From NCBI GenBank assembly GCA_001790815.1, contig MGDU01000022.1:108-64107 (forward strand): DNA of 64,000 nucleotides, given 5' to 3'. The notes under the pieces were generated by a model that saw nothing but the letters and a program-made list of their open reading frames with translations, had not been told where the DNA came from and did not search any database. Source of the stretch: Candidatus Uhrbacteria bacterium RIFCSPHIGHO2_02_FULL_46_47 (lineage in GTDB: Bacteria; Patescibacteriota; Patescibacteriia; GWA2-47-26). Shown here one piece after another: positions 1 to 64,000 of the stretch; positions within the stretch are counted from its first letter, which is position 1; every line of letters starts with the position of its first letter. Made by a program: the position numbers and the translations under genes.

Positions 1-214
1 GATACCCCAAGCTGGACAAAGCGATCCGGGAATTCTTTTTTAAACGCAAGCGAGCGGGTAGACTCGGTCAGATCACAACAAAGCACGACCACATTTTTAT
101 TTGCTTTTCCGGCCGCGACAATTCCTTGCCCATAGCCATCGCGGGTTGGCTTTTGTTCTAATTGAGAGATGTTCAGTAGAGCAGGATTTAACTTTGCTGA
201 AGGGTTTAGTGGCA
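1..214 (-). CDS. transketolase, C-terminal subunit (partial; runs off window start)
   Basis: Reverse-complement translation from ATG at 212-214 gives MPLNPSAKL...TRDGYGQGIVAAGKANKNVVVLCCDLTESTRSLAFKKEFPDRFVQLGV, matching the pyrimidine-binding domain of a split transketolase. It sits directly downstream of the N-terminal subunit gene. Confidence 0.7.
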
Positions 215-219
215 TAGTT

Positions 220-1080
220 TTACTCGTGCTCTGAAGTTATTTTACCTTGCAAAGTGCGCAACTCCAAAAGTGCTTGCGCGGCTTGTTCTTTGTTTGGCGG
301 TATGCCGTGCCATTCAAATTTTTTCTCCATAAAAGAAACTCCGCGGCCGGGAATAGTGTGCGCGATAATTACCGTGGGTTTTTCGTAAATTGTTTTGGCT
401 TCTTCAACCGCGTTTATAAATTGACGCATATCATTGCCATTAGCCTCAATCACATGCCAATTATTCGCCTCGTATTTTGCGCGCAAAGGCTCAAGAGGCA
501 TAATATCTTCCGTGTTTCCGTCAATCTGGATATTGTTGCGGTCAATAATGCCGGTAAGGTTGGAAAGTTTATTGCGGCCGGCAAAAAGCATTGCTTCGTA
601 ACAAACTCCGGCGGCTTGCTCCGCGTCAGACATCGCGCAATAGGTGCGCCATTTTTTGCCATCCATGCGCGCCCCATAAGCCAGACCAGCGGCTTGTCCA
701 AGCCCAGAGCCCAGCGGCCCAGAGGTGGTCTCTACTCCGGGAAGCCGCAACCGCTCTGGATGTCCTTGGAGTCGCGTGCCAAATTTGCGCAGAGTTTTAA
801 GCTCTTCAATTGGAAAATAGCCGGCCAGCGCCATGGTAGCGTAGCGTACTGGACAAATATGACCGTTTGATAAAATCAAGCGGTCGCGATCTGGCCATTC
901 CGGATTTTTTGGATCATGATGCAAAATATGAAAATAAAGCGCCACAAAAATATCCGCCATGCCTAAAGGTCCGGCCGAGTGTCCAGACTTCGCTTCCAAA
1001 AGCATCTCAATAATCAGCTCGCGAACTTTAAGAGCTTTTTCTTCTAACTCTTTGACTTTCTCGTCATGGATGTGCGGCAT
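220..1080 (-). CDS. transketolase, N-terminal (TPP-binding) subunit
   Basis: 286 aa with SGHSAGPLGMADIF, GHPE and TTGPLGSGLGQAAG motifs typical of a split Tkt N-terminal section. Confidence 0.85.
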   Translation of the reverse strand: MPHIHDEKVKELEEKALKVRELIIEMLLEAKSGHSAGPLGMADIFVALYFHILHHDPKNPEWPDRDRLILSNGHICPVRYATMALAGYFPIEELKTLRKFGTRLQGHPERLRLPGVETTSGPLGSGLGQAAGLAYGARMDGKKWRTYCAMSDAEQAAGVCYEAMLFAGRNKLSNLTGIIDRNNIQIDGNTEDIMPLEPLRAKYEANNWHVIEANGNDMRQFINAVEEAKTIYEKPTVIIAHTIPGRGVSFMEKKFEWHGIPPNKEQAAQALLELRTLQGKITSEHE

Positions 1081-1165
1081 GGATTTTGAGTATGTAGTAT
1101 GTAGTTATGTAGTATGTAGGAGTGTTTATAATTCCCCTACGTTCTACCTACTACTTACTACTCAA
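1081..1165. repeat. TACGTAGTA-family repeat (intergenic copy)
   Basis: gagtatgtagtatgtagttatgtagtatgtag...ctacctactacttactactc. Related in-frame copies lie at 7221-7252, 7313-7347, 13861-13893, 21236-21273, 21772-21803, 26078-26112, 29246-29276 and 42376-42404. Confidence 0.6.
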
Positions 1166-1259
1166 CTAGCTTCGCACTGTGGCGACAAGTGCCAGGATAA
1201 GAATTATAACCGTGAGTGCAATAACGGTACCAATAAGGATCCAAAATAATTTTTTCATA

Positions 1260-2051
1260 TTATTTAGAGGTTAATTTTAAAAGTTTATTATATGCATCTT
1301 GAGGATTAGAAGCGCCGTAAATGGCGCTGGCGGCGGCAAGGCGTGTGGCGCCAGCTTGGAACAACTCCTCCGCATTGCTTAAGTTTACACCACCATCCAC
1401 CTCTATGGGAAGGTGGGGATATGTTTTGCGCAAAGCACTGATTTTTTTAAGCACATGCCGCTGGAATGATTGCCCGCTTTTGCCCGGATTTACGCCAAGA
1501 AATAAAACACAATCTACAAGCAATTGTTTCCCCTCACCTTTTTCCTCTCCCCCAGGGAGGGGGTAGGGTGAGGGTGTAAGATATGGTGCAAGCATACTTA
1601 TGGGTGTGTCCGGATTAAGCGAAAGCCCTTCTTCTGCCCCATGCTTTTTTATATATTGTATAATCTGCATTATGTCATCGCGAGGCCGAAGGCCGTGGCG
1701 ATCTCTTTCCACATGAAACAAAATCCTCTTTGCCCCGGCCTTTATCCAGGCCTTGGCGTGCTTTAGTGGATCAACCACCATCAAATCAACTTCAATATTG
1801 TAGTCGCCGGTCTTTAGCCGGCGTTTTTTGTGTCGCGCAGGCTGAAGACCTGCGGCTACCTTTTTCGGCTCTGCCCAAGTCTTATACGGCGCAAACTTGC
1901 CATCCACCACATCAATCTGAATCCAGCGCGGCTTTGGGCGTAACTTTTTAATCGTGGCTAACTTATTTTTAAAATCCGAAAAATTCTTAGCAAGGATAAC
2001 TGGAATAATCTCACGCTTCATACTCAAATCATTTCCTCCCCTTAAGTCCAC
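1260..2051 (-). CDS. rpe: ribulose-phosphate 3-epimerase with two in-frame repeat insertions
   Basis: IQIDVVDGKFAP, LFLGVNPGKSGQSF and IEVDGGVN motifs. The internal peptides VAAGLQPARHKKRRLKTGDY and PSPYPLPGGEEKGEGK are encoded by repeat elements. The true start is probably the internal MKREII. Confidence 0.8.
   Translation of the reverse strand: MDLRGGNDLSMKREIIPVILAKNFSDFKNKLATIKKLRPKPRWIQIDVVDGKFAPYKTWAEPKKVAAGLQPARHKKRRLKTGDYNIEVDLMVVDPLKHAKAWIKAGAKRILFHVERDRHGLRPRDDIMQIIQYIKKHGAEEGLSLNPDTPISMLAPYLTPSPYPLPGGEEKGEGKQLLVDCVLFLGVNPGKSGQSFQRHVLKKISALRKTYPHLPIEVDGGVNLSNAEELFQAGATRLAAASAIYGASNPQDAYNKLLKLTSK
1801..1859. repeat. R2-family double-hairpin element inserted in frame in rpe
   Basis: tagtcgccggtctttagccggcg...gcaggctgaagacctgcggctac; encodes VAAGLQPARHKKRRLKTGDY on the minus strand. 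Confidence 0.7.
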
Positions 2052-2217
2052 GCAGGGCGTCGGAGGTAAGGGGAGGCCTGCCTGCCGGCAAGGCAGGTTA
2101 GGAGGGGTTATGAAGCAATTTTACCATTCCCTTGACATTTTGGCAACAAAAATAAATCCGCCCTTTGAGGCGGATAGGCATAACTCACCCTGCCCCTCTC
2201 TTGAGATAAGAGAGGGG

Positions 2218-2676
2218 TTAAATGTTCATTCGCGGGAAGGGTTCCATGCTCATGATATTTTGAGCTTCGGTAGGCGTGAGCACTTTCTTTTCACTTAAAA
2301 GAGAAGTGAGTTTACGAACTTTTGCATCCTCTTTATTGATGATGAATACAATCTCACCTTTTTGGTTTGCTAGTGCACGATCAAGATAATCTTTATCCAC
2401 CATGTTGGATTTGAGATAACCAACATTTGATTTCAGTGTAGAAACATCGGATTTGAGCGTTCCAACATCGGATTTGAGCGTTCCCACATCTGCCTCAACT
2501 TTATCAAAACGTTTATCCATCTTTGTGGAAAAGTCATTGACTACCTCTAGTATCTCGTCGATTCGTCCATCCGTGTGTTTTTGTCCCTCGGTTATTGCCT
2601 TGAGAAGTTCGGTATTGGTTGGTTCTTGATTCATATGACTATAGTATATAAAGTAGAGTGCATCGGTGTCAAGCAA
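2218..2676 (-). CDS. hypothetical coiled-coil protein with tandem peptide repeats
   Basis: 152 aa; contains VGTLKSDVGTLKSDVSTLKSNVGYLKSN. Confidence 0.4.
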   Translation of the reverse strand: MLDTDALYFIYYSHMNQEPTNTELLKAITEGQKHTDGRIDEILEVVNDFSTKMDKRFDKVEADVGTLKSDVGTLKSDVSTLKSNVGYLKSNMVDKDYLDRALANQKGEIVFIINKEDAKVRKLTSLLSEKKVLTPTEAQNIMSMEPFPRMNI

Positions 2677-3237
2677 TTATTTTTCAATCCGCGCGATCTT
2701 TTTCAGTCTTCGTACATGGCGCGGCTCGCCGGAAAATGGAGTGGCAAGCCAAATATCAATTATTGGTTTGGCTTGAGCAAAGGTTAGGGCTAGGTCGCGG
2801 GCGGCAGGATCTTTGGTTTTACCGCCGCCAAAGCACAAAACATTGGTGTCATTGTGCCAGCGACTCATCTTAGCGCTCACTTTATCCCAAGCGCGCACGG
2901 CGCGTACGCCTTTTACTTTGTTGGCCACAATACACTCGCCAATTCCAGAGCCGCCTAAGGCAATTCCCCTCACCCCAACCCTCTCCCACACGGGGAGAGG
3001 GAGAGCGTTTGAATTCCTCCTCCTTAATGGGGGAGGATTAAGGTGGGGGTGGGCTTTGGCAACCGCTTTGGCCATAGGAATTATAAAATCTGGATAATCA
3101 TCTTCTGGGTTATACTCATGCGGCCCAAAATCGCGCACTTTATAGCCGCGTTTTTTCAAATACGCCACAATTTGTTTTTTAAGCTCAAACGCGGCATGAT
3201 CCCCGGCGAGGTAGATGGTTGGCCTTGCCATAGTCAT
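2677..3237 (-). CDS. rpiB: ribose-5-phosphate isomerase B (RpiB/LacAB family) with in-frame repeat insert
   Basis: GGSGIGECIVANKVKGVRA motif. An inserted PPPLRRRNSNALPLPVWERVGVRG segment is encoded by a PSP-GEG element. Confidence 0.8.
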   Translation of the reverse strand: MTMARPTIYLAGDHAAFELKKQIVAYLKKRGYKVRDFGPHEYNPEDDYPDFIIPMAKAVAKAHPHLNPPPLRRRNSNALPLPVWERVGVRGIALGGSGIGECIVANKVKGVRAVRAWDKVSAKMSRWHNDTNVLCFGGGKTKDPAARDLALTFAQAKPIIDIWLATPFSGEPRHVRRLKKIARIEK

Positions 3238-3253
3238 CTATTCTACCGAACTC

Positions 3254-3282
3254 TTGACAAATACGCAAAATCATGCTATATT
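3254..3282 (+). promoter_or_regulatory. sigma70-like promoter (TTGACA-17-TATATT) upstream of the GC-rich ORF at 3331
   Basis: TTGACA at 3254-3259, exact 17-nt spacer, TATATT at 3277-3282. Confidence 0.5.
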
Positions 3283-3330
3283 AAAAAGGTTCTTTGATGG
3301 CAAGCCTGGGGTCTTGGCAATTCTGCCAGG

Positions 3331-3969
3331 ATGAGAGGTAAGCCAGAACATGGAGAGTGGATCATGGCAAAAAACATGGGTCCGGGTCAGAAGTCAGCGG
3401 TTCGATCGGCCGCAGGTAAGATGGCGGCGATCTGGATGGCGCTCGAGGCAGCCGTGCGTCAACGCGGTGGCAACGACGACGCGATCCTGCAGCTCGATTC
3501 GGAGGGAGCACAGTCGCTCCTCGAGAAGATCGCAGAATTGCTCGTCGCGAAGGTGGCCGTGCCTATCGTGAACGTCGCCTACCAAGCGGTGCTCACCTGG
3601 GTCATCGCGGTCTGCCGGTTCGTGTCCTACGTGGACCCGAATATCACGGCCGCGAACTTCCAGCTCCAGCTCGGAGACCTCACGCTCAAGGAAGTCATCG
3701 TCGTCGCAATCGACAAGGCGATGAGCACCGCCGACGTGCTCCAGCATCTGGACAACCAAGGTCTGCGGCCAGCCACGCTCCTGGAGCTCCTCTACTGGTG
3801 GTTGACCAACCCGAATAAGCACGCTAACTGCCTAGTGGTTGCGCTCGGACAGGTTTGGCGGGGTGGTGTGCCCTACGTCTACGGCCGCGGTGTTTGCCGG
3901 GAGCTCAGCCTCTGCGCGGTTGCGAGCGGCTGGGGTCAGGTCTGCAGCTTTGCCGCCGTCCGCAAGTAG
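3331..3969 (+). CDS. hypothetical protein, GC-rich orphan (cassette A)
   Basis: The ORF is visibly GC-rich relative to its flanks. A GGAGAG Shine-Dalgarno precedes an internal ATG at 3364. A stem-loop terminator lies downstream. No family recognised. The C-terminal 40 aa are paralogous to ORF 4309-4530. Confidence 0.55.
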   Translation: MRGKPEHGEWIMAKNMGPGQKSAVRSAAGKMAAIWMALEAAVRQRGGNDDAILQLDSEGAQSLLEKIAELLVAKVAVPIVNVAYQAVLTWVIAVCRFVSYVDPNITAANFQLQLGDLTLKEVIVVAIDKAMSTADVLQHLDNQGLRPATLLELLYWWLTNPNKHANCLVVALGQVWRGGVPYVYGRGVCRELSLCAVASGWGQVCSFAAVRK

Positions 3970-4032
3970 GTCACTTGGGCCCTGGGAACCTTGGCCTTTG
4001 CAATGTTCCATTGGACCCTTGGTTCCGTTTTC

Positions 4033-4074
4033 CCCCGCACGTTGCGTAAGCGACGTGCGGGGCGTTTCTTTTTG
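4033..4074 (+). terminator. rho-independent terminator of cassette A
   Basis: ccccgcacgttgcgtaagcgacgtgcgggg hairpin followed by a T-tract. Confidence 0.6.
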
Positions 4075-4308
4075 TGCTAAACTAACGATGGAGAGTAAAC
4101 GAAACAGTCCGCGGTCAATGAAGTTTATTCTTCTAGGCTTCGGGCGGTTGAAATCTGGGTGTACCGAAAAAGCCAGAATCATTGCGGCTACGGCTTCAAT
4201 GAGCGCGCAACGGTACAACTCTAAAAATGAAAATACTTGGTGTAGAGAAGTAGCGGGATAACGTCCCGGAATACGATTCAACCCTGAGAGTCCCGATGTA
4301 AAGTCGGG

Positions 4309-4530
4309 ATGCCACGCATAATTTTTCATTACTGTGTGGCATATTCAAAGGGTGGTGGCGCGGACGCTTCTCTACATAATTATGACGGCTTGGTTTGGCA
4401 GGGTAATGTGCCCTACGTCAACGGCAACGGTGATAACCGGAAGCTCAACCTCAACACGGTTGCGAACGACTGGAATCAGAACTACAGCTTTGCCGCCGTC
4501 CGCAAGTATCCCCATTCTCCTCCTACGTAG
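4309..4530 (+). CDS. small ORF or gene remnant carrying a lower-GC copy of the cassette-A C-terminal domain
   Basis: Region 4385-4507 aligns to 3848-3968 at the DNA level, and the last 25 nt are identical. The shared peptide is GNVPYVNGNGDNRKLNLNTVANDWNQNYSFAAVRK. Confidence 0.3.
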   Translation: MPRIIFHYCVAYSKGGGADASLHNYDGLVWQGNVPYVNGNGDNRKLNLNTVANDWNQNYSFAAVRKYPHSPPT

Positions 4531-4589
4531 GAGGAGTTTGTTTTTGGGCTTGTGAAAATGATGGAAATAGGGTAAAGTATTAAAATTAT

Positions 4590-4646
4590 GTAGTCGTCGG
4601 TCTTTAGCCGACGCACATTTCGCAGGCTGAAGACCTGCGGCTACAG
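4590..4646. repeat. double-hairpin element (R2 family, loop TCTTTAG) immediately upstream of the ileS ATG
   Basis: tagtcgtcggtctttagccgacg...gcaggctgaagacctgcggctac. The stem carries compensatory changes relative to other copies. Confidence 0.7.
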
Positions 4647-4651
4647 TTGCT

Positions 4652-7600
4652 ATGGCCAATATACCATTTCCAAAACGCGAAGAAGAAATTCTTGAGTTTT
4701 GGGATAAGAATCACGTATTTGAAAAATCTTTACAAAAACCCTCGCCAAAAGGAGAGTTTGTTTTTTATGACGGTCCGCCGTTTGCTACTGGCCTGCCGCA
4801 CTATGGTCATATTTTGGCCTCCACCATCAAAGATGTTATTCCGCGATATAAAACCATGCGTGGCTATCATGTGCGCCGGCGGTGGGGCTGGGATTGCCAC
4901 GGTTTGCCGATTGAAAATATTGTAGAGCAAAAACTGGGCATTTCTGGAAAAAAGCAAATTGAAGAGCGCGGGATTGCGGAGTTTAATCGGGCTTGTAGAG
5001 AAGGCGTTTTGGCCTATGCGGCAGAATGGGGGAAAATGGTGCGCCGTATCGGACGCTTCGTGGAGTTTGAAAATTCCTACAAAACCATGGATTCCACCTA
5101 CATGGAATCAGTGTGGTGGGCACTTAAACAAATTTGGGACAAAAAACTTATTTATGAAGGACGCAAAGTGCTTCTTTATTGTCCGCGCTGTGAAACTCCG
5201 ATTTCCAACTTTGAAGTCGCCATGGACAACAGTTATGAAGAGGTTACGGAGGAGGCGGTTATAGTAAAATTTCTAATTCACCTAATTTCTAATTCACCTA
5301 ATCAAATTCCAAATAATGCGCCGGTGTACATGCTCGCGTGGACCACTACGCCGTGGACGCTGCCGGGAAACGTGGCGTTGGCAGTGGGAGAGGAGATTGA
5401 TTATGTGATGGTGCGTACCCCCTCACCCGCTCCAACCACGGTTGGAGCACCCTCTCCCGCACGGGGAGAGGGAGATCGTTTTGATTCCTCCCCCTTGATG
5501 GGGGAGGATAAAGGTGGGGGTGAGTATCTGATCCTTGCCAAATCCCGCCTTGCAATCCTCACCGAACCATATGAAGTCGTGCAAGAAATGAAGGGTAAAG
5601 ATTTGGTTGGACTTGAATATGCGCCGCTATTTAAAGTAGAAGGACTGTCCTTGCGCGCGCGCAAAGACAGTCCTTCTCGTCGAGCTTTCAAGGTGTATCC
5701 TGCGGATTTTGTGACGACCGAAGAGGGCACAGGCATTGTGCACACGGCTGTAGTGTATGGTGAAGATGATTATAATTTGGGACTCAAATACAAATTGCCA
5801 GTGGTACCTTTGCTTGATGAAAAAGGTGTATTTAATGAAAAATCGCCAGAGCTCATCTCCGGGCAGTATTTTAAAGATTCGGAAAATACCATTAAAAAAG
5901 ATCTGGAGGCGCGGGGACTTATGTACAAGCGCGAGAAGTATACGCACTCCTATCCATTTTGCTGGCGTTGTGATACGCAGCTTTTTTACAATGCTATTCC
6001 AGCTTGGTTTGTTAAAATTTCCAAACTTAAGAAAAAACTCCTGAAACTTAATGAGAAAATTAACTGGTATCCAGAGCATTTAAAACATGGTCGGTTTAAA
6101 AATGGCCTTGAAAATGCGCCAGATTGGAATATCTCACGTAATCGGTATTGGGCTACTCCTTTGCCGTTTTGGAGATGTGTTGTGCATAACCCTCCCCAGC
6201 CCTCCCTTACCTTAAGGGAGGGAGAGAATTTAAGTCCTCCCCTTAAGATAAGGGGAGGTGCAGGAGGGGTTATGAATGGTGGCTGTGGTAACGTGGTTTG
6301 CATTGGGTCGTTTCAGGAGTTGAAGCAACGTGCGACAAATTACGACGAGGTGTACAAGTCGCATGATCTTAAGGATATTGATTTACACCGTCCGTATATT
6401 GATGAGGTGAAAATCAAGTGCGATAAATGCGATAGCGAGATGCGGCGCATTCCGGAAGTCGTGGACTGTTGGGTAGAATCCGCGTCCATGCCGTTTGCCG
6501 AGTTTCATTTTCCGTTTGAAAATCAGGAAGAATTTAAAAGGCGTTATCCGGCGGATTTTGTGGCAGAATACATTGCACAAACGCGGGCTTGGTTTTATGT
6601 CATGCATGTAATTGGTAGCGCGATTTTTGGAAAGCCGCCATTTAAAAATGTGGTTACCACTGGCACGATTCTGGCAGAGGATGGCAGTAAGATGTCTAAG
6701 TCAAAACAGAATTTTCCTGATCCGTGGGATTTGATTAATCGTTATGGTGTTGATGCTTTGCGTTTTCACCTTATGACTTCGGTTGTCATGCAAGCTGACA
6801 ATCTGAATTTTTCCGAGCGCGAGGTTGATGGGATTTATAAAAAAGTAGTATTGCTTACGCAAAATGTACTGAGTTTTTACAAATTGTATGCACCACCCCT
6901 AACCCCTCCTCCACAAGGAGGGGAAACGAATCAATTTCCTCCCCTGCCCGAGGGTATTTCCTCCCCTGCCCGAGGGGAGGCTAGGAGGGGTGGGAGCGGA
7001 GGGGTGGGAGATGTACCGTCTAATTCACGCCACATTCTTGATCGCTGGATTATAGCGCGGCTCCATGAAACAATTCGTGATATGACTGAAGGGTTAGATC
7101 GTTATGATGTAGTGCGAGCTGGGCGTTTGATTCCAGAGTTTGTAAATAATCTTTCAACTTGGTATTTGCGCAGATCGCGCGAGCGTTTCAAAAGCAGTAA
7201 AAAATCAGAACGTGAATCAGCTCTACGTACTACGTCCTACATTCTACATACTTTTTCCCAACTGCTCGCTCCCTTTATGCCGTTTTTGGCAGAACATGTG
7301 TGGCAAGAAGTTACGAGTTACGAGTTACGAGTTACGAGTTACTCGGTACATTTAGCTGACTGGCCTAAGGTGAAGAAATCCAAAATTGATACGGCACTGC
7401 TTGAGGAGATGCGAGTGGCGCGAAAAATTGTGGAATTGACGCATGCGGCGCGCGCCGAGGCAAAAATCAAAGTACGTCAGCCGTTGGAAGAATTAAAAAT
7501 TCAAAATGTAAAATTAAAAATGAGTGAGGAATTATTGAGATTGATTGCGGAGGAGGTGAATGTGAAAGAGGTGAAGATTGTCCCCTCACCTCAATCCTCT

Positions 7601-8041
7601 CCCACGGGGGGAGAGGAAGTAATTGGCAATCCCTCTCCCCGCAGTACTGCGGGGAGAGGGCAGGGTGAGGGTGGCTGGGTTACCAAGACCGACGGCACAC
7701 TTACGATTTCACTCAACACCGCAATCACTCCGGAACTTCAAAAAGAAGGTCTGGCGCGCGAGTTGACCCGTCATATTAATGAAGTGCGCAAGATTGTAGG
7801 ACTTACTCCGCAAGATACCGTGCATGTGATGGTTGCGGTGATTGCCCCCTCTCCCCCAACCCCTCTCCCCCAGGGAGAGGGTAGGGTGAGGGAAGTAGTG
7901 AAGGATTTTCAAAAACAACTGCGCAAATCCGTAATCGCGGCGTCAGTCAAGGTGGTCAACGCCCCGCAAGAAGTTGACTGGTCGCATGAGGTAGAGCTTG
8001 AAAATCACGAGAAACTTTGGGTGGGGATGAGGAGAGGTTGA
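4652..8041 (+). CDS. ileS: isoleucyl-tRNA synthetase (archaeal/eukaryote-like type) with five or more in-frame repeat insertions
   Basis: PPFATGLPHYGH and KMSKS motifs. Inserts occur at about 5418-5525, 6190-6277, 6893-7010, 7221-7252, 7313-7347, 7582-7674 and 7846-7892. Confidence 0.9.
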   Translation: MANIPFPKREEEILEFWDKNHVFEKSLQKPSPKGEFVFYDGPPFATGLPHYGHILASTIKDVIPRYKTMRGYHVRRRWGWDCHGLPIENIVEQKLGISGKKQIEERGIAEFNRACREGVLAYAAEWGKMVRRIGRFVEFENSYKTMDSTYMESVWWALKQIWDKKLIYEGRKVLLYCPRCETPISNFEVAMDNSYEEVTEEAVIVKFLIHLISNSPNQIPNNAPVYMLAWTTTPWTLPGNVALAVGEEIDYVMVRTPSPAPTTVGAPSPARGEGDRFDSSPLMGEDKGGGEYLILAKSRLAILTEPYEVVQEMKGKDLVGLEYAPLFKVEGLSLRARKDSPSRRAFKVYPADFVTTEEGTGIVHTAVVYGEDDYNLGLKYKLPVVPLLDEKGVFNEKSPELISGQYFKDSENTIKKDLEARGLMYKREKYTHSYPFCWRCDTQLFYNAIPAWFVKISKLKKKLLKLNEKINWYPEHLKHGRFKNGLENAPDWNISRNRYWATPLPFWRCVVHNPPQPSLTLREGENLSPPLKIRGGAGGVMNGGCGNVVCIGSFQELKQRATNYDEVYKSHDLKDIDLHRPYIDEVKIKCDKCDSEMRRIPEVVDCWVESASMPFAEFHFPFENQEEFKRRYPADFVAEYIAQTRAWFYVMHVIGSAIFGKPPFKNVVTTGTILAEDGSKMSKSKQNFPDPWDLINRYGVDALRFHLMTSVVMQADNLNFSEREVDGIYKKVVLLTQNVLSFYKLYAPPLTPPPQGGETNQFPPLPEGISSPARGEARRGGSGGVGDVPSNSRHILDRWIIARLHETIRDMTEGLDRYDVVRAGRLIPEFVNNLSTWYLRRSRERFKSSKKSERESALRTTSYILHTFSQLLAPFMPFLAEHVWQEVTSYELRVTSYSVHLADWPKVKKSKIDTALLEEMRVARKIVELTHAARAEAKIKVRQPLEELKIQNVKLKMSEELLRLIAEEVNVKEVKIVPSPQSSPTGGEEVIGNPSPRSTAGRGQGEGGWVTKTDGTLTISLNTAITPELQKEGLARELTRHINEVRKIVGLTPQDTVHVMVAVIAPSPPTPLPQGEGRVREVVKDFQKQLRKSVIAASVKVVNAPQEVDWSHEVELENHEKLWVGMRRG
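5418..5525. repeat. PSP-GEG palindromic element, in frame in ileS (representative copy)
   Basis: ccctcacccgctcc...ccctctcccgcacggggagaggg...gggggaggataaaggtgggggtgag. More than 20 related copies occur in the window, for example 1520-1580, 2968-3052, 6190-6277, 6893-7010, 7582-7674, 7846-7892, 13545-13662, 21903-21962, 24330-24402, 25516-25612, 27222-27312, 27478-27538, 28017-28105, 38973-39058, 40660-40745, 42512-42582 and 46790-46872. Confidence 0.8.
7313..7347. repeat. tandem heptamer (agttacg x about 4.5), in frame in ileS
   Basis: gttacgagttacgagttacgagttacgagttac encodes TSYELRVTSY. The same motif occurs in tyrS at 26078-26112. Confidence 0.75.
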
Positions 8042-8164
8042 TAGGAAAACGCAGATTTGGTATACTAAAAGTGAACTTAAGATTAACTAAAAATACCTAA
8101 GGCACGCTTAAATTTTTGACCAATCCTCCTAAGCACCTGCTGTTTCGGAGCAAAAAATCCGCTT

Positions 8165-8812
8165 ATGAAAAAACTTATTTCATCCATAACAGCAGGAATA
8201 TTTGCGTTTTCGGCATTGGCTGCGTTTGCGCAGTCAGATGATCTGGGCCGCGAGGCAACGCAAGAAGTACTTAAGGAAACGCCGGCTGCGTCCACCACAA
8301 CCTCCGCGCCAATGTCAGCGGAAGAAGCTAAATATAAAACCCTCATACGCTCGGATGCCGCAACATTTAAGGTAGAACTCACTCCGTCAAATGAAACCAC
8401 AGCTACAAATTTCGTCACCTATGGCACTTCTGAAAAAACCAAAGCCCTTGGCGCGGGCGAGCGGCGCGCGGTTATGCGCGATTACTTTGAAACCGTAGGA
8501 CGCGGCAATGTAAACTATGAGGATGTGGAACGCATCACTAAAGGGGAAAAGCCGGTTTCCCGCAATCTGGAAAAAGAGCGTGTGCAAGTCGGAGCCGCGC
8601 TCAAAGTCTTTACCAAAATCTTCGGCCACAATCCAGATTTCCAAGATCCCAAAGAAGATCTGGCCTGGAATGCGCTTCTTTATCGCATCCGCTTCTCGCG
8701 CGACCTTGCAAAAGAGCGGGAGGGCATTGCGGAATTTAAAATGATTTTCAAACGTGCACCCGCAACTCCGCTGGATTGGGCTGCTGTGCGGGTGTTGGGG
8801 TATGTGTTATAG
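8165..8812 (+). CDS. secreted hypothetical protein
   Basis: N-terminal signal-like MKKLISSITAGIFAFSALAAFA; no family recognised. Confidence 0.45.
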   Translation: MKKLISSITAGIFAFSALAAFAQSDDLGREATQEVLKETPAASTTTSAPMSAEEAKYKTLIRSDAATFKVELTPSNETTATNFVTYGTSEKTKALGAGERRAVMRDYFETVGRGNVNYEDVERITKGEKPVSRNLEKERVQVGAALKVFTKIFGHNPDFQDPKEDLAWNALLYRIRFSRDLAKEREGIAEFKMIFKRAPATPLDWAAVRVLGYVL

Positions 8813-8887
8813 TTTATAGTATAAAAGGCTCTTTGAAAAATATCCTTAGCATGAACACCGTCAGGGCCTCTTTAAGGAGGGAGTGCG

Positions 8888-9724
8888 ATGCAAAGCCCAC
8901 GCACAGCAGTATTGGCAGGGCTTACCCTTAGCATCGTGCTTAGTTTGGGGCTTAGTGTTTCTGCAGACGAGCTTACCGAGGGCGCCAAGGCGAGCCATGA
9001 TGTGCCGGGGCTTCGTCCCTCGGGTCTTGATCTTGGCTTTACCGCATTCGGGAAAAGAGGAGGATCAACTGAGCTTCAACATCTAGGGCCGTATGCTCGT
9101 TTTTCACTGCGCTTTGAGAACGTTTTCTCCTACACCTCGGTTGGCTATTACGAGGCTTTGCTTGCGTTTCGCCGCCGTGCATTGCTGATTGAACGAGCCG
9201 AGCTTTCCGCGCGCACAGTCTCAGTAGGATAGGGGATCGGCGCTGATCTGGAGCTTGGCCGGGTACGACTGGCGCTGTTTGCCGAGGGTGAGGGAACAGT
9301 TTGGACAAGCGCGGTCGTACTGGAGAAAGTCAAGACTACCAAAGCGCAATACGCACGGCTCGGCGAAGAGTTTCGCAACAAGGTTGACCCTTCCTACCGT
9401 TGGTACTTTGTGCGCACTGGACTGCTTGGAAGCGCGCAGTGGGGTACAGTGGCGCCCTACGCCTCGCTTGGCTATCTCCGGTTTGATGCAAAGTTCGTAG
9501 TTGAGATGGATCCTGATCTTGCAAAAGCCGTACTTGCCATTGGGGTCAAACCTGATGCGGGAAACAAGCACATCGTAAAAGACGTGCCAGCAGGTTTGCT
9601 TGGCGCAGCAGTCAACCTCTCGCGCAAGTGGCTTTTGACCACAAGTGCTGCTTTTGTGCCACTTGATCCTGCTTTTGAAGAGTGGGTTCTTATCTCCAAT
9701 GCCGCCCTTGGTCGGCGGTTCTAG
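8888..9724 (+). pseudogene. GC-rich secreted beta-barrel-like protein (MipA/OmpV-like guess) interrupted by an in-frame TAG at 9230-9232 (cassette B)
   Basis: ORFs 8888-9232 and 9410-9724 are in the same frame, with a single TAG between them. There is a signal peptide, an alternating hydrophobic pattern and a C-terminal ...LGRRF. The segment is GC-rich, with an AAGGAGG Shine-Dalgarno and its own terminator. Confidence 0.45.
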
Positions 9725-9735
9725 CCCTTTTCTTC

Positions 9736-9771
9736 CCGGATCGCTCTGCCCCGCGATCCGGAGCTTTTTTA
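9736..9771 (+). terminator. rho-independent terminator of cassette B
   Basis: ccggatcgctctgccccgcgatccgg followed by agctttttt. Confidence 0.6.
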
Positions 9772-9920
9772 TTAGTTCCTTTTAAAAAACGATAAGGTAT
9801 ACAGGGCGAGTGCGGCGAGCTCCGGCAACCAGACACTCAGCTTTGCTACTCCTAGTTTTGAAGCGAAGGGGACTATCATACTTTCAAATAGTATCTGGAT
9901 ACTCTTAAAAAGTAAAGTAA

Positions 9921-10301
9921 ATGTGCAGTACACATGGACTTTTGTTAAGTGGGTCGGTGCGCTTGTGGGCATCAGACAATGAATTACTTGAGGATGGGAT
10001 TGATGGGGATGGGGATGGGGATGGCGTTGCAGATGCCGACGAAATAGTAAATTTTGTACAGTTTGAGGGGGATCAGTTTGTAACGATTGTAGCCGGTACC
10101 ATAAAAACATTTATTCTCAAAGCAGATACTACCGGCGTTTCAAGTTCAATGGATGATACAGTGCGATTTGATGTAATGGATGAGACAGCCGCAGTTGATG
10201 GTAATGAATTTCAGTGGGATGCACCGACTGTCGGTATAGTTGACCGGTCAGGTACCGGGGTGCCATATCTTCCGGTTATTGGTGGCACGCTTGTGTATTA
10301 G
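9921..10301 (+). CDS. hypothetical acidic protein with a GDGDGDG run
   Basis: A terminator hairpin follows at 10325-10360. The minus-strand ORF 9772-10110 overlaps this call and cannot be excluded. Confidence 0.3.
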   Translation: MCSTHGLLLSGSVRLWASDNELLEDGIDGDGDGDGVADADEIVNFVQFEGDQFVTIVAGTIKTFILKADTTGVSSSMDDTVRFDVMDETAAVDGNEFQWDAPTVGIVDRSGTGVPYLPVIGGTLVY

Positions 10302-10324
10302 TGTTGACCTGATGTGAGATTGAA

Positions 10325-10360
10325 TAAAGGACAGTCCCGCTTCTGCGGGACTGTCCTTTT
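10325..10360. terminator. bidirectional stem-loop terminator
   Basis: aaaggacagtcccgc ttct gcgggactgtcctttt. Confidence 0.6.
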
Positions 10361-10403
10361 GTGATATAAAATTACACTGACTTGACAAAAAATGGCATTA
10401 GGA

Positions 10404-10427
10404 TATCCTGTACATATATGTACAGGA
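10404..10427. promoter_or_regulatory. perfect 24-bp palindrome overlapping the AbiEi start codon (putative autoregulatory operator)
   Basis: atcctgtacatatatgtacaggat; TTGACA lies at 10382-10387 just upstream. Confidence 0.45.
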
Positions 10428-11035
10428 TAAAGAAGCACAAAATCTTCCATATTTCCCTTCCGCCTTTGGATCGTATTGCCGCGCTTGCGCGGCTTGGGCA
10501 AGAGGTGTTCCACGCGAGCGATCTTGCCAATCTTTGGCAGATACGGGATCCCAATACTCTTTACACCACTCTTAAGCGATATACTCAAAAAGGGCTTATT
10601 TTTCGGATCCATAAAGGTATGTATTCGATTAGGCCGCTTGATGAGATTGATCCTCTTTTGCTTGGGGTCAAAGCACTTCACCGCTTTGCATATGTAAGTA
10701 CGGAGACCATGCTTGCGCAGTACGGGGTGATTCAACAAAAAATTACCGCGATTACATTAGTATCAGACATTTCTAAGCGATTTTCAATTGGATCGCATCA
10801 TTACGTATGTCGAAAACTCAAAGATCGTTACCTTTATAATACTGCGGGGACTGTCACACAGAACAGCGTAAGGCGCGCTACTCTTGCGCGGGCAGTTGCT
10901 GATATGTTGTATTTTAATTTGCGGGCTTATTTTGACAACTTGAACCATATTGATTGGGATGCAGTGCGCGTGCTTCAAAAAAAAATAGGATATCCTTTAA
11001 CTCCGTCTCGCTATGTTTCTTCCAAAACAAAGTGA
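10418..11035 (+). CDS. AbiEi-family antitoxin (type IV TA), pair 1
   Basis: Sequence similarity to the AbiEi N-terminal domain (LARLGQEVFHASDLANLW..IRPLDEIDP), upstream of and overlapping an AbiEii gene. The start is taken at the internal ATG at 10418; the track ORF begins at TTG 10382. Confidence 0.6.
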   Translation: MYRIKKHKIFHISLPPLDRIAALARLGQEVFHASDLANLWQIRDPNTLYTTLKRYTQKGLIFRIHKGMYSIRPLDEIDPLLLGVKALHRFAYVSTETMLAQYGVIQQKITAITLVSDISKRFSIGSHHYVCRKLKDRYLYNTAGTVTQNSVRRATLARAVADMLYFNLRAYFDNLNHIDWDAVRVLQKKIGYPLTPSRYVSSKTK

Positions 11036-11768
11036 TGCCATACATAAGGCCTGGCTCTATCGTCTCCTTTCCGCAATTTACAACTCTCCCGAGCTTGCCA
11101 CAGTTTTGTATTTCAAAGGCGGAACTTGCGCCGCCATGCTGGGATGGCTTGATCGTTTTTCTATTGATTTAGATTTTGATTACGCCGGGGGAAAAAATGA
11201 GATAGTTAAAGTCCGAAGCATGCTTGAGCAGATATTTGCCGATCTTAATCTGGAGATTAAAGATTCGAGCCGTAAAACATTGCAATATTTTTTGCGCTAT
11301 CCTGTTGCACAAAAAGATATGCGCAATACAATTAAAATTGATACCACTTTTCCTTTACTAAAATCAAATCAATATGCCCCGCAACAGTTGGCCGATATTG
11401 ATCGTACTATTATATGCCAGACGAAAGAAACGATGTTTGCTAACAAACTCGTCGCTTTGATTGAGCGCTATGAGCTGCGCGAGGCAATTGCTAGCCGCGA
11501 TCTTTATGATGTCCATCATTTTTTTATGCAGGGGTTTCGGTATCACGCGCCGGTAATTTACGAACGGCGTAAAACAAAAAACCTGGCCGCATTTTTCAAA
11601 ATGCTTATTCAATTTGTGGATAAGCATATTACGCAGCGAATTATTGATCAGGATCTCAATGTACTTTTATCGCCTGACCATTTTCGCCGCGCGCGCCGGC
11701 ATCTTAAGCGCGAGACACTAATGTTTTTACGTGATGAATTGCAGCGTATTGAAGGGAAGAATAAGTGA
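11013..11768 (+). CDS. AbiEii/AbiGii-family nucleotidyltransferase toxin, pair 1
   Basis: YFKGGTCAAMLGWLDRFSIDLDFDY motif (DUF1814-type). Confidence 0.7.
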   Translation: MFLPKQSDAIHKAWLYRLLSAIYNSPELATVLYFKGGTCAAMLGWLDRFSIDLDFDYAGGKNEIVKVRSMLEQIFADLNLEIKDSSRKTLQYFLRYPVAQKDMRNTIKIDTTFPLLKSNQYAPQQLADIDRTIICQTKETMFANKLVALIERYELREAIASRDLYDVHHFFMQGFRYHAPVIYERRKTKNLAAFFKMLIQFVDKHITQRIIDQDLNVLLSPDHFRRARRHLKRETLMFLRDELQRIEGKNK

Positions 11769-11809
11769 ACATTTTAAAATCTGCATTGCTGTGATATCAT
11801 GTACTCGAT

Positions 11810-12364
11810 ATGATCGCGTATCTCAAAGGACAAGTGAGAATGCGGGGGAAGGATAGCGTTGTTGTTGTAATTGATAATGTTGGATATGAAGTATTTTTGC
11901 CTGCGCTGGCTTTGGAAAAGGCAAAAGTAGGGGAGGAGCGGGAGTTTTTTACGCATGAATATTTGCGGGAAAATGCGCGGGAGCTGTATGGATTTCCAAC
12001 TAAAGAAGAATTGGGGTTGTTTCGGGATTTGATGAAAGTATCCGGGGTGGGGCCAAAAATGGCATTGAATGTTTTGTCGCTTGGCGCTTCTCGCGTGCGT
12101 GAGGCGATTACCAAAGGTGATGCCGGAATTTTAGGATCAGTTTCCGGAGTTGGCAAAAAAACCGCGCAGAAAATCGTGCTGGAGCTCAAGGGGACTATTG
12201 AGATGGGAGACATCAGTTCGCAGTTCACAGAAGAAGCACTTGACGCATTGCGTCGCTTGGGCTACAGTCAGCGTGAAGCCAGCGAGGCGCTGAGCAATGT
12301 GCAAGATGCGGAAACCACGGAAGAAAAAATCAAAGCCGCTTTGAAGATTCTTGGCAAACGATAA
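11810..12364 (+). CDS. ruvA: Holliday junction DNA helicase RuvA
   Basis: MIAYLKGQV..VIDNVGYEVF...GVGPKMALNVLS...VSGVGKKTAQKIVLELKG. Confidence 0.85.
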   Translation: MIAYLKGQVRMRGKDSVVVVIDNVGYEVFLPALALEKAKVGEEREFFTHEYLRENARELYGFPTKEELGLFRDLMKVSGVGPKMALNVLSLGASRVREAITKGDAGILGSVSGVGKKTAQKIVLELKGTIEMGDISSQFTEEALDALRRLGYSQREASEALSNVQDAETTEEKIKAALKILGKR

Positions 12365-12385
12365 TTTGACATTTGTGAAGAGGTA

Positions 12386-12676
12386 ATGGTAAGATATAAT
12401 AATATGGATACGGCAATTAATTTTACCACTGAAATATGGAGGGATGGCGGGCATTTTGTGGCTTGGACGCCGGAGTTGGATGTTTCAAGCATGGGGAATA
12501 CTATTGATGAGGCGCGTAAAAATTTGCGCGAAGCAATGGGGCTTTTTGTGGATGAAGCTGAACACATGGGAACGCTCCGCGATATTCTGGAGGAGTCCGG
12601 CTATGTGCGGAGTGTGGAGGGATGGCGCGCTCCGGAGATACTTGCGATTGAGAAAATGAGTGTTGCGGTTTCATAA
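12386..12676 (+). CDS. hicB: HicB-family antitoxin
   Basis: EIWRDGGHFVAWTPELDVSSMGNTIDEARKNLREAMGLF; paired with the downstream HicA. Confidence 0.65.
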   Translation: MVRYNNMDTAINFTTEIWRDGGHFVAWTPELDVSSMGNTIDEARKNLREAMGLFVDEAEHMGTLRDILEESGYVRSVEGWRAPEILAIEKMSVAVS

Positions 12677-12688
12677 CCTGCAAGCTGT

Positions 12689-12919
12689 GTGCCAAAGATT
12701 GTTGCACTGCATTATAGAAAACTTGTGCGCGTTTTTGAGCAGGATGGATTTACCGTAGCGCGCCAAGAAGGAAGTCATATTGTGCTTACCAAACAGGGGA
12801 TCTTAAGGCCGGTGGTAATCCCGACCTATGATGAGATCCCTGTTTTCATTATTAAAAACTGTTTACGGACTGCAAGGATGAGCAGGGATAGATATTTTGA
12901 ACTGTTAGAAAACATGTGA
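12689..12919 (+). CDS. hicA: HicA-family mRNA interferase toxin
   Basis: 76 aa with VRVFEQDGFTVARQEGSHIVLTK. Confidence 0.65.
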   Translation: MPKIVALHYRKLVRVFEQDGFTVARQEGSHIVLTKQGILRPVVIPTYDEIPVFIIKNCLRTARMSRDRYFELLENM

Positions 12920-12929
12920 TTATAATTAT

Positions 12930-14027
12930 ATGATGGTTGAAATTAATGATCAAAAAGTTTGGAACGAATGGTTGCTTTCCCAACGAATGCAAACCGGGAT
13001 TTTTTTGCAAAGTTGGGAGTGGGGGGAATTTCAAAAAACAGTCGGGCACAAGGTGCATCGCTATCTAAATCAAGATAAAGATACGATTGCACGATTGCGC
13101 AATCGTGAAATAGCGCAAGTTATTGAATTGCCATTGCCGCTTGGAAAAAAGTATTGGTTTATCCCCCGCGGGGAAGCTTTGCCTGGCCTTGTGGGAGAAG
13201 CACAAAAGCATGGAGTATGGTTTATCCGCTTTGAACCTATTACGAGTGATGGGTTACGAGTTAAGAGTTATGTGAAAACACGGGATATAAGTCCGCCGCA
13301 AACACTCATTATTGATTTGGGTAAAAGTGAAGAGGAGTTGCTTGCGCAAATGCACGAGAAAACGCGATACAATGTGCGACTTGCGATTAGGAAAGGTGTG
13401 GAAGTGCGTTTTTCCGCCAAAGGCGGATCCGCCTCGGGCGGAGAAGAATTTTGGAAACTAATGCAGGAGACGGCAAAGCGTGATAAGTTTAGCACGCATC
13501 CGCGGGAGTATTATGAAAAAATGCTAGAGGTGCTTAGCAATTACCCCTCACCTCAATCCTCTCCCACACGGGGAGAGGAAGAGAAAGACAATCCCTCTCC
13601 CTTAGGGAGAGGGGAAAAAACAAACACCCCTCTTAAGGTAAGAGGGGATGGGGGAGTTATGCATGTTCGTCTCCATATGGCCTATCAGGGCATTACTCCG
13701 GTTGCCGGAGCAATCGTGGGTTATTTTGGCGACACCGCAACCTATCTTCACGGCGCTTCCTCATACGAGCATCGCGCGGCAATGGGACCCTATGCTTTGC
13801 ACTTCCAAATCATGAAAGAGGCGAAAAAAGAAGGGTACAAATTTTATGATTTTTGGGGAGTCAATACTACATACTACAAACTACATACTACGAACTCATG
13901 GGCGGGCATGACGCGATTTAAAACGGGATTTGGTGGACAAGTTGTAGATTATCCCGGCACCTTTGACTTGCCACTTAACAAATTTTGGTATACAGTGTAT
14001 CGGCTTGGAAGAAGAATGCTCCCATAG
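12930..14027 (+). CDS. FemAB-family peptidoglycan bridge-forming peptidyltransferase with in-frame repeat inserts
   Basis: The N- and C-terminal halves resemble FemX/FemA (HEKTRYNVRLAIRKGVEV, YLHGASSYEHRAAMGPYALHFQIM). Inserts lie at 13545-13662 (PSP-GEG) and 13861-13893 (TTYYKLHTT). Confidence 0.7.
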   Translation: MMVEINDQKVWNEWLLSQRMQTGIFLQSWEWGEFQKTVGHKVHRYLNQDKDTIARLRNREIAQVIELPLPLGKKYWFIPRGEALPGLVGEAQKHGVWFIRFEPITSDGLRVKSYVKTRDISPPQTLIIDLGKSEEELLAQMHEKTRYNVRLAIRKGVEVRFSAKGGSASGGEEFWKLMQETAKRDKFSTHPREYYEKMLEVLSNYPSPQSSPTRGEEEKDNPSPLGRGEKTNTPLKVRGDGGVMHVRLHMAYQGITPVAGAIVGYFGDTATYLHGASSYEHRAAMGPYALHFQIMKEAKKEGYKFYDFWGVNTTYYKLHTTNSWAGMTRFKTGFGGQVVDYPGTFDLPLNKFWYTVYRLGRRMLP

Positions 14028-14045
14028 TTTCGTCGTTCTTTTCTT

Positions 14046-14117
14046 GCCCCTATAGTTCAACGGACAGAATGCAGGCCTCCGAAGCCTGATATCCACGTTC
14101 GATTCGTGGTGGGGGCA
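14046..14117 (+). tRNA. tRNA-Arg (anticodon CCG), no encoded CCA
   Basis: Manual cloverleaf: acceptor GCCCCTA/TGGGGGC, D-stem GTTC/GAAT, anticodon stem CAGGC/GCCTG with loop CTCCGAA, T-arm CCACG-TTCGATT-CGTGG, discriminator A. Confidence 0.75.
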
Positions 14118-14206
14118 GAGAAAGAGCTGAGAGGGTTCGCCGTGCACCACGTAGGGTGCATGGCGCCGTGAACATTGCATGGTTCACTGGCGATTCCTAC
14201 TGGGAG

Positions 14207-14239
14207 CAAAAAAGACCCCGCAATATGCGGGGTCTTTTT
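14207..14239. terminator. bidirectional terminator between tRNA-Arg and the 14269 gene
   Basis: aaaaagaccccgc aatat gcggggtcttttt. Confidence 0.6.
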
Positions 14240-14240
14240 G

Positions 14241-14268
14241 GTACGCCGGCTAAAGACCGGCGGCTACA
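14241..14268. repeat. R2-family hairpin element (half copy) abutting the stop of the 14269 gene
   Basis: gtacgccggctaaagaccggcggctac. Confidence 0.55.
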
Positions 14269-16734
14269 TTATTTCTTCTCTTCTAGCTTCTTTTTTAATT
14301 CTTCCAAGCGGTCTTTGGCCTGTTGATTGTCCGGATTGAGTTCCACAACTTTTTGAATTTGTTCAATTGCTTTTTCAATATCACCTTGCTCCTCGTATAT
14401 TTGTGCCAAAAACCAGCGCGCGTTGGAGAAGTTTTCAGCAAGACGTACTGCTTCCTCAAGTTCTACTTGTGCAGCATCCTTGCGCTGATTTTGCAAAAGG
14501 TACAGGCCGATTTCATAACGAAGCGCGGAGTCATTTTGGGCAACTGCTTGAGCGCGGCGATAGGCTTGAATCGCTCCTTCTACGTCTTGTTTTTGCGCTA
14601 AAAGACGCGCGAGTTCAAGATGAGCAAAGACGTAGTTGGGGCGAATGTTTGCAGCTTTGCGCAATAGTTCCTCCGCAGACTGAGTGAGCAGTTTGGTCTC
14701 TTCCTCTTTAGCGCCAGATGTGGCAAGCGCTTTTGCTACGCCAAGATTTACAAGTAAGGAAGGGTCTGATGGCGAAAGTTCTAAGGCCCTGCTAAATGCG
14801 TCAACCGCAGCCAGCGCCGCGCCGCCTGTGATTGGACTAATATCAAGATAGACTGAGCCAAGCATTATCCAGTTGGTAGAGTTTTGGGGAGCAAGTTCTG
14901 TTGCGCGTCTTGCGGAAGCGAGTATTTTGTCAGTAATATCGCGAAGCTCTTGGAGAGCGGTTTGTGTTTCTTTATCTGACGGCGCTTCGGCAAGTTTTTG
15001 GCGCAACAGTCCCCGGCGTGTTTCTGTCAGTAGCCGCAAATAGGAATCGTTCCATGGATCAAGGCGCGTAGCTTTTGTCAGGTATGATTCAGTAGTACTG
15101 AGATTTGAGATGCCAATGGTAGCGCCTTTGAGAACTGTCGCTTCTGCGAATGCGCGGCGCCCTTGAAGTGTGAAAAGCCCAAGCACAAGCAGTATGATAA
15201 GTGATCCCACAGTTGGGCGTGCCAGTCCGACTAAATTTAATTTTAGAGGACGTAAATTTAGATGAGCAAGCATGAGTCCCAGAAGCGTGTCAAAGAAAAA
15301 TTTGGCTGCAAGCGGCATGGGCACAAGCCAGGCGCCGACAAACAGCGCGACTCCGGCTGCAAAAAGAGCGGTTTCCTCGGTAGTGGATTCTTTGCGCCAC
15401 TTCTGCCAGCCGTAGGATACCAGCACGGAGAGAACCGTGAGAATGAGGAGTCCGGTTCCTATAAAACCCAAAGTAGCAAGCCAAGTTAGACCCGTGGATG
15501 AGCCCCAATCGAATGAAATATTCCAAAATGGAGTTTGTAAAATAGGAAGCGAGCGGAAGCGCAAGTAATCCGCGCTAAAGGTGGCAGGACCTGAACCCAA
15601 AAGCGGATGCGCGCCCAGAGTTTGCAGAGCAATAGACCAGGTTTCGCGGTGCGACGGGCCAACCTCTAGCGGTGTTTTCAAAAAGTTCAAAAACGGCCGT
15701 ACAGCAAGCACAATAGAAAGCAGTGTGCCAAGCGTAATAAGAAGGATCGCAGTGGGCGGCGTGCGTTTCTCACTTTTTTTCAGTTGGCGCAGGGCAAGCA
15801 GGCCTAGACCAACCGCCACTATAATGAGCGGCGCGCGAAAACCGGTTCCGACAATAAGCAATGCCGGAGGGACAAGTGCGATAAGAGTACTAGCGATTGC
15901 CCGGCGTGAGGAAGCATTTAAGAGACGTCCGACTCCCAGCACAATTGTAGCGGCCGCAATCATGGTTGCGGTTGTGGTGGTGCCCGCAGGATTGAAACCT
16001 TGAGAGGGAATAAAACGGTATATGTTCAATCCTAAAAGAGAGATGATAGTGATAAGGGAGAGTACGCTTCCAGAAGCGATAAGTGCAAGATAGGGTAGTT
16101 TTGAATTTTCCCGTCCTCCGTGATAGGTAAGGAGAATCCAAAGCCCAAGGAGCAGTAAACTGAATACAGCGATTGATTCAGTGCCGCCATATCCAAATAA
16201 TCCTTGATGTCGCAGTCCTGATTGCCAAGCACTGATTGTTGCGAACACAATAGTTGCAATGCCGAGAGGTACGAAAAGATGACGCGGGATAAAGTCAATG
16301 AATTTTCTTTTTAAGGCATTTTTGAGAACGAGTATCACTGCGATGCCTACTGCAAGCGATAGAAAGAGTTGTTTTGAAAATTCAGCGGTAAGACTCCATG
16401 GCGTCGCGATAAATGGAAAAAAGAAAATAGCAATTGCCGCGGCAATGCATTGCCAAGGCAGGCGTGAAGTCGCAGATTTTTCCGACACCGGCGACACAGC
16501 TACTTGTGTCATCTGCGGAGGGGAGATTTGTGGTTTTTCCTTGAGCTCATGATACCAGGGTTCTCTGATCGGCGGGGCTGGTATTTTCCGTATGGTTCTT
16601 ACAGATCTTCGGACCGGCGCTTTTGTAGTCCGCGCGCCAGTCTCGCTACGCGATACGGCGCGGGACTTTGTCTCGCGCACAGGTGCGCTCGACTCCGCCT
16701 TTTTAGTTGTTGTTTTTGTTTTCGCTGTAGGCAT
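14269..16734 (-). CDS. multi-pass membrane protein with an O-antigen-ligase-like core and C-terminal TPR repeats
   Basis: 821 aa with a basic N-terminus, ten or more predicted TM helices, and repeated TPR-like AxxxLxxAIxxY units at the C-terminus. Confidence 0.5.
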   Translation of the reverse strand: MPTAKTKTTTKKAESSAPVRETKSRAVSRSETGARTTKAPVRRSVRTIRKIPAPPIREPWYHELKEKPQISPPQMTQVAVSPVSEKSATSRLPWQCIAAAIAIFFFPFIATPWSLTAEFSKQLFLSLAVGIAVILVLKNALKRKFIDFIPRHLFVPLGIATIVFATISAWQSGLRHQGLFGYGGTESIAVFSLLLLGLWILLTYHGGRENSKLPYLALIASGSVLSLITIISLLGLNIYRFIPSQGFNPAGTTTTATMIAAATIVLGVGRLLNASSRRAIASTLIALVPPALLIVGTGFRAPLIIVAVGLGLLALRQLKKSEKRTPPTAILLITLGTLLSIVLAVRPFLNFLKTPLEVGPSHRETWSIALQTLGAHPLLGSGPATFSADYLRFRSLPILQTPFWNISFDWGSSTGLTWLATLGFIGTGLLILTVLSVLVSYGWQKWRKESTTEETALFAAGVALFVGAWLVPMPLAAKFFFDTLLGLMLAHLNLRPLKLNLVGLARPTVGSLIILLVLGLFTLQGRRAFAEATVLKGATIGISNLSTTESYLTKATRLDPWNDSYLRLLTETRRGLLRQKLAEAPSDKETQTALQELRDITDKILASARRATELAPQNSTNWIMLGSVYLDISPITGGAALAAVDAFSRALELSPSDPSLLVNLGVAKALATSGAKEEETKLLTQSAEELLRKAANIRPNYVFAHLELARLLAQKQDVEGAIQAYRRAQAVAQNDSALRYEIGLYLLQNQRKDAAQVELEEAVRLAENFSNARWFLAQIYEEQGDIEKAIEQIQKVVELNPDNQQAKDRLEELKKKLEEKK

Positions 16735-16737
16735 ATT

Positions 16738-16825
16738 AAAATAGAGAATTATGAATTATGAATTATGAATCATGAAAAATCAACATCCATAATTCCTAAT
16801 TCATACTTCCTGATTCTGAATCATT
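16738..16825. repeat. inverted-repeat element of the GAATTATGAA family
   Basis: gaattatgaattatgaattatgaatcatg...cataattcctaattcatacttcctgattctgaatc; the same family recurs at 52067-52143. Confidence 0.6.
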
Positions 16826-18728
16826 GTACCACACCTTTTCCGCGCCCGAAAGGGTCAGCTTCAAGGGAGGAGGAAAGTGATGGCGCATCAGTGGAAAAAA
16901 CCGTTTGCATAATAGTATCTGTCGCTTGCGCGCGAGAAACCCCAAGGAGCAAGAGTAATTTTCCACGATCATCCTCCTTTGGTTTGGCGATCACTGAAAA
17001 CTCAGCAGAAAGCTCAGGAGTCGTGATTGGCATGCGCGGCACATCCCATCTGACTTCGCGCGCACTTTCATTGAAAGACAATTTTCCTTCCTGTGCTAGT
17101 TGCGCGCCTGACCATTTTACTCCTTCCGGAAGATTGGCAATTACAGCAATCTCAGAAAGATCATGAAAAGTATTTTTGATTTTGAATCTTACTGTAAATT
17201 TTGTCTCTTGTCCGACTTTTGGCGGAAGCGGTCCAGACCCTTGCGGCGTACCGGTTGCACTAAAGTAACGCGCCTCGGAGGCAAGCGTAAGATCAGAAAC
17301 TATCGTAAGTTTGAACTTAGGGGTGCGGATGGATCCATCTTTGTAAAGTGCCTGTGCTTCAAGCTCAATAAATGGCGACGCATGAAGCGGCGCACTTTTC
17401 ATCAGCGGAAGTGTTGCCGAAAGTTCAGTGCTCTGTCCCGGATTGAGTGTGATTTCGTCTACCGCAGGAAATGTAATCGTACTTCCGGCAATGATTCCTT
17501 CGTGGGCGTTTGCATTTTTCCAATCAATAAGATCGCTTGTAACAGGAATCGTGAGATGAAGTCCTGAAATTGGCTCGCTTGCGCGATTTTGAAGTTTTAA
17601 AGCGAGGCGAAAAGTATCGCCAAGACGCAGCCATTTTATTTCCGGATTGTTATTAATAAAAAGATCAAGCTGAAGATCTGATCCTTTAACCTCGATCGTT
17701 TGCTGTTCTTTCCCTAAAGGATATAAACGTGCTGTTCCTTCTGTTTTTGAAACCTCAATAACTAGGTCTTGCGCTCCTTGAGCACTGCTCAAAAAGGTTC
17801 CCTTAAATTTTATTTCCTTCTTTTCTCCGGGCAATAGCGTTTGAAGCGCCCAGACTCCTTTGTCGACTTTTGGATCTGTGTCATCAAGAATAAATGTGGA
17901 AGGAGGAGTAAGTGTTGCTTGCACATTATCAAAAGTTTCGTCAGTTTCATTTTTAATTTCTCCCCGTATCTCCAGTTCTTCTCCGGGCACTGTTGAAGCT
18001 GGACCGCTAAGTAAGATATGCACTCCATGAGCCCGAATGGTAAAGGTGTGAGTTTTTGAGGTTTTAAATTCAGCATTAAAGTCCGCTGGCTTATAGGAGA
18101 ATATGGATTGTAGTTCAAGCGTGTCATCTACAAATCCGTAAGGAATGAGCCTAAGGCGTAACTCACCGCTTGAGCGGGCAGGAATTGTTCCAAAATTCCA
18201 CTCCAGACGACCATTTTCAGGTTTGGGAGACGCTTCTTTGAGAAGTATGTTATCAGGAAGGCGCAGACGCAGCGCTCCGAAGGCGAGCGGTTTTCGATCG
18301 GAATTTTTATAGGTGATGATGACCTCTTGTGGAACGCCGGAAACCACCTCTTGGGGTCCATCCAAGCTCAAGGTTATTTCTCCGCCACCTTTACCTTGCG
18401 TGCCAAAGAAAAAAAATCCGAGCCAGGACGCGGTGATTACTGTTGCAAGAAACAAAATAATGCCGAAAAGCAAGCGCGTGGTTCGCCGATGGTATTCATG
18501 CTCAAGATGGCTCATATCCGGTAGTTTGCCTTTCTTGTCTTGATAGATGAAGCGCAACTCTTGATCAAGAGCTCGCCCTTTATAGAAATGGTGTTTTCGC
18601 ATACGATTAAAGACGATACAGAATTGCGGAGTTCGCAATAGTTTTATCAAGCACTCCGGTAAAATTCCAGCCAGAAGCCTGCCAAACTCCTTCCCCGCCT
18701 CCACTGATAATCTGCAGTTGCGGATCAA
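16821..18728 (-). CDS. hypothetical membrane-anchored exported protein
   Basis: 635 aa with a single N-terminal TM (LLFGIILFLATVITASWLGFFFF). The true start is probably internal (MRKHH or MSHLEH), so it would not overlap the next gene. Confidence 0.4.
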   Translation of the reverse strand: MIRNCRLSVEAGKEFGRLLAGILPECLIKLLRTPQFCIVFNRMRKHHFYKGRALDQELRFIYQDKKGKLPDMSHLEHEYHRRTTRLLFGIILFLATVITASWLGFFFFGTQGKGGGEITLSLDGPQEVVSGVPQEVIITYKNSDRKPLAFGALRLRLPDNILLKEASPKPENGRLEWNFGTIPARSSGELRLRLIPYGFVDDTLELQSIFSYKPADFNAEFKTSKTHTFTIRAHGVHILLSGPASTVPGEELEIRGEIKNETDETFDNVQATLTPPSTFILDDTDPKVDKGVWALQTLLPGEKKEIKFKGTFLSSAQGAQDLVIEVSKTEGTARLYPLGKEQQTIEVKGSDLQLDLFINNNPEIKWLRLGDTFRLALKLQNRASEPISGLHLTIPVTSDLIDWKNANAHEGIIAGSTITFPAVDEITLNPGQSTELSATLPLMKSAPLHASPFIELEAQALYKDGSIRTPKFKLTIVSDLTLASEARYFSATGTPQGSGPLPPKVGQETKFTVRFKIKNTFHDLSEIAVIANLPEGVKWSGAQLAQEGKLSFNESAREVRWDVPRMPITTPELSAEFSVIAKPKEDDRGKLLLLLGVSRAQATDTIMQTVFSTDAPSLSSSLEADPFGRGKGVVQ

Positions 18729-20874
18729 GGCTTACTTGACTTGTAATTTTTGAACGTGCTCCGGCTTGTTGTTCTATAGTTAGCGCGTAGGTAATGGTGT
18801 TGTGTAAATATCTCAAGGGGATTTCATAGGTAATTTTACCTTGCACGGCCTCCCCCGGATTGACAATAAGCCAGTTTCCAAATACAGTTTTACCGCGTTC
18901 GTTCCATATGCGCGTGCCGCTTGCAAGATCAGCGCGTGCTTCAGTTTCCTCATTCCTGATATCGGGATCCGGATCAAGCGTAATCGGCGGTTTTTCAAAA
19001 AGATGCGACGGGGGAATACTAAATCCGCTTGCTGAAATGAGCCGCGCATCTTTTGGCACATACATTCGCACAAACGAATAATTGCGGATGCCAAGTAATT
19101 TGTCCCCATGTTTCCCATGGTGAGTTCGCGTAAGGGTTACTGTTGTAAGAATTGTCCCTTCGCGTGTTATCCGTGCCTCATGGTGAATATTTTGATCAAT
19201 AACACCGTCGGTTTTTCCTCCGCCTACATTTGAAGTAATTACTGAAAGATAGTCTCCGCTGACTTCTTTAAGCGCGCCGGAGGCACCAAGGCGATGCAAT
19301 GCCGCCTCGGTTTCCTCATCGCGACTCCAAATCTGGATGTCTTTTTTATAAAGAGCGTTGATTAGAATTGTGAGTGCGGTTTGAGGATTACTTCGTGTAA
19401 GTTCGCGCGCCTTTTCAGTTACAGCTGGGAAGAGCGTGGTAATAATTCTTTTAGGAGTTTTGCGATTTGTCTCGCGATCACGCGCAATAATATTTTGGAG
19501 TTGATCAATAAAATTTTGCGCGGTAAATTTTTCCCCGCCTGACAATGTGATAGGCCCCGCGCTTTTAAGAATCTCCTCACCCAGATAGGCAGTAATCGCA
19601 ATGACGCCATCAAGAGTCGGTCCGCCGGTTGCCCCGTACAGTTCAGAAATTTTTTTGGCGGAAGTCGGAAAGTCAGGCCACCAGTTCGCGTCCTGCAGTT
19701 CAAAGCGGGGATTGATAAGGTGAAGAGGCTTGGGTGAGATACGATTAAGTGTGAGTTGTCCTTGAACATCATAACTGCCGCCTGAAGGAATTTCGACATT
19801 GTCTATTTTTCCGTTATTGATGGTAAGCAGTGCTAAAGACCCGGCAAATCCTCCGGTAGCGCGAAGTTCGCGTGGATTTTGGAAGACCAGGAGAATCTTC
19901 TTTTGCTCGCGGCTTCCACTCAAATCAGTAAGCACCGTAAGAATATCCTCTGTCGCGCGGAGTTTTTCTTTAAGCGGCGAAAGTATTGGTTTCCAAGACT
20001 GGCGATCAGCAATAAGCCGCATTTTTTCGCTTAAATAGGAAATTTCAGTTGACGCCTCGCTTAGCAATGTGGAAAACGATGCTGTCCCAGCTTTAAAATT
20101 CAAAAGTGTAGTGAGCAGTTGCTTACCGGAGAGCGCCGTAAGTTCAGAAAGTTCAAGGGCGGTATACTTTGCTTTTATGTGCGCCGGAAAAATTAAACGC
20201 AGCGGCCCAAAAGCATGCAAAGTCTGCCGCAGGTCCTTAATATTTCCAAGACTAAAAGCGAGCTCGGTTTTCGCGCGCGTAAAATCTTGCGCGCGCAGTG
20301 CATCAATAAATGCGTTTGCATGTTGTACGCCCTCGCTCATATTAGATGCTACTTTATATTCTGTCGCTTTTACGGCGCGGTATATGAGCAGGCCTTGTAC
20401 TGGAAGAGTAATTGCCACCAGCAATAGAAAAAATATTCCGACGCGCTCATGGCGGAAAATCGCCGGAATCGGTATGTACAGCCGCGCACTCCTTTGCCCC
20501 TTGACATGGCGCGTTTTTTGATTAAGACGACCCTTGAGCGTTTTACCAAATGTGGCGGCACTGCTCAAAAATGATGAAAAACCCTCTTGCCAGCCTTGTT
20601 TTTGCGTTTCAATAAGTTTTGCAAAATTTTCCGAGTGAGCTTTTAGTAAATCCGGCACCTCGGCAACGCGTTCGTCAAAGGCCGCAATGCGATTTTGTAG
20701 TCGCAGGTCTTTAGCCTGCGCAATTGTATTTTCGCGGCGCAAATTCAAGACATGGGGCGAGTGCGCGCCTTCATGCGGTTGAATCGCAACAGGGACTGGT
20801 TGTTTTGGTTTTGGGGAAGTTTTTTTAGACATGGGATATGAAGTCGTCACTGAGTGACGGGGCATGCTAGTCAC
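18607..20874 (-). CDS. DUF4012-like membrane protein
   Basis: N-terminal TM, then the NPRELRATGGFAGSLALL motif characteristic of DUF4012 proteins adjacent to cell-wall glycosyltransferases. Confidence 0.45.
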   Translation of the reverse strand: MTSMPRHSVTTSYPMSKKTSPKPKQPVPVAIQPHEGAHSPHVLNLRRENTIAQAKDLRLQNRIAAFDERVAEVPDLLKAHSENFAKLIETQKQGWQEGFSSFLSSAATFGKTLKGRLNQKTRHVKGQRSARLYIPIPAIFRHERVGIFFLLLVAITLPVQGLLIYRAVKATEYKVASNMSEGVQHANAFIDALRAQDFTRAKTELAFSLGNIKDLRQTLHAFGPLRLIFPAHIKAKYTALELSELTALSGKQLLTTLLNFKAGTASFSTLLSEASTEISYLSEKMRLIADRQSWKPILSPLKEKLRATEDILTVLTDLSGSREQKKILLVFQNPRELRATGGFAGSLALLTINNGKIDNVEIPSGGSYDVQGQLTLNRISPKPLHLINPRFELQDANWWPDFPTSAKKISELYGATGGPTLDGVIAITAYLGEEILKSAGPITLSGGEKFTAQNFIDQLQNIIARDRETNRKTPKRIITTLFPAVTEKARELTRSNPQTALTILINALYKKDIQIWSRDEETEAALHRLGASGALKEVSGDYLSVITSNVGGGKTDGVIDQNIHHEARITREGTILTTVTLTRTHHGKHGDKLLGIRNYSFVRMYVPKDARLISASGFSIPPSHLFEKPPITLDPDPDIRNEETEARADLASGTRIWNERGKTVFGNWLIVNPGEAVQGKITYEIPLRYLHNTITYALTIEQQAGARSKITSQVSLDPQLQIISGGGEGVWQASGWNFTGVLDKTIANSAILYRL

Positions 20875-20887
20875 TCAGTGACGACTA

Positions 20888-20935
20888 ACAATTCTCCCAT
20901 TTTACACTAAAGAGGCCTGTTCGTACAAGTGTAGA
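20888..20935. promoter_or_regulatory. 16-bp perfect inverted repeat with nested palindromic arms
   Basis: gtcgtcactgagtgac-ggggcatgcta-gtcactcagtgacgac; lies between the DUF4012 gene start and the GT4 stop. Confidence 0.4.
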
Positions 20936-22065
20936 GTTTGCCGCGCGTTATTTTGCCAAGAATATGCGCGGGGAAGCGGTGATTTAACTGGATTGCGAAG
21001 CGCATTAAGAATAGTTTTAGCCATATAATCAGGATTTAGCGGATCAAAATAAGCCGCGGCATCGCCCAAGATTTCGCGATGCACCGGAATGTCTGATACG
21101 GCAACTGGCGTCCCAAAAGCAAGCGCTTCAAGGGGTGGCAGACTAAACCCTTCTTCCAGCGAGGGTTGGACAAGGAGCGCGGCGTTTTTGTAAAGCGCGG
21201 CAAGCTCAGAGTCAGTGGCAGAACCGTAGAATACTATTGAGGATGTAGTATGTAGTACGTAGGACGTAGATTTTAATTTTTTCCAAAACCAATCTTCTCT
21301 TCCGACAAGTACAAGTTTGTACTCTGGCAATTGCGCGCGCACAATTTTCCATGCTTCCAGCAGTCGTGCAAGATTTTTGTGCGGATAAGCCGCACCGATG
21401 TACAAGACGAAGTCATCAGTCATCGGTTCACGGTTCACGGTTTGGTTTGACTTACTGTGAACTGTAGTCTGTGAACTGTTGACTAATGTTGCCGCTTCAT
21501 AAATCACCTGCACCTTCTTTCGCACCTGCGGATACTTGTCCAGCAACTGTTCTTTTACAAAATTGCTCGGTACAATAATCGCGCGCGCGGCCAGCACTGC
21601 GTGGCTAAAAATTAATTTGAACGCTTGGAATTTTAGCCAGTAGGTAATCCGCCCGCGTGTGGAAGACTCCCGCGTGCGATTGGAGGAAAAAAGTTCAAGA
21701 TCATGGATAGTAACAACAAATGGGCGGTTGAAAAAGAAGGGAACGTTCCAATGGGGAAAATGGATAAGTGAGGCGGTAGTACGTAGTAAGTAGTATGTAG
21801 AAAGTTGTTCGCGAATGCCATACCACTGTGCGTTCCAGAGTGCCTTATGAAAGCGTGGATTTTTGGGTTGATATTCGTCAAAATTCGCCCGACGCAAAAA
21901 AATAGTGTAACGAATTTCTCCCTCTCCCTCGGTGGGAGAGGGTTGGGGTGAGGGGGAAATTTGTTCCAGCGCCTCAATCAATTTCATCAAATACCGTCCA
22001 ATCCCGCGCTGGGCTGTCCCATACATCCTGGCATCAATGGCAATGTGCATAAAAGGGCTTGACAA
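20902..22065 (-). CDS. glycosyltransferase family 4 (GT1 fold) with three in-frame repeat inserts
   Basis: EEGFSLPPLEALAFGTPVAVSDIPVHREI motif. Inserts lie at 21236-21273 (HTTSS), 21422-21482 (SQTTVHSKSNQTVNREP) and 21903-21962 (SPSPQPSPTEGEGE). Confidence 0.8.
   Translation of the reverse strand: MSSPFMHIAIDARMYGTAQRGIGRYLMKLIEALEQISPSPQPSPTEGEGEIRYTIFLRRANFDEYQPKNPRFHKALWNAQWYGIREQLSTYYLLRTTASLIHFPHWNVPFFFNRPFVVTIHDLELFSSNRTRESSTRGRITYWLKFQAFKLIFSHAVLAARAIIVPSNFVKEQLLDKYPQVRKKVQVIYEAATLVNSSQTTVHSKSNQTVNREPMTDDFVLYIGAAYPHKNLARLLEAWKIVRAQLPEYKLVLVGREDWFWKKLKSTSYVLHTTSSIVFYGSATDSELAALYKNAALLVQPSLEEGFSLPPLEALAFGTPVAVSDIPVHREILGDAAAYFDPLNPDYMAKTILNALRNPVKSPLPRAYSWQNNARQTLHLYEQASLV
21422..21482. 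repeat. GTTCACAG/ACCGTGAACCG-family repeat, in frame in GT4
   Basis: ggttcacggttcacggtttggtttgacttactgtgaactgtagtctgtgaactg. Copies also at 47655-47700 (intergenic) and 63500-63565 (in frame in another GT4). Confidence 0.65.
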
Positions 22066-22086
22066 GAATAATATATGTGATATACT
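22059..22086 (+). promoter_or_regulatory. sigma70-like promoter (TTGACA-16-TATACT) with no downstream protein gene
   Basis: TTGACA at 22059-22064 and TATACT at 22081-22086. Confidence 0.5.
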
Positions 22087-22092
22087 TTAAAT

Positions 22093-22193
22093 ACGATCCT
22101 TGGTGAAGGCCTGCCGTATGGCAGAGATTGGTCTTTCGCAAGAAAGAATAGCCAAGGTGAACACCCATAAAATCCCTGCGTAAGCAGGGTTTT
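22093..22193 (+). ncRNA. candidate small RNA of about 100 nt
   Basis: Bounded by a consensus promoter and the ccctgc-gtaa-gcaggg+TTTT terminator. Internal helices ccttgg/ccaagg and ctgcc-gtat-ggcag. No ORF. Confidence 0.35.
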
Positions 22194-22761
22194 ATGATAT
22201 TGTAATATTTTGCAAATAACCCGTTTGTTGTGCTTTCCTCACTAGGGCTTGTGCATCCGGATGTTTAAGCAATGCACTGCGGATGCATCCTGCCCACATA
22301 TCTGCAAGACGTATTAGTGGTTCACTTTCATCTCGTTTGCTTTTCACAATACGCAGAGAGATGCCTGTTGCTCTCAGTGCGTTAGTAAGCTGTTTTGCTT
22401 TATAACGATCTATACCATCTACATATACACTTGCGCGATATGGTTGTTGTGCTACAAGTTTGATTGATTTTTCAAGCAGCTCAAGCATTGGGAAAAAATA
22501 AGGAATTGGTTTTCGGTAATGTGCTGTAAAAACACTGCCTTTTGCGATCTTTTTTTCAAGAATTATGGAAAGATATTGTATGCGCCGCGGATAAGATATT
22601 TTGTGCCATTTTAAATGATTGGTCTGTGCAATTTTCTCCGCATTAGTTAATTGCTGGCGAAGAGTTTCTTGATCACTGCTACTCACTATCGCAACTACTA
22701 CAAAGAATTCTGAACCCGCGTCTTGGCCTGCCTCATCAACATAGCAATAAAGTTTCTGCAT
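22192..22761 (-). CDS. DUF3800-family protein
   Basis: N-terminal CYVDEAGQ and C-terminal LIRLADMWAGCIRSAL resemble DUF3800 signatures. Confidence 0.5.
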   Translation of the reverse strand: MQKLYCYVDEAGQDAGSEFFVVVAIVSSSDQETLRQQLTNAEKIAQTNHLKWHKISYPRRIQYLSIILEKKIAKGSVFTAHYRKPIPYFFPMLELLEKSIKLVAQQPYRASVYVDGIDRYKAKQLTNALRATGISLRIVKSKRDESEPLIRLADMWAGCIRSALLKHPDAQALVRKAQQTGYLQNITIS

Positions 22762-22809
22762 AAACTATAAACAAAAAAGCACTTCTAGTGCTTTAAACAT
22801 ACCAAACTC

Positions 22810-22838
22810 TTGACATTTTGGCAAAAATATGATAATAT
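22810..22838 (+). promoter_or_regulatory. sigma70-like promoter (TTGACA-17-TAATAT) for cassette C
   Basis: Shares the 15-mer cttgacattttggca with 2131-2145; followed by a structured leader of about 150 nt. Confidence 0.5.
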
Positions 22839-22996
22839 AAAATATGCTCTTTTAAAGCAAAACTACCTAATGAGGAGAGCTTATTTATCATATTTTTATG
22901 TGGTAAGCAAGCTCTTCTCATAACGAGGAAGCCTCTGGGCCCCGGAGTGAGGGGCAAAACGCTTTTCGGGCAATCAAGCCTGAAAGGAGAACGACC

Positions 22997-23923
22997 ATGG
23001 GATCCAACGATTCTTTCCACGCAATGCGGCGCGGCCTGTCCGAGGGTCAATCCGAGGCGCTCCTGCGCAACGTCTGGCTTGCCGGTGGCGGCGACCAGGG
23101 CGGCAACGAGGCCGTCCATGCCCTGCTCCGCGGCGAGATGAAGGTCATCTTGCAGGACGCGATCGTTCTGCTCGTGGACGCGACCGGCCGGTGCATCCCG
23201 CTTCCCACGATCAAGGGCGAGCACGTGGATGCCAACCGCGACTTCTGCCTGGTCCAGCCCGCGATCGACTACGCCGCTATTCTCGGCCGCCTTCAGCAGT
23301 TCTTCGCGCCTGGGATGAAGTTTGTCTCGGCCGAGGAGTTCGCCAAGCAGGCCACGGCGCTCATCACGCGGATCCGTGAGACCAAGCAGGTCGCCAACTT
23401 GCTCAAGGGCGTGTGCCTGCCCATCGTCCTGCCGCAGATTACCGTCGCGAACTACGGGCAGACCCTGGAGGAGACCTTCCTTACGGCGGCCGAGCGCGCG
23501 TACCAGGCGCAGTACCCCGACCGGACGTTCTACAACTACCGCGCGGGCACGCTCGCCGGGCAGGTCCAGATCGTCGAAGAGAGCCGGCACCAGCGGCTCG
23601 TGGAGAAGATGGCCAAGGGCCCTGTGGTCCTCATCCACTTCCCAAACCCCATGCAGGGCTTCTCCATCCCGGCAGATCGCAAGATGATCAGCGCGTTGCC
23701 CGAGGGCTTCATGCTCGCAGGCGCGCTCGACACGGCGACGTCCGTCGTCGCTCACACCGTGACGCTCGCGCGTAACTACCACACACCCGGACTGGACTGC
23801 GCCGCGAACTCTTGGCGGGGCCTTTCGCTCTGCTTCAAGGCCAGCGACGACGGGCTCGGCTTCCGCTACAGGCGCCTGATCGCCGACGACGACTGCTCGG
23901 GCGGCCTGTCCTTCGTCGGGTAG
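22997..23923 (+). CDS. hypothetical protein, GC-rich orphan (cassette C)
   Basis: 308 aa with an AAAGGAGA Shine-Dalgarno and a terminator at 24005-24046; visibly GC-rich; no family recognised. Confidence 0.6.
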   Translation: MGSNDSFHAMRRGLSEGQSEALLRNVWLAGGGDQGGNEAVHALLRGEMKVILQDAIVLLVDATGRCIPLPTIKGEHVDANRDFCLVQPAIDYAAILGRLQQFFAPGMKFVSAEEFAKQATALITRIRETKQVANLLKGVCLPIVLPQITVANYGQTLEETFLTAAERAYQAQYPDRTFYNYRAGTLAGQVQIVEESRHQRLVEKMAKGPVVLIHFPNPMQGFSIPADRKMISALPEGFMLAGALDTATSVVAHTVTLARNYHTPGLDCAANSWRGLSLCFKASDDGLGFRYRRLIADDDCSGGLSFVG

Positions 23924-24004
23924 TAGCGTCTCTCGGGCTTCGTTCTCTTGTCCTTTGGATCAAGTCGCTTGTGGATTTGGTCTTTGGGACGACTCAGTTT
24001 CATG

Positions 24005-24046
24005 GCGGGCGTACGACTCACAATCGTACGACCCGCCTTTTTTAAT
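24005..24046 (+). terminator. rho-independent terminator of cassette C
   Basis: ggcgggcgtacgactcacaatcgtacgacccgcc followed by tttttt. Confidence 0.6.
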
Positions 24047-24058
24047 TGACGCTTCGCG

Positions 24059-25897
24059 TCACATCTCCTCCACCGTTTCTATGGTCAGCAAGTGCAGGCC
24101 TTGCTTGAGAGTTTTTTGGATGGCGGAGATAAGGGCCAGACGGAAGGCGCGGGTGGGTTTAGCGGATTTGAGCACTGGCGAGTTTTCATAAAAATCAGAA
24201 AATTGCTGGGCAAGTTTGTACAAGTATTGGGCAAGATGAGAGGGACCGCGATCTTGCGCGGCCTGTGTGATAATTTCTGGAAAGCGGGCGAGTTGGAAAA
24301 TTAGGTGCCATTCAAGATTACTCATACCCTCACCCCTCATAACGCCCCCTTCCCCCCCTCTTATCTTAAGAGGGGGTTGGGGGGAGTTACTGCCTGCTTT
24401 GCGCAGGATGCTGGCGATGCGCGCATAGGTGTACAACAAATACGGTCCAGTATCGCCGGTAAAGGCAATTGAGGCCTTAGGATCAAAATGTACTGCGGTT
24501 TTTGGCGCAACTTTGAGCAAATAATAGCGCACTGCGGCTTGGGCAATAATTTCCGCGCGATCTTCAATTTCTTTTTCGTTTAAATGATCATGCCGCGTAC
24601 GCACCTCTTCTTTAATCAGTCCCAGCATGTGATCCAAAAGCGCATCGGCTTCCACTACTGTTCCCTCCCGGGTTTTCATTTTTCCTTCCGGCAAAAATAC
24701 ATGGCCATAAGTCATGTGCTCACACTGGTTGGCCCATTTATATCCAAGCATCTGGTATATGGCAAAAAGCTGTTTGAAATAAAGATCTTGCTCTTGTCCC
24801 ACACACCAGATTGATCGCGAAAGTTTATATTTTCTGAATTTCTCTGACCCAAGCGCAAGATCTGCTGTAGCATAAATTGCTGTACCATCAGCGCGCTGAA
24901 GAATTTTCGGAGGGAGCGCAGGCTGAAGACCTGCGGCTACAGGGAATTCAATCAATACCGCGCCGGTCTCATCTTTTTTAAATACGCCTTTTTTAAGTCC
25001 TTGTTCCACTACTTTTTTCCCTTGTTTCCAAAGTTGGCTTTCAAAATAGGTGGCATTGAATTTTATGCCCAGCCGTTTAAGTGTTTCATTGATTCCATCA
25101 AGCGCCCAGCCAGACATTTGTTTCCAAAGCGCGAGGGTTTCTTTATCGCCCGCTTCCCATTTTCGCACGAGTTCCTCAGCTTGCTTTTCTAGGGCTAAGC
25201 CCTTAGATTTTTCAGGGCTTAGCCCTGCCCGTTCTTCTTTGGCCTTGCGTTCAAACAATACATACCACTGTACTACAAATTGATCGCCTTTCATGCCTTC
25301 ACTTTTTGGTGTTTTGTCTTTGCCCCAAAGTTTATAGGCCAGCATGGCTTTGGCAATTTGCAATCCGCGATCGTTAAATAAACAGGCGCGTACGATTTTT
25401 GATCCTTGAGACTCCAGCAGGCGGGCGACAGATTCGCCTAAAAATGCGTTGCGCAAGTGGCCAAGGTGGAGCGGTTTGTTGTTGTTGGGTGAGACCATCT
25501 CCATCATGACGCGCTGATTCCCCCTCCCCTGACCCCTCCCACGGGTGGAGGGGGATTGCCGGTTACTCCCTCTCCCTCGATGGGAGAGGGTTGGGGTGAG
25601 GGTGAATACCACCTTCGCCACATCATCTCGCCTCAACCAAAAATTCACATACGGCCCAGCGATTTCTACGCGCTCCACAAGTCCTTGCGGTTGCAATTTG
25701 TGCTGTAACTTTTGTGCCAGCGCGCCCGGTGCTATTTTTTTTTCTTTTGCCAGCGCAAACAGCGGAAGAGAAAAATCTCCCATGGCCGCATTTGGCGGAA
25801 ATACAATATCGGCGGGCGTTGCTTTAACCCCCGCCTTGTTGAGAATTTTTACAATGTCCTCCCGAGCCTGATTAAGCACCATACATAACACGCACAA
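24059..25897 (-). CDS. argS: arginyl-tRNA synthetase with in-frame repeat inserts
   Basis: PNNNKPLHLGHLRNAFLGE (HIGH region) and a DALR-type C-terminus. Inserts lie at 24330-24402, 24917-24940 (R2 element encoding AAGLQPALP) and 25516-25612. Confidence 0.85.
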   Translation of the reverse strand: MCVLCMVLNQAREDIVKILNKAGVKATPADIVFPPNAAMGDFSLPLFALAKEKKIAPGALAQKLQHKLQPQGLVERVEIAGPYVNFWLRRDDVAKVVFTLTPTLSHRGRGSNRQSPSTRGRGQGRGNQRVMMEMVSPNNNKPLHLGHLRNAFLGESVARLLESQGSKIVRACLFNDRGLQIAKAMLAYKLWGKDKTPKSEGMKGDQFVVQWYVLFERKAKEERAGLSPEKSKGLALEKQAEELVRKWEAGDKETLALWKQMSGWALDGINETLKRLGIKFNATYFESQLWKQGKKVVEQGLKKGVFKKDETGAVLIEFPVAAGLQPALPPKILQRADGTAIYATADLALGSEKFRKYKLSRSIWCVGQEQDLYFKQLFAIYQMLGYKWANQCEHMTYGHVFLPEGKMKTREGTVVEADALLDHMLGLIKEEVRTRHDHLNEKEIEDRAEIIAQAAVRYYLLKVAPKTAVHFDPKASIAFTGDTGPYLLYTYARIASILRKAGSNSPQPPLKIRGGEGGVMRGEGMSNLEWHLIFQLARFPEIITQAAQDRGPSHLAQYLYKLAQQFSDFYENSPVLKSAKPTRAFRLALISAIQKTLKQGLHLLTIETVEEM

Positions 25898-27053
25898 AGT
25901 GGCGCTTACCTTTTTGGATAAGTACGCCTTTTTTGGTTAGCGTAATTGTTGTGAGCGGATCTTTAATGACTTTGCCATCAATCTGCACTCCTCCTTGTTC
26001 TACTACTCTGCGCGCCTCGCTTTTGCTTTCGGATAGTTTTGTCTTCACGAGTAAATCAACAATTCCAATACTCATAACTCTTAACTCATAACTCATAACT
26101 CGTTCCGGTGTTTCATGTTTCTGGAACGTTCGCACAAATTCCTCCTCGGCTTGTTTCGCCGCCGATGCGCCGTGATACATCTCCACAATGGTGCGTGCCA
26201 GGCGAGCTTTAGAATCGCGCGGATTAGTTTTAATTTCTTTTTCCGGCACTGTAAGTTCAGTCAGTAATTTGAAATAGGATGAAATTAATGAGTCGGGGAT
26301 AGTCATCAACTTGCCGTACATCTGTGCTGGCGCTTCAGTAATGCCCACATAATTGCCAAGTGATTTGGACATTTTTTGCACGCCATCAAGACCCACAAGC
26401 AAGGGACAGGTAATCACATCTTGCTCCGGCATGCCCATTTTTCTTTGCAAATCGCGACCGGCCAGCATATTGAATTTTTGGTCTGTGCCGCCGATTTCCA
26501 CTGCGGCGCGCACGGCAATGGAATCATAGGCCTGCATGATTGGGTATAGCAGTTCGTGAATTCCAAGCTCTTCGCCTGACTTCAAACGTTTTTGAAAGTC
26601 GTCGCGTTCAATAACGCGGGCAGTGGTAAAATTTGCCGTCAGTTTAATCACTTCCTCAAACGGCATCTTTTTAAACCACTCAGAATTAAAATGAATTTCA
26701 CATTGTTTTATATTGAGAATTTTGTCTACTTGATCAAAATAAGTTTTAGCGTTTTTCTCAACTGTCGCCGCATCAAGTTGTGGCCGTGTTTTTGATTTTC
26801 CGGTGGGGTCGCCAATGCGGCCAGTATAATCGCCAATGATAAATACCACCGTGTGTCCCAAATCCTGAAAGTCGCGCAGTTTGCGCAGTACAACCGTGTG
26901 TCCCAGATGAAGATCCGGCGCTGAGGGATCCATGCCAAGCTTTACCCGCAAGGGTTCTCCGCGCGTAAGATCGCGCTCCAAATGTTCTTTCACAATTACT
27001 TCTTCAACATTATAAGCAAGCAGATGTTCAATTTTTTTCTTCTCCATTTTCAT
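25872..27053 (-). CDS. tyrS: tyrosyl-tRNA synthetase with SYELRV-type insert
   Basis: HLGH, GDPTGKS and KMSKS motifs with a C-terminal S4 domain. Insert at 26078-26112 encodes MSYELRVMS. Confidence 0.85.
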   Translation of the reverse strand: MKMEKKKIEHLLAYNVEEVIVKEHLERDLTRGEPLRVKLGMDPSAPDLHLGHTVVLRKLRDFQDLGHTVVFIIGDYTGRIGDPTGKSKTRPQLDAATVEKNAKTYFDQVDKILNIKQCEIHFNSEWFKKMPFEEVIKLTANFTTARVIERDDFQKRLKSGEELGIHELLYPIMQAYDSIAVRAAVEIGGTDQKFNMLAGRDLQRKMGMPEQDVITCPLLVGLDGVQKMSKSLGNYVGITEAPAQMYGKLMTIPDSLISSYFKLLTELTVPEKEIKTNPRDSKARLARTIVEMYHGASAAKQAEEEFVRTFQKHETPERVMSYELRVMSIGIVDLLVKTKLSESKSEARRVVEQGGVQIDGKVIKDPLTTITLTKKGVLIQKGKRHFVRVMYGA

Positions 27054-27068
27054 AATAACTGCATTGTA

Positions 27069-29369
27069 TCATTTAGATGGCCATTTTTCAACTATCAGCA
27101 TGGATTGCTTTTCTTTAGGCATTTGCTGCCAAATTGTTTCCGTAACAAACGGCATAAAAGGATGGAGGAGTTTAAGACAAGTGGCAAGGCAGGTATGAAG
27201 GATGTATTGAGCGGCCTTGCGATCACCCTCACCCTGCCCTCTCCCAGTCGCGGGAGAGGGATTGCGACCGGCTTCCTCTCCCCGTGTGGGAGAGGATTGA
27301 GGTGAGGGGATTTGTAGCCGTGGTTTCATTTGTTCAATGATTTTGTCCGCAAAAGTATGCCAGAAGTAATGGTAGAGCGTTTCGCCAGCATGATGGAATT
27401 CAAATTTATCCAAATGGCTGGTTACTTTTTTGGCCATGGCATCTAGTTCTTTAAGAGTTTTTTTGTCAGCCACAGTGAGTTTTACCCTCACCCTGCCCTC
27501 TCCCTTAGGGAGAGGGGTTGGGGAGAGGGGATCCAAATTCATCAAAACAAACCGGCTTGCATTCCAGATTTTGTTGGCAAAGTTGCGATAACCCTTGATT
27601 TTTTCTTCGGAAATAATAATATCGTTGCCCGCGGTGTTGCCAATTACGAGCGCCATGCGTAAAGCATCCGCGCCATATAAATCAATTACTCCCAAGGGGT
27701 CAATAACATTGCCCTTGGATTTGGACATTTTTTGCCGGTCTTTGTCGCGCACCAGTCCATGAAGATAAACATGTTCAAAGGGTACTTTACCCGTAACATA
27801 AAGTCCAAGCATGATCATCCGCGCTACCCAAAAAAATAGAATATCCCAGCCAGTTTCCATAACCGAGGTAGGATAAAAATCTTTAAAATCTTTGCCATTT
27901 GGATAACCCAAGGTTGCAAAAGGCCATTGCCCGGAAGAAAACCAAGTATCAAACACATCTGGGTCTTGTGTCCATCCTTCGTCTTTTGGCGGTTCGGTTC
28001 CGACGTAAATTTCCATGTCTCCCTCCCTTAAGATAAGGGAGGGTTGGGGAGGGTTATGACTCGCTCGTAACCCCTCCTCGCCTCCCCTTACCCTAAGGGG
28101 AGGAACCGAAGAGCGATACCAGACGGGAATGCGAATGCCCCAGACAATTTGTCGGCTGATATTCCAATCGCGCAAATTTTTCATCCAATGCATGAAAACT
28201 TTTTCCATGCGTTTGGGCACAAACTTAACCTCGCCTGTTTTTACCGCCTTGACCGCGCCGTCGCGAAGCGTGGCCATTTTGATATACCATTGCGGAAGCA
28301 GGCGCGGTTCAAGAATAGTTCCGCATTTGTAGCAAACCGCCACAGCGTGCACATACTGCTCATCAACTTTTTGGAGCAGTCCCGCCTCCTTGATATCCGC
28401 CACTACGGCCTCGCGCGCTTCTTTTACTTTCATGCCCCGATATTTTTCCGGCGCTGGTTCAGTCAGCTTGCCGAACTGATCAATAATCTGAATAATTGGT
28501 AGGTTATGTTTTTTGGCCAGCTCAAAGTCATTATGATCAACGCTGGGGGTCACTTTGACTGCACCGGTGCCAAAACCGGCCTCCACAGATTCATCCGCAA
28601 TAATAGGAATTTCTTTATTGATAAGTGGAATGCGTGCCATTTTCCCAATCAGGTTTTTGTAGCGCTTGTCTTTGGGATGTACGGCCACGGCCACATCGGC
28701 AAAAATTGGCTCTGGTCGAACTGTGGCAACCGTGAGTGGCCCATAATTAATGCAATACAGAGAATCCACGCGCTCTTCGTGTTTTACTTCCAAATCCGAA
28801 AGCGTGGTTTGGTGCTTTACACACCAATTCACTAAACGATTTTCGCGGTAAACTAAGCCATCATCATAAAGCCGCTTGAAAGTGGCGTAAACAGTTTTGA
28901 CAATATCAGGATCAAGGGTAAATTTTTCGCGCGACCAATCGCAAGAAGCGCCAAGTTTGCGCAGTTGCCCCTCCATGATTTTTTTATTCTCAAGAGTAAA
29001 ATCCAAGATTTCTTGGTACAGCTCAGCGCGCGGGATTGTAAACCAATTGCGTCCTTCTTTTTCCAGTTTTTTTTGATATACCACTTGTGTCTCAAATCCG
29101 GCATGATCCGCGCCCGGAAGCCAAAGAGTTTTATCTCCGCGCATGCGATGGAAGCGAGTCATGATATCCTGGAGTGTCACAAACACCGCATGGCCAATAT
29201 GCAAAGAGCCATTGGAATTAGGCGGGGGCATGATTATTGAAAAGGACTTAGTAGGTAGTACGTAGGACGTAGAATCGGGGTTGAAGGCATCTGAAGTCTC
29301 CCACATCTTGTATATGGAATCTTCATGCTCGCGAGCAATGTATTGTGAGGGCATTTCCTTGATTGACAT
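27069..29369 (-). CDS. valS: valyl-tRNA synthetase with several in-frame repeat inserts
   Basis: PPPNSNGSLHIGHA and KMSKSKGNVIDP motifs. Inserts lie at 27222-27312, 27478-27538, 28017-28105 and 29246-29276. Confidence 0.85.
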   Translation of the reverse strand: MSIKEMPSQYIAREHEDSIYKMWETSDAFNPDSTSYVLPTKSFSIIMPPPNSNGSLHIGHAVFVTLQDIMTRFHRMRGDKTLWLPGADHAGFETQVVYQKKLEKEGRNWFTIPRAELYQEILDFTLENKKIMEGQLRKLGASCDWSREKFTLDPDIVKTVYATFKRLYDDGLVYRENRLVNWCVKHQTTLSDLEVKHEERVDSLYCINYGPLTVATVRPEPIFADVAVAVHPKDKRYKNLIGKMARIPLINKEIPIIADESVEAGFGTGAVKVTPSVDHNDFELAKKHNLPIIQIIDQFGKLTEPAPEKYRGMKVKEAREAVVADIKEAGLLQKVDEQYVHAVAVCYKCGTILEPRLLPQWYIKMATLRDGAVKAVKTGEVKFVPKRMEKVFMHWMKNLRDWNISRQIVWGIRIPVWYRSSVPPLRVRGGEEGLRASHNPPQPSLILREGDMEIYVGTEPPKDEGWTQDPDVFDTWFSSGQWPFATLGYPNGKDFKDFYPTSVMETGWDILFFWVARMIMLGLYVTGKVPFEHVYLHGLVRDKDRQKMSKSKGNVIDPLGVIDLYGADALRMALVIGNTAGNDIIISEEKIKGYRNFANKIWNASRFVLMNLDPLSPTPLPKGEGRVRVKLTVADKKTLKELDAMAKKVTSHLDKFEFHHAGETLYHYFWHTFADKIIEQMKPRLQIPSPQSSPTRGEEAGRNPSPATGRGQGEGDRKAAQYILHTCLATCLKLLHPFMPFVTETIWQQMPKEKQSMLIVEKWPSK

Positions 29370-29371
29370 AG

Positions 29372-29427
29372 GTAGTCGCCGGTCTTTAGCCGGCGTAAAG
29401 GCGCAGCCTAAAGAGCTGCGACTACAT
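29372..29427. repeat. R2-family double-hairpin element between the valS start and the DHH gene ATG
   Basis: gtagtcgccggtctttagccggcg...gcagcctaaagagctgcgactac. Confidence 0.7.
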
Positions 29428-29441
29428 TATAAAAAATTGTA

Positions 29442-30683
29442 ATGGAAATTATAGCTTTTGACAAGCCGTCCACAGGAGGCACGGTTGACACATTGGTTCG
29501 GGGCGGGTATGCTACTCCGATTATGCCAATGGATACATTACAGCAAATTGCGCAGAGATTGCGAGAGTCGGAACATACCCTTATTGTTTTTCCCTATGCT
29601 TCTGATGCTAAAGAAGGGGGCGATGCGCTGGGATCCGCGCTGGCTCTTTTTGGATATTTGAAAAAGATCGGCAAAAAAGCCGATATTGTGGCGCATGGAT
29701 TTGAACCCAGTGGACGGCTGTCTTTTCTCCCGCATGTGCAAAATGTGCAAGTGCAAATCGCGCGTCCGCAAAATTACACCTTGCGAATTAAAACCGCCAA
29801 TGCCAAATTAAAAGAGTTGAGCTATGGCATCAAGAACGACGCTTTGGAAATTTATTTAACTCCAGAGCATGGCGCGCTCTCTGATAAAGATATTGAACTC
29901 CAGCGCGGAAAATACAGTTATGACACAATTGTTACGCTTGATGCTCCGGATCTACCAACACTTGGCAAACTGTTTGAAGAACACTCTGAACTGTTTTATG
30001 GCACGCCCATCATCAACATTGATCATCATGCCGGCAATGAACAATACGGCCAAATCAATTTGGTGGATATCAATGCCGCGGCAACCGGCGAGGTTATGGC
30101 CGGGGTACTGCGCGCAATGGGAGCACACCATATTGACAGCGAGATTGCGACAAATCTTTTTGCCGCGATTTTTTTGAAAACACACGGATTTAAAAATCCA
30201 ACCATTACGCCAAATACGTTGAAACTGGCGGCTGAGCTTATTCAGCTTGGCGCGCGCCGGGAAGAAATTATGAAAAATGTGTTTCGCTCGCGCTCGCTGG
30301 CATCGCTTCGGCTGTGGGGCCGCGCGCTGGCACATCTGAAGCACGATCCGATTACCAAATTGACTTGGTCAACATTGACTACGCGCGAGATTTTAGAAAG
30401 TGGGGGAGATGTACGCGAGCTTCCGGATGTTATTGAAGAATTAATCTTTACTTCTCCAGAAGCTTCGCTGATGGCGCTTATTTATGAAGAAGCCGAGGGA
30501 CGCGTTTGTGTAATGCTGGCCAATAAAAAACCCCGCCAAGGCGGGGCGCATGCGCTTCCTTGGGACATTCTTGAGACCACCCATGGTCTTACCAAATATT
30601 GCCTTTTAAAACACGACCTTCTCTCCGCCGAGCGTGAAGTAGTAGAAAAACTAAACAGCACGCTCAAGTTACTTCCACATTAA
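29442..30683 (+). CDS. DHH-family phosphoesterase (NrnA-like, DHH+DHHA1)
   Basis: INIDHHAGNE motif and a C-terminal DHHA1-like region. Confidence 0.7.
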   Translation: MEIIAFDKPSTGGTVDTLVRGGYATPIMPMDTLQQIAQRLRESEHTLIVFPYASDAKEGGDALGSALALFGYLKKIGKKADIVAHGFEPSGRLSFLPHVQNVQVQIARPQNYTLRIKTANAKLKELSYGIKNDALEIYLTPEHGALSDKDIELQRGKYSYDTIVTLDAPDLPTLGKLFEEHSELFYGTPIINIDHHAGNEQYGQINLVDINAAATGEVMAGVLRAMGAHHIDSEIATNLFAAIFLKTHGFKNPTITPNTLKLAAELIQLGARREEIMKNVFRSRSLASLRLWGRALAHLKHDPITKLTWSTLTTREILESGGDVRELPDVIEELIFTSPEASLMALIYEEAEGRVCVMLANKKPRQGGAHALPWDILETTHGLTKYCLLKHDLLSAEREVVEKLNSTLKLLPH

Positions 30684-30736
30684 AATTGTGGATACAGTAG
30701 CTTGACTGTTCGTACTACTGGTTATATCATTGATAT

Positions 30737-31453
30737 ATGAAGTTACGATGGTACGAAAAATCAAAATGGCAAATACGAAAGCAAGAGGCAATGAAACTTC
30801 GTAAAAAAGGCCTGTCAATTGGCAAAATTGAACAGCGTTTAGGTATACGCCGCTCTACATTGAGCGGTTGGTTCCAAAATGTTCAACTCTCTAAAAAACA
30901 AAAAGAAAAATTACTGCACGATTGGAAGAACGGTTTAATAAAAGCGCGGAAGAAAGCTGTTCTTTGGCATAATGAGCAAAAAGACAAAAGATTGCAACAT
31001 GCAAAAGATGGGGCACTCAAAACACTAAAAAATTTAGATCTAAACAATCCACATACCTTTGAATTAGCATTAGCAATGTTATATCTTGGTGAAGGATCAA
31101 AGCGAAATGTAGAAACCGCCATTGGCAGTTCGGACCCGATGATTCTAAAATTTTTCCTAAAAGGATTGCAAAATTTGTATAATCTTGATTTAGAAAAAAT
31201 TAGATGCGAATTGTATTTAAGAGCTGACCAAGATCCGGGAAAAATGAAAAATTTTTGGGCGCGCGAACTCAAATTACCTTTAGGATCGTTCAAACAAGTA
31301 AATATAGATAAAAGGACGATAGGATCAAAAACTTATCCTCAATATAAGGGAGTCTGCAATTTGAGATGTGCAAATGTTGCAATACAAAGAAAACTAATTT
31401 TTCTAAGTGAATTATTTTGTAATGGCATTATAGACAAAACCATGCGTATATAG
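30737..31453 (+). CDS. HTH-domain protein, possibly LAGLIDADG-like homing-endonuclease-related
   Basis: N-terminal HTH (LSIGKIEQRLGIRRSTLSGW) and a LAMLYLGEGSK segment. Adjacent to a tRNA gene. Family assignment is weak. Confidence 0.3.
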   Translation: MKLRWYEKSKWQIRKQEAMKLRKKGLSIGKIEQRLGIRRSTLSGWFQNVQLSKKQKEKLLHDWKNGLIKARKKAVLWHNEQKDKRLQHAKDGALKTLKNLDLNNPHTFELALAMLYLGEGSKRNVETAIGSSDPMILKFFLKGLQNLYNLDLEKIRCELYLRADQDPGKMKNFWARELKLPLGSFKQVNIDKRTIGSKTYPQYKGVCNLRCANVAIQRKLIFLSELFCNGIIDKTMRI

Positions 31454-31468
31454 TTTAATAGTCCATAT

Positions 31469-31543
31469 GCGCGATTAGCTCAATGGTAGAGCGTTTCCTC
31501 GACACGGAAAAGGCTGAAGGTCCGATTCCTTCATCGCGCACCA
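31469..31543 (+). tRNA. tRNA-Val (anticodon GAC) with encoded CCA; unusual C at position 33
   Basis: Manual fold: acceptor GCGCGAT/ATCGCGC, discriminator A, D-stem GCTC/GAGC, anticodon stem TTTCC/GGAAA with loop TCGACAC, T-arm GAAGG-TCCGATT-CCTTC. Confidence 0.65.
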
Positions 31544-31546
31544 AAA

Positions 31547-31577
31547 TCCCCCGACCTATCGGGGATTTTTGTTTTTT
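31547..31577 (+). terminator. terminator after tRNA-Val
   Basis: ccccga-ccta-tcgggg followed by atttttgttttttg. Confidence 0.55.
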
Positions 31578-31704
31578 GCTTTGAAGCAAGGCTTGACTTA
31601 AACCATGATTTATGTCAACATTGCGATGTTGCTCGGGATGGTCTCGGGCATCATACCCGCACTCGCGGCCTAGAAAACCGCGGTGCCAACCGTAGGAGGT
31701 TGCC

Positions 31705-32715
31705 ATGGATCTTTTCGAAAAGTCGTACCAAGAACTGCGCGAGGCCTTTGTCCGCGCGCGATTCGCCGAAGACAACATCTTCGGCCGGCCAGACATCGAG
31801 GAGTGGCTCGCCGGACAGCGAACTGCTTCAAGACCTGACTATTCAACGTGGATTGCGTTTGCTAAATGTCCCGAATGGTTCAACCACTTTGGGCTCGCGG
31901 GAACGCCAACGTATTCAGTCCTCGTCCGGGCTCTCAGTTGTTTCCCATCTGTCCCCATCAATCGCATCAATGCGCTGTATGGACATGAGATGGATGAGTG
32001 TTGTTACGTCGGCCGCATTGTAAAGCTCGTGGAAAGATGCCGACCAGAGACCATCTCTATGGCTGGCAATTCGGTGATCATGAGCTGTGGGGGAGAGATA
32101 TTGGTCATATCACTTCCCGATCACTCAGCGGCACAAGACGATAACAACATTTCGTTGCGAATTTCGTCAGACGTAACCTCTGCCCAAGTTTTGCGGGTGT
32201 TCATCGATCGATGGGCATCTCAAAACGACGAACGTGCAGAATACGCCCGCCATTTTCTCTGTAATGCTTTCGGCATGCACATCGCTCAAGTGCGGGGTTC
32301 TGCGGGACTTGCCTTCGACACTGCCGTCGCCGTGAGCGCGGACGGCACGAAAATCGTCCATGCGGATTGGGTGGTGGTCAAGACGCCATCGAAACAAATC
32401 ATCGTCTTCCCGGCTTCCGCATTCCATGCGCAGAAGGCACTGCGTCCGGATGACAGCCGCTTCGAGCGCATGTCAACCGAACGGCTGATCGATGAACGCG
32501 GTCTTGGCATGTGGACGACAGATGAGGCAATCGGTAAAGTAGCAAAACTTACATGGAATCGATACCCGGTTGGTCTACCCGATCAAGTAACCTCCGCAAT
32601 GCTACTTGATTTTCAAACAACCGGATGGAAACCACTGAAACAGCGTATCTACATGACCCATGCATCGCTCTGCCCTTCCCCACTCCCCGAGGGCGGCGTG
32701 GAAGTGGCGGTGTAG
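31705..32715 (+). CDS. hypothetical protein, GC-rich orphan (cassette D)
   Basis: 336 aa; GGAGG Shine-Dalgarno 7 nt upstream; terminator at 32736-32787; no family recognised. Confidence 0.6.
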   Translation: MDLFEKSYQELREAFVRARFAEDNIFGRPDIEEWLAGQRTASRPDYSTWIAFAKCPEWFNHFGLAGTPTYSVLVRALSCFPSVPINRINALYGHEMDECCYVGRIVKLVERCRPETISMAGNSVIMSCGGEILVISLPDHSAAQDDNNISLRISSDVTSAQVLRVFIDRWASQNDERAEYARHFLCNAFGMHIAQVRGSAGLAFDTAVAVSADGTKIVHADWVVVKTPSKQIIVFPASAFHAQKALRPDDSRFERMSTERLIDERGLGMWTTDEAIGKVAKLTWNRYPVGLPDQVTSAMLLDFQTTGWKPLKQRIYMTHASLCPSPLPEGGVEVAV

Positions 32716-32735
32716 CTCCTTAGGATATGAAGTTC

Positions 32736-32787
32736 GTCCGCCGGCCGAGAAGACCATCGTGGTCAACTCGGCGGCGGCGTTTTTTTA
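32736..32787 (+). terminator. rho-independent terminator of cassette D
   Basis: gtccgccggccgag...ctcggcggcggc followed by ttttttt. Confidence 0.5.
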
Positions 32788-32802
32788 ATATCAAATAGAG
32801 TG

Positions 32803-32832
32803 ATCAGATTTTCTGCGGCCGCAGAAAATCTG
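32803..32832. promoter_or_regulatory. perfect 13-bp-arm palindrome centred on GCGGCCGC
   Basis: agattttctgcggccgcagaaaatct. Confidence 0.35.
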
Positions 32833-33014
32833 CCTATTTTTCTAGGAGGTAGTTTTAGAAATATTTTGTGTGTGTCTTACAAAAAAAATAAGGCCGAGCT
32901 CGTGTGAGTCGGCGAAGGAATCGGTGTACATAGTCGGCAGTAAAGAGCTTGTCTATCTAAGGACGTGCGTGGCGGCTTGGCTCAGCGAGAGAGCATGGAC
33001 GCGACGGTAGTGAT

Positions 33015-33149
33015 CAGCTCGATCTGCCGATATAGCCTGCTACACTGCGCCAGACTGCTCCCCAGTCGCATGCACGCAGTCGTTTCTCAACTTCTGCAGG
33101 TGTGAGCTTCGGAAGGAGCTCCAGTTCTTGCGTTTCAGGTTTGCTCATG
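33015..33149 (-). CDS. small hypothetical protein (44 aa), downstream member of the overlapping pair
   Basis: MSKPETQELELLPKLTPAEVEKRLRACDWGAVWRSVAGYIGRSS with an AGGAGA Shine-Dalgarno. Not in the ORF track (shorter than 60 aa). Confidence 0.3.
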
Positions 33150-33342
33150 ATGGTCTCCTAAAGCAGTGCTCAGTGGCGATTTTTTCCAGTGAGCGACGGC
33201 TGGCCTCGCGGTAGGCCTCGCATTCGGCTTGGGACCCCAATCTGACTCTCTCCCAGAACTCGTCCAAGTTCACCCCTGCCCGAATTCTATGAAGTGCCGC
33301 TTCGATCTCAGCTTGAGATGGCGTTGGTTTTGATTCTGGCAT
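33145..33342 (-). CDS. small hypothetical protein (65 aa), upstream member of an overlapping two-gene pair
   Basis: MPESKPTPSQAEIEAALHRIRAGVNLDEFWERV... with a GGAGGAG Shine-Dalgarno. Its TGA stop overlaps the ATG of the next small ORF (ATGA). Confidence 0.35.
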   Translation of the reverse strand: MPESKPTPSQAEIEAALHRIRAGVNLDEFWERVRLGSQAECEAYREASRRSLEKIATEHCFRRPS

Positions 33343-33406
33343 GTCTCCTCCACAACCAGCATACAACGCATAGACAAAACTGTCAAAGTGGGCTACACTA
33401 TATAAT

Positions 33407-33432
33407 GCGCCGGCTAAAGACCGGCGACTACA
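33407..33432. repeat. R2-family hairpin (half copy) immediately upstream of the DEAD-box helicase ATG
   Basis: gcgccggctaaagaccggcgactacat. Confidence 0.55.
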
Positions 33433-33435
33433 TCT

Positions 33436-34680
<1,245 letters not shown>

Positions 34681-34682
34681 TA

Positions 34683-35054
34683 TTATTTTTTCTTCAGCCG
34701 TTTTTTTACGAGCGAGACTAGATCATTGATGTCCCATTCGCTTTTGACAAGATAATCAAACATCCCTTCGCGTATAACTTTTGAAATGGTATCCACATCC
34801 GAAAGATTAGTAAGAAAGATAATGGGAATATTTTTTGTGCCCGGATTATCTTGAAGTTTATGCATCATAGTAATGCCATCCATCTGTGGCATTACAATAT
34901 CAAGCAAAACAAGATCTGGTTTGTTCTCTTTAATTTTTTTCAGTCCTTCTTTGCCATTTCTCGCCGTGGTTACTTGAAATTGTTCTGCTTTAAGCGTTGT
35001 TTCAAGCGCCTCTAAAAGCGCGGCATCATCGTCTACAACTAAAATGTGTTGCAT
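34683..35054 (-). CDS. response regulator, receiver domain only
   Basis: ILVVDDDAALLEALE...DLVLLDIVMPQMDG. Confidence 0.8.
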   Translation of the reverse strand: MQHILVVDDDAALLEALETTLKAEQFQVTTARNGKEGLKKIKENKPDLVLLDIVMPQMDGITMMHKLQDNPGTKNIPIIFLTNLSDVDTISKVIREGMFDYLVKSEWDINDLVSLVKKRLKKK

Positions 35055-35057
35055 ATA

Positions 35058-36641
35058 TCATGACATGGGCAATAATTTTTTAGTGCCTTCGCGGCGTTTG
35101 AGCCCGCCTTTAGGCAAGGATACCGTAAAAGTGCTGCCTTTGTTTTCTTGAGAAGTGAAACTTAATTTTCCGCCCAGCTCTTCAGCTATGGATTTGGTAA
35201 TGTAGAGTCCAAGTCCGGTTCCTTGCGGTTCTTTATCCAAAATGTTGCTGGCGCGAAAGAATTTGTCAAACAAGCGCGCTTGTTCTTTTTTCGGAATGCC
35301 GTAGCCATTATCAGACACTGATATTATAACACGTCCTTTGCGCTGTGCCAACCGCGCTGTAACATGTCCGCCTTTTGGAGTATAGCGGATGGCGTTGGTA
35401 AGCAGATTATTCAAAATTATATTGGCCAGATTGGCATCGGCTGTGGCCAAAATAGAAGTCAGCGCCTCGCCTTTAAGCGCGACACCATGTTCTTGCGCAA
35501 ACGGGCGCACCTCATCAACAGCACGCGCAAGGAGTTTTTTAAAGTCAATCGGTTTTGGCTCAATAGCAAGCGTTCCCATCTCAATTCGTGAAACATTTAA
35601 AAGCGCGCTCACCAGATCAACCATTCGTTCATTCGCGCTTTGGATTTGGGTAAAGGCGCGCTTTTGAGTAGGCGTGAATTTTTCAAGGCCGGCATTGGTT
35701 AAAATACGGGTATACCATTTGATTGCGGTAAGCGGAGTGCGCAGTTGATGAGAAGCCATGGAGATGAAGTCTGATTTGGCGCGATTCAGGCGCGCAAGTT
35801 CGGCGTCTACTTTCTTCACATCATCAAGAACGCGCTCGAGCACCATGCTTTTTTCTTTAAGCTGTTCATTGACAGTTTCAAGCTGGGCAGTGCGCTCCAC
35901 CACTTTCCGCTCTAGCCCTTCTTCGTATTCACGAAGCTGTATCGCCATGGCAGAAAATTCATCGGCCAGCAATTCTATTTCATCGCCGGTGCGGACGATA
36001 ATCGGCTCAAATTTTTTGTTTTGCATCATGGCGCGCGCGGCATTTGCCACGCGTGATACCGGGCCGGCAATTCCGCGAATAAAGAAAATTGCCAGAATAA
36101 CAAAGACCGCGCCAAATACGCTCCAAACTATAAGACTTTTGGTAATGAGCGGATACAGTTCATCAAAAAAGTCTTGCTCGGTCATCACAGAAACTAGATA
36201 GTAAGGGCCATAAGGAATGCTCACAAGATGGCGCATTTCTTCAAAGTCAACTGAAGCCCGCTTTTCGCCGCTCAAAATCCGCGCCACAATATCGCTCCAG
36301 CGCACAATATCTTTTAAATGGGTCTGGCCATCTGGGTGTGGTGTCAGTATCATTCCAGTTTGATCAATGGCAATGATATAACCGCGCTCGCCAATAGCAT
36401 ACGGCTTTACTAATCCCACAAAGGTGTCACTGTTTTCGATTAAAGGGCCTGTTTGTACAAGCTGATTAAGCGCGAATGTGGCGCGGTCGTAGAGTTGATG
36501 AGTTAATAAAATCTGGGCGTGTTTATAAGCAACCGGTACATAGACCAAAAATGCAAAAAATGACATGGCAATAACAATAATGGCGAGTTTCAATCGCAAT
36601 GGAAACGGTGTACGATGATTTTTATATTTGAAGAAAGGCAT
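35058..36641 (-). CDS. sensor histidine kinase
   Basis: TM segments, H-box SHQLRTPLTAI, and HATPase motifs DNGYGIPKKEQARLFDKFFRA and GTGLGLYITKSI. Confidence 0.8.
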   Translation of the reverse strand: MPFFKYKNHRTPFPLRLKLAIIVIAMSFFAFLVYVPVAYKHAQILLTHQLYDRATFALNQLVQTGPLIENSDTFVGLVKPYAIGERGYIIAIDQTGMILTPHPDGQTHLKDIVRWSDIVARILSGEKRASVDFEEMRHLVSIPYGPYYLVSVMTEQDFFDELYPLITKSLIVWSVFGAVFVILAIFFIRGIAGPVSRVANAARAMMQNKKFEPIIVRTGDEIELLADEFSAMAIQLREYEEGLERKVVERTAQLETVNEQLKEKSMVLERVLDDVKKVDAELARLNRAKSDFISMASHQLRTPLTAIKWYTRILTNAGLEKFTPTQKRAFTQIQSANERMVDLVSALLNVSRIEMGTLAIEPKPIDFKKLLARAVDEVRPFAQEHGVALKGEALTSILATADANLANIILNNLLTNAIRYTPKGGHVTARLAQRKGRVIISVSDNGYGIPKKEQARLFDKFFRASNILDKEPQGTGLGLYITKSIAEELGGKLSFTSQENKGSTFTVSLPKGGLKRREGTKKLLPMS

Positions 36642-36642
36642 C

Positions 36643-37362
36643 TTAGGAGTTTTTTGGGGATGGGAGTTTTTTAAGCCAAGGTTGAACTATTTCTCCCAAA
36701 ATAAAAAACATGAAAATCGCACCAAGCAGTCCCAACGTCATGACATTGACAAATCCCTTAGTTATTTCAGAAAAAGGCGCATTGATTTGAACAAAGGCAA
36801 TGATGAGTCCAGTAATGGCGCCGACAAAGGAGATCAAAATAAATCCAAGTCCGCAGATCAGCGGAAAAAAAAGCAGTTGTTTGCGCACGCGCGCAATTCG
36901 CGCTTGTTTTTCATCAATCTTTTGAAAATTGCGCATAATTGCCAAAAAATAATAATACAAAGCAAAAATAAAAATACTGCCGGCAACCGGCACTTCCCAT
37001 ATATAATTATTCATCAGAAGAATTTTACCGGCACGCGCAGGAATATAAAGGGCAAGATGTTCGTAAAGCGGCGCAAAGATCCAAAAAAGACTGGTCACAA
37101 TCATCCAGAGCACTACAAGAATACGGCGCGGAGAAAGCGGATCTTTTGGAATAGCGTAAGCAAGCGCGGGGATTAGGAATAGTAAAATACTCAAAGAAAG
37201 AAAAGCGAATATTTTGGAATTAATCGGAAGATTAATGTTTTCGCGCGCTAAGGTTAAGTAAAGGATCGCGCTTATCCAAGTCAGTCCGGCAAAGACAAAG
37301 AGAAGCGCACGCGCTAGGCGATAAGTTGGAGAGGTTTGGTATCGGTTTGTTTTTGCCTCCAT
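36643..37362 (-). CDS. hypothetical polytopic membrane protein
   Basis: 239 aa with six or more hydrophobic helices. Confidence 0.4.
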   Translation of the reverse strand: MEAKTNRYQTSPTYRLARALLFVFAGLTWISAILYLTLARENINLPINSKIFAFLSLSILLFLIPALAYAIPKDPLSPRRILVVLWMIVTSLFWIFAPLYEHLALYIPARAGKILLMNNYIWEVPVAGSIFIFALYYYFLAIMRNFQKIDEKQARIARVRKQLLFFPLICGLGFILISFVGAITGLIIAFVQINAPFSEITKGFVNVMTLGLLGAIFMFFILGEIVQPWLKKLPSPKNS

Positions 37363-37470
37363 ACTGTTTTAAACAGTATAACACATATCCGCCTCTCCTG
37401 CCGATTAGTAAAAAATCGCCCGACGCGCTTCACACCTGCGGTAGGTGCAAAACACGCCGGGTTGGGGAGC

Positions 37471-37480
37471 GGGGGGGGGG
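37471..37480. repeat. G10 homopolymeric tract
   Basis: agcGGGGGGGGGGtgag, located downstream of the cassette-F ORF. Confidence 0.7.
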
Positions 37481-37486
37481 TGAGAG

Positions 37487-37762
37487 CTACACGGCGGATG
37501 TTGAGGGGAAGGCGATCGCGCCTATGGGGTAGACCTTGCGATCTAGGATGATGTAGACTGCTTCGAGCTTCTGGACGACTTTGGGGTCGCGCCTGCAGTC
37601 AAGGCACGTCTCGGAGTGATTCGCTAGTGCGAGCGCTTTTTTTGCCACAGCACTCGCTCCTGGCGTGTGTGCTTCCGGGATCGTATTTGGGGCGTTGACG
37701 ATCCGGTCCATGAGTGCGACCGCTTCTTCGTGGTTGAGTACGAGGGTGGGGGTCGGCATTGG
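37487..37762 (-). CDS. small hypothetical protein, GC-rich orphan (cassette F)
   Basis: AAGGAGA Shine-Dalgarno 5 nt before the internal ATG (MPTPTLVLNHEE...). Visibly GC-rich. A G10 homopolymer lies downstream at 37471-37480. Confidence 0.35.
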   Translation of the reverse strand, partial: PMPTPTLVLNHEEAVALMDRIVNAPNTIPEAHTPGASAVAKKALALANHSETCLDCRRDPKVVQKLEAVYIILDRKVYPIGAIAFPSTSAV

Positions 37763-37821
37763 CGGTCTCCTTTTTCCGCTCCAAAACAAAAGAGCGTTTG
37801 ATTGTGTAGTATGCGTTATAT

Positions 37822-37853
37822 CATAAAAAGCCGCCTTTGTCAAGGCGGCTTTG
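37822..37853 (-). terminator. terminator downstream of tRNA-Ile
   Basis: aaagccgcctt-tgtca-aggcggcttt. Confidence 0.5.
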
Positions 37854-37925
37854 TGGGCGCGCTAGGATTCGAACCTAGAACCGGTCGTGTATAAGACGAC
37901 AGCTCTACCGTTGAGCTACGCGCCC
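37854..37925 (-). tRNA. tRNA-Ile (anticodon UAU), no encoded CCA
   Basis: Reverse complement gives GGGCGCG-TA-GCTC-AACGGTA-GAGC-T-GTCGT-CTTATAC-ACGAC-CGGTT-CTAGG-TTCGAAT-CCTAG-CGCGCCC-A; the anticodon loop carries TAT. Confidence 0.65.
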
Positions 37926-37990
37926 ATCTTTGGGCATGCTACCATGATTTCTTGAAAAAATCAAGGCAATCAAGTATAGTGGGTTAAGTT

Positions 37991-39673
37991 ATGGATTTTA
38001 TACAGCCCTACTTTGTATGGATAAAAAGTTTGATTGCCGCGTTTCCCGAGGCGGAGATTTTTTTGGTTGGAGGCGCGGTGCGCGACTCTTTACTCAAGCG
38101 CGCCGCCTCTATGGAGGCGAGCCTCGTCCCTGCGGGGCGGGAAAGCAAGGATTATGATTTTATTGTGCGCGGAGTGCAGGCGCGTAAACTACAGGAATTT
38201 TTGGGCACCGTTGGGATTGTAAATCTAGTTGGTCGAACCTTTGGCGTATACAAATTTATTCCGGATGAGGGTTATGATGAATTCAAGGCCAGCGGACTGG
38301 AGGCCTTTGATGTTGCGCTTCCGCGCACGGAAACATCTTGGGGAACTGGCGGTTACCGCGATGTGGAAGTGCAATCCAATCATGAACTGCCAATTGAGGA
38401 AGATCTGGGGCGGCGGGATTTTACGATAAATGCAATGGCATTGAGATTAGAAATTAGAAATTTGAAATTAGAAATTGGAGATCTTGTCGATCCCTATGGT
38501 GGGCAAAAAGATATAGAAGCAAAAATAGTGCGGGCGGTGAGGGATCCGAAAACGCGGTTTGATGAAGATTATACAAGAATGTTGCGCGCGCTGCGGTTTG
38601 CTTGCGAATTGGGATTTGAGATTGAACCAGGAACTTTAGGAGCACTTAAAGAAGTGATGCCGAGGTTAAATGATACGCGTGGAGAAAGCATAGGGCTAAG
38701 CCCTGGATCGTCAAAGGGCTTAGCCCTTGCCGAGTTTGTAGCGCCACGCGAGGTTATTAGTCGCGAATTGATTAAGGCCTTTTATGCGGATCCGGTGCGC
38801 GCGTTTGATTTGTATGATGAAAGCGGCGCATTTGCAATGCTCATGCCAGAACTTTTAAAAATGAAAAGCTGTCCGCAACCGCCGGAATTTCATAGCGAGG
38901 GTGACGTTTGGGCGCATACAAGATTGGCGCTTGGAGTGCTTAAATCGGAGGAGTATGCAAGACTTTTCGGGCAAACTCATCCCCTCCTGACCTCCCCCAT
39001 CAAGGGGGAGGAAAATCCCCCTCCCCTTGTGGGAGGGGCGAGGGGAGGGGTTGATCCCTACAACGCCCTACTTATTATGGCCATACTTTTGCATGATGTT
39101 GGCAAGCCGCCAATGCTTAGAACGCCGCAAGAGCATGGCGTGGACAGAATTCGCCATGATGAACATGATATCGTTGGCGCGGAAATTGCCCGTGAAATTG
39201 CCAAGCGACTAGTTCTGACTATTATGCCAATTGAAGGGGCACTCCATGTTGATGCGGATAAACTTGTATGGCTCATAAAACATCATTTACTTTTGCTGCA
39301 TACCGCGGCGGAAGATTTTAAAGCTTCTACGGTTGAAAAATACTTTTTCAATGAAAAGAATCCGGGGGAAGAACTTTTGCGTCTGGCCTTTTGTGATGGT
39401 TCAGCTTCACTGCCCCCGGGCGGCGGCGGCAAGCCAAATCTTCAAAATCTTTTTGATATGATGGCGCGCATCAAACGCATGGAAACCGCGGTGCGCGAAA
39501 AAAAGCTGGTGGTAAAACCACTTGTCAATGGCGATGAGATTATGGCAATTTTGAAAATCCCGGCCGGCCCGGGAGTAGGAGAAATTATCCGCGCGCTTCG
39601 CGAAGAACAACTCTCCGCCCGAGTGACCAGCAAAGAAGAAGCAGTGGAGTGGTTAAAAAAGAATTTTGGATAA
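37991..39673 (+). CDS. cca: CCA-adding tRNA nucleotidyltransferase (PolyA-pol head plus HD domain) with repeat insert
   Basis: FLVGGAVRDSLL, RRDFTINAMAL and an HD region (LLHDVGKP). PSP-GEG insert at 38973-39058. Confidence 0.75.
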   Translation: MDFIQPYFVWIKSLIAAFPEAEIFLVGGAVRDSLLKRAASMEASLVPAGRESKDYDFIVRGVQARKLQEFLGTVGIVNLVGRTFGVYKFIPDEGYDEFKASGLEAFDVALPRTETSWGTGGYRDVEVQSNHELPIEEDLGRRDFTINAMALRLEIRNLKLEIGDLVDPYGGQKDIEAKIVRAVRDPKTRFDEDYTRMLRALRFACELGFEIEPGTLGALKEVMPRLNDTRGESIGLSPGSSKGLALAEFVAPREVISRELIKAFYADPVRAFDLYDESGAFAMLMPELLKMKSCPQPPEFHSEGDVWAHTRLALGVLKSEEYARLFGQTHPLLTSPIKGEENPPPLVGGARGGVDPYNALLIMAILLHDVGKPPMLRTPQEHGVDRIRHDEHDIVGAEIAREIAKRLVLTIMPIEGALHVDADKLVWLIKHHLLLLHTAAEDFKASTVEKYFFNEKNPGEELLRLAFCDGSASLPPGGGGKPNLQNLFDMMARIKRMETAVREKKLVVKPLVNGDEIMAILKIPAGPGVGEIIRALREEQLSARVTSKEEAVEWLKKNFG

Positions 39674-39676
39674 ACA

Positions 39677-39973
39677 TCAAGCGATTTTGCGATAGATTGA
39701 ATGATCGCCGATGTTAATTAAAAGCGCTTCGCCATCTTTTTGAAATCTAAAGATTACTCGATTTTTATTATCCACAGAAAAAGCCCAAAGTTCGCTATTG
39801 GAAAGTTTATGAGTATGAAGAGTAGGGTGGAATGGGCTTTCACGAAATAGATCTATTTTCATTCGAGCCAGTTGTTGAAGTTGCGAAACTAATCCTTTGA
39901 ATGAGCGTTCAAAGCGAGATGTAAAAAATATCCTCATATGCGATAGGCGACAGGAGTGATTATCTAAGATCAC
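39677..39973 (-). CDS. RelE/ParE-family toxin
   Basis: HPTLHTHKLSNSELWAFSVDNKNRVIFRFQKDGEALLINIGDHSIY. Confidence 0.65.
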   Translation of the reverse strand: MILDNHSCRLSHMRIFFTSRFERSFKGLVSQLQQLARMKIDLFRESPFHPTLHTHKLSNSELWAFSVDNKNRVIFRFQKDGEALLINIGDHSIYRKIA

Positions 39974-40205
39974 TCCAGGATTTCAACTCTTTGACGCGCC
40001 CGGCCTTAAGATCCGCGGCTGACTCGTGCTCTAACGTTTTGAGAAATTCATAATCATAAGGATAACCGCTTGGCTCCTCCAGATGCAGGTCGCGCCGTAC
40101 CAGATCGCGAATATATTCGCTAACGTTATTGTAACCCTTTTTATTGATCGTTTCTCTCATTATTGAGAGAAGAGTTTTATTAAGGGAGATATTGATATTA
40201 TTCAT
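39960..40205 (-). CDS. ParD/RHH-family antitoxin
   Basis: 81 aa with SEYIRDLVRRDL; overlaps the RelE gene by 14 nt. Confidence 0.55.
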   Translation of the reverse strand: MNNINISLNKTLLSIMRETINKKGYNNVSEYIRDLVRRDLHLEEPSGYPYDYEFLKTLEHESAADLKAGRVKELKSWSDLR

Positions 40206-40369
40206 ACTATGTATGGATTATGTGTATTTTATGTATGTATTGTAGCATACGACTTATTTTCATGTCAAATTATTGACGATTGACGGTTGTGTAAGTTTTA
40301 GTCAAAAATGTATACAAATTTAGACTAAAACTTACACCAACTTAATTTTCGCGTATCTTTGGGAATTCC

Positions 40370-41410
40370 TTGTTTCATAGTATAATTACAGCATTGCAAC
40401 TTTATATGCAGTTTATCATTACTTCAGAATATAGCAAAATGCGGCTGGATTTGTTTTTGAAAGAACATTTTCCAGAGCTTTCGCGCACGCATTTGCAGAA
40501 ATTAGTCAAAGATGGGCAAGTTACTGTGAATGAAGAAAAAGTAACACCGCACTATTTTCTTAAAGAAGGCGATGAAGTGGAGGCCGTAATTGAGCCGGTG
40601 CAGGATCTGCGTGTGGTGGAGAATCCGGAGGTGACGATTATTAAATGTGATGAAGAAGCTCCCACCCCTCCTAACCTCCCCTCGGGCAGGGGAGGAAAAA
40701 TTGTTTCTCCCCCTCTCGGAGGGGGAGTTAGAAGGGGTCAGGTTTGTATCATTCACGAAGAGCCGGACTTTATTGTGGTAAATAAACCCGCAGGACTGGT
40801 TGTGCATCAAGGTGAAGGACATAAAGAGCCAGATACATTGGCCAATGGTTTGCTTGCGCGTTATCCGGAAATTGGCAAGGTGGGGGATGATCCGGTGCGG
40901 CCGGGAATTATGCATCGCCTTGACGCCGATGTTTCCGGAGTTATGGTTATCGCGCGCACGCAAGATATGTTTGATCATTTGAAAAAGCAATTCAAAACGC
41001 ATGAAGTAGAAAAAGAATATGTGGCGGTTGTGGAAGGCAAAGTTTCGCCGCCTTCCGGCACAATTGAATTTGCCATCGCGCGCAAAGGCGCACGGATGGT
41101 CGCGCGACCAAAACACGAGGAAGGTAAAAAAGCAGTTACCGAATACGAAATGCTTTCGTCAGATGGCAAATCAAGTGTATTGCGTATTAAGATTCACACC
41201 GGACGAACTCATCAAATCAGGGTGCATCTTAAGGCAAAAGGATGGCCGATAGTGGGGGATAGATTGTACAATGTAAAATTTAAAATGAAAAATGTAAAAT
41301 TGGTTGAACCGGGTAGATTAATGCTACATGCAAGCAAGCTAAGATTCAAGGATTTAAAAGGAGTAGGGAGAGAATTTGAAGCAAAGATTCCAATAGAATT
41401 TAATTTTTAA
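40370..41410 (+). CDS. rluD: RluA-family 23S rRNA pseudouridine synthase (RluD-like) with repeat insert
   Basis: N-terminal S4 domain, VVNKPAGLVVHQGEGH, and HRLDADVSGVMVIARTQ. Insert at 40660-40745. Confidence 0.8.
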   Translation: MFHSIITALQLYMQFIITSEYSKMRLDLFLKEHFPELSRTHLQKLVKDGQVTVNEEKVTPHYFLKEGDEVEAVIEPVQDLRVVENPEVTIIKCDEEAPTPPNLPSGRGGKIVSPPLGGGVRRGQVCIIHEEPDFIVVNKPAGLVVHQGEGHKEPDTLANGLLARYPEIGKVGDDPVRPGIMHRLDADVSGVMVIARTQDMFDHLKKQFKTHEVEKEYVAVVEGKVSPPSGTIEFAIARKGARMVARPKHEEGKKAVTEYEMLSSDGKSSVLRIKIHTGRTHQIRVHLKAKGWPIVGDRLYNVKFKMKNVKLVEPGRLMLHASKLRFKDLKGVGREFEAKIPIEFNF

Positions 41411-41433
41411 TTTTACATTTTACATTTTACATT

Positions 41434-41967
41434 ATGATAATTACCATTTCCGGTATGCCCGGATCAGGAAAATCCACGATCGGGAAAATGCTTGCTGAAA
41501 AACTCGGGTACAAGCAATACTCCATGGGCGACTTACGCGGGCGCTGGGCTATTGAACGAGGGTTGACTATTGATGAATTGAATAAGCTGGGCGAGCAGGA
41601 AGATTGGACGGACAAGGATGCGGACGCTTATCAAGAAAAATTGGGCAAAACCGAGGACAATTTTGTAATTGACGGGCGTTTGTCATTTCATTTTATTCCC
41701 CAAGCTTTTAAGATATTTCTAACAGTTGATCCGCGGGTGGCGGCGCAGCGTGTTATAAAAAACCCCCGTCCGGATGAAAAATTAGCCGCAAGTGTGGAAG
41801 AACTTATGGCGGCTCAACAAGCACGGGTAGAAAATGATGAACGACGCTATGAAAAGTATTATAAGCTTAGTTTTCAGGATAAAAGCAACTATGATTTGGT
41901 TATTGATACTACAGACTTGACACCCGGGAAGATACTTGATAGGATAATGGCACGATTAAAAAGCTAA
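41434..41967 (+). CDS. cmk: cytidylate kinase-like P-loop nucleotide kinase
   Basis: [25 protein letters not shown]. Confidence 0.55.
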
Positions 41968-42049
41968 AGGCAACGCCGATCTATGGATTCATCCGGATCT
42001 ACGGATTTGTATTATCAGTAGATCCGCATGTAAATCCGCGTCATCCGCA

Positions 42050-42382
42050 TTGCACATCATTATGTACGAAAACATCAAGCCCGGCATGACCGTTCGGGTG
42101 CATGAAAAACTTCGCGAGCAAACCGAAAAAGGCGAAAAAGAACGTATTCAAATTTTTGAAGGCATAGTTATTGCGCGCAAAGGCGGAAATCAGCCGCAAG
42201 CCACCATTATGGTGCGTAAAATCGGCGCAGACAATGTAGGCGTGGAAAAAATTTATCCGCTCAATGCTCCAACAGTGGCAAACATTGAACCGGTGCGTCA
42301 GGCAAAAGTGCGGCGAGCAAAATTATATTTTTTGCGCGATTATAAGAAACGATTAAAGGAAACACCAATTGGGAGTAAGTAG
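42050..42382 (+). CDS. rplS: 50S ribosomal protein L19
   Basis: [14 protein letters not shown]...ATIMVRKI...[10 protein letters not shown]...[10 protein letters not shown]. Confidence 0.85.
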
Positions 42383-42443
42383 TATGTAGTATGTAGAAGG
42401 TAGTATTAATAAAGGTGGTCGAAAGGCCGCCTTTGATGTTATC

Positions 42444-42472
42444 TTGACATATTAATTTTGGCATGGTATGAG
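42444..42472 (+). promoter_or_regulatory. sigma70-like promoter (TTGACA-17-TATGAG) for cassette E1
   Basis: TTGACA at 42444-42449; a PSP-GEG repeat element (42512-42582) lies in the leader. Confidence 0.4.
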
Positions 42473-42622
42473 AGTTAATACGAGGATTTGTTCACGTATC
42501 GGAAACTGGTAATTTGCCCCCCTCACCTGGCCTACGGCCATCCTCTCCCTCAGGGAGAGGGGAGGGTGAGGGTGCGCGAAGCGTCTATGTTCTAAACGTT
42601 TCCAAGAACGAGGGAGGCCAAG

Positions 42623-43402
42623 ATGAGGCATTTGGGAATCATCCTCGCAATTCTTTCCATGCTCTACGGCACAGTCAAGGCCGCGCCTGCCAAGGCCACG
42701 AACAAGGATGTACTTGATGATCTTTCAATCATCGCCACGGCCAAGCAGTGCGAGAAGGACAACAAGCACAACTACAACTTCGCAACTGACAAGTGCGATC
42801 CGCTCGTGGCTACAGTAACCACCACGCAAAAGTCGGGCTCCTCCCGTTGGATTCAGCTTAGCTTTGCCATTCTCGCCATTGTGGGACTTCTTATCTACCT
42901 TGGATATGAGCGATACCAAGGGGACAAGCGCGAGGCGGCGGTGATGGAACGCAAGTCTGATGAGGCACGTGAGAGTTACGTCGCGGTACTGCGCGGCAAG
43001 CTTGAAGACATTGCTCTCGTGCTCGGTGTTCCTGCATCAACGGATCTTGTGAAGGAAGTTGACGCGATCCGTGGCGATTGCCAGCGAATGAAACAGGAGA
43101 TGCAGGGATTGCAGGCCGCTCTTCAGGTAGCAGACGAGCGGAATGCCGCGCTCCGGCGCGAATGGGAAGAGTTGTATCTTGCCAGTCGGACCGCGCATAC
43201 TATGCTTCCCCCGCAGACAGGAGCGAGTCAAAGCGGCGTCGACACGATTCTCAAGCGCGTGTGCGAGGCGCTTTGCGAGACGCATATCGCTGCGCTCCGC
43301 CGGCACGTAGAGGATCCCAAGCCCAGAACGTACCGGGCCGCGGATAAGGCCTTGAGCACGATAGAGGAGGTCGCAAAAGAGCTTTCCATGCTCGCGGCCT
43401 AG
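42623..43402 (+). CDS. hypothetical exported/membrane coiled-coil protein, GC-rich orphan (cassette E1)
   Basis: Signal peptide MRHLGIILAILSMLYGTVKA, a central TM (WIQLSFAILAIVGLLIYLGY) and a coiled-coil C-terminus. GAGGGAGG Shine-Dalgarno. Visibly GC-rich. Confidence 0.55.
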   Translation: MRHLGIILAILSMLYGTVKAAPAKATNKDVLDDLSIIATAKQCEKDNKHNYNFATDKCDPLVATVTTTQKSGSSRWIQLSFAILAIVGLLIYLGYERYQGDKREAAVMERKSDEARESYVAVLRGKLEDIALVLGVPASTDLVKEVDAIRGDCQRMKQEMQGLQAALQVADERNAALRREWEELYLASRTAHTMLPPQTGASQSGVDTILKRVCEALCETHIAALRRHVEDPKPRTYRAADKALSTIEEVAKELSMLAA

Positions 43403-43426
43403 GATTACACCGTGCTTCCAACAAAA

Positions 43427-43459
43427 CTCCGATCAGTAGCGCTGGTCGGAGGATTTTTT
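43427..43459 (+). terminator. terminator of E1
   Basis: ctccgatcagtagcgctggtcggag followed by gatttttta; near-identical to the E2 terminator. Confidence 0.55.
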
Positions 43460-43467
43460 ATGCAAGC

Positions 43468-43496
43468 TTGACAATGGTTTTGCTTCATGGTAAGAG
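43468..43496 (+). promoter_or_regulatory. sigma70-like promoter (TTGACA-17-TAAGAG) for E2
   Basis: TTGACA at 43468-43473. Confidence 0.4.
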
Positions 43497-44536
43497 AGGG
43501 GTGGGTATGTAGAAGGATCAACGGACAAACTCTGAAAGGGGAAATGTCCATGTTCAAGGTCAAGCAAACCCTCATGGTTCTTTTCGGAGCGTTCACCGTG
43601 CTTTTCTCGGCCAAGATCGCCTTTGCGGCGCAGCCGACAATGGGCAGCAATGCCTGTGAAGGCGCGATCCCGCTCAAGCAGCTCGTACGTGTTGAAGTCA
43701 GAAAAGACGACTTGAGTGACTGCCCGCGCCGGGTTCGTACGCCGTATCTGTGCGCCTTGCACCGGGCCGACTTGGCTCACCGCAGTTTGAGCCATGCCAT
43801 GCGGACGACAATCGCGGATTTGGGCAACGGGACCTGCGGCCGCGTGAACCTGCGCGGCGTGCTCATCTGGACTGAAGACCGCGCGAGTCTTGAAGGAAAA
43901 AAGTTCGTGGATCTGGGTACGGAGCTGCCCAGCGGCAATCTGCGCTTTGGCGCGTGGAAAACCAACGTGCTGTATCTTGCACCTGTCTCAGGCGAGGAGC
44001 TCCTTGCTTCCTGCACAAGTGATCTGGCTGACTGCAATGCGCAGCTCGTCAAGACCGCGGTAAAATGTCCGGAACCGGAATGCCCAAAGGCCGAGAGTCC
44101 GACATTTATCCCGCAAGTTGAGAAGGGCCCAACAGGTCTTACACGAGACCCCAATAACCCGGTTTCTCGGGAAGAATTGCAAACATACGCAAGGGAACAA
44201 GACGCGATCGAGGAGGAACAATCCGCGATCGAGAGGGCACAACTTGCGATCACAAAGGAGCTGAAGCGCTTCAATGACCTTGTCGTTTTTGGGGACAAGA
44301 TTGCAGAATGCAAGACTAAAGGCCTTCTGCTCTACTCCACGGCTAAGAAGGACTGTCTGACCACAGTGGATCTAAACGCAATGCTCAACCGCCATGCACA
44401 GCAGCAGCTGGCGGCAAGTTACGCCATGGTGGACAGTCTGCGAGTGGCTCTCCGAAAATCAAGATCATGCCTGGGCAGGTGGCGCTGGTCAAGCGATACG
44501 GACGGTTGGTGCGACACCTCAAACTCAATGTGGTGA
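43487..44536 (+). CDS. hypothetical secreted Cys-containing protein, GC-rich orphan (cassette E2)
   Basis: The likely start is MSMFKVKQTLMVLFGAFTVLFSAKIAFAA (signal peptide) with a GGGGA Shine-Dalgarno; visibly GC-rich. Confidence 0.55.
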   Translation: MVREGWVCRRINGQTLKGEMSMFKVKQTLMVLFGAFTVLFSAKIAFAAQPTMGSNACEGAIPLKQLVRVEVRKDDLSDCPRRVRTPYLCALHRADLAHRSLSHAMRTTIADLGNGTCGRVNLRGVLIWTEDRASLEGKKFVDLGTELPSGNLRFGAWKTNVLYLAPVSGEELLASCTSDLADCNAQLVKTAVKCPEPECPKAESPTFIPQVEKGPTGLTRDPNNPVSREELQTYAREQDAIEEEQSAIERAQLAITKELKRFNDLVVFGDKIAECKTKGLLLYSTAKKDCLTTVDLNAMLNRHAQQQLAASYAMVDSLRVALRKSRSCLGRWRWSSDTDGWCDTSNSMW

Positions 44537-44583
44537 GTGAGGCACTTGATCAACTCGGTCCGACCAACGTCCTTTCAACAAAA

Positions 44584-44621
44584 CCTCCGATCAGCAAGCG
44601 CTGGCCGGAGGTGAATTTTTT
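44584..44621 (+). terminator. terminator of E2
   Basis: cctccgatcagcaagcgctggccggagg followed by tgaatttttt. Confidence 0.55.
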
Positions 44622-44673
44622 GTAGTCGCCGGTCTTTAGCCGGCGTGCGCAGCCTAAAGAGCTGCGGCTACAT
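44622..44673. repeat. R2-family double-hairpin element next to the uvrA stop
   Basis: gtagtcgccggtctttagccggcg...gcagcctaaagagctgcggctac. Confidence 0.7.
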
Positions 44674-44682
44674 TAGAGATGA

Positions 44683-47661
44683 TTATTTTAATAGTTTCTT
44701 TAAGTATTGTCCCGTATAAGAACGTTTTACTTTGCAAATATCCTTGGGCGTTCCTTGCGCAATGATAAAGCCGCCTTTGTTTCCGCCTTCCGGCCCCATG
44801 TCAATAACCCAGTCTGCGGATTTTATCACCTCAAGATTATGTTCAATGACCAATATGGTATTTCCTTTATCAACAAGCCGCTGAAGCACAACTAAAAGAT
44901 GCTGAATATCTTCAAAATGTAGGCCAGTTGTTGGTTCATCTAAAATGTAAAGCGTTTTTCCGGTTGCGCGCCTGGAAAGCTCAGTAGCAAGTTTTACGCG
45001 CTGGGCCTCGCCGCCGGACAAGGTCGGCGCTGGCTGGCCAAGACGTATATAGCCAAGTCCAACATCCCCAAGTACTTGAAGTTTATCATATAGAAGCGGC
45101 ACATCTTTGAAAAATTCTTTTGCCTCCGAAGCCGACATATCCAGAATATCGGCGATGTTTTTATTTTTGAAGTGGATTTCCAGTGCTTCGCCGCGATAGC
45201 GTTTGCCATGGCACTCGCTACAGACCACAAACGTTTCAGACATGAATTGCATGGGAATTTTAATGTATCCTTCGCCGGCGCAGGTTTCACAGCGCCCGCC
45301 CTTTACATTAAAACTGAATTTTCCCGCGTCAAACCCTTTGAGTTTTGCTTCCGGAATTTCAGTATAGAGATCGCGAATAATTGAAAAAATTCCAGTATAG
45401 GTTGCGGGATTGGAACGCGGCGTGCGGCCAATGGGCGTCTGATCTACCGTGATAACCTTATCAATGTATTGAATGCCGTTTATCTCCTCATGTACAAGCG
45501 GCAGATCATTTGCTCCATGCAGAACATGGGCAATTTTTTTTGCCAGGATATCCAAAATGAGTGTTGATTTGCCAGAACCGGACACGCCGGAAACACAGAC
45601 AAAAAGCCCAAGTGGAATTCGTATATCAACATTTTTGAGGTTGAACGCGGCTGCGCCTTTGATTGTAAGAGCTTTGCCATTTCCTTTGCGCAGTTTTTTG
45701 GGCAGTAAAATTGTTTTGCGTTTTGAAAGATATGCGCCAGTAATGGATTTTTTATTTTTTATGATTGCGGCAATAGTTCCTTCCGCGATAATTTCGCCGC
45801 CTTGGAGGCCAGCGCCCGGACCCATGTCAATAATCCAATCTGCCGAGTGCATGATTTGCGCGTCGTGCTCAACAACCAGCACGGTATTTCCGTGCGCGAG
45901 GAGTTTTTTCAAAAGGTGCAGCAGCATGACTGTGTCGCGTTCATGCAATCCCACGGTTGGTTCATCTAAAATATAAATCACGCCGGATAAAGGAGTAGAG
46001 AGCTGGACTGCTAGGCGTACGCGCTGGCCTTCTCCGCCAGAAAGTGCCGGAGCGGCGCGGTCAAGCGTCAAATACCCGATTCCCGCGTTTTGTAGATTAT
46101 GAAGACGCGTTAAGATTTCTTTGATGATTGGCGCGGCAATTGCCGCTTCTGTTTCGCTGAGCCCTATTGAAAATTTATTGAAAAATTTGATTGCATCATC
46201 AACTGAGCATGCACTAATCTGCGCGATATTTTTTCCGGCGACTGTTACTGCAAGCGCTTCAGGCCGCAAACGACTGCCCTTGCATACCGGGCAAATGTTT
46301 TGGCGCATATAGGTTTCAATTTCTTTGCGAATGTATTCTGAATCAGTGTCGCGGAAGCGCGCTTGCAACTCCGGAATAACGCCTGTAAATTTCAGCGCCG
46401 TCTCCTTTACTTCATAAGTTTTATCGCCAGTGCCGTAAAGAATCATCTCGCGCGTTTTTTTGGAAAGTTCACCAACCGGAGTATCCAGAGAAAATTTATG
46501 CGCCGCGGCAACTGCCCCAAGGAGTTCAAGACGCGCGGACTGATTTGCGCCAATGCGTGTCCAGGGCTTTATCGCGCCTTGAGCAAGGGAAAGGCGGGGA
46601 TTGGGTATAACCAGTTCCGGCACGACAGTTGATTGAATGCCCAGACCATGACACTGCCCACAGGCGCCATGCGGACTGTTGAATGAAAAATTGCGCGGCT
46701 CAATGGGCGGATAGGTTTTGCCGCATTGTGGGCAGGTCAGGTCCTTGGACAAGAAAAATTGACCCTCACCCTGCAGTGCCACGTCGGCTGACTGTGGCCC
46801 TCTCCCAGAGGCGGGAGAGGGATTTACCTTTCCTTCCTCTCCCTTTGTGGGAGAGGATTGAGGTGAGGGGATCATTCGTTCTGCGGCAATCATTCCATCC
46901 CCCAACTCCAGCGCGGTTAAAATTTGCATGCGCACATGTTCCGGATCTTCTTTAAGCTCTTTGGGGCCGTAAGTGCCGATGGCCGCATCAAGGGTGAATG
47001 CCGAGACGGGGAGGCTGGTTTCCTCCAAAGCTTTGAGCTGGGTAAGCTCACCGTTTAAACGCACTTCAGTAAATCCGGCACGGGTGAGGCGCTTGATCAA
47101 ATCATTTGATTCTTGTAGCGCGGGGCCTTGTGCCCCGCTTAGCGGCACACGAGGTGCCGCGCTACGATCATATCGTACAATCGGCGCAAAAATTCGGATT
47201 TGTGTTTTAGAAATTTCTTCCTTAAGACGCCGGACAATATCTTCGGTAGAGGCACGGGAAAGTTTTTGGCCACATGTAATACATTTTGGATGCCCTACGC
47301 GCGCGAAAAGCAAACGCAGATAATCGGCAATTTCAGTAAGTGTGCCCACGGTTGAGCGCGGGTTTTCAGAAATGCCACGCTGATCTATGGCAATGGTTGG
47401 CGCAAGTCCGCGAATTTCATCCACATCCGGTTTATCTTGCAGTTCAAGAAATTGGCGAGCGTAGCTTGAAAGGGACTCAACATAGCGGCGCTGGCCTTCG
47501 GCAAAAATCGTATCAAAGGCCAGGGAGGATTTTCCTGATCCTGAAAGACCGGTAATAACCACCAGCTTATTTTTTGGAATTTCAACCGTAATGTCTTTCA
47601 GGTTGTTTGCTCGGGCGCCTTTGATGATGAGTTTGTCTTGCATATTGGGACATCGGTTCAC
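44683..47661 (-). CDS. uvrA: excinuclease ABC subunit A with in-frame repeat insert
   Basis: Two ABC ATPase modules ([38 protein letters not shown]) and zinc-finger Cys clusters. PSP-GEG insert at 46790-46872. Confidence 0.9.
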
Positions 47662-47666
47662 AGTCG

Positions 47667-48152
47667 TCAGTTCACAGTATTGTTGTTGAGACTGTTTTTG
47701 AGCGCATTTAGCATGCGCACGATCTCATTTATTTCCGCATAAAGTGTTTCATAGGTTTCTTGCGTAATGTAATTTCTGCGCCGTGCTATTGCAAGACATG
47801 CGACGCATTCGTATGCTGAAGTTCGCGACATATCAATAAAATGGCCGAATTCTTTATTAGTTCGCCCTGTCCCTTCTGCTATGTTTAAAAGAATCGAGAT
47901 TACCGCACGCCGTAATTGTGATGAGAGTGTGTAAAGTTCGTGAGAAGGGAATTTATCCACAACATCATAGACATGATCAACAAGATCAAGAGTATGCTGA
48001 TATACTCGTAATTCCTCAAATCTAAATGGCATACAAGACTGTGAACAGATGTCTGATGACGGATGACTCAATTGCAAAGAAGTGTAGCATAAACCCGTCA
48101 AGGGTTCAAGGGTGGATAAGTAGCTTGACCCACATTTATTAATAATATACAA
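47667..48152 (-). CDS. four-helix-bundle protein (TIGR02436-like)
   Basis: [25 protein letters not shown]...[11 protein letters not shown]...[10 protein letters not shown]; the true start is probably MPFRF. Confidence 0.6.
48085..48110. repeat. left copy of the 26-bp direct repeat flanking the AbiE cassette
   Basis: tagcataaacccgtcaagggttcaag; partner at 49464-49489. Confidence 0.6.
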
Positions 48153-48181
48153 TGGAAGGGTGGAAATATCACCTTTCCATT
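48151..48181. promoter_or_regulatory. inverted repeat upstream of AbiEi pair 2 (putative operator)
   Basis: aatggaagggtg-gaaatatc-acctttccatt. Confidence 0.4.
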
Positions 48182-48195
48182 AAACAAGTTTATAT

Positions 48196-48771
48196 ATGGC
48201 TACTGAAAATCTTATTGCCAAACTATACCAATCCCCAAAGACAATCCTGACTACCAAAGATATCGCTTTGATCTGGCAGGAAACTAATACAGCTAATCTT
48301 ACCTCAAAGATTAAGTATTATGCTAAAGAAGGATCATTGATCCGTTTAACTCGTGGTGTATTTGCAAAAAATAAAGAGTATGATGTCAAAGAACTGGCAA
48401 CGAGTATTTATACCCCTTCCTATGTCAGTTTTGAAACAGTTTTGCGAGAAGCTGGTATTATTTTCCAACATCATGATGCAATTTTCGTAGCCGGTCCTTA
48501 TCCAATTACCAAAAAGATTAATGGTCACACCATTATATTTAGAAAACTGAAAAACAGTGTTCTCTACAACGCGCTTGGTGTCAAAAATGAAAAGAATTAC
48601 AGCATCGCCACGCCAGAGCGAGCCTTCCTCGACACCATCTATTTATCTCCTAAATTTTATTTTGACAACCTGCGATCCATTAATTGGGAGGTATGCTTTG
48701 AGCTTGCCAAAATATACCATAATAAACAATTAATTAAGCGAGTTGCGGAGTACCAAAAGCATGCTCAATAA
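48196..48771 (+). CDS. AbiEi-family antitoxin, pair 2
   Basis: Paralogous to 10418-11035 (same architecture); upstream of and overlapping an AbiEii gene. Confidence 0.55.
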   Translation: MATENLIAKLYQSPKTILTTKDIALIWQETNTANLTSKIKYYAKEGSLIRLTRGVFAKNKEYDVKELATSIYTPSYVSFETVLREAGIIFQHHDAIFVAGPYPITKKINGHTIIFRKLKNSVLYNALGVKNEKNYSIATPERAFLDTIYLSPKFYFDNLRSINWEVCFELAKIYHNKQLIKRVAEYQKHAQ

Positions 48772-49471
48772 AGAAAAACATCAGCTGATCATGGGACAGA
48801 TTCTCCGGGATATTTATTCCGATACTTCCATCTCTCCGCTCATTGGATTTAAGGGCGGCACCTGCGCCTACTTTTTCTATGGCCTGACCAGATTCTCTGT
48901 TGATCTGGACTTTGATTTGTTTTCTACCGACGACGCTACACAAAAGATTGTGTACGAAACAATTGGTGGCATACTCCGAAAATATGGGGAAGTCAAGGAT
49001 AACTATATAAAACGAAATACTATTTTTTTTCTGCTCTCTTATGGTGATGCAGACCATAATGTTAAAGTTGAGGTAAATGTAAGAATTTTTATGCCGAATA
49101 TCAGAGAGCACTACGAGCTGAAAGAGTATCTTGGAATTTCTATGCTTGCCGGCAAGAAAGATTATCTCTTTGCAAGCAAGCTCTCTGCGCTGACTGATCG
49201 AAGATTGCTTGCCATGCGTGATATTTACGATATCTGGTATTTTGCTAAAAACAATTGGGATATCAACGCTGCGGTAGTGAAAGCAAGAACCGGAAAAACC
49301 ATTAAAGAACATATGGCCAATTGCATTTCAGTTATCGAAGCAGTAAAAGACAATGAAATCCTGCGCGGACTGGCTGAACTTTTACCAGATGAAAAGGAAA
49401 AAGCGTGGGTCAAAACACACTTGCGGAAAGAAGTTATCTTTCTACTTAAAAATTACATGTCCGTAGTATAA
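48743..49471 (+). CDS. AbiEii/AbiGii-family nucleotidyltransferase toxin, pair 2
   Basis: GFKGGTCAYFFYGLTRFSVDLDFDL. Confidence 0.7.
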   Translation: MRSTKSMLNKEKHQLIMGQILRDIYSDTSISPLIGFKGGTCAYFFYGLTRFSVDLDFDLFSTDDATQKIVYETIGGILRKYGEVKDNYIKRNTIFFLLSYGDADHNVKVEVNVRIFMPNIREHYELKEYLGISMLAGKKDYLFASKLSALTDRRLLAMRDIYDIWYFAKNNWDINAAVVKARTGKTIKEHMANCISVIEAVKDNEILRGLAELLPDEKEKAWVKTHLRKEVIFLLKNYMSVV

Positions 49472-49489
49472 ACCCGTCAAGGGTTCAAC
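49464..49489. repeat. right copy of the 26-bp direct repeat, overlapping the AbiEii stop
   Basis: tagtataaacccgtcaagggttcaac. Confidence 0.6.
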
Positions 49490-49511
49490 CCCCCTCCCCT
49501 GTGAACAAACC

Positions 49512-49540
49512 AAAAAAGAGCTCAATTGGGCTCTTTTTTG
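49512..49540. terminator. bidirectional terminator
   Basis: aaaaaagagc-tcaattg-ggctctttttt. Confidence 0.6.
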
Positions 49541-49545
49541 GTTTG

Positions 49546-50973
49546 CTATTTGCAGGTTCCCATTTTCGAACAGAGAGATGCTCCTATTCCTGTTCCTAAA
49601 ATACCAGTACTGAAATCCCATCCTACACAGTTACTACTATCGCATTGTAAACCATCACAGCAAGGACGTCCCGTCTCTCCTGAGCTGCAGAATTTAATAG
49701 ACGAGTGCGCACCTCCTCCTCCAATACCTGCAATACCAGAATCGCGCATGGGAACACAATACGATTCCGATTGACAGTCTTCGTCAATATCGCATTTTGT
49801 CCCATCTTGTAGTGGAGCACACTTATCAGGTGCAGGAGCAAGACTGCAACGCCTACTCAGGCATTCTTCATTTGCATTGCAAGTTTGCCCTCCTTCTTTT
49901 TGTTTTGAGCATTGCACGCCAGTTACGCTCAAGAGGTTTTGGGTATTAATAAGGATGCATTGACAACCGGTACTAAGACATTTTGCCACATTATCTATAT
50001 TTAATTTTTGTTCGCTCTCGTAAAGATTAATATTACAAGCATTGCATTGAGTTGGATCCACACAAACTGTGGACGCAAGTTTTTTCTGCAAGGCAGCTTT
50101 ATCAGTTTTGGCAAATAGCGCTCCGTCATTGCTTCCCGAAAGATAACCATTGAAATATTCAGATGCTATACGGCCTTTAATCACTTTTTGGCACCCTCCT
50201 GTTCCTTCTGCGCACCACTGCCCATCACATTCTCCGCCTGCAGGCCCGCCTTCGCAGGGCGGATTGCCAGCTTTGACTAATTCTTGATCACTGCAACTCC
50301 ATTTTCCAGTTGGGTGCGCAGTATCCCCGCCGCAAGGAAAGTCAGAGCGGTTGACGCACCACGCTTGAGTTTCTGTAAGTACAGTGCGCGGGATTTTTAT
50401 TGGCGGAAGTTTGAGTTTTACCAAATCCGGATTGACTGTGTTTAAAATCACATACGAGCTCAACACTAAGACAAGGCCAATTAGGGCATTGCTGATTTTG
50501 TGTTTGGCATCCGAGATGCGCTCTGGATTTCCGGCTGAAGTCAGCCATTTAACTCCGGCCCAGACAATCATCACTCCTGCAGTAATTCCGGAAATTCCCA
50601 CAAAGAAAATATAAAGACGCCGGATATAATCCTCAATGCCCTTTACTTCATAGCCGCCAATGGAAACTTGCAGCTTTGTTGTAGGAGGACTTGCCCAGCA
50701 ATTGTAGATATAGCCAGCAGCCTTAGCCGCCTCATTATGTTGTGTTGATGTCTGCTGACAAACCGGATCTGGATATGTGCTTTCGGTTGCTTTATAAGTT
50801 TTACATTCTTCTTTGCGAAAACAAAACGGACCGACTTTGATCTCCGTAGGCGTTGTCGGCTGTTCCACGGCAAAAACAGGCAGTGCAGGAATGTAAGATG
50901 TAAAATTAAAAATTAAAAATGTCAGAAGCAGAAGACCCGATTTTACATTTTGCATTTTAAATTTTAAATTCAT
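49546..50973 (-). CDS. Cys-rich secreted/membrane protein with a VirB2/TrbC-like two-helix hairpin
   Basis: Signal/TM N-terminus, paired hydrophobic helices (FFVGISGITAGVMIVWAGVKWL and ALIGLVLVLSSYVIL), then a C-terminal region of about 290 aa with more than 40 Cys. Immediately downstream of the DsbA-like gene. Confidence 0.4.
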   Translation of the reverse strand: MNLKFKMQNVKSGLLLLTFLIFNFTSYIPALPVFAVEQPTTPTEIKVGPFCFRKEECKTYKATESTYPDPVCQQTSTQHNEAAKAAGYIYNCWASPPTTKLQVSIGGYEVKGIEDYIRRLYIFFVGISGITAGVMIVWAGVKWLTSAGNPERISDAKHKISNALIGLVLVLSSYVILNTVNPDLVKLKLPPIKIPRTVLTETQAWCVNRSDFPCGGDTAHPTGKWSCSDQELVKAGNPPCEGGPAGGECDGQWCAEGTGGCQKVIKGRIASEYFNGYLSGSNDGALFAKTDKAALQKKLASTVCVDPTQCNACNINLYESEQKLNIDNVAKCLSTGCQCILINTQNLLSVTGVQCSKQKEGGQTCNANEECLSRRCSLAPAPDKCAPLQDGTKCDIDEDCQSESYCVPMRDSGIAGIGGGGAHSSIKFCSSGETGRPCCDGLQCDSSNCVGWDFSTGILGTGIGASLCSKMGTCK

Positions 50974-50974
50974 A

Positions 50975-51697
50975 CTATTTCACCCTTGCTAAAATCTGCT
51001 CCCAAAGCTCCATAGGAATCGCGCCGGCGACTTTTTTGCCATTAATGAAAAACGTTGGCGTGCCGGAAACTCCGGCCGCGATCCCGTCCGCGCGGTCTAT
51101 TTCAATTTCATCTTTATATTTGCGGAGATCAAAACACTCATTGAATTTGGTAATATCCAGCCCAACTTCCAGCGCGTACAATTTAATATCAAGATCAGTT
51201 AAGCGCGTCGCATTTTGATAAAGTTTGTCATGCATGGCCCAGAATTTTCCCTGCTCGTGAGCGCAATTGGCCGCCTCAGAAGCGCGGAAGGCATTAGGGT
51301 GAATATCAGTGAGCGGAAAATCTCGGTAGATAAAATGTATTTTTTTTGGAAACCGTGCCATAAGTTCCCGCACAATAAGACTTTCCTCGCGCGAGTATGG
51401 ACATTCAAAATCCGCGAATTCCACAATTTGAAGCGGCGCATCCGGAGCGCCAAATGATGGGTCGTCTGCGGTTAAGTAGGCAAGATTTTCTTTGAGCCGC
51501 GCGGGGGATTGGATATTGCTTCGTGTAAGTCGTGATGAGATTTCAGAGGGTATCTCACCAATTTGGATTTGGCGGTAGAAGCGCACGGTCATGATGCCAA
51601 TGTAAAGCGAGGCGGCAAAGGCCATTGCCCCTACGGCAATAAGCAATATTCCCCACCATTTTTTATACCACGGCTCTGCGGTGATGTTCTCATTCAT
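50975..51697 (-). CDS. DsbA-like thioredoxin-fold oxidoreductase with a CPYS (CxxS) motif, membrane anchored
   Basis: VEFADFECPYSRE plus DsbA-like helical insert residues and an N-terminal TM (WWGILLIAVGAMAFAASLYIGIM). The start is taken at MNENIT to avoid overlapping the GIY-YIG gene. Confidence 0.6.
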   Translation of the reverse strand: MNENITAEPWYKKWWGILLIAVGAMAFAASLYIGIMTVRFYRQIQIGEIPSEISSRLTRSNIQSPARLKENLAYLTADDPSFGAPDAPLQIVEFADFECPYSREESLIVRELMARFPKKIHFIYRDFPLTDIHPNAFRASEAANCAHEQGKFWAMHDKLYQNATRLTDLDIKLYALEVGLDITKFNECFDLRKYKDEIEIDRADGIAAGVSGTPTFFINGKKVAGAIPMELWEQILARVK

Positions 51698-51983
51698 AGG
51701 ACGCTTGACCCCGCACCTTTTGTGCACTCTGAAGGCTACGCATGATGCGGCGTTTAAGTTGAGAATAGACTTTGCCAAACTGTTTGAGCTTTCTTTCACG
51801 GTCTTTGGCATCTTGTATGTTTGCGTAGCCTTCACAATAGACTAACTCCCAAGGCATATATTTCCTGGTATGAAAACTTTTCCCATTATTGTGTTCTTCT
51901 ATGCGTGCACTGAGATCTGTAGTATAACCAATATAAAGAGCACGGCGGTAGATGATACTTCGAAGGATGTATACCCAATACAT
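51690..51983 (-). CDS. GIY-YIG nuclease-domain protein
   Basis: WVYILRS...YIGYTTDLSARIEEHN. Confidence 0.7.
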   Translation of the reverse strand: MYWVYILRSIIYRRALYIGYTTDLSARIEEHNNGKSFHTRKYMPWELVYCEGYANIQDAKDRERKLKQFGKVYSQLKRRIMRSLQSAQKVRGQASYE

Positions 51984-52066
51984 ATCTCAGTGCATTGTGC
52001 ACAAAAGGTGCGGGGTTGACATATCCATGGCTTTAGTATATCATGGATAAACTAGACTGGCGAGCG

Positions 52067-52143
52067 CTTTGAATCATGAATTATGAAGTATGAATTATGA
52101 ATTCGGCCATGATTCCTGATTCATAATTCATAATTCCTGACTC
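52067..52143. repeat. inverted-repeat element of the GAATTATGAA family, upstream of secG
   Basis: gaatcatgaattatgaagtatgaattatgaattc...gattcataattcataattcctgac. Confidence 0.6.
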
Positions 52144-52150
52144 TATTCAC

Positions 52151-52369
52151 ATGCTGCAACTCATTACCACCATCCAAATCATCTCCGCTATTCTTCTTAT
52201 TGTTGCCATTCTATTGCAGCAAAGAGGAGTGGGGCTGGGATCTGCGTTTGGAGGCGAGGGTGCGATTTATCGGACCAAGCGGGGGATTGAAAAAGGAATC
52301 TTCATTTCAACCATAGTCTTCGCGATTATTTTCTTCGCCTCAGCGCTTGCAGGAGTTATATTGCGCTAA
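52151..52369 (+). CDS. secG: preprotein translocase subunit SecG
   Basis: 72 aa with two TM segments and a GGEGAIYRTKRG loop. Confidence 0.65.
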   Translation: MLQLITTIQIISAILLIVAILLQQRGVGLGSAFGGEGAIYRTKRGIEKGIFISTIVFAIIFFASALAGVILR

Positions 52370-54119
52370 GTCAAGCATGTTCAAATTTTTACGCCGTTTT
52401 CAAAAATCTGAAGATCTTGATAAAAGGCTGGTATTCGGACTTTCAAAAGGACGCGTGCCGAAACTCAGCCAATTAAAACTTCTTCCCAAGGTACTAAGCG
52501 CCTATGAGCTGTGGATTTTGAGAATTGCGGGCGCGATTTTGCTTGCCTTTGCAGTGGCAGGGATTAGCATATTTGTTATCCGCCATCGCAGTGTAACTCC
52601 GCAGTCGGGCGGCACTTATCGCGAAGCATTTCCCGGCTCACCGCGCCTTATTAATCCCATTCTGGCATCTTCAGATGTTGACCGGGATCTTTCACGCTTG
52701 ATCTATGGTAGTCTTTTGAAGTATAATGGAGAAGGAGAACTTATCCCCGATCTTGCGGAGAGCTTTACCGTGGAGGGGAGTGGGCTGGCAATACGATTTA
52801 CTTTGCGTGAAAATTTGCGCTGGCATGATAGTCAACCTTTGACTTTGGAAGATATCAAATTTACCATTGCGGCAATTCAAAATCAGGCGTGGCATTCACC
52901 GCTTTGGCGAAGTTTTGAAAATGTGAGCGTGGAGATTCCTGACGCGAAAACCATTGTTATACGATCAAAAGCATTCACGTCGAATTTTCCCAATCTCTTT
53001 ACGGTGGGAATTATTCCGAAGCACATTTGGGAAAATGTGGATCCGGCAAGCGGACGGCTCGCCATCTGGAATATCAAACCAGTGGGCTCTGGGCCATATC
53101 AATTTAGATCACTGACCAAGAGTCGGGATGGAGTTATTAACGCCTTGCGACTTTCTCGTTTTGAGGACTATTATGCAAAGCCGTTCATCAAAGAAATAGT
53201 AGCCGTGTTTTTCTCTGATTTTGAGAGTGCGCTTAATGCTCTGCGAGAACACGATGTTGATGGAGTTAGTTTCATTCCGGAGCGCCTGCGGTCAAAAATT
53301 TCTGGTGTGGGAGTCAATGTCTATAAGCCGAGCTTTCCGCGATTTACCGGACTCTTTTTCCAAGATCGCAAATCTGAAGTACTTCGGGACATCTCCGCGC
53401 GCCGCGCGCTTGCCGCCGCGTTAGATCGGGTAGAGATTGCCAAAATTGTTCCGGGGGCAACGCCTGCTATTGCCCCATTTCTCCCGGGGCAAATAGGATT
53501 TGCGAAAACACTGGCAATTCCAAATGGTGATATTGCGGGAGCAAAGAAGATTTTGGAAAATGGCGGGTGGCGACAAGGCAAAGAAGGTTGGCTGAAGAAT
53601 AAAATGCGGCTTGCTCTTACCTTGACAGTAATGGATGAACCTATTTCCCTGCAAGTTGCTGATTATATAAAAAAGATTTGGGAAGAGATGGGAGTGGGGG
53701 TGAAGCTGGAAGCCGCATCAAAAGTGACGTTTGAACAAGATGTACTTCGACCTCGCGCCTATGAAGTTTTGATGTTTTCGATAACAACCGGCATTGACCC
53801 TGATCCGTATCCATTCCTGCATTCAAGTCAGATTGATGATCCGGGGTTGAATTTATCAAGTGTGAAATCACGAGATATAGATGCGGCACTTGAGCAGGGA
53901 AGATCGGTAGGCAGTGATGTAGCTCGTTTCAAACATTATTTGCAATTTGAGCAATTACTCCTGCGGGAGGTGCCGGCTATTGTATTGTACTCATCTCCTT
54001 ATGTATATGTTGTTTCAAAAAAGGTGCGCGGGATTGATCTCAAGATGATGACTGCGCCGGCTGATCGTTTTAATGGAATTGCACAATGGTTTATGCGCTC
54101 GCGGCCCGGCTGGAGATAA
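52347..54119 (+). CDS. ABC transporter substrate-binding protein, family 5 (oligopeptide/nickel type), membrane anchored
   Basis: N-terminal TM and an SBP_bac_5-like core (DLAESFTVEGSG...RWHDSQPLTLEDIKFT). Confidence 0.7.
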   Translation: MQELYCAKSSMFKFLRRFQKSEDLDKRLVFGLSKGRVPKLSQLKLLPKVLSAYELWILRIAGAILLAFAVAGISIFVIRHRSVTPQSGGTYREAFPGSPRLINPILASSDVDRDLSRLIYGSLLKYNGEGELIPDLAESFTVEGSGLAIRFTLRENLRWHDSQPLTLEDIKFTIAAIQNQAWHSPLWRSFENVSVEIPDAKTIVIRSKAFTSNFPNLFTVGIIPKHIWENVDPASGRLAIWNIKPVGSGPYQFRSLTKSRDGVINALRLSRFEDYYAKPFIKEIVAVFFSDFESALNALREHDVDGVSFIPERLRSKISGVGVNVYKPSFPRFTGLFFQDRKSEVLRDISARRALAAALDRVEIAKIVPGATPAIAPFLPGQIGFAKTLAIPNGDIAGAKKILENGGWRQGKEGWLKNKMRLALTLTVMDEPISLQVADYIKKIWEEMGVGVKLEAASKVTFEQDVLRPRAYEVLMFSITTGIDPDPYPFLHSSQIDDPGLNLSSVKSRDIDAALEQGRSVGSDVARFKHYLQFEQLLLREVPAIVLYSSPYVYVVSKKVRGIDLKMMTAPADRFNGIAQWFMRSRPGWR

Positions 54120-54140
54120 AAAATAACACGCCGCGGTGGC

Positions 54141-54161
54141 GCCTGCCTGCCGGCAGGCAGG
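54141..54161. other. GC hairpin after the SBP gene
   Basis: gcctgcctgccggcaggcagg; there is no T-tract. Confidence 0.3.
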
Positions 54162-54190
54162 GAATGGCAGCCCTGCCCCGTATAGATGGT

Positions 54191-54275
54191 GGGCGAGTGG
54201 TGAAATTGGCAAACACGTACGCTTCAGAAGCGTATGCCGCAAGGCTTGAGGGTTCGAGTCCCTCCCCGCCCACCA
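54191..54275 (+). tRNA. tRNA-Leu (anticodon CAG), long variable arm, encoded CCA
   Basis: Acceptor GGGCGAG/CCCGCCC (one A-C mismatch), D-stem GTG/CAC, anticodon stem TACGC/GCGTA with loop TTCAGAA, variable arm GCC-GCAA-GGC, T-arm GAGGG-TTCGAGT-CCCTC, discriminator A plus CCA. Confidence 0.7.
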
Positions 54276-54279
54276 CTTG

Positions 54280-54346
54280 TACGGGGCGCATCCCGCCAAG
54301 GCGGGACGATCGCAAGGTCATGGGAGTTCGAATCTCCCCCTGGGCA
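54280..54346 (+). other. tRNA-like 3' fragment (T-arm plus 3' acceptor strand) with no matching 5' acceptor strand
   Basis: GGGAG-TTCGAAT-CTCCC-CCTGGGC-A directly follows tRNA-Leu. No gcccagg 5' partner was found on either strand. Confidence 0.35.
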
Positions 54347-54358
54347 TTAAAAAAAATT

Positions 54359-56242
54359 ATGGAATCATCACAAACAGAATTTGTTTCAAAACCAGTGCAT
54401 GGCGGAGGCACTTCTTCAAGACGACCGCGAGGGCGCGGCGGGCGTCAGTTTAGCCGTCCCCGACAGTCGCCGCCCGCTCGCCCTCCGGCAACAAGCCGCC
54501 CGTCGCGTCCTGCGCCTGTTCAAATTACGGCGCCCAGAAGCGGCGCGCCTCGCCGAGACGAGTCGAGGCCGGGCGCGCCTAAACTTTTGGTTTACGCGTT
54601 GGGCGGACTGGAAGAAGTCGGTCGCAATTGTATGGTCTATGAATGCGGTGAAGATATTGTGATTGTGGACATGGGACTTCAGTTTCCGGAGGAAGATATG
54701 CATGGTATTGATTATATTATTCCCAACATTGCCTCACTTCGCGGAAAAGAAAAAAATATTCGCGGAGTGATAATTACCCACGGCCACTACGATCACATCG
54801 GCGGCATCCCTCATCTTTTAGGCAAACTTGGCAACCCGCCGGTCTTCACCACCCCGCTTAGCGCGGGAATTATCCGCAAACGTCAGGAAGAATTTACCAA
54901 AGCCCCAAGGCCAAATATCGTGCTTGTAAAACCAAAGATGAAAATTGCGCTCGGCCGACACTTTGTGTTTGAGCCGTTCCATGTGAATCACAACATCGCC
55001 GACTCAACTGGGGCGGCGCTTCAAACTCCCTACGGGCTCATGTTGCATACCGGCGATTTTAAATTTGACTATACTCCGGTAAATGAACCGCCGGCGGATA
55101 TTGATCACGTGCGATCGTTCGGCGACAAGGGCGTGCTCGCGCTTTTTTCCGACTCAACTGATGCGGAATATCCCGGACACCAAATTTCTGAACAGCAAGT
55201 TTTTGATGAGCTGGAAAAGATATTTGCGGCAAACTCGCAAGGCCGTCTTATCTTTGGAACTTTTGCTTCGCTCTTAACGCGTATTCAGCATATTCTTACT
55301 CTTTCGGAAAAATACGGACGCAAAGTTCTTATTCAGGGTCGTTCCATGGTAACGAACGTGGAGATAGCCCATGAACTCGGGTATCTAAAATTCAAGCAAG
55401 GGATTTTTATTGAGGAAAAAGAGTTTAATCGCCTTCCGGATAACAAAATCGTAGTGGTCTGCACCGGTGGGCAGGGAGAAAAAAATGCCCAACTCATGCG
55501 TATCGCGAATAGCGAACATCGCCTGATTAGTTTGAAGAAAGGAGATTCCATTATTTTTTCTTCTTCCGTGATCCCTGGCAATGAGCGTACGATTCAGAGT
55601 TTGAAGGACGCGCTCATCCGTCACGGCGCAAAGATATTCCACTACAAATTTATGGATATTCATGCCGGAGGCCATGCCAAACAGGAGGAACTCAAACTAA
55701 TGATGCAGCTTACGCGCCCGCGTTATGTAATTCCTATTCATGCAAACCGCTTTATGATCCAGGCGCACGCTGATTTGGCAATGAGCATCGGTTACAAAGA
55801 AGAAAATATCTTTGTGGCAGACAATGGTCAGGTTATGGAGTTTGATGCCAAAGGCGGACGGCTGACTGATAGATATGTGCCAACTGATTACGTTATGGTT
55901 GATGGGCTTGGGGTCGGGGATGTATCTGAGATTGTGCTTCGCGATCGGCAACAGCTTGCGGCGGATGGTATGTTTGTGGTCATTGCCACAATTGATAAAC
56001 GCACCGGCGCCCTCATTGGCAGTCCGGATATTATTTCGCGCGGGTTTGTGTATTTGAAAGAATCACGCGAACTTATTGAGCGCACGCGCAATCTGGTACG
56101 GAAGATTTTGAAAGACACTGATCCAAAATCTGCCGCCTTTGAAGATCATATTAAAAATAAAATCCGCAATGAGGTCGGGCAATATCTCTATACCATGACC
56201 CGCCGCCGCCCAATGGTGCTCCCGGTGTTGATTGAGGTATAA
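54359..56242 (+). CDS. rnj: ribonuclease J with an Arg/Pro-rich N-terminal extension
   Basis: HGHYDHIGG metallo-beta-lactamase motif plus beta-CASP and C-terminal domains. The start is placed at MESSQTEF; the track ORF start at 54086 overlaps the tRNA genes. Confidence 0.8.
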   Translation: MESSQTEFVSKPVHGGGTSSRRPRGRGGRQFSRPRQSPPARPPATSRPSRPAPVQITAPRSGAPRRDESRPGAPKLLVYALGGLEEVGRNCMVYECGEDIVIVDMGLQFPEEDMHGIDYIIPNIASLRGKEKNIRGVIITHGHYDHIGGIPHLLGKLGNPPVFTTPLSAGIIRKRQEEFTKAPRPNIVLVKPKMKIALGRHFVFEPFHVNHNIADSTGAALQTPYGLMLHTGDFKFDYTPVNEPPADIDHVRSFGDKGVLALFSDSTDAEYPGHQISEQQVFDELEKIFAANSQGRLIFGTFASLLTRIQHILTLSEKYGRKVLIQGRSMVTNVEIAHELGYLKFKQGIFIEEKEFNRLPDNKIVVVCTGGQGEKNAQLMRIANSEHRLISLKKGDSIIFSSSVIPGNERTIQSLKDALIRHGAKIFHYKFMDIHAGGHAKQEELKLMMQLTRPRYVIPIHANRFMIQAHADLAMSIGYKEENIFVADNGQVMEFDAKGGRLTDRYVPTDYVMVDGLGVGDVSEIVLRDRQQLAADGMFVVIATIDKRTGALIGSPDIISRGFVYLKESRELIERTRNLVRKILKDTDPKSAAFEDHIKNKIRNEVGQYLYTMTRRRPMVLPVLIEV

Positions 56243-56345
56243 TAAACAACTTTCCTCCCCTTAAGTCCGACGTTTCAGTCGGACTCCGTACCGTAGCGTC
56301 GGAGATAAGGGGAGGTGAGGAGGGGTTATGAATCTCTCATAATTC
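56243..56345. repeat. CCTCCCCTTA-type repeat element between rnj and trpS
   Basis: cctccccttaagtccgacgtttcagtcggactccgtaccgtagcgtcggagataaggggaggtgaggaggggttatgaa; near-identical copies at 57417-57497 and 63143-63240. Confidence 0.7.
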
Positions 56346-56392
56346 CCCCAGACCCCTCTTACCTTAAGAGGGGGGGGATTGACAAGCTATTT

Positions 56393-57409
56393 ATGTCCAA
56401 AGTATTTTCAGGCATCCGTCCATCTGGGCTTCTTCACCTCGGCAATTACCTTGGTGCGATTAAAAATTGGATCGCGCTCCAAGCGAAGCACGATTGTATT
56501 TTTGCCATTGTTGATTATCATGGAATTACCACCCCATTTGAACCAGATGAGTTGCGCCAAAATATCCGTGAAGTTGCTTTGGATTATTTAGCAGTAGGGC
56601 TTGATCCTAAGCATGCCACTCTAATTCAGCAATCTCATGTTCCGGAACACGTGGAGCTGGGATGGATTTTTCAATCCATTTCTCCGGTTTCCTGGTTTGA
56701 GCGCGTGCCAACTTATAAAGAAAAAATTGCCCAACATCCTGAATATGTGAATTTGGGATTGCTTGCCTATCCCGCGCTTATGGCTGCGGATATTTTAATT
56801 TATAAATCCACGCTGGTGCCGGTTGGCGAAGATCAACTTCCACACATTGAGCTCACAAACGACATCGCCAAACGCTTCAATCACATGTTTGGTTCCCCTC
56901 CCCCACTCCCTCTCCCTAAGGGAGAGGGCAGGGTGAGGGTGGAATTCTTCCCCCCAGTCAAAGCTCTCCTTACTGAAGGCGCGCGCATCATGTCGCTTAA
57001 AGATCCTCGCAAAAAGATGTCTAAAACTGGAGACGAAGGCATTGCGCTTTCCGATACACCCGATGAAGTACGCCGCAAGATTAAAACCGCCACTACTGAT
57101 TCCGGGCGCGAGATCAAAGCAGGGGATGATAAACCCGCGCTTACCAACTTGCTTACGATTTATTCTGAAGTATCTGGCACACCAATTAAAAAACTTGAAA
57201 CACAATACAAAGGCAAGGGTTATGCCGAATTTAAAGCTGATCTTGCTGAAGCCGTGGTGGAATTTTTAGAACCAATTCAAAAACGCCGCAAAGAACTGGA
57301 AAAAAAGCGCGGCTATGTGGAAGAAATCCTGTCCTCCGGCGCCGCCTCCGCCCGCCCCCTGGCTCAAAAGACCCTTTTAGAGGTGAAAAAGAAAATGGGG
57401 TTGATATGA
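56393..57409 (+). CDS. trpS: tryptophanyl-tRNA synthetase with in-frame repeat insert
   Basis: SGIRPSGLLHLGNYLGA, VPVGEDQLPHIELTNDIA and KMSKT motifs. Insert at 56893-56947. Confidence 0.85.
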   Translation: MSKVFSGIRPSGLLHLGNYLGAIKNWIALQAKHDCIFAIVDYHGITTPFEPDELRQNIREVALDYLAVGLDPKHATLIQQSHVPEHVELGWIFQSISPVSWFERVPTYKEKIAQHPEYVNLGLLAYPALMAADILIYKSTLVPVGEDQLPHIELTNDIAKRFNHMFGSPPPLPLPKGEGRVRVEFFPPVKALLTEGARIMSLKDPRKKMSKTGDEGIALSDTPDEVRRKIKTATTDSGREIKAGDDKPALTNLLTIYSEVSGTPIKKLETQYKGKGYAEFKADLAEAVVEFLEPIQKRRKELEKKRGYVEEILSSGAASARPLAQKTLLEVKKKMGLI

Positions 57410-57501
57410 ATCCAGCTTCCTCCACTTAAGTCCGACGTTTCAGTCGGACTCCGTACCGTAGCGTCGGAGATAAGGGGCAGCCAGGAGGGGTTATGAAATT
57501 C

Positions 57502-57530
57502 AAAGCGACGGCTGAAAAGCCGTCGCTTTA
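57502..57530. terminator. bidirectional terminator
   Basis: aaagcgacggc-tgaaaa-gccgtcgcttt. Confidence 0.55.
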
Positions 57531-57559
57531 GTGTACCAAGGAAACCTGTAAGCCGCTAT

Positions 57560-58711
57560 TTATACCACTTCAATACTTTCTACCATCTTTTTCTTCTGCT
57601 GACGCTTTGTAAGTTCAGATTTTGCGCGCACATCCCAGTTGCCAAACCCTTGTATGATTGTCAGGTTGCCATCCAAAGCAAGGCTAGCCCTTGTCGATAA
57701 CACTCCATTGTTATAAATATTCTCAAAACCTTTACCATTGAGCGCGCGACTCAGCATATCTTTTGTTTGTGCAAAATCAGCAATTAATATTTCATCATCC
57801 GAACCGTAGAAATCTGAAGTCGTGAAGAATTTATCTGCGTTAGCTAGATCGTTTTTTAAAGATTCTGCAAAACTTGGATCCAAATCAGGAAATTTTTCAG
57901 CCATTTTTTGAATTTCATCAATGAGCGGCTTGACTTTAGTTTCAAAATTATGTTTTGCCTTTTCCTGTAGCTCGCGTTTTATTGTTTCTATTTGTTCTCG
58001 ACTTGGCCCAACTTCAGTTTTTGGTTTTGCTTCAGGTGCTGCAACTCCAAGTCCAGATTCTTTTTTTGCAGAAATTCCACCCCGCTCCTTCGCATAAAGA
58101 AATACAAATTGAGAGCGGCCTTTTTTTGCTTCAAGTCCCAATTGTTCAATCTCCTTGGTTGAATATCCTAATTCTTCAAGGCGCGGCTTCACTTTTTCTA
58201 ATTCGCCTTTCGGAATAAGCAAATGCAATCCTTCTTTCGAAATGGACTCGTTTTTTATGGTCGCCGCATCTACAACTAAAAGCGCATCGCGTTGTCCTTC
58301 AAGCAGTTGAGAAATTTCTGCAATGTCCTTTCCCTCCGCTTGGCTTGATTCAATCGCGCCTTTGGCAATCGCTCCTTTATTCTCTGGAGATTGGCCTGCA
58401 AGCGATTGGAGCGCGGCTTCTTCACCCTCTTCAATAGCAGTCCGCTTTACGTCAGTCACATCGCCAACCTCAAAACGCCGCACGCCAACTTGGTCGCCAG
58501 TTGCGGTGTCTGCCACCATTTTTTCCGCCCCTGGCAGGCCAACTTTATATGTTTCTATCGCGTGCGGCCGTTCTGTTTCAGCCGGTTTTTCAGTCACTCC
58601 TATTCCTTTTCTTGTTTCTGGAGTTTCTGATAATGGTGGCGGTTCTTGCTCCGATGGATTATCTAATTTACGGGGAGGACGGGTAAGCATAGCAGTTTGA
58701 GTATAGCTCAT
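57560..58711 (-). CDS. hypothetical acidic coiled-coil protein
   Basis: 383 aa, Glu/Lys-rich; no family recognised. Confidence 0.4.
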   Translation of the reverse strand: MSYTQTAMLTRPPRKLDNPSEQEPPPLSETPETRKGIGVTEKPAETERPHAIETYKVGLPGAEKMVADTATGDQVGVRRFEVGDVTDVKRTAIEEGEEAALQSLAGQSPENKGAIAKGAIESSQAEGKDIAEISQLLEGQRDALLVVDAATIKNESISKEGLHLLIPKGELEKVKPRLEELGYSTKEIEQLGLEAKKGRSQFVFLYAKERGGISAKKESGLGVAAPEAKPKTEVGPSREQIETIKRELQEKAKHNFETKVKPLIDEIQKMAEKFPDLDPSFAESLKNDLANADKFFTTSDFYGSDDEILIADFAQTKDMLSRALNGKGFENIYNNGVLSTRASLALDGNLTIIQGFGNWDVRAKSELTKRQQKKKMVESIEVV

Positions 58712-58786
58712 TATTTACTTTAAAGCAAAAAATGAAAAAATACTTATCATCCTCACCAATACTACTCATCCTCCAATTCCACCATC

Positions 58787-58832
58787 AACGACTCAATTAT
58801 TTGCGATCGCACATTGTTGAGCCGTTGGGAAA
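58787..58832. promoter_or_regulatory. 43-bp imperfect palindrome overlapping the promoter of the 58912 gene
   Basis: caacgactcaattatttgcgatcgcacattgttgagccgttg, followed by TATGAT. Confidence 0.45.
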
Positions 58833-58911
58833 TGTGCTATGATGGTTGTGGATAGTTTTGGCAACAATCTTTTTAGGACAGTATTTTAGCAAATTATAAG
58901 CCTGCAATAGT

Positions 58912-59493
58912 ATGAGTACTAAACTACAATTGAAAAAATTCCAAATCGTTCTTTTGCAATTGTATGCTGGATATCGGGAACTTGACCATGCACTCGCTTC
59001 ATATAAGCCAAGGAGTCATACGCCCGGATGGGACTCTACTGGCTATAGTGAGCGCGAGCGAAAATTAGCAGAGCGTGAAATAAAATATCTTTATAAGCGT
59101 ATTGAATATTTAAAGCGGTGCAATTATATTCAAATGGTTAAGGAGGGAGAGGAAAAATTATTGAAGCTTACTTCAAAAGGAAAATATGAACTTTTGCGTT
59201 TACGGTTTGTAGAACACATGCTCATGCAGAAGAAACAATCATGGGCGCGCAAGTGGTGGATATTGATTTTTGATATCCCAGAGTCACAAAAGAAGTATCG
59301 TAATTTTTTCCGCCGATTTTTGAAACAAAATGGTTTTAAGATGGTACAACGTTCAGTTTGGATTACGCCATACAACCCGGAATCTGCCTTAGTTGATCTT
59401 TTGAGATACCTAAGGATTGAAAAATATTTTGAACTTATTGAAGCAGATTGCGAGCGATGTAGTACCACACTTTTAAAAAAATTCAAACCATGA
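58912..59493 (+). CDS. PaaX-like/Cas2-fold putative regulator (tentative)
   Basis: The C-terminal segment WWILIFDIPESQKKYRNFFRRFLKQNGFKMVQRSVWITPY follows a Cas2/PaaX_C-like pattern. The N-terminal half is helical. There is no CRISPR array nearby. Confidence 0.3.
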   Translation: MSTKLQLKKFQIVLLQLYAGYRELDHALASYKPRSHTPGWDSTGYSERERKLAEREIKYLYKRIEYLKRCNYIQMVKEGEEKLLKLTSKGKYELLRLRFVEHMLMQKKQSWARKWWILIFDIPESQKKYRNFFRRFLKQNGFKMVQRSVWITPYNPESALVDLLRYLRIEKYFELIEADCERCSTTLLKKFKP

Positions 59494-59540
59494 TCAGGGG
59501 AGCGTGCAACGCCGCAAGTTGAAACATTTAGTGAATGTAT

Positions 59541-59583
59541 AAACGGCTCAATATTTTGCGATCGCACATTATTGAGTCGTTTG
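59541..59583. promoter_or_regulatory. second copy of the 43-bp palindrome, overlapping the rnpB promoter
   Basis: aacggctcaatattttgcgatcgcacattattgagtcgttt, followed by TTGACA-17-TAGAGT. Confidence 0.45.
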
Positions 59584-59616
59584 ACTATTGACAGGGAAGG
59601 ATAGATATGATAGAGT
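59581..59616 (+). promoter_or_regulatory. sigma70-like promoter of rnpB
   Basis: TTGACA at 59588-59593, 17-nt spacer, TAGAGT at 59611-59616. Confidence 0.45.
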
Positions 59617-59617
59617 G

Positions 59618-60216
59618 TGGATGCTTACAAAAAGCTGGATGATCGCTCCGACTTAGGTCGGGGAGGAAAGTCCGAACACCCCCGCAGTAATGTGGGAAAA
59701 AGGTACCACCTAACGGGTGGGCAGTATGACGGGGATATCATCCGGTCATCCGATCGGACAAGAAACTCCGCTGACGGATCAGTGCCACAGAGACAATACT
59801 AATCGTGCCTCACTATCATTCGGCACTCCGTTACGAATTACGAATCTTGTACGAAACTACGAAACAACAAATTTGTAGTTTTGTAGCGACATTTGTGGAT
59901 TCGTACACAGAGCACCGAGCGACAGTGAGGTGCGGTGAAAGGTGAAAAGTGAAGGAATGTTAATCGCTTACACAAGCCTAAAACTTGTGAAAACGAGAAG
60001 GCTATTCTTCTTACCGTGGGGTAACTCACGGCGTTGGAAAACCCTACCTGGTGCAACGCCATTTACGGCGGCTTGAGGTCCCGCGCGAGTGGGATCCCAG
60101 AGAGATGATCATTAAACCACAGATCTTACAACACAGATCACACAAATATCTGTGAAAATCTGTGATCAAAATCTGTGGTTACAGAATTCGGCTTACGGGC
60201 TTTTTGTAAGCATTTG
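59618..60216 (+). ncRNA. rnpB: RNase P RNA (bacterial type, extended to about 600 nt)
   Basis: P1 pairing between tgcttacaaaaagc (59622-59635) and gctttttgtaagca (60199-60212). Conserved GGAAAGTCCGAACAC (P4 5' strand), ACAGAGACAATAC, and ACAGAATTCGGCTTA near the 3' end. An extended helix of cacagatc/gatctgtg repeats at 60115-60175. Confidence 0.7.
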
Positions 60217-60250
60217 AAAAGGCACCTTGGTGGTGCCTTTTCAAATAAAT
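60214..60250 (+). terminator. terminator after rnpB
   Basis: gaaaaggcacc-ttgg-tggtgccttttc. Confidence 0.55.
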
Positions 60251-60278
60251 CGCTTTTCATGTTACAATACAATAACTT

Positions 60279-61703
60279 ATGAAAAAGCTAGATCTCTTTT
60301 TTGCCACAATTCTTGTACCACTTGATTATGTGGCACTTATTTTAGCGGCAATTGCTGCTTATTCTTTGCGTTTTGCTCCATTTTTAGCTGAGCGCCGGCC
60401 GGTTATTTTCGCCCTGCCGTTTGATCAATACATGAGGATAGTTTTTATCATCGCAATTGGCTGGATTACAATTTACGCGCTTTCCGGCCTGTATGCCATT
60501 TCCCATCGCAAAAAACTTGAGGAATTGAAAAAAATTATTATTGCCTCAACCGCGGCATTTGGTGGTGTGCTTGCCGCCGTGGTATTTTCCCGAGAACTTT
60601 TTGAATCGCGATTTATTCTTCTTGCCTCCTGGATTTTTGCCATTGTTTTTGTATTTTTTTTCCGCCTTTTTCTTCGCATGGTGCGCAGTACTCTTATTCG
60701 CGCCGGATTCGGGCTCAAGTTGGTGGCGGTTATTGGCAAAGGAATGTCCGCGGATGCACTTATAAATATGGTTTCTCGCAATCCAAAATACGGTCTTAAG
60801 GTTGCGTTTCGCGCGGAAACATTTAGCAAGGAAGCCGAGCGCGAATTGCGTGCGCTTGCCGCACAGGACGGGTTGGATCAAATTATTTATGTGGCGCAAA
60901 ACGGTTCAACCAAAGAAATGCATGAGGCGCTGGATTTTGCCGATGAATATCATCTTTCGTTTTGTTACAGTGCGGATATTGTTTCCGCGCACGGTGCCGG
61001 CATTGAATTTGATATGCTCGCGGGCGTGCCGCTTTTAGAGCTTAAACGCACCCGGCTTGAGGGCTGGGGACGAGTGTACAAACGAATTTTTGATATAGTC
61101 GGATCGTTGATTTTAATTTTGATTACCTTACCTATAATATTTTTTGCCGCGCTTGCGGTCATGTTTGAATCAGGATTTCCGATTCTTTTTAGAAATGAAC
61201 GCGTGGGAGAGCATGGTAAAATTTTTAATACGCTTAAATTTCGCACCATGTATCAAAAATATTGCATTGGCAAACAATTTGCTGATCATGCCCATGCCCT
61301 TGAGTATGAAAAAAAGCTGATTGCGGAGCGCAGTGATAAACAAGGGCCGGTCTACAAAATCAAAGAGGATCCGCGCGTAACGCATGTTGGCCGATTTTTG
61401 CGCCGAACTTCCATTGATGAGTTGCCTCAGCTTTTCAATGTACTTGCCGGCCAAATGACTCTGGTTGGCCCGCGGCCGCATCAGAGACGCGAAGTTGAAA
61501 AATACGAGAAGCATCATAAGCGCGTGCTTGAACTTAAGCCCGGCATGACCGGCCTTCCGCAAATCTCCGGCCGCTCTGATTTATCATTTGAAGAAGAGGT
61601 TAAATTGGACACCTACTATATTGAGCACTGGTCGCTCAAATTAGATTTTATTATTCTCCTCAAAACCCCCTTTGCTGTTTTAGGACAGCGTGGCACCTAC
61701 TAG
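60279..61703 (+). CDS. polyprenyl-phosphate sugar phosphotransferase (bacterial sugar transferase, WbaP-like)
   Basis: N-terminal TM helices and a C-terminal catalytic domain ending ELPQLFNVLAGQMTLVGPRPH. Confidence 0.8.
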   Translation: MKKLDLFFATILVPLDYVALILAAIAAYSLRFAPFLAERRPVIFALPFDQYMRIVFIIAIGWITIYALSGLYAISHRKKLEELKKIIIASTAAFGGVLAAVVFSRELFESRFILLASWIFAIVFVFFFRLFLRMVRSTLIRAGFGLKLVAVIGKGMSADALINMVSRNPKYGLKVAFRAETFSKEAERELRALAAQDGLDQIIYVAQNGSTKEMHEALDFADEYHLSFCYSADIVSAHGAGIEFDMLAGVPLLELKRTRLEGWGRVYKRIFDIVGSLILILITLPIIFFAALAVMFESGFPILFRNERVGEHGKIFNTLKFRTMYQKYCIGKQFADHAHALEYEKKLIAERSDKQGPVYKIKEDPRVTHVGRFLRRTSIDELPQLFNVLAGQMTLVGPRPHQRREVEKYEKHHKRVLELKPGMTGLPQISGRSDLSFEEEVKLDTYYIEHWSLKLDFIILLKTPFAVLGQRGTY

Positions 61704-61740
61704 ATTTTTTATTTAAGTCGTGTTACTATTCCGATGCCAT

Positions 61741-61785
61741 TCGTAATTTGTAGATTTGCATGAAATTTGTAGATTGGCATCATAT
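61741..61785. repeat. GCATGAAATTYGTAGATTGGCATCATA-family repeat
   Basis: A second copy lies in frame in the next GT gene at 63647-63690. Confidence 0.55.
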
Positions 61786-61787
61786 CT

Positions 61788-62906
61788 ATGCGGCTTGCGT
61801 TAGTGCACGATTATTTAATTCAGGACGGTGGCGCGGAAAGGGTATTGCGCGCCTTTGCGGAAATTTGGCCTGAAGCGCCGATTTTTGTTTTATTTCACGA
61901 TAAAAAACGCTGGCCGGAATTCCGCGGCCGCTCTATCAACACTTCTGTTTTGCAAGATATGCCGGGCGTGCTTAAGTACTATCGCTGGACGCTTCCGCTT
62001 ATGCCAGCCGCCACTGAGCATCATGATTTAGGCGAGTTTGATGTGGTACTTTCTTCGGCCTCGGCTTTTGCCAAAGGCATAGTGACTCGTCCGGATGCCT
62101 TGCATATTTGTTATTGCCACACCCCGACGCGCTATCTTTGGACGGACACGCACAGCTACATTAAAGATTTGCGCACCAATCGTTTTATAAAATTCATGCT
62201 GCCGTTTTTCTTGACGAGTTTGCGTATGTGGGATCGCACTTCAGCACTTCGGGTAGACAAATTTATTGCCAACTCGCAAACAGTAGCAAAGCGTATTAAA
62301 AAATATTACGAACGCGAGGCGGATATTATGTATCCGGCAGTGGATTGTTCAAAATTTTATATTTCCCCAACGGTAGGCAATTATTATTTGGCTGGCGGCC
62401 GCTTGGTCGCTTACAAGCGTTTTGATTTGGCCATTGAGGTTTTCAATCGGCTGAAATTACCGCTTGTTATTTTTGGTACTGGTCCGTATGAAGATCGTTT
62501 GCGTAAGATGGCTAAATCAAATGTGAAGTTTCTTGGACACATTTCGGACGATGAAAAGTCCAAACTTTTGTCGCAGTGTATTGCTTTTATTCATCCGCAA
62601 TTGGAAGATTTGGGATTGCTTCCTTTAGAGGTCATGGCTTCTGGCCGGCCGGTTGTGGCTTATGGCCGAGGTGGCGCGCTGGAAACAGTGGTGGAAGGGA
62701 AAACCGGAACTTTTTTCCACGAGCAAAGTTGGGAAGCACTTCTGGATGCAATGCTTAATTTCAAACCGGAACAATTTAATGCTCAGGAAATTCGCGCTTG
62801 GGCTGAACAGTTTGATTTACAGCCATTTAAGAAACGCATAAAAGAATATGTAGAAAGTGCGTACGGCGAATTTACTGCGGGAACAAGAAATGTAAAATTA
62901 TTATGA
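61788..62906 (+). CDS. glycosyltransferase family 4
   Basis: GT1-fold; C-terminal EDLGLLPLEVMASGRPVVAYGRGGALETV. Confidence 0.75.
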   Translation: MRLALVHDYLIQDGGAERVLRAFAEIWPEAPIFVLFHDKKRWPEFRGRSINTSVLQDMPGVLKYYRWTLPLMPAATEHHDLGEFDVVLSSASAFAKGIVTRPDALHICYCHTPTRYLWTDTHSYIKDLRTNRFIKFMLPFFLTSLRMWDRTSALRVDKFIANSQTVAKRIKKYYEREADIMYPAVDCSKFYISPTVGNYYLAGGRLVAYKRFDLAIEVFNRLKLPLVIFGTGPYEDRLRKMAKSNVKFLGHISDDEKSKLLSQCIAFIHPQLEDLGLLPLEVMASGRPVVAYGRGGALETVVEGKTGTFFHEQSWEALLDAMLNFKPEQFNAQEIRAWAEQFDLQPFKKRIKEYVESAYGEFTAGTRNVKLL

Positions 62907-64000
62907 GAATTGGTATTGATGGACGCGCATTGCAAGATCATCCGCGCGGAGGCGTGGGGCAATATGCTTACCATCTTTTGTACGCTCTTTTTTCTTTAGA
63001 TCATGGGAATGAATATGTGGTGTGGTATAACGCGGCTAGAAAACTTGAAGTGCCGATGTTTTCCGAGTATCCAAATGTGCGCGTACATCGTACAAATTGG
63101 CCAAATAAAATGTTAAATCTTTCCATGAAGGTGTTGGGCTCCCCGCGAGTTCCTCCCCTTAGGTCCGACGCTCCAGTCGGACTCCGACCCCGTGGGGCGT
63201 CGGAGATAAGGGGAGGGGAGGAGGGGTTACGAAATTTTGATATTTTTTTTATGCCCAATATTAATTTTGTCGCGCTATCCCCCACAACTAAGCTGATTAT
63301 TACCGCACACGACCTTTCTTTTGTGCATTTTCCCGAGCATTTTTCGCGTAAAACCAGATTGTGGCATCGCGCGATAAATCCACGCGCATTATTCAATCGT
63401 GCGGATCATATCGTTACTGTATCCGCGCATACAAAAGACGATCTTGTGGAAACGTATGGTATCGCGCAGGAAAAAGTGAGCGTGATTTATCCGGGTGTTG
63501 AAGTCAACAGTTCACAGACTACAGTTCACAGTAAAAGCAAAACCGTGAACCGTGAACCGATGACTGATGGCTTCATATTGTATTTCGGCGCGCTTGAGCC
63601 GCGCAAGAATATTGAGGGAATTATAGAGGCCTTTGAGCTTCTTCATTCGCAATTTGCAAATTCGCATGAAATTCGTAGATTGGCATCATACTTGATTATT
63701 GCCGGCCTCTCTACACCGTATGTAAAATATCTTAAAAAACGCATTGCGAAAAGCAAGGTTAGGGATCGCGTAATCCTGAAAGAAAATCCCACGGAAGAAG
63801 AAAAGGAAACACTCTATGCAGGAGCATCACTCTTTGTGTATCCTTCATTTTACGAAGGGTTTGGTTTTCCTCCGCTTGAAGCCATGTCATACGGCGTGCC
63901 GGTAGTTGCTTCTTCAGCTTCGTCTGTTCCGGAGATTTGCGGCGACGCAGCAATGCTGGTAAATCCGTGGGATGTGAATGAAATAAAAGAGGGGATGCGG
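62904..64000 (+). CDS. glycosyltransferase family 4 (partial, runs off window end) with three in-frame repeat inserts
   Basis: The ORF is continuous to the window edge and so is not in the ORF track. EGFGFPPLEAMSYGVPVVAS motif. Inserts lie at 63143-63240, 63500-63565 and 63647-63690. Confidence 0.7.

Follow-up and report, generated by a model that had tools for sequence, protein, structure and literature searches.

Within the window (the whole stretch of 64,000 nucleotides that was analysed, from a Candidatus Uhrbacteria (CPR) bacterium, with a GC content of 0.470) lie seven GC-rich genes, designated A, B, C, D, E1, E2 and F, which are scattered among native genes of lower GC content. The genes and the features that accompany them are as follows:

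3254-3282, plus strand: promoter-like site of cassette A, TTGACA-17-TGnTATATT with extended TG (11/12 matches)
3364-3969, plus strand: gene A, variable-protein gene of a diversity-generating retroelement (DGR), 201 aa from ATG 3364 (ORF open from 3331)
3852-3968, plus strand: variable repeat (VR) of gene A, 117 nt, self-BLAST pair with the template repeat (TR) at 4392-4508
4033-4062, plus strand: 13-bp GC-rich hairpin and T-run, 65 nt past the VR (z -4.5)
4078-4391, plus strand: conserved non-coding stretch preceding the TR, includes a -10-like box of its own
4392-4508, plus strand: TR for gene A, self-BLAST pair with the VR
4517-4536, plus strand: hairpin and T-run closing the TR transcript (ileS begins at 4652)
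8888-9724, plus strand: cassette B, signal-peptide protein, in-frame TAG at 9230-9232, SD AGGAGG
22810-22838, plus strand: promoter-like site of cassette C, TTGACA-17-TAATAT, with TG
22898-22996, plus strand: conserved C-family 5' leader RNA, three hairpins, terminating in the SD AAAGGAGA
22997-23923, plus strand: gene C, 308 aa, Patescibacteria-only DGR target family, C-terminal C-type-lectin-like domain
23813-23920, plus strand: inferred VR of gene C, from alignment to TRs of other genomes
24004-24037, plus strand: GC-rich hairpin and T-run about 80 nt beyond C's stop (z -4.2)
31469-31543, plus strand: tRNA-Val(GAC), directly upstream of cassette D
31612-31704, plus strand: conserved D-family 5' leader, hairpin with loop CCUAGAAAACC, then an SD-sequestering hairpin with loop GUAGGA
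31705-32715, plus strand: gene D, 336 aa, family of 204 representative clusters
37487-37843, minus strand: cassette F, putative small ORF directly downstream of tRNA-Ile(UAU) (37853-37925, minus strand)
42623-43402, plus strand: gene E1, signal peptide, one TM segment, coiled coil, SD GAGGGAGG
43550-44536, plus strand: gene E2, secreted Cys-rich protein (ORF open from 43487)

The first-pass annotation had described these genes as visibly GC-rich, and their composition bears this out: whereas the native ORFs (n = 43) have a mean GC of 0.449 (SD 0.041; maximum 0.522) and a mean GC3 of 0.424 (SD 0.056), 7/7 cassettes lie above the native maximum, with GC values of 0.627 for A (z 4.4 against the natives; GC3 0.80), 0.550 for B (z 2.5; GC3 0.52), 0.661 for C (z 5.2; GC3 0.90), 0.539 for D (z 2.2; GC3 0.57), 0.568 for E1 (z 2.9; GC3 0.66), 0.563 for E2 (z 2.8; GC3 0.65) and 0.590 for F (z 3.4; GC3 0.70). 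The surplus in B sits in codon positions 1 and 2, not in position 3. A greedy ORF call revealed no further GC outliers in the window, and no paralogy was found when the seven genes were compared with each other. Three gene models were revised: A and E2 probably start at ATG 3364 and ATG 43550 (previously 3331 and 43487), and F, which had been placed on the plus strand at 37487-37762 in a frame that is full of stops, occupies 37487-37843 of the minus strand, its start probably lying later than the 37843 end of the ORF. The in-frame TAG interrupts gene B. The GC boundaries are sharp, as would be expected had GC-rich fragments of another organism been stitched into a CPR contig, but the cassette proteins recur in at least five separately assembled Rifle MAGs and in ENA, JGI and Logan re-assemblies, each in up to 22 contigs (separate NCBI, JGI, ENA and Logan assemblies from different samples), the A region is near-identical in three separate assemblies and homologues in other genomes show a like pattern; the chimeric assembly against which the first-pass annotation had cautioned is thus excluded. 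As a separate observation, housekeeping genes contain in-frame palindromic repeats.

The cassettes also differ from the native genes in their expression signals. The reported TTGACA -35 element with a 17-nt spacer was present for A and C, and a TTGACA is also found at about 43470, in cassette E2. Strong Shine-Dalgarno (SD) sites (AGGAGG, AGGAGA, GAGGGAGG) were found upstream of B, C, D and E1, whereas even a 4-nt SD core precedes just 5/43 native starts, in keeping with the contrast originally noted; in many native genes a -10-like box and the start codon are 7-12 nt apart. A stem-loop terminator for each cassette had likewise been claimed, and a hairpin was located 3' of A, B, C, D, E1, E2 and F, including hairpins with T-runs for B (9736-9761), D (about 32735-32779), E1 (43427-43451) and F (37461-37419, minus strand), and one for E2 read by eye from the sequence (about 44584-44611). 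The leader of gene C is conserved throughout its family: the covariance model matched 33/33 C-family genes and no other site in 715 kb, with 96% of cells paired, double changes in 14/17 pairs and 0/500 shuffles as good, and an upstream stem (22870-22921) competes with its hairpin 1. The SD in which it ends is kept in 20/22 C homologues. In the D leader, hairpins with covarying stems recurred in most of 13 independent folds. Neither leader matched Rfam. These signals suggest that the cassette genes may share an expression style unlike that of the housekeeping genes, with a promoter of the sigma-70 type, a long 5' UTR whose structure is conserved, a strong SD, which in D is sequestered in a hairpin, and an own terminator. 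Most native genes lack an SD.

Gene A is the variable-protein gene of a DGR, a known hypermutation system. All mismatches between its VR and TR (21/21) fall on TR adenines, the non-A positions are identical (86/86) and over the final ~39 residues the coding sequence of A equals the template at all positions but the TR adenines. The template is a TR RNA encoded 540 nt downstream; it has a terminator and a promoter-like box of its own, and its 5' domain is structured and conserved. This domain (4078-4391) had no match in Rfam and is homologous to the structured VR-TR spacer of all related CPR cassettes, in which 24/36 predicted pairs are compensatory (C-type cassettes). We take the hairpin at 4033-4062 to be a DGR-type inverted repeat and/or a terminator. 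A homologue 53% identical to A shows an identical VR/TR layout, with ruvC after the TR. No reverse transcriptase (RT) or Avd gene lies between the TR and ileS, and a search for an RT found none in the window (Pfam on 43 of its larger ORFs; tblastn) or up to 10 kb beyond either end (tblastn); the score of the single Avd-like gene in the window (47667-48152) marks it as a generic 23S-rRNA-IVP protein and stays below the cut-off for bAvd. The enzyme therefore either acts in trans or has been lost, and A would be diversified in trans, now or until recently, by an RT whose gene lies in another part of the genome. Three independent assemblies have the same VR sequence in A and hence give no sign of ongoing diversification at the consensus level.

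Gene C is a member of a second family of DGR targets, whose proteins have about 308 aa. Its 35 protein matches and 32 genome loci include no match with an informative organism name from outside the Patescibacteria, and VR, TR, Avd and RT occur together in at least 17 of 30 C-homologous loci. A-biased TR/VR pairs were detected at 14 loci (and at three more under relaxed criteria) and RT with Avd at 17 (tblastn); a Pfam check of selected loci identified RVT_1 in five and bAvd in three. Complete C-type cassettes in other CPR genomes consist of target-VR, structured spacer, TR, Avd on the opposite strand and RT. No TR matching gene C is present in the window, nor does an RT or Avd gene lie near C. 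TRs of other genomes align with the 3' end of C at 71-77% over 95-108 nt, adenine being the commonest mismatched TR base in 6/7 (tied with G in genome L028); the TR of genome L010 is 75% identical over 108 nt, with 18/27 mismatches at adenines. We suggest that C may be a remote or retired DGR target.

No TR/VR was found for D or E2, and there is no demonstrated DGR link for D, E1, E2, B or F, which may also be genes that evolve fast, most of them with a secreted product or one of unknown fold. The first-pass alternative of a dispersed accessory system holds in spirit for A and C, as DGR variable-protein genes whose RT is not in the window or its 10-kb flanks, with A's TR next to A. No evidence points to a single system of all seven, which show no paralogy and, for D and E2, no TR/VR.

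The GC surplus extends to homologues in other genomes. At 30/30 loci the C homologue has a higher GC than its flanks, at host GC of 0.31-0.55 (mean surplus +0.14 to +0.17; sign test p = 2e-9), and this in homologues only 34-70% identical; the GC of the family is about 0.38-0.53 where the host has 0.31-0.34 and 0.62-0.69 where it has 0.43-0.55, and the RT/Avd segment of the same cassettes is AT-rich, lying under the background at all TR-bearing loci. Homologues of A have GC of 0.668 against a background of 0.465 and 0.625 against 0.51, and those of D 0.52-0.63 in hosts of 0.43-0.60. In L040, a 55%-GC Uhrbacteria genome, a syntenic (rplS ... uvrA) E2 orthologue of 40% identity has GC of 0.664, and a GC-rich secreted gene without detectable similarity to E1 occupies E1's position with 0.670, both about 0.12 above the background of 0.52-0.55. 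Since the surplus recurs in all 30 C loci and in relatives of A, D and E1/E2, we conclude that these gene families stably maintain a high GC as a trait of their own, mostly through synonymous sites and whatever the host GC.

This conclusion bears on the origin of the cassettes. The first-pass annotation had favoured recent acquisition from a high-GC donor, possibly a host if the organism is an episymbiont. In such a reading all seven genes, from an actinobacterial or other host for instance, would still have the donor's composition, not yet ameliorated; this would fit their outlying composition, the expression signals and SD sites that set them apart from the natives, and the tRNA genes that adjoin D, F and two D homologues. 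However, a surplus kept in such divergent homologues, against backgrounds of 0.31-0.55, is unlike an un-ameliorated recent import, as is an E2 that has both the same position and a high GC in a second Uhrbacteria genome; the search for a common donor that had been advised found no high-GC donor taxon, all detectable homologues of A, C and E2 being from Patescibacteria or metagenome contigs; RT and Avd are AT-rich within the same cassettes; and no integrase or mobility gene flanks any cassette (Pfam, window ORFs). These findings contradict a recent import, which we consider very unlikely. Frequent circulation of the cassettes within the Patescibacteria, fed by a gene pool of higher GC so that each copy now resident is young and has the composition of the pool, would be a somewhat better explanation, since DGRs move horizontally and their atypical GC has been so read (PMC5758913), TRs are 71-77% identical in nucleotide sequence between different CPR classes, the genomic context of C homologues varies between genomes and D-family GC is roughly constant (0.52-0.63) regardless of host. 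It is still improbable: a GC-rich target and AT-rich RT/Avd in one cassette (0.69 versus 0.38 in L010) fit no single donor composition, the C family's tracking of host GC points to long residence, and E2 is syntenic between two Uhrbacteria genomes. Overall, the cassettes are probably (we estimate about 72%) a heterogeneous set of lineage-specific, patescibacterial accessory genes and not a batch of recent imports.

Such a maintained surplus requires a force specific to these genes, be it selection on mRNA or translation or GC-biased repair or recombination. Adenine mutagenesis alone is insufficient, since T3 is depleted as much as A3; C3 and G3 are both enriched. GC-biased gene conversion or repair might act at often-recombining loci such as retrohoming sites and diversifying surface or host-interaction genes; we give this a low probability. 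In its favour, the surplus is mainly synonymous (GC3 up to 0.90-0.96) and even along the gene, diversifying selection is expected on the affected genes (DGR targets, secreted E1/E2) and tandem C paralogues offer conversion partners, but the neighbouring AT-rich RT/Avd would need to escape, and A and C are single-copy in the window genome. Selection at the mRNA level could equally have set up a separate translational class with structured leaders, strong SD sites and GC-ending codons, the housekeeping genes of the same genome being SD-less or leaderless and AT-richer. The SD contrast and its retention among C homologues, the conserved structured leaders of the C and D families and the joint enrichment of C3 and G3 are consistent with this proposal. 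We give it a similarly low probability, as structured leaders are shown only in the families of C and D and merely hinted at for A, and B's surplus is not at codon position 3.

Compared with known systems, the cassettes resemble genomic islands in their deviant GC, their own promoters and terminators and the tRNA genes adjoining two of them, but have no integrase, direct repeats or donor taxon, and their GC deviation, being conserved at a syntenic site and in distant homologues, is no passing mark of transfer. With the DGR of Bordetella phage BPP-1 (mtd-avd-TR-brt) the window DGR shares a TR/VR pair with A-to-N changes, identical (IMH-like) TR and VR 3' ends and a GC-rich hairpin downstream of the VR; unlike the phage system, it is not phage-borne (a search of viral contigs gave no match), has a different gene order and places a structured RNA domain 5' of the TR and not a spacer 3' of it, and Avd is on the opposite strand in related CPR cassettes. 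In the Treponema denticola DGR (TvpA, PDB 2y3c), the TR stays with the RT and the VRs alone are remote, whereas the window TR, which carries transcription signals of its own, lies far from any RT, and there is no sequence similarity. Also close are the CPR DGRs, described as the 'CPR set' (Wu et al. 2018, PMC5758913) and as DGR clade 2 (Roux et al. 2021, PMC8144416): these too are chromosomal and cellular, with short targets that have a C-terminal VR and no TM segment or known domain, adenine-specific mutagenesis, Avd and RT in homologous cassettes and a GC-rich inverted repeat after the VR. They differ in that the window TR adjoins its target with no RT/Avd within at least 14 kb of the TR, and gene C has neither TR nor RT nearby. 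In the literature on DGRs, TRs usually adjoin the RT. RT-anchored surveys miss remote targets (PMC8144416) and would overlook both A and C.

The window has a GC content of 0.470, and its 43 native ORFs, among them those for IleRS, ValRS, ArgRS, TyrRS/TrpRS, UvrA, RNase J and the CCA-adding enzyme, have a mean GC of 0.449 (sd 0.041, maximum 0.522) and a mean GC3 of 0.424. The first-pass annotation had claimed seven GC-rich ORFs scattered among the native genes, and the computed GC of all seven lies above the native maximum of 0.522; no further GC outlier was found among the window's other ORFs.

Position, strand and composition of the seven GC-rich cassettes
3364-3969, plus strand, cassette A: GC 0.627, GC3 0.80
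8888-9724, plus strand, cassette B: GC 0.550, GC3 0.52
22997-23923, plus strand, cassette C: GC 0.661, GC3 0.90
31705-32715, plus strand, cassette D: GC 0.539, GC3 0.57
37487-37843, minus strand, cassette F: GC 0.590, GC3 0.70
42623-43402, plus strand, cassette E1: GC 0.568, GC3 0.66
43550-44536, plus strand, cassette E2: GC 0.563, GC3 0.65

The promoters, terminators and Shine-Dalgarno (SD) sites ascribed to the cassettes stood on re-examination. Searches of Pfam, PHROGs and PADLOC with the seven proteins returned nothing above threshold. The placement of the ORFs held only in part: F lies on the minus and not the plus strand, and the starts of A and E2 are probably internal ATGs. B is indeed interrupted by an in-frame TAG, its GC excess residing at codon positions 1 and 2. 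Chimeric assembly as the origin of the islands is excluded by the recurrence of the cassettes in independent assemblies: their proteins are also present in at least five separately assembled Rifle groundwater MAGs and in many ENA/JGI/Logan contigs. We also rejected the possibility that the islands are structured RNAs, since their codon periodicity is strong and the only Rfam matches were RNase P and tRNAs. All-against-all BLASTP detected no paralogy among the seven cassettes, and no integrase or transposase was found among their neighbours; a tRNA-Val gene adjoins D and a tRNA-Ile gene adjoins F.

Self-comparison of the window revealed a 117-nt direct repeat, one copy of which covers the last codons of A (3852-3968) and the other of which lies downstream (4392-4508). 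All 21 mismatches between the copies fall at adenines of the downstream copy (15 A-to-G, 5 A-to-T and 1 A-to-C), and the non-adenine positions are identical (86/86). Such a pattern marks a diversity-generating retroelement (DGR), with the variable repeat (VR) inside the gene and the template repeat (TR) downstream of it. Several of the features by which DGRs are recognised are found here: TR/VR differences (almost) only at TR adenines, a target that carries its VR C-terminally, probably within a C-type-lectin (or Ig) fold, and an invariant 3' end (IMH/IMH*) with a GC-rich inverted repeat after the VR only. The final ~28 nt are common to the TR and VR, with divergence beyond; a 13-bp GC hairpin with a T-run lies 3' of the VR (4033-4062), and the hairpin 3' of the TR (4517-4536), also followed by a T-run, is a distinct one of 8 bp. 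The variable sites of the TR carry AAC/AAT codons, and in 11 homologues of A the variable positions are interspersed in a common scaffold, NCLVVALGxVWxGxVPYVxGxGxxRxLxL...W.....FAAVRK. The complete lack of non-adenine differences between TR and VR argues for recent homing; at the assembly level no VR polymorphism was detected, the VR being identical in the window and three other assemblies. The same layout, with an A-biased TR/VR pair, occurs in another genome whose homologue (at locus L036) is 53% identical to A. Downstream of the TR and its terminator hairpin lies ruvC in that genome and ileS in the window, and since no reverse transcriptase (RT) gene follows the TR in either, the A-type module consists, in these two genomes, of a target and a TR-RNA gene without an RT.

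Homologues of C comprise 35 proteins and 32 genome loci, and every informatively named one is from Patescibacteria (Magasanik-, Falkow-, Moran-, Doudna-, Uhr-, Portnoy- and Komeilibacteria); no phage relatives of the family were found in IMG/VR. At 14 of these loci the 3' end of the homologue is followed, 390-510 nt further downstream, by an adenine-biased TR, and relaxed criteria add three loci with a TR/VR pair. The cassettes of this family continue from the TR to an opposite-strand gene for the accessory protein Avd and then to the RT: both were detected by tblastn in 17 C loci, and Pfam assigned bAvd to 3/3 Avd ORFs and RVT_1 to 5/5 RT ORFs tested. Within the window we found no TR for C. 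TRs from other genomes nevertheless align to 23813-23920 with 71-77% identity over 95-108 nt, and in six of seven such alignments the base most often mismatched is a TR adenine (a tie with G in L028); with the TR of L010, 18/27 mismatches fall at adenines. A GC hairpin with a T-run follows C (24004-24037), and on the strength of these alignments and the hairpin C keeps VR-like features although it is without a TR in the window. The TR of A was rejected as a template for C, matching it at only 43/86 non-A positions, and profile comparison with hhalign found no relationship between A and C. The AlphaFold model of C, built from the family alignment, is confident (pLDDT 95.2). Foldseek returned no significant structural neighbour in the PDB, so the C-type-lectin-like fold suggested by the model is assigned with moderate confidence only; for C, the genomic evidence is stronger than that from the fold.

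Some genomes carry tandem paralogues of the C family (L001 11082-12011, L012 7066-7779 and L022 7420-8319), and in L012 and L022 both tandem copies are VRs of one TR. At L001, the public gene call is an antisense ORF (11088-12185, minus strand) of the GC-rich paralogue. The antisense ORF in the window (22793-23782) was dismissed as a by-product of the GC3 of 0.90, given frame compositions of 0.79/0.42/0.60 and family conservation in the plus frame. A TGT identity for C was likewise discarded, as the PF01702 match on one protein (P0065) lies in a chimeric N-terminus outside the C family. A DUF3800 gene (22192-22761) adjoins C.

No enzyme able to serve A or C was located nearby: RVT_1 was absent from 43 of the window's larger ORFs, and five CPR DGR RTs used as tblastn queries matched neither the window nor the 10 kb flanking it on each side. 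The nearest approach to an Avd is a minus-strand gene at 47667-48152, which adjoins uvrA, lies 43 kb from the TR of A and is weakly similar to the cassette Avds; it scores 116 bits with PF05635 and 37.6 bits with bAvd (cut-off 40), and its sequence is best read as that of a generic 23S-rRNA-IVP protein, a predicted four-helix bundle. Another IVP gene precedes the window by 2.5 kb (L059 12636-12989). The alternative offered at first, a dispersed accessory system with parts encoded at separate loci, is borne out in part for two of the seven cassettes (A and C); no evidence was found that joins all seven in one system.

The first-pass annotation had favoured recent horizontal transfer from a high-GC donor or host, a reading that our results do not support. 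Against this origin, all named homologues are from Patescibacteria and E2 is syntenic in another Uhrbacteria genome (L040, 55% GC), where its orthologue (40% identity) lies between rplS and uvrA as in the window. There, the position of E1 is occupied by a GC-rich secreted gene with undetectable similarity to E1, and the E2 orthologue and this gene have a GC of 0.664 and 0.670, compared with 0.52-0.55 in their neighbours. The pattern of a genomic island, with close homologues in a composition-matched donor and absence from the recipient's relatives, was not found. In the C family, the homologue is richer in GC than its flanks in 30/30 loci with measurable flanks (sign test p = 2e-9), over background GC of 0.31-0.55 (for example from 0.364 to 0.627, 0.392 to 0.663 and 0.434 to 0.687), and GC3 reaches 0.96. 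The RT/Avd segment falls below background in every TR-bearing locus (for example 0.28 vs 0.337 and 0.408 vs 0.518). Homologues of A show 0.668 vs 0.465 and 0.625 vs 0.51, and members of the D family have a GC of 0.52-0.63 in hosts of 0.43-0.60. Because synonymous sites are saturated at such protein divergence, the GC excess represents a gene-specific equilibrium and not incomplete amelioration. Spill-over of adenine mutagenesis was rejected as its cause, since A3 and T3 are equally depleted at third positions (0.03 and 0.07 in C); the excess is similar in C loci with (+0.139, n=14) and without (+0.174, n=16) a local TR. Either selection on the mRNA or GC-biased repair or recombination could account for it. 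Two genes of a Doudnabacteria locus (L025 3381-4262, minus strand, and 4742-6286, plus strand) have a GC3 of 0.90 and 0.75 and encode secreted, Ala-rich, coiled-coil proteins resembling E1, from which it follows that CPR GC-rich outliers extend beyond DGR targets.

The cassettes also differ from the native genes in the sequences preceding them. SD sites of the AGGAGG class precede B, C, D and E1, and also A at the ATG at 3364, compared with a 4-nt SD core at only 5/43 native starts. In many native genes a -10-like box (TAnAAT-like) stands only 7-12 nt ahead of the start codon, so that leaderless mRNAs and leaderless translation may be widespread, and the cassettes combine long leaders with their strong SD sites. 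Across the C family the nucleotide sequence of the 5' UTR (22898-22996 in the window) is conserved, and RNAalifold predicts three hairpins in it, with 12/17 pairs compensatory. Paired cells amount to 96%, compared with 82% in shuffles, double changes occur in 14/17 pairs, and slid controls collapse. A covariance model of this leader gave 33 matches, 33/33 of them directly upstream of C-family genes and 13 from outside the seed, with no further match in the 715 kb searched. Hairpin 1 has a competitor in the one subgroup to which the window belongs, a stem lying further upstream (22870-22921), and this suggests that the leader may act as a switch. The D-family leader (31612-31704) contains a long hairpin with loop CCUAGAAAACC, followed by a 5-bp hairpin with loop GUAGGA whose 3' arm is the SD, which is hence sequestered; both hairpins bear UAGAA-type loops, and this tandem arrangement may point to an RNA-binding protein. 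The hairpins recur in most of 13 individually folded sequences and their stems covary, a covariation read from the individual folds. Both leaders show what is expected of cis-regulatory leaders, namely a covariation-backed structure at a fixed position upstream of one family, and neither had a match better than E = 0.2 in Rfam 15. The VR-TR spacer is itself a conserved structured RNA of ~300 nt, present in L010 (10935-11252) and at 17 other loci. It begins after a -10-like box of its own (TGnTAnAAT), ends with a long-range helix immediately 5' of the TR, and probably forms the 5' domain of the template RNA of the DGR. The spacer of A (4078-4391), whose putative TR-RNA promoter would lie near 4075, is partly alignable to that of other CPR DGR cassettes.

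The remaining cassettes are more diverse. The family of D comprises 204 representative clusters; the model of D (pLDDT 87) has no convincing structural neighbour, and no TR/VR pair was found in D loci. E1 is predicted to have a signal peptide, one TM segment and a coiled coil, and E2, with five homologues, to be secreted and Cys-rich. B encodes a signal-peptide protein whose in-frame TAG (9230-9232) is present in 22 contigs; the frame past the TAG is open and protein-like to 9724, and the gene could be a recent pseudogene or one subject to programmed read-through. F, a small putative ORF, follows closely on tRNA-Ile(UAU) in the same orientation.

The window also contains several families of repeats. 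The first, GC-rich and palindromic (core CCCTCTCCC...GGGAGAGGG; 45-93 nt; mutual identity 75-97%), occurs in frame within at least 10 housekeeping genes, the repeat-bearing genes being rpe, rpiB, ileS (three copies), a femAB-like gene, a glycosyltransferase gene, argS, valS (two copies), cca, uvrA and trpS/tyrS. In either orientation these repeats encode PSPxxSPTxGEE...NPSP..GRGQGEG-like peptides. They resemble the Rickettsia palindromic elements; our literature search found no report of such elements in CPR. The second consists of short intergenic palindromes (..GTCGCCGGTCTTTAGCCGGCG..) at gene ends, which are REP- or terminator-like, and one pair of these produced a spurious 'A-biased' match in the DGR screen.

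Positions of the repeats of these two families
Palindromic repeats: 1524-1579, 2978-3051, 5449-5522, 7581-7673, 7846-7892, 13544-13613, 21915-21958, 25547-25606, 27224-27311, 27484-27537, 38975-39050, 46797-46872, 56888-56944
Palindromic repeat, intergenic copy: 42541-42574
Short intergenic palindromes: 1798-1862, 4586-4645, 14243-14268, 20696-20722, 24916-24941, 29372-29429, 33408-33432, 44621-44675

Further dispersed repeats of 81-116 nt lie at or near gene ends (56252-56332, 57417-57497 and 63150-63233), and one is inverted (21369-21484 vs 63614-63502, 84%). The class A RNase P RNA (59627-60211) spans 585 nt compared with a 367-position model and must therefore carry large insertions. The longest RNase J ORF (54086-56242) has a tRNA-Leu(CAG) gene (54191-54275) within its 5' portion, so the real start must be downstream, in agreement with public calls of 572-640 aa. 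Two AbiEi/AbiEii toxin-antitoxin pairs (10382-11768 and 48196-49471) and a Cas2-like PaaX-family gene (58912-59493) are also present; no CRISPR array was seen.

Overall, we tentatively propose, with a probability of roughly 0.3 for the joint reading, that CPR bacteria maintain a gene class of its own kind, made up of DGR variable proteins and accessory genes, together with an autonomous TR-RNA of the A type. The DGR variable proteins and other secreted or unknown accessory genes would be kept at a synonymous GC far above that of the genome at large, and would be translated via strong SD sites behind conserved riboswitch-like leaders, the core genes being SD-less. The gene-specific force could be selection on a translation regime of their own, or else GC-biased repair linked to retrohoming or to recombination, and the autonomous TR-RNA gene of A-type modules would rely on an RT encoded elsewhere.

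The story of host-derived genes in an episymbiont is hereby replaced by a tested one, in which the sharpest GC islands are DGR targets. Compositional outliers in CPR can be stable and vertically kept, which bears on the detection of horizontal transfer, and gene calling is affected too, automatic callers having chosen the antisense ORF of a GC-rich paralogue. RT-anchored surveys overlook DGR modules in which the TR is beside the target and the RT elsewhere. The two candidate regulatory RNAs, attached to proteins of an uncultivated phylum that are hypervariable or unknown, offer experimental handles on the timing of their production, and a GC-rich target beside an AT-rich RT in one cassette provides a clean test case for the determinants of bacterial GC content. 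In a literature search of incomplete coverage, we found no prior description of a TR-RNA gene beside its target without a nearby RT, of a systematic contrast between GC-rich target and AT-rich RT/Avd, or of the conserved C and D leaders. That DGRs are abundant in CPR, are chromosomal and have been poorly annotated was known before (PMC5758913, PMC8144416), and A and C are therefore of a kind already described.

Follow-up and report, generated by a model that had tools for sequence, protein, structure and literature searches.

The locus described here raises the question of why the 3' end of a gene from a Candidatus Uhrbacteria bacterium is present a second time a short distance downstream, and which process connects the two copies. 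The locus is contained in a stretch of DNA of 64 kb, in the following called the window, which corresponds to positions ~50-64049 of contig MGEO01000010.1. In the first-pass annotation of the window, the downstream copy was described as a lower-GC version of the gene end with a G-to-A-biased divergence, and two readings were offered for it, a remnant of a native low-GC gene or a cassette-style duplication of a C-terminal module. The duplication and the base bias on which both readings were built hold; however, the mechanism, that of a diversity-generating retroelement (DGR), was named by neither.

The repeat, which had been placed at 3848-3968 and 4385-4507, is real, with true bounds at 3852-3968 and 4392-4508, the limits given for the second copy being 1-3 nt off. 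Pairwise alignment with a count of the substitutions gave an ungapped match over 117 nt at an offset of 540, in which 96 of the 117 positions are identical (82%). All 21 mismatches are located at positions where the downstream copy carries an A, and the base found opposite in the upstream copy is a G in 15 cases, a T in five and a C in one. The 86 non-A positions of the downstream copy contain no difference at all. By the hypergeometric distribution, a placement of all 21 mismatches on the 31 A sites has a probability of P = 5.7e-16. In the upstream ORF, each of the 21 changes affects codon position 1 or 2, and none affects position 3. The last 24 nt of both copies, CAGCTTTGCCGCCGTCCGCAAGTA, are identical (3945-3968 and 4485-4508), one nucleotide fewer than had been counted before. 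This 24-mer is present only at these two sites in the 64 kb, and the 73-nt pattern of the downstream copy with its A's masked to N matches only the same two sites. Neither pattern was matched in dinucleotide-shuffled sequence.

It is practically certain that 3852-3968 and 4392-4508 form the repeat pair of a DGR, because a mismatch pattern restricted to A's is the defining signature of these elements. Of the two copies, the upstream one represents the variable repeat (VR), with which the target gene ends, and the downstream one, which is non-coding, represents the template repeat (TR). The region 3254-4546 as a whole is the target-plus-template half of a DGR, from a clade which is restricted to bacteria of the candidate phyla radiation (CPR, also named Patescibacteria); its features are listed in Table 1. 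While DGRs are a known type of targeted protein-mutating system, the architecture found here is possibly new, since genes for a reverse transcriptase (RT) and for the accessory protein Avd are missing nearby.

Table 1. Features identified in the DGR locus, in window coordinates.
Feature	Position	Strand	Remarks
Sigma-70-type promoter of the target gene	3254..3282	+	TTGACA, 17 nt, TATATT, TG before the -10; 11/12 in consensus scan; putative function
Alternative start of the target gene	3331	+	upstream ATG; gives 212 aa
Target (variable-protein) gene, 201 aa	3364..3969	+	from ORF list; homologues begin at MAKNMGPG
VR, last 39 codons of the target gene	3852..3968	+	ungapped match to TR, A-only mismatches
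IMH-like (initiation of mutagenic homing) 3' end of VR	3945..3968	+	same as the 3' end of TR; 12-nt GC-only core GCCGCCGTCCGC at 3952-3963
Stem-loop GGAAC...GTTCC with CTTGG/CTGGG flanks	3985..4009	+	candidate target-recognition hairpin or cruciform
Intrinsic terminator of the target gene	4033..4072	+	13-bp stem and T-tract; terminator scan
Extended -10-like box TGcTAAACT, putative, for the template RNA	4075..4083	+	from aligned loci; two-hexamer scan negative
Conserved structured RNA domain directly 5' of TR	4089..4391	+	best-modelled sub-domain 4216-4391
TR, non-coding	4392..4508	+	31 adenines, 9 AAY codons in the VR frame
8-bp stem with ACGT tetraloop and U-tract	4517..4546	+	8 nt after TR; terminator scan

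With the two repeats assigned in this way, most of what had been described before finds its place. The one-sided bias is real, but the rule behind it is the replacement of a template A by any base in the gene and not a decay from G to A, and the second copy is indeed lower in GC, due to the A's that it retained and the gene copy lost. The view of the second copy as the remnant of a native low-GC gene is contradicted, because decay would affect all base types and mostly third codon positions, where no difference was found. A cassette-style duplication was loosely right, in that the second copy is a cassette dedicated to the role of template.

An ordinary segmental duplication of the gene end, after which the non-coding copy drifted to low GC, would fit two copies which are 540 bp apart and of which the second, lower-GC one is located inside a short ORF; it can be dismissed almost with certainty, since drift is expected at all bases with third positions favoured, against 21 of 21 changes at one base type and 0 of 86 elsewhere, and since the two-copy arrangement with A-only differences recurs in other lineages beside an RT gene and/or avd. 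Equally remote is a strand-specific hypermutation (G to A) of the duplicated segment, either deaminase-type or repeat-induced: 15 of the 21 differences are indeed G/A, but the other six are T/A or C/A and are not products of cytosine deamination, the A-bearing copy is the conserved one (TRs are AAC-rich in every locus), and the changes are confined to the first and second codon positions of the gene copy.

When the adenines of TR are randomised, stop codons can be reached from only two AAG codons. Up to 22 codons would be rewritten, corresponding to at most ~10^17 to 10^17.6 peptides. A metagenome scan with the A-masked TR gave no matches, and thus no further VR or TR copies there. Two GC-rich islands of the window, at 22997-23923 and 43487-44536, were considered as additional targets of the TR and were rejected, as they contain no repeat and have no profile similarity.

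The target gene has a GC content of 63%, compared to 47% for the rest of the window. Its product consists of an N-terminal helical region and a C-terminal domain of ~118 aa which bears the VR, and the identical protein sequence was found in Candidatus Uhrbacteria assemblies from groundwater. A word-based search identified only 11 homologues, and a profile search (E <= 1e-3) identified 2,814 representatives of the family at 50% clustering, mostly of ~200 aa. Some members contain two or three matched stretches, which suggests from the sequences that domains may be repeated in these proteins. The C-terminal tail, W-x-G-x-VPYV...FAAVRK, had not been recognised as a motif in the first-pass annotation, and is now seen to be the conserved scaffold of this large family. 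In the target alignment, invariant W, V, G, R, L, L, F, A and V residues frame variable columns, and these columns are the A-containing codons of the TR. Searches with the target protein gave no sequence match in Pfam, NCBIfam or the PDB. In AlphaFold2 models, the N-terminal part is helical, and the C-terminal domain is predicted with confidence (domain pLDDT 88.6, pTM 0.82). When the domain model was compared to the PDB with Foldseek, 49 of the top 50 matches, with alignments spanning almost its full length, were to C-type lectin-like domains, none of them at a significant score (best E 0.058, TM 0.33-0.52). A C-type-lectin-like fold of the VR-bearing domain is thus suggested by the model.

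At the VR end, the GC-only core is kept at the DNA level among homologues with only ~30-55% protein identity. The internal mismatch which distinguishes IMH from IMH* was not found in the window, and one is present in L004, a related locus from the Magasanikiibacteriota assembly GCA_023246725.1. A stem-loop shortly 3' of the VR was found in all ten homologous loci that were folded; the stem sequences differ in most of them, and CTTGG-like motifs flank the stems. By this analysis, the hairpin at 3985-4009 is a candidate target-recognition element. For the phage DGR, target recognition by an IMH and a hairpin has been described (Guo et al. 2011, PMC3240598), and the IMH-like end and the post-VR hairpin of the window match this arrangement. 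A hairpin with a T-tract is visible in homologous loci at the place equivalent to the terminator of the target gene.

The spacer of ~420 nt between VR and TR is conserved across related lineages and contains the terminator, a -10-like box and a structured RNA, in that order. Starting ~120 nt after the VR, a separate non-coding RNA gene is predicted, composed of a structured 5' domain of ~300 nt, the 117-nt TR and a 3' stem-loop with U-tract. In the aligned loci, a -10-like hexamer is located 5-9 nt upstream of the conserved start GGATAGTAAACG. The stem-loop at 4517-4546 is likely the terminator of the template RNA; it also resembles the Avd-binding stem-loop which was described downstream of TRs (bioRxiv 10.1101/2023.10.23.563531), and in most homologous loci that were read that far, a stem-loop with U-tract is likewise present after the TR.

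For an alignment of eight loci, RNAalifold predicted 58 pairs, of which 37 have compensatory changes. From the 3' sub-domain of the RNA, a covariance model designated R1 was built (126 positions, 26 pairs), which scores 119.7 bits at 4216-4391 in the window. R1 matches every TR-bearing locus that was searched, including seven outside model building, where the matches are at the expected place (L131, L142/L143, L144/L145, L146 and L147). On 11 sequences, 95.8% of the cells are paired, and changes on both sides were found in 19 of the 26 pairs. The covariation score of 0.676 compares to 0.292 +/- 0.026 in shuffles, none of which reached it in 500 attempts, and to values of at most 0.265 with slid partners. 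An insertion of two hairpins is common to the RNAs of the window and L004. No Rfam family matched the RNA domain, either in the window or in the canonical cassettes, and a literature search gave no published description of the 5' domain. A pairing of the RNA 5' end or of a GGUGG segment with the TR flanks was checked by eye and dropped, as it was inconsistent across the loci.

The RNA structure also bears on the 73-aa ORF (4309-4530), within which the second copy had been correctly placed. That it is an independent gene, coding for a small paralogue of the C-terminal domain, is very improbable, although the frame is open and begins with an ATG, and its translation shares 60% identity with the final 40 residues of the target. 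The first 28 codons overlap RNA helices backed by compensatory changes, the ATG is part of an insertion present only in the window and L004, no match was found in Pfam, and in other loci a conserved start is lacking in this frame upstream of the TR. A template copied from a coding segment moreover stays open in that frame by construction. The ORF is the VR frame carried into the template, an artefact rather than a gene.

Complete cassettes were identified in related CPR bacteria. The canonical order of target, RNA/TR, avd on the opposite strand and RT is present in L016 from Niyogibacteria, in L062 from Saccharibacteria and in L144, an NCBI genome in which the RNA domain was located by R1. In L016, the TR is located ~500 nt downstream of the target, and avd is followed by the gene for a 326-aa RT with the motifs LGNLTSQ and YADD. 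This RT matches RVT_1 of Pfam in searches of Pfam and NCBIfam; the Avd of L016 matches bAvd of Pfam, and its best NCBIfam model is DivGenRetAVD, just under the model cut-off. Partial versions of the canonical order were found in L009, L132, L135, L136, L142, L146 and L147. The metagenomic locus L132/L133 contains the target, the TR and the RT gene. In two NCBI assemblies (L142 and L146), the target is followed by the RNA domain, as located by R1, and the RT gene, and in L146 a truncated Avd was also called. Three metagenomic contigs (L009, L135 and L136) end after target, TR and avd. In L147, a short contig of an NCBI assembly, the RNA domain, avd and the RT gene are present without a target. 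The RTs of these relatives are 67-83% identical to thousands of CPR RTs.

For seven of these other loci, L004 included, the TR/VR pairs were compared, and the differences are A-only in six (L004, L009, L016, L062, L135 and L136). For L132, the ungapped register also yields non-A differences. A contig scan with the pattern CTGG-N15-TTYGCCGCCGTCCGC was too loose, with at least 119 stretches that are mostly chance matches in GC-rich genomes; it still gave four distant CPR relatives, and L004 again.

In the window, the gene for IleRS starts 143 nt after the TR. Neither an RT nor a DGR-type Avd, intact or degraded, was found in the ~78 kb available around the locus, comprising the 64-kb window, 5.5 kb upstream of it (L001) and ~9 kb past its end (L139). 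A motif scan found no YxDD in any frame, Pfam scans of 38 ORFs gave no match to RVT, and tblastn gave no match to RT or Avd. Six-frame searches with profile HMMs, for which 80 RTs and 24 Avds had been used, likewise gave no match; on L016 as a control, they gave E = 1e-190 and 1e-52. Two genes for four-helix-bundle proteins, at 47667-48152 of the window and at 3606-3959 of L001, were considered as the missing Avd and were rejected as generic 23S-rRNA-IVP paralogues, the product of the former scoring 111.6 bits with TIGR02436 compared to only 33.5 bits with DivGenRetAVD.

Beyond the locus, an RT homology search gave 8,000 CPR RTs, with none from Uhrbacteria among the named ones of the 120 matches listed. 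None of the 19 matches of an Avd search is from the assemblies of the window, and a search of two DGR surveys found no RT or Avd of the same genome.

The reading preferred here, to which a probability of about 0.5 is given, is that of a DGR target/template module for which RT and Avd are provided in trans by genes at another site of the genome. Service in trans is the weaker half of this explanation and sets its confidence. It is favoured because the RNA of the window scores as well with R1 as the RNAs of complete cassettes, for which 115-134 bits were obtained. By this reading, the template RNA would be bound by the DGR RT and Avd via its flanking RNA structures. The TR would then be copied to cDNA, with bases inserted at random opposite its adenines; the difference pattern shows the outcome of this step. 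The cDNA would replace the VR, presumably guided, by analogy, by the common GC-rich 3' end and the post-VR hairpin. The rewriting would affect one face of the putatively C-type-lectin-like domain.

L004 was shown to be a second RT-less module, with 53% amino acid identity and with RuvC following the TR. The TRs of the window and of L004 differ at 20 positions without an A in either, and at these each VR agrees with its own TR in 20 of 20 cases. Therefore, the transfer from TR to VR continued after the two lineages had split. Targets without a TR nearby retain the IMH-like end in L129 and L148, and L129 retains the hairpin too, which suggests that the components are often dispersed in this target family.

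Only one other reading has to be weighed seriously, and it is credible although held at somewhat less than an even chance. The locus would be the relic of a DGR from which avd and RT were recently lost, with a TR that is no longer reverse-transcribed, a VR that is frozen and an RNA/TR unit awaiting deletion. The ~78 kb without even fragments of RT or Avd agree with such a loss. So does the absence of VR variation: each of the 17 contigs of a 90% cluster, and each of four assemblies, carries an identical VR, but they represent one near-clonal population (99.87-99.98% identical), so that the test is a weak one. Assemblies of this Uhrbacteria population are GCA_001791415.1, GCA_001791555.1, GCA_001791005.1 and GCA_001791195.1. 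Close relatives also contain the target with no TR nearby (L129/L006, L137, L148 and L149). Among them, L148, with 67% amino acid identity to L004 and the same flanks, is devoid of exactly the RNA/TR unit of ~490 nt, while the -10 box of the unit is kept. This absence looks like a deletion, and a decay series is possible.

However, all 86 non-A positions still agree in the window, and the RNA domain, the promoter-like box and both hairpins are intact, because of which a loss must have been very recent. The same intact RT-less state, with TR and VR in register, is present in L004 in a different genomic context. Moreover, the features retained by the TR-less targets are those expected of remote targets in use.

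A more far-reaching form of the preferred reading in trans can be proposed only tentatively. By it, Uhrbacteria and Magasanikiibacteriota, and thus two CPR lineages at least, would keep a self-contained module of target gene and template RNA, equipped with a promoter, the structured 5' domain, the TR and a terminator stem-loop, without RT and Avd in cis, as a split DGR serviced in trans. The covarying 5' RNA domain, present across the CPR cassettes that were examined, would be an undescribed scaffold which replaces the spacer RNA located 3' of the TR in the Bordetella phage.

The DGR of Bordetella phage BPP-1, consisting of the mtd VR, TR, avd and brt, shares several characteristics with the window. 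In both, the target gene carries the VR at its 3' end, the differences are A-specific, the TR contains AAY codons and the GC-rich, IMH-like 3' end is identical in the two repeats; a hairpin follows the VR, and a stem-loop is present just 3' of the TR. The variable domain of BPP-1 is C-type-lectin-like, a likeness which is only suggestive for the window. In BPP-1, avd, TR and brt are arranged in this order on one strand, and a large protein-binding RNA scaffold (Sp) is located 3' of the TR (PMC6182149; bioRxiv 10.1101/2023.10.23.563531). This scaffold binds RT and Avd and primes cDNA synthesis. In contrast, in the window and in all related CPR cassettes the large structure is 5' of the TR, with only one stem-loop and U-tract 3' of it, and avd is on the opposite strand in the CPR cassettes where it was found, the window containing neither avd nor RT. 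In the survey of TR flanks by the authors of the Bordetella scaffold work, 40 nt upstream and 100 nt downstream of the TRs were examined.

DGRs from CPR hosts, to which Candidatus Uhrbacteria belongs, have been catalogued as the 'CPR set' (Wu et al. 2018, PMC5758913) and as DGR clade 2 (Roux et al. 2021, PMC8144416). In the former, unknown VR classes with a single small target and no known motif were reported, as is the case here. Both catalogues begin from the RT gene, for which reason TR/VR modules without an RT on the contig would be missed by them, and Roux et al. 2021 (PMC8144416) say the same of VRs that do not adjoin an RT.

Dispersed components that act in trans, as in the reading preferred here, are known from remote-target DGRs like those of Treponema denticola and others (Wu et al. 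2018). However, these keep the TR beside the RT and only the extra VRs are remote, whereas in the window the TR travels with the target, and RT and Avd are elsewhere or lost. For the DGR of Trichodesmium erythraeum, the TR was shown to be transcribed from its own promoter as a discrete, abundant non-coding RNA (PMC4143802). That TR adjoins an (interrupted) RT gene and serves 12 targets; for the window, the template RNA is a predicted one.

The points worth following up are the missing local RT and Avd and the conserved 5' RNA domain. DGRs represent the largest known targeted protein diversification in microbes and are particularly frequent in CPR bacteria. DGR modules which are invisible to RT-based pipelines can be found by the signature of repeats that differ at a single base type, and the R1 covariance model of the 5' RNA domain provides a handle for finding templates directly. 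This domain further allows a test of whether the ribonucleoprotein of CPR DGRs is arranged in another way than that of the Bordetella phage. If the locus is a relic, the window and its relatives document a stepwise decay of DGRs, in which RT and Avd are lost first and then the template. If the split DGR is confirmed, such modules would be systematically missed in RT-centred catalogues. If the locus is active, a template RNA can be served by an RT and Avd encoded far from it, and the estimate of hypermutated targets widens.

Of the 13 loci checked, 12 show a GC excess that extends over the whole length of the target gene of the diversity-generating retroelement (DGR), beyond the variable repeat (VR). 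The target gene has a GC content of 55-67%, compared to 42-51% in the remainder of each locus, in the window (3364-3969) and in the related loci L004, L009, L016, L062, L129, L131, L132, L135, L136, L142 and L144. The exception is L060, where the excess is slight (44% versus 39%). At third codon positions, the target gene of the window reaches about 80% GC, compared with about 45% for the IleRS, TyrRS and RpiB genes, and is depleted in A as well as in T. This composition is not explained by adenine mutagenesis.

Two further GC-rich ORFs are present in the window. For the 308-aa ORF, neither a significant match in Pfam nor any match in NCBIfam was obtained; a template copy is absent from the window, as is profile similarity to the DGR target family. 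Its C-terminus (…NSWRGLSLCF…GLGFRYRRL…) has a faint resemblance to lectin-type DGR variable regions. The 349-aa ORF has no Pfam match, and its 3' end is not repeated within the window.

Two free-standing genes of the 23S-rRNA-IVP/four-helix-bundle type were also identified. The gene in the window reached only 33.5 bits against DivGenRetAVD, the NCBIfam model of the DGR accessory protein Avd, and blastp gave no match to the DGR-linked Avds below E = 0.018. The two genes are distant paralogues of Avd and do not belong to the DGR-linked Avd type.

Several housekeeping ORFs of the window contain short GC-rich, partly palindromic repeats which are inserted in-frame, with translated motifs including PLPxGERG, PSPxxGEG and GGV. 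These insertions resemble the Rickettsia palindromic elements, which are likewise found as in-frame insertions. Two related 11-mers, ACCCTCACCCT and AGGAGGGGTTA, occur seven times each within the window, and a small dispersed palindromic repeat (GCCGGTCTTTAGCCGGC and variants) is present in about seven copies, one of them in the IleRS leader (4590-4650), directly after the terminator of the template repeat (TR), and another within the epimerase ORF. The bacterial RNase P RNA was matched at 59627-60211 (+), and this gene must have large insertions, because the match extends over 585 nt and the model has only 367 positions.

Additional features of the window and of overlapping sequences (L001 reaches 5.5 kb upstream of the window, L139 about 9 kb past its end)
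Feature	Location	Strand	Remarks
ORF, strongest GC island of window	22997-23923	+	308 aa; 65% GC, third-position GC ~90%
DUF3800 gene	22192-22761	-	adjoins GC-island ORF
Second GC-rich ORF	43487-44536	+	349 aa; hydrophobic segment at N-terminus
23S-rRNA-IVP/four-helix-bundle gene	47667-48152	-	free-standing
23S-rRNA-IVP/four-helix-bundle gene	L001 3606-3959	-	free-standing; ~5 kb upstream of target gene
Ribulose-phosphate epimerase ORF with in-frame repeat insertion	1260-2051		
In-frame repeat insertion, RpiB	2940-3060		
IleRS ORF with in-frame repeat insertions	4652-8041		several sites, e.g. ~5380-5560, ~7590-7730
GCCGGTCTTTAGCCGGC-type repeat copies	1805, 4598, 14245, 20706, 29377, 33408, 44627		
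Weak AbiEi-like ORF	10382-11035		precedes first AbiEii gene
AbiEii toxin gene, first	11013-11768		Pfam call from identical gene in L001
191-aa ORF	48196-48771		precedes second AbiEii gene; no Pfam match
AbiEii toxin gene, second	48743-49471		
PaaX_M/Cas2-like gene	58912-59493		
PaaX_M/Cas2-like gene	L138/L139 12473-13141		shortly past window end

L148 (1860-2000) and the Magasanikiibacteriota locus L004 (10640-11300) are related, with both flanks syntenic and target proteins 67% identical, and differ by exactly the template-RNA unit of about 490 nt, which in L004 lies between the target terminator and ruvC and is absent from L148. The -10 box of the template RNA is still kept in L148. In the window and at equivalent sites in all homologous loci, the hairpin 3' of the VR is bordered by CTTGG/CTCGG motifs (3975-4025), and AUACUUGGU (4233-4241) is near-invariant in the 5' domain of the template RNA. 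Unless coincidental, the hairpin flanks and AUACUUGGU in the RNA could represent a candidate recognition element.

What the first reader, a model, noticed from the sequence alone, without database searches (positions are those of the whole stretch)
49546..51697. A DsbA-like oxidoreductase with a CxxS (CPYS) site sits in an operon with a Cys-rich secreted, pilin-like protein
The DsbA-like gene (50975-51697, motif ECPYS rather than CxxC) is followed two bases later by a 475-aa protein. That protein has a VirB2/TrbC-like double hydrophobic hairpin and a long C-terminal region with more than 40 cysteines. A single-Cys thioredoxin-fold protein next to a disulfide-rich exported substrate suggests a dedicated isomerase or chaperone pair. 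It could serve a surface appendage, which is relevant to an episymbiotic lifestyle.
Basis: partly seen in the sequence, partly recalled or inferred. Interest (0 to 1): 0.55.

Follow-up and report, generated by a model that had tools for sequence, protein, structure and literature searches.

The report
One-cysteine DsbA paired with cysteine-rich pilin
A tiny groundwater bacterium (Candidatus Uhrbacteria) keeps a membrane-tethered disulfide-handling enzyme that has lost one of its two catalytic cysteines right next to a conjugation-pilin-like surface protein with 32 cysteines. This gene pair is conserved across a whole branch of these bacteria, which points to a dedicated folding helper for a surface structure.

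Summary
Window 50975-51697(-) encodes a 240-aa membrane-anchored DsbA-fold protein with active site C99-P-Y-S102. One base downstream, 49546-50973(-) encodes a 475-aa protein with a signal peptide, a 4-Cys N-terminal ectodomain, a PF18895/VirB2-type two-helix hairpin and a 28-Cys C-terminal ectodomain. That is 32 Cys in all, not more than 40.

CxxS is not an error. The Ser codon is TCG, two changes from Cys. 70 of the 120 best homologues carry C-x-x-S/T, using all four TCN codons. The exact protein is on record in several Uhrbacteria assemblies.

The pairing is conserved. 19 of 20 distinct CxxS loci have a hairpin gene just downstream. From the pilin side, the distinct loci with long, Cys-rich pilins have a DsbA gene just upstream, and short or Cys-poor ones do not. 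Six pilin-linked DsbAs keep CxxC.

In the ectodomains the cysteines are conserved (85-100%) and come in even numbers, while other residues diverge (18%). The C-terminal domain is an orphan with no known fold.

Best reading: a dedicated monothiol disulfide isomerase or holdase for a disulfide-knotted, fast-evolving surface protein. The biochemistry, the oxidant and any filament are inferred. It is a new variant of known kinds (MdbA, BcfH, TrbB/TraF, Eug1p).

The parts
50975..51697 (-). DsbA-family thiol-disulfide exchange protein, 240 aa, monothiol (CPYS) active site
   Evidence: Pfam gives Thioredoxin_4 4.3e-26 and DSBA 2.1e-20. The AF2 model has pLDDT 93.8. Foldseek against PDB returns DsbA-fold proteins at E about 2e-11: 3gyk, C. 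diphtheriae DsbA/TsdA, ScsC, Wolbachia alpha-DsbA1/2, BdbD, BcfH and MdbA. The identical protein is OGL65797.1, Candidatus Uhrbacteria.
51584..51661 (-). N-terminal transmembrane anchor of the DsbA-like protein (aa 13-38)
   Evidence: The hydropathy window reaches 2.3. AF2 predicts a single long helix at 14-46. The extracytoplasmic orientation is inferred from the family (MdbA, BdbD, Mtb DsbA).
51392..51403 (-). Active site C99-P-Y-S102 (TGT CCA TAC TCG)
   Evidence: C99 is invariant in 60 sequences. Position 102 is Ser in 99% of the CxxS group and Cys in the 50 CxxC homologues.
51134..51265 (-). C145 and C188, an invariant second cysteine pair in the helical insert (predicted structural disulfide)
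   Evidence: Both are invariant in alignment A3, CxxC homologues included. They lie in helices 136-148 and 182-190 of the model. The disulfide itself is inferred, because no coordinates were available to measure it.
51056..51061 (-). T213-P214, the cis-proline loop of the thioredoxin fold
   Evidence: Invariant T213, P214 and T215 in A3. The cis conformation is inferred from the family.
49546..50973 (-). 475-aa secreted, hairpin-anchored, cysteine-rich pilin-like protein (the predicted client)
   Evidence: The identical protein is OGL65796.1, annotated 'hypothetical protein', Candidatus Uhrbacteria, on 19 contigs.
50869..50973 (-). Signal peptide (about aa 1-35; ...ALPVFA/VEQ)
   Evidence: Hydrophobic segment at aa 13-35. 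The cleavage site is inferred.
50644..50868 (-). N-terminal ectodomain with four invariant cysteines (C51, C57, C72, C92)
   Evidence: All four are invariant in 12 orthologues. Cys columns are 100% conserved against 39% for other columns. pLDDT is 75-93.
50386..50643 (-). VirB2/TrbC-type two-helix hairpin (TM 119-143 and 159-180, basic loop, invariant N181-P182 motif), no cysteines
   Evidence: PF18895 T4SS_pilin 1e-13, aa 111-179. NCBIfam Mbov_0395 pilin-like conjugal transfer protein 2e-8, below its cut-off. AF2 predicts helices 113-144 and 150-180 at pLDDT about 90. This is the most conserved part, at 66% mean identity.
49549..50385 (-). C-terminal ectodomain, 279 aa, 28 cysteines, ending in three short 4-Cys modules (G..C..D.EC.S..C...C)
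   Evidence: Cys columns are 85% conserved against 18% for other columns. Cys counts are even in 12 of 13 orthologues. Only 6 relatives were found among 1.84 billion representatives. There is no Pfam, PDB-sequence, PDB-fold or BFVD match.
51690..51983 (-). Small GIY-YIG nuclease gene whose stop overlaps the DsbA start by 8 nt. It is a lineage-specific insertion, not part of the conserved module.
   Evidence: Pfam GIY-YIG 1.6e-13. It is absent at this position in L001-L011, where secG is the divergent upstream neighbour. A GIY-YIG gene sits between DsbA and the pilin in L116.

Best explanation
This is a conserved two-gene cell-envelope module of Uhrbacteria, Magasanikbacteria and related Patescibacteria.

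Gene 1 encodes a DsbA-fold thiol-disulfide exchange protein. A single N-terminal helix tethers it to the outer face of the cytoplasmic membrane.

Gene 2 encodes its dedicated client. A Sec signal peptide and a VirB2/TrbC-type two-helix hairpin place two ectodomains outside the cell. These carry 4 and 28 cysteines, predicted to form 2 + 14 disulfides. The cysteine scaffold is conserved while the surface evolves fast.

In the window's lineage the buried, resolving cysteine of the DsbA CxxC motif has been replaced by serine, and the serine has been kept for a long time. Such an enzyme cannot carry an internal disulfide, so it cannot be a self-contained oxidase. Cys99 can still attack client disulfides, or be attacked as a mixed disulfide. 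The complex is then resolved by the client's own thiols. That is disulfide shuffling (proofreading), and possibly covalent holding of the client until it is folded or assembled.

Net oxidising equivalents must come from elsewhere, and the source was not identified here.

What is shown:
- the fold;
- that the motif is genuine and conserved;
- the adjacency and its correlation with cysteine richness;
- the cysteine parity and conservation.

What is inferred:
- the topology;
- the disulfides themselves;
- isomerase or holdase chemistry;
- surface exposure;
- whether the client polymerises.
For: 1. DsbA fold with an intact nucleophile. Pfam; AF2 pLDDT 93.8; Foldseek. C99, C145, C188 and T213-P214 are invariant.

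2. CxxS is selected, not an error. 70 of 120 homologues carry it. The Ser codons TCG, TCA, TCC and TCT are all used. The same protein is on record in several assemblies. Positions 95, 106, 117 and 161 co-vary with it.

3. Linkage seen from the DsbA side. 19 of 20 distinct CxxS loci have a hairpin gene directly downstream, with gaps mostly from -31 to +194 nt. In two loci a small inserted gene separates the pair. About 50 CxxC homologues from other bacteria, and P0088 and P0097, have none.

4. Linkage seen from the pilin side. All 12 fetched loci (7 distinct) with pilins of at least 440 aa and at least 15 Cys have a DsbA gene just upstream. None of 6 short or Cys-poor pilin loci does.

5. The client looks like a disulfide scaffold. 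Cysteines are confined to the ectodomains. Counts are even in both ectodomains of nearly all orthologues (N: 4-10; C: 16-32). Cys columns are 85-100% conserved against 18-39% for the rest.

6. DsbA is 63-79% identical between genomes in which the client is only 33-46% identical. That fits a conserved catalyst serving a fast-evolving surface protein.

7. Precedent for the chemistry. The natural CXXS isomerase Eug1p cannot carry oxidising equivalents but is suited to shuffling (PMC2195995). The F-plasmid type IV system has its own thioredoxin-fold isomerase/chaperone TrbB, and TraF, which lacks CXXC, alongside Cys-rich Tra proteins (PMC11315126).
Against: - No biochemical or expression data exist.
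- The whole block secG / DsbA-pilin-uvrA is syntenic, so part of the adjacency may be inherited gene order rather than functional coupling.
- One CxxS locus (L019) lacks the pilin gene.
- Six pilin-linked DsbAs keep CxxC (L017, L025, L037, L097, L104, L109). CxxS and CxxC forms interleave in a rough NJ tree. The loss of the second Cys may therefore be neutral or repeatedly reversible rather than a functional shift.
- No oxidant (VKOR, DsbB or a second CxxC DsbA) was found in the 64-kb window. The rest of the genome could not be read.
- The client model is only moderately confident (pLDDT 75, and below 50 for residues 390-430 and 455-468).
Confidence: 0.55

Rival explanations
1. The DsbA-like protein is the cell's general envelope thiol-disulfide oxidoreductase, serving many exported proteins. 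It sits next to the pilin-like gene only because the local gene order (secG, dsbA, pilin, uvrA) has been inherited. There is no dedicated enzyme-client relationship.
For: - The synteny includes clearly unrelated housekeeping genes: secG, SBP_bac_5, RNase J and uvrA.
- L019 has a CxxS DsbA without the pilin gene.
- The DsbA is much better conserved than the pilin, as expected for a protein with many clients.
- No other DsbA is seen in the 64-kb window.
Against: - From the pilin side, only long, Cys-rich hairpin proteins have the DsbA gene upstream: all 12 such loci against 0 of 6 Cys-poor ones.
- The genes are co-directional with touching or overlapping ends in many lineages (1 nt in the window).
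- The pair stays together where the flanks differ or where selfish genes are inserted (L006, L116).
- A monothiol enzyme is a poor general oxidase.
Confidence: 0.17
2. The CxxS protein is still a net oxidase that introduces disulfides by a monothiol route. Cys99 would be activated as a sulfenic acid, as a mixed disulfide with a small thiol, or as an intermolecular Cys99-Cys99' disulfide between two tethered molecules. It would then pass that disulfide to the client.
For: - Cys99 is strictly retained.
- CxxC and CxxS forms alternate within the pilin-linked clade, as if interchangeable.
- No separate oxidase is visible near any locus.
- From my own knowledge, not checked here: single-cysteine variants of Streptococcus gordonii SdbA were reported to remain active in vivo.
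Against: - Natural CXXS enzymes that have been studied cannot supply oxidising equivalents (Eug1p; PMC2195995).
- No partner that would load Cys99 has been identified.
- These organisms live largely in anoxic groundwater and are generally held to lack quinone-based respiratory chains (general knowledge, not tested here).
Confidence: 0.15
3. The thioredoxin-fold protein has lost redox function altogether and acts as a non-covalent assembly chaperone or structural partner of the pilin-like protein, like TraF of the F plasmid.
For: F-type type IV systems carry TraF, a thioredoxin-fold protein without CXXC that is needed for pilus extension (PMC11315126). The resolving cysteine is lost here.
Against: The nucleophilic Cys99, the CP[YFHW] context and the cis-Pro loop are all invariant across the CxxS clade. 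That is not expected of a redox-dead scaffold.
Confidence: 0.06
4. The 475-aa protein is not a pilus subunit. The PF18895 hairpin is only a membrane anchor that displays a disulfide-knotted adhesin or receptor-binding domain at the cell surface. This rival concerns the client's role and is compatible with the enzyme-client model above.
For: - No VirB4, VirB6 or coupling-protein gene lies in the window or in any of the roughly 25 related loci.
- The protein is about four times the size of a usual VirB2.
- The same hairpin is fused to C39 peptidase or amidase ectodomains in distant homologues (P0015, P0016, P0024).
Against: VirB2-like pilins lie away from virB4 in about 40% of Patescibacteria assemblies that have both (1135 of 1948 are near; PMC12102498). 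Both pilin termini face outward in known conjugative pili (general knowledge), so decorated subunits are conceivable.
Confidence: 0.5

Closest known systems
MdbA / TsdA / Mtb-DsbA type membrane-anchored DsbA-like oxidoreductases of monoderm Actinobacteria (PDB 4pwo, 7unn, 5c00, 4z7x)
   Same: - DsbA fold with an N-terminal membrane anchor in a single-membrane cell.
- These are the best sequence and fold matches.
- MdbA folds exported proteins, including pilins (general knowledge; see also PMC9974433, listed).
   Different: - Those enzymes have CxxC and act as oxidases recycled by VKOR.
- They serve sortase-type pilins and many other clients, and are not operon-paired with one client.
- The CPFS form in PDB 7uno is an engineered C129S mutant. 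Here the serine is natural and conserved.
TrbB and TraF of F-like plasmid type IV secretion systems
   Same: Thioredoxin-fold proteins encoded together with a VirB2-type pilus system that contains unusually Cys-rich exported components. TrbB is a disulfide isomerase/chaperone, and TraF lacks CXXC (PMC11315126).
   Different: - They are soluble periplasmic proteins of diderms with a DsbC/thioredoxin-like rather than a DsbA fold.
- Their clients are TraN, TraU and TraH, not the pilin.
- They lie inside a full tra operon, whereas here no type IV secretion machinery is nearby.
- TraF has lost both cysteines, whereas here the nucleophile is kept.
BcfH (Salmonella fimbrial operon DsbA-like protein, PDB 7jve), and by extension appendage-dedicated DsbA paralogues
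   Same: A DsbA-fold protein encoded within an appendage gene cluster. It is a structural match at E about 2e-9. The title of the PDB entry's paper, as I recall it, describes both oxidase and isomerase activity.
   Different: It has CxxC, is trimeric and periplasmic, and serves a chaperone-usher fimbria, which is unrelated to VirB2.
Eug1p (yeast) and ERp44 / other natural CXXS members of the PDI family
   Same: The resolving cysteine has been replaced naturally by serine in a thiol-disulfide exchange enzyme of the secretory compartment. The chemistry is limited to shuffling or covalent retention (PMC2195995; ERp44 from general knowledge).
   Different: These are eukaryotic PDI-type thioredoxin domains, not the DsbA family. 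They are not paired with a single client and work beside CXXC oxidases.
VirB2/TrbC-like pilins of Patescibacteria (Pfam PF18895)
   Same: The hairpin matches PF18895 above its threshold. Such pilins are widespread in Patescibacteria, often in variable arrays (PMC12102498).
   Different: - Those described are VirB2-like pilins, which are small proteins, and in more than half of the assemblies that have both they lie near virB4.
- This one carries 75-aa and 279-aa disulfide-rich ectodomains.
- It sits in a housekeeping neighbourhood and is paired with a DsbA gene.
- That paper does not mention DsbA (0 occurrences).

Membership tests
DsbA family (Pfam PF01323 / PF13462) | Thioredoxin fold with an inserted alpha-helical domain | tested here: met
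   Pfam scores are above the cut-offs. The AF2 model has pLDDT 93.8, with a beta-alpha-beta, five-helix insert, beta-beta-alpha order. Foldseek TM-scores normalised to target length are up to 0.86 against DsbA-fold structures.
DsbA family (Pfam PF01323 / PF13462) | CxxC redox-active dithiol at the N-terminus of helix 1 | tested here: not met
   The site is C99-P-Y-S102. The serine is conserved in 70 of 120 homologues. The protein is a family member by fold and sequence, but not a canonical dithiol oxidase.
DsbA family (Pfam PF01323 / PF13462) | cis-Proline loop facing the active site | tested here: met
   The G-T213-P214-T-F motif is invariant in 60 sequences. The cis geometry was not measured.
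DsbA family (Pfam PF01323 / PF13462) | Extracytoplasmic location | tested here: inconclusive
   A single N-terminal hydrophobic helix is present. Its orientation is inferred from relatives, because charge bias around the helix is not decisive.
DsbA family (Pfam PF01323 / PF13462) | Re-oxidising partner (DsbB or VKOR) in the genome | not testable with these tools
   None was found among the window's ORFs of at least 120 aa. The rest of the genome could not be fetched.
VirB2/TrbC conjugative pilins (PF04956 / PF18895) | Signal peptide followed by two hydrophobic helices joined by a short basic loop | tested here: met
   PF18895 scores 1e-13. There are hydrophobic segments at 13-35, 119-143 and 159-180, with loop KWLTSAGNPERISDAKHK. 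AF2 predicts a helical hairpin at pLDDT about 90.
VirB2/TrbC conjugative pilins (PF04956 / PF18895) | Small mature subunit (roughly 70-120 aa) consisting essentially of the hairpin | tested here: not met
   The protein is 475 aa, with ectodomains of 75 and 279 aa on either side of the hairpin.
VirB2/TrbC conjugative pilins (PF04956 / PF18895) | Encoded with VirB4 and other mating-pair-formation genes | tested here: not met
   No such gene lies in the 64-kb window or within 4-8 kb in the related loci. A distant cluster elsewhere in the genome is not excluded.
VirB2/TrbC conjugative pilins (PF04956 / PF18895) | Polymerises into a pilus | not testable with these tools
   This needs microscopy or biochemistry.
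Natural CXXS disulfide isomerases / thiol-retention chaperones (Eug1p, ERp44): a functional class, not a homologous family | Conserved nucleophilic Cys with the resolving Cys replaced by Ser/Thr | tested here: met
Natural CXXS disulfide isomerases / thiol-retention chaperones (Eug1p, ERp44): a functional class, not a homologous family | Demonstrated shuffling activity or mixed disulfides with clients | not testable with these tools
   This needs enzyme assays or substrate trapping.

The most novel reading that the evidence does not exclude
The pair builds a previously unseen kind of surface filament. A VirB2-type pilus would carry a disulfide-knotted, hypervariable adhesin domain on every subunit. 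The membrane-tethered monothiol DsbA would work as a covalent assembly chaperone, holding each subunit by a Cys99 mixed disulfide (ERp44-like thiol retention) and releasing it only on correct folding or polymerisation, possibly catalysing inter-subunit disulfides. This would be a conserved host-attachment organelle of the Uhrbacteria/Magasanikbacteria branch of the candidate phyla radiation. It would operate without a classical DsbB/VKOR oxidation pathway.
Probability: 0.1. Interest if true: 0.8.

Novelty: new variant of a known kind. Interest (0 to 1): 0.5.

Why it matters
Patescibacteria make up a large share of bacterial diversity and live attached to other cells, yet little is known about how they build their surfaces.

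This module offers three things:
- A natural, long-conserved monothiol member of the DsbA family. It is a bacterial counterpart to Eug1p or ERp44, and could show how disulfide-rich proteins are folded in tiny cells that may lack the usual quinone-linked oxidation pathway.
- A conjugation-pilin hairpin re-used to carry large, rapidly diverging, disulfide-scaffolded ectodomains. These are plausible host-recognition molecules.
- A clean enzyme-client pair defined by genomics. It can be expressed and tested in vitro without culturing the organism.

I found no description of this pairing in the searchable literature.

Tried and rejected
- Sequencing or assembly error at CPYS. Rejected: the TCG codon is two steps from Cys, the serine is conserved in 70 of 120 homologues, and the identical protein is on record in several assemblies.
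- Wider family for the C-terminal domain. An exhaustive HMMER search of 1.84 billion representatives gave 6 hits, all of the same architecture.
- Diversity-generating retroelement target. This idea was prompted by the neighbouring 23S_rRNA_IVP/bAvd-like gene and the hypervariable ectodomain. No template/variable repeat pair lies in 47000-52500 and no reverse transcriptase is in the window, so it was rejected.
- Type IV secretion machinery, VKOR, DsbB or a second DsbA in the window. None was found among the ORFs of at least 120 aa that were scanned.
- Monophyly of CxxS. A quick NJ tree shows large CxxS groups with a few CxxC sequences interleaved. The deep nodes are unreliable, so no claim is made on the number of losses.
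- Promoter and terminator scans gave nothing above the shuffled expectation.
- The 'Novel Pilus System in CPR' preprint (PMC13278184) describes unrelated Ig-fold Pam pili.
Full report
**What is in the sequence**

On the minus strand, 50975-51697 encodes a 240-aa protein and 49546-50973 a 475-aa protein. The stop of the first and the ATG of the second are separated by one base (TAG-T-ATG), and a purine-rich stretch (AAGGGTGA) lies upstream of the second start.

The first protein matches Pfam Thioredoxin_4 (4e-26) and DSBA (2e-20). The second matches PF18895 T4SS_pilin (1e-13, aa 111-179, above threshold) and only weakly TrbC/VirB2 (0.11).

The DsbA-like protein has one N-terminal hydrophobic helix (aa 13-38), the motif E-C99-P-Y-S102, and two further cysteines, C145 and C188. 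A longer GTG-started reading to 51835 exists. It overlaps a GIY-YIG gene, and it is contradicted by the 237-248-aa length of the homologues and by NCBI's 240-aa call.

The 475-aa protein has, in order:
- a signal-peptide-like segment (aa 13-35);
- an ectodomain with 4 Cys;
- two hydrophobic helices (119-143 and 159-180);
- a 279-aa C-terminal region with 28 Cys.

The total is 32 Cys.

The exact proteins are OGL65796.1 and OGL65797.1 of Candidatus Uhrbacteria groundwater genomes. The 475-aa protein is on record on 19 contigs. The 240-aa protein is on 6 contigs, and the 286-aa call of the same gene on 18.

**Is CxxS real?**

Yes, on four counts:
- The Ser102 codon is TCG (51392-51394), which needs two substitutions to become a Cys codon.
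- Of the 120 best homologues among 5.8 billion clustered proteins, 70 have C-x-x-S/T (CPFS 27, CPYS 26, CPHS 4, CSFS 4, CPWS 3 and others) and 50 have C-x-x-C.
- Orthologues use TCG, TCA, TCC and TCT for this serine. That is synonymous drift under selection for Ser.
- Four other positions (95, 106, 117, 161) differ consistently between the CxxS and CxxC groups.

C99, C145, C188 and the T213-P214 loop are invariant in a 60-sequence alignment that includes CxxC relatives.

The AlphaFold2 model is very confident (pLDDT 93.8). Foldseek finds DsbA-fold proteins at E about 1e-11 (sequence matches):
- Silicibacter 3gyk;
- Corynebacterium diphtheriae DsbA and TsdA;
- ScsC;
- Wolbachia alpha-DsbA1/2;
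- BdbD;
- BcfH;
- MdbA.

The protein is therefore a genuine DsbA-family member whose resolving cysteine has been replaced while the nucleophile is kept.

**Is the pairing more than local accident?**

From the DsbA side I examined the neighbourhoods of homologues at 42-79% identity. The same arrangement recurs: secG divergent upstream, then DsbA, the hairpin protein and uvrA. It appears in L001/2, L003/4, L005, L006/7, L008, L009, L010, L011, L115 and L116.

A scan of one genome per GTDB species with the DsbA alignment, analysed with local HMMs, added L014, L016, L024 and L066 (all CxxS) and L017, L025 and L037 (all CxxC) with a hairpin gene directly downstream. Of these, L014, L016, L037 and L066 are titled Uhrbacteria, L017 and L024 Magasanikbacteria, and L025 'Patescibacteria group'.

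None of about 50 CxxC DsbA loci from other phyla had a hairpin gene downstream, nor did P0088 or P0097.

One CxxS locus, L019, lacks the hairpin gene. Counting distinct loci, 19 of 20 CxxS DsbA genes are followed by the hairpin gene.

From the pilin side, a metagenome scan with the pilin alignment returned 21 loci, several of them duplicates:
- All twelve loci (seven distinct) whose hairpin protein is at least 440 aa with at least 15 Cys have a DsbA gene immediately upstream. The active sites are CPHS, CPYS, CPFS, CPAC, CPFC and CLYC.
- None of six short or Cys-poor ones does.

The association therefore tracks cysteine richness, which plain synteny would not predict. It also predates the Cys-to-Ser change, because CxxC forms occur in the same module. 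A rough NJ tree interleaves the two states, so I make no claim on how often the change happened.

**The client**

In 12 orthologues the hairpin is the conserved core (66% mean identity). The N-ectodomain is at 44% and the C-ectodomain at 30%.

Within the ectodomains the cysteines are conserved and the rest is not:
- N-ectodomain: Cys columns 100% against 39% for other columns.
- C-ectodomain: Cys columns 85% against 18% for other columns.

Cysteines are absent from the hairpin. In 12 of the 13 orthologues scored, each ectodomain has an even count (N: 4, 6, 8 or 10; C: 16-32). Counts differ between orthologues by pairs. The exception is the cluster representative P0001 (C: 29), which differs from the window protein by a Gly-to-Cys change. 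In the broader table a few counts are odd where ORF starts or domain borders are uncertain. This is the signature of a fully disulfide-bonded scaffold, here predicted as 2 + 14 disulfides, carrying a rapidly changing surface.

The last ~115 residues contain three short 4-Cys modules (G..C..D.EC.S..C...C).

The C-terminal domain alone finds only six relatives among 1.84 billion representative proteins, all with the same architecture. It has no match in Pfam, in a PDB sequence profile, in PDB folds (best E 0.9) or in BFVD folds. The model is of moderate confidence (pLDDT 75).

NCBIfam relates the hairpin, below its cut-off, to the Mbov_0395 pilin-like conjugal transfer protein of mycoplasma ICEs. 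This fits the reported kinship of Patescibacteria type IV systems with monoderm conjugation machinery and their widespread VirB2-like pilins (PMC12102498). That paper does not mention DsbA.

No VirB4, VirB6 or coupling-protein gene is in the window or near any related locus.

**How it most likely works**

*Shown:*
- a DsbA-fold protein with a conserved nucleophilic cysteine and no resolving cysteine;
- a neighbouring exported protein whose cysteine pattern is that of a disulfide scaffold;
- a conserved, co-directional, often overlapping gene pair whose presence correlates with the client's cysteine richness.

*Inferred:* both face the outside of the single membrane. The enzyme's Cys99 exchanges with client disulfides, and the mixed disulfide is resolved by client thiols. 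That amounts to disulfide shuffling or proofreading, and possibly covalent holding during folding or assembly.

The chemistry follows established knowledge of CXXS enzymes. Eug1p cannot carry oxidising equivalents but is suited to shuffling (PMC2195995).

Type IV systems that bring their own thioredoxin-fold helper are known. TrbB is an isomerase/chaperone and TraF lacks CXXC, next to Cys-rich TraN, TraU and TraH (PMC11315126).

The source of oxidising equivalents is unknown. This is the main gap.

I put 0.55 on the dedicated isomerase/holdase model as a whole. The enzyme-client linkage alone rates about 0.75-0.8.

*Rivals:*
- a general envelope oxidoreductase that is adjacent only through inherited synteny (0.17);
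- a monothiol oxidase (0.15);
- a redox-dead, TraF-like chaperone (0.06).

A separate question is whether the client polymerises or is simply a hairpin-anchored adhesin. The second is at least as likely (about 0.5), because the protein is four times the size of a normal VirB2, no machinery is nearby, and the same hairpin is fused to peptidase or amidase ectodomains elsewhere.

**Comparison and novelty**

By fold and sequence the enzyme is a DsbA-family member. It fails the family's defining CxxC feature, and a re-oxidising partner could not be assessed.

The client meets the hairpin criterion of VirB2/TrbC pilins but fails on size and on genomic association with type IV machinery.

The closest functional analogues are:
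- MdbA-type anchored oxidoreductases of monoderms;
- appendage-dedicated DsbA paralogues such as BcfH;
- TrbB and TraF of F plasmids;
- eukaryotic CXXS isomerases and retention chaperones.

Full-text searches found no description of a natural CxxS DsbA clade, or of a DsbA-pilin pair, in Patescibacteria.

I classify it as a new variant of known kinds. It is moderately interesting: a clean, testable enzyme-client pair in an uncultured lineage, but built from familiar parts and without experimental support.

Noticed in passing
window 51690-51983 (-); L116 4810-5100; L006 7628-7996; window 47667-48152: The DsbA-pilin locus collects small selfish-looking genes. In the window, a 97-aa GIY-YIG gene overlaps the DsbA start by 8 nt. 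In L116, a GIY-YIG gene sits between DsbA and the pilin. In L006/L007, a 23S_rRNA_IVP (bAvd-like) gene sits there. In the window, one lies between the pilin and uvrA.
   Followed up: partly
window 48196-49471 (+) and 10382-11768 (+): There are two AbiEii-toxin cassettes. At 10382-11768 an AbiEii gene follows a weak AbiEi_4 match. At 48196-49471 an AbiEii gene follows an ORF with no Pfam hit. The second cassette is inserted between the pilin gene and uvrA, which are direct neighbours in related genomes.
   Followed up: no
window 52070-52143: An inverted pair of heptamer tandem repeats (TGAATTA about 5 times, then its complement about 5 times; 84% complementary arms, 9-nt spacer) lies just upstream of secG, in the divergent intergenic region. 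Its function is unknown.
   Followed up: no
window 54086-56242 (+) and 54191-54275: The mechanical RNase J ORF begins upstream of, and runs through, a tRNA-Leu(CAG) gene. It also overlaps the end of the SBP_bac_5 gene. The true RNase J start must be further downstream.
   Followed up: no
window 37853-37925 (-): ARAGORN calls a tRNA-Ile with anticodon TAT (UAU). This is an uncommon way for bacteria to read AUA.
   Followed up: no
proteins P0015, P0016, P0024; L025 5560-8300: Distant PF18895 hairpin proteins are fused to Peptidase_C39-like or Amidase_2 ectodomains, so the hairpin acts as a general display or anchor module. L025 has two tandem Cys-rich hairpin paralogues (18 and 20 Cys) after a CxxC DsbA.
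   Followed up: partly
protein P0001 vs window 49546-50973: The cluster representative, from a read-derived source, differs from the window protein at two aligned positions. One is Gly to Cys (STGCQC to STCCQC), which gives an odd 33 Cys. It is probably a read-level variant or error.
   Followed up: no
window 50975-51697 (-): NCBIfam's best match for the DsbA-like protein is the Rcas_1661 family of thioredoxin-like (seleno)lipoproteins (1e-27, far below the 190-bit cut-off). It hints at a wider group of DsbA-like proteins with non-canonical active-site residues.
   Followed up: no
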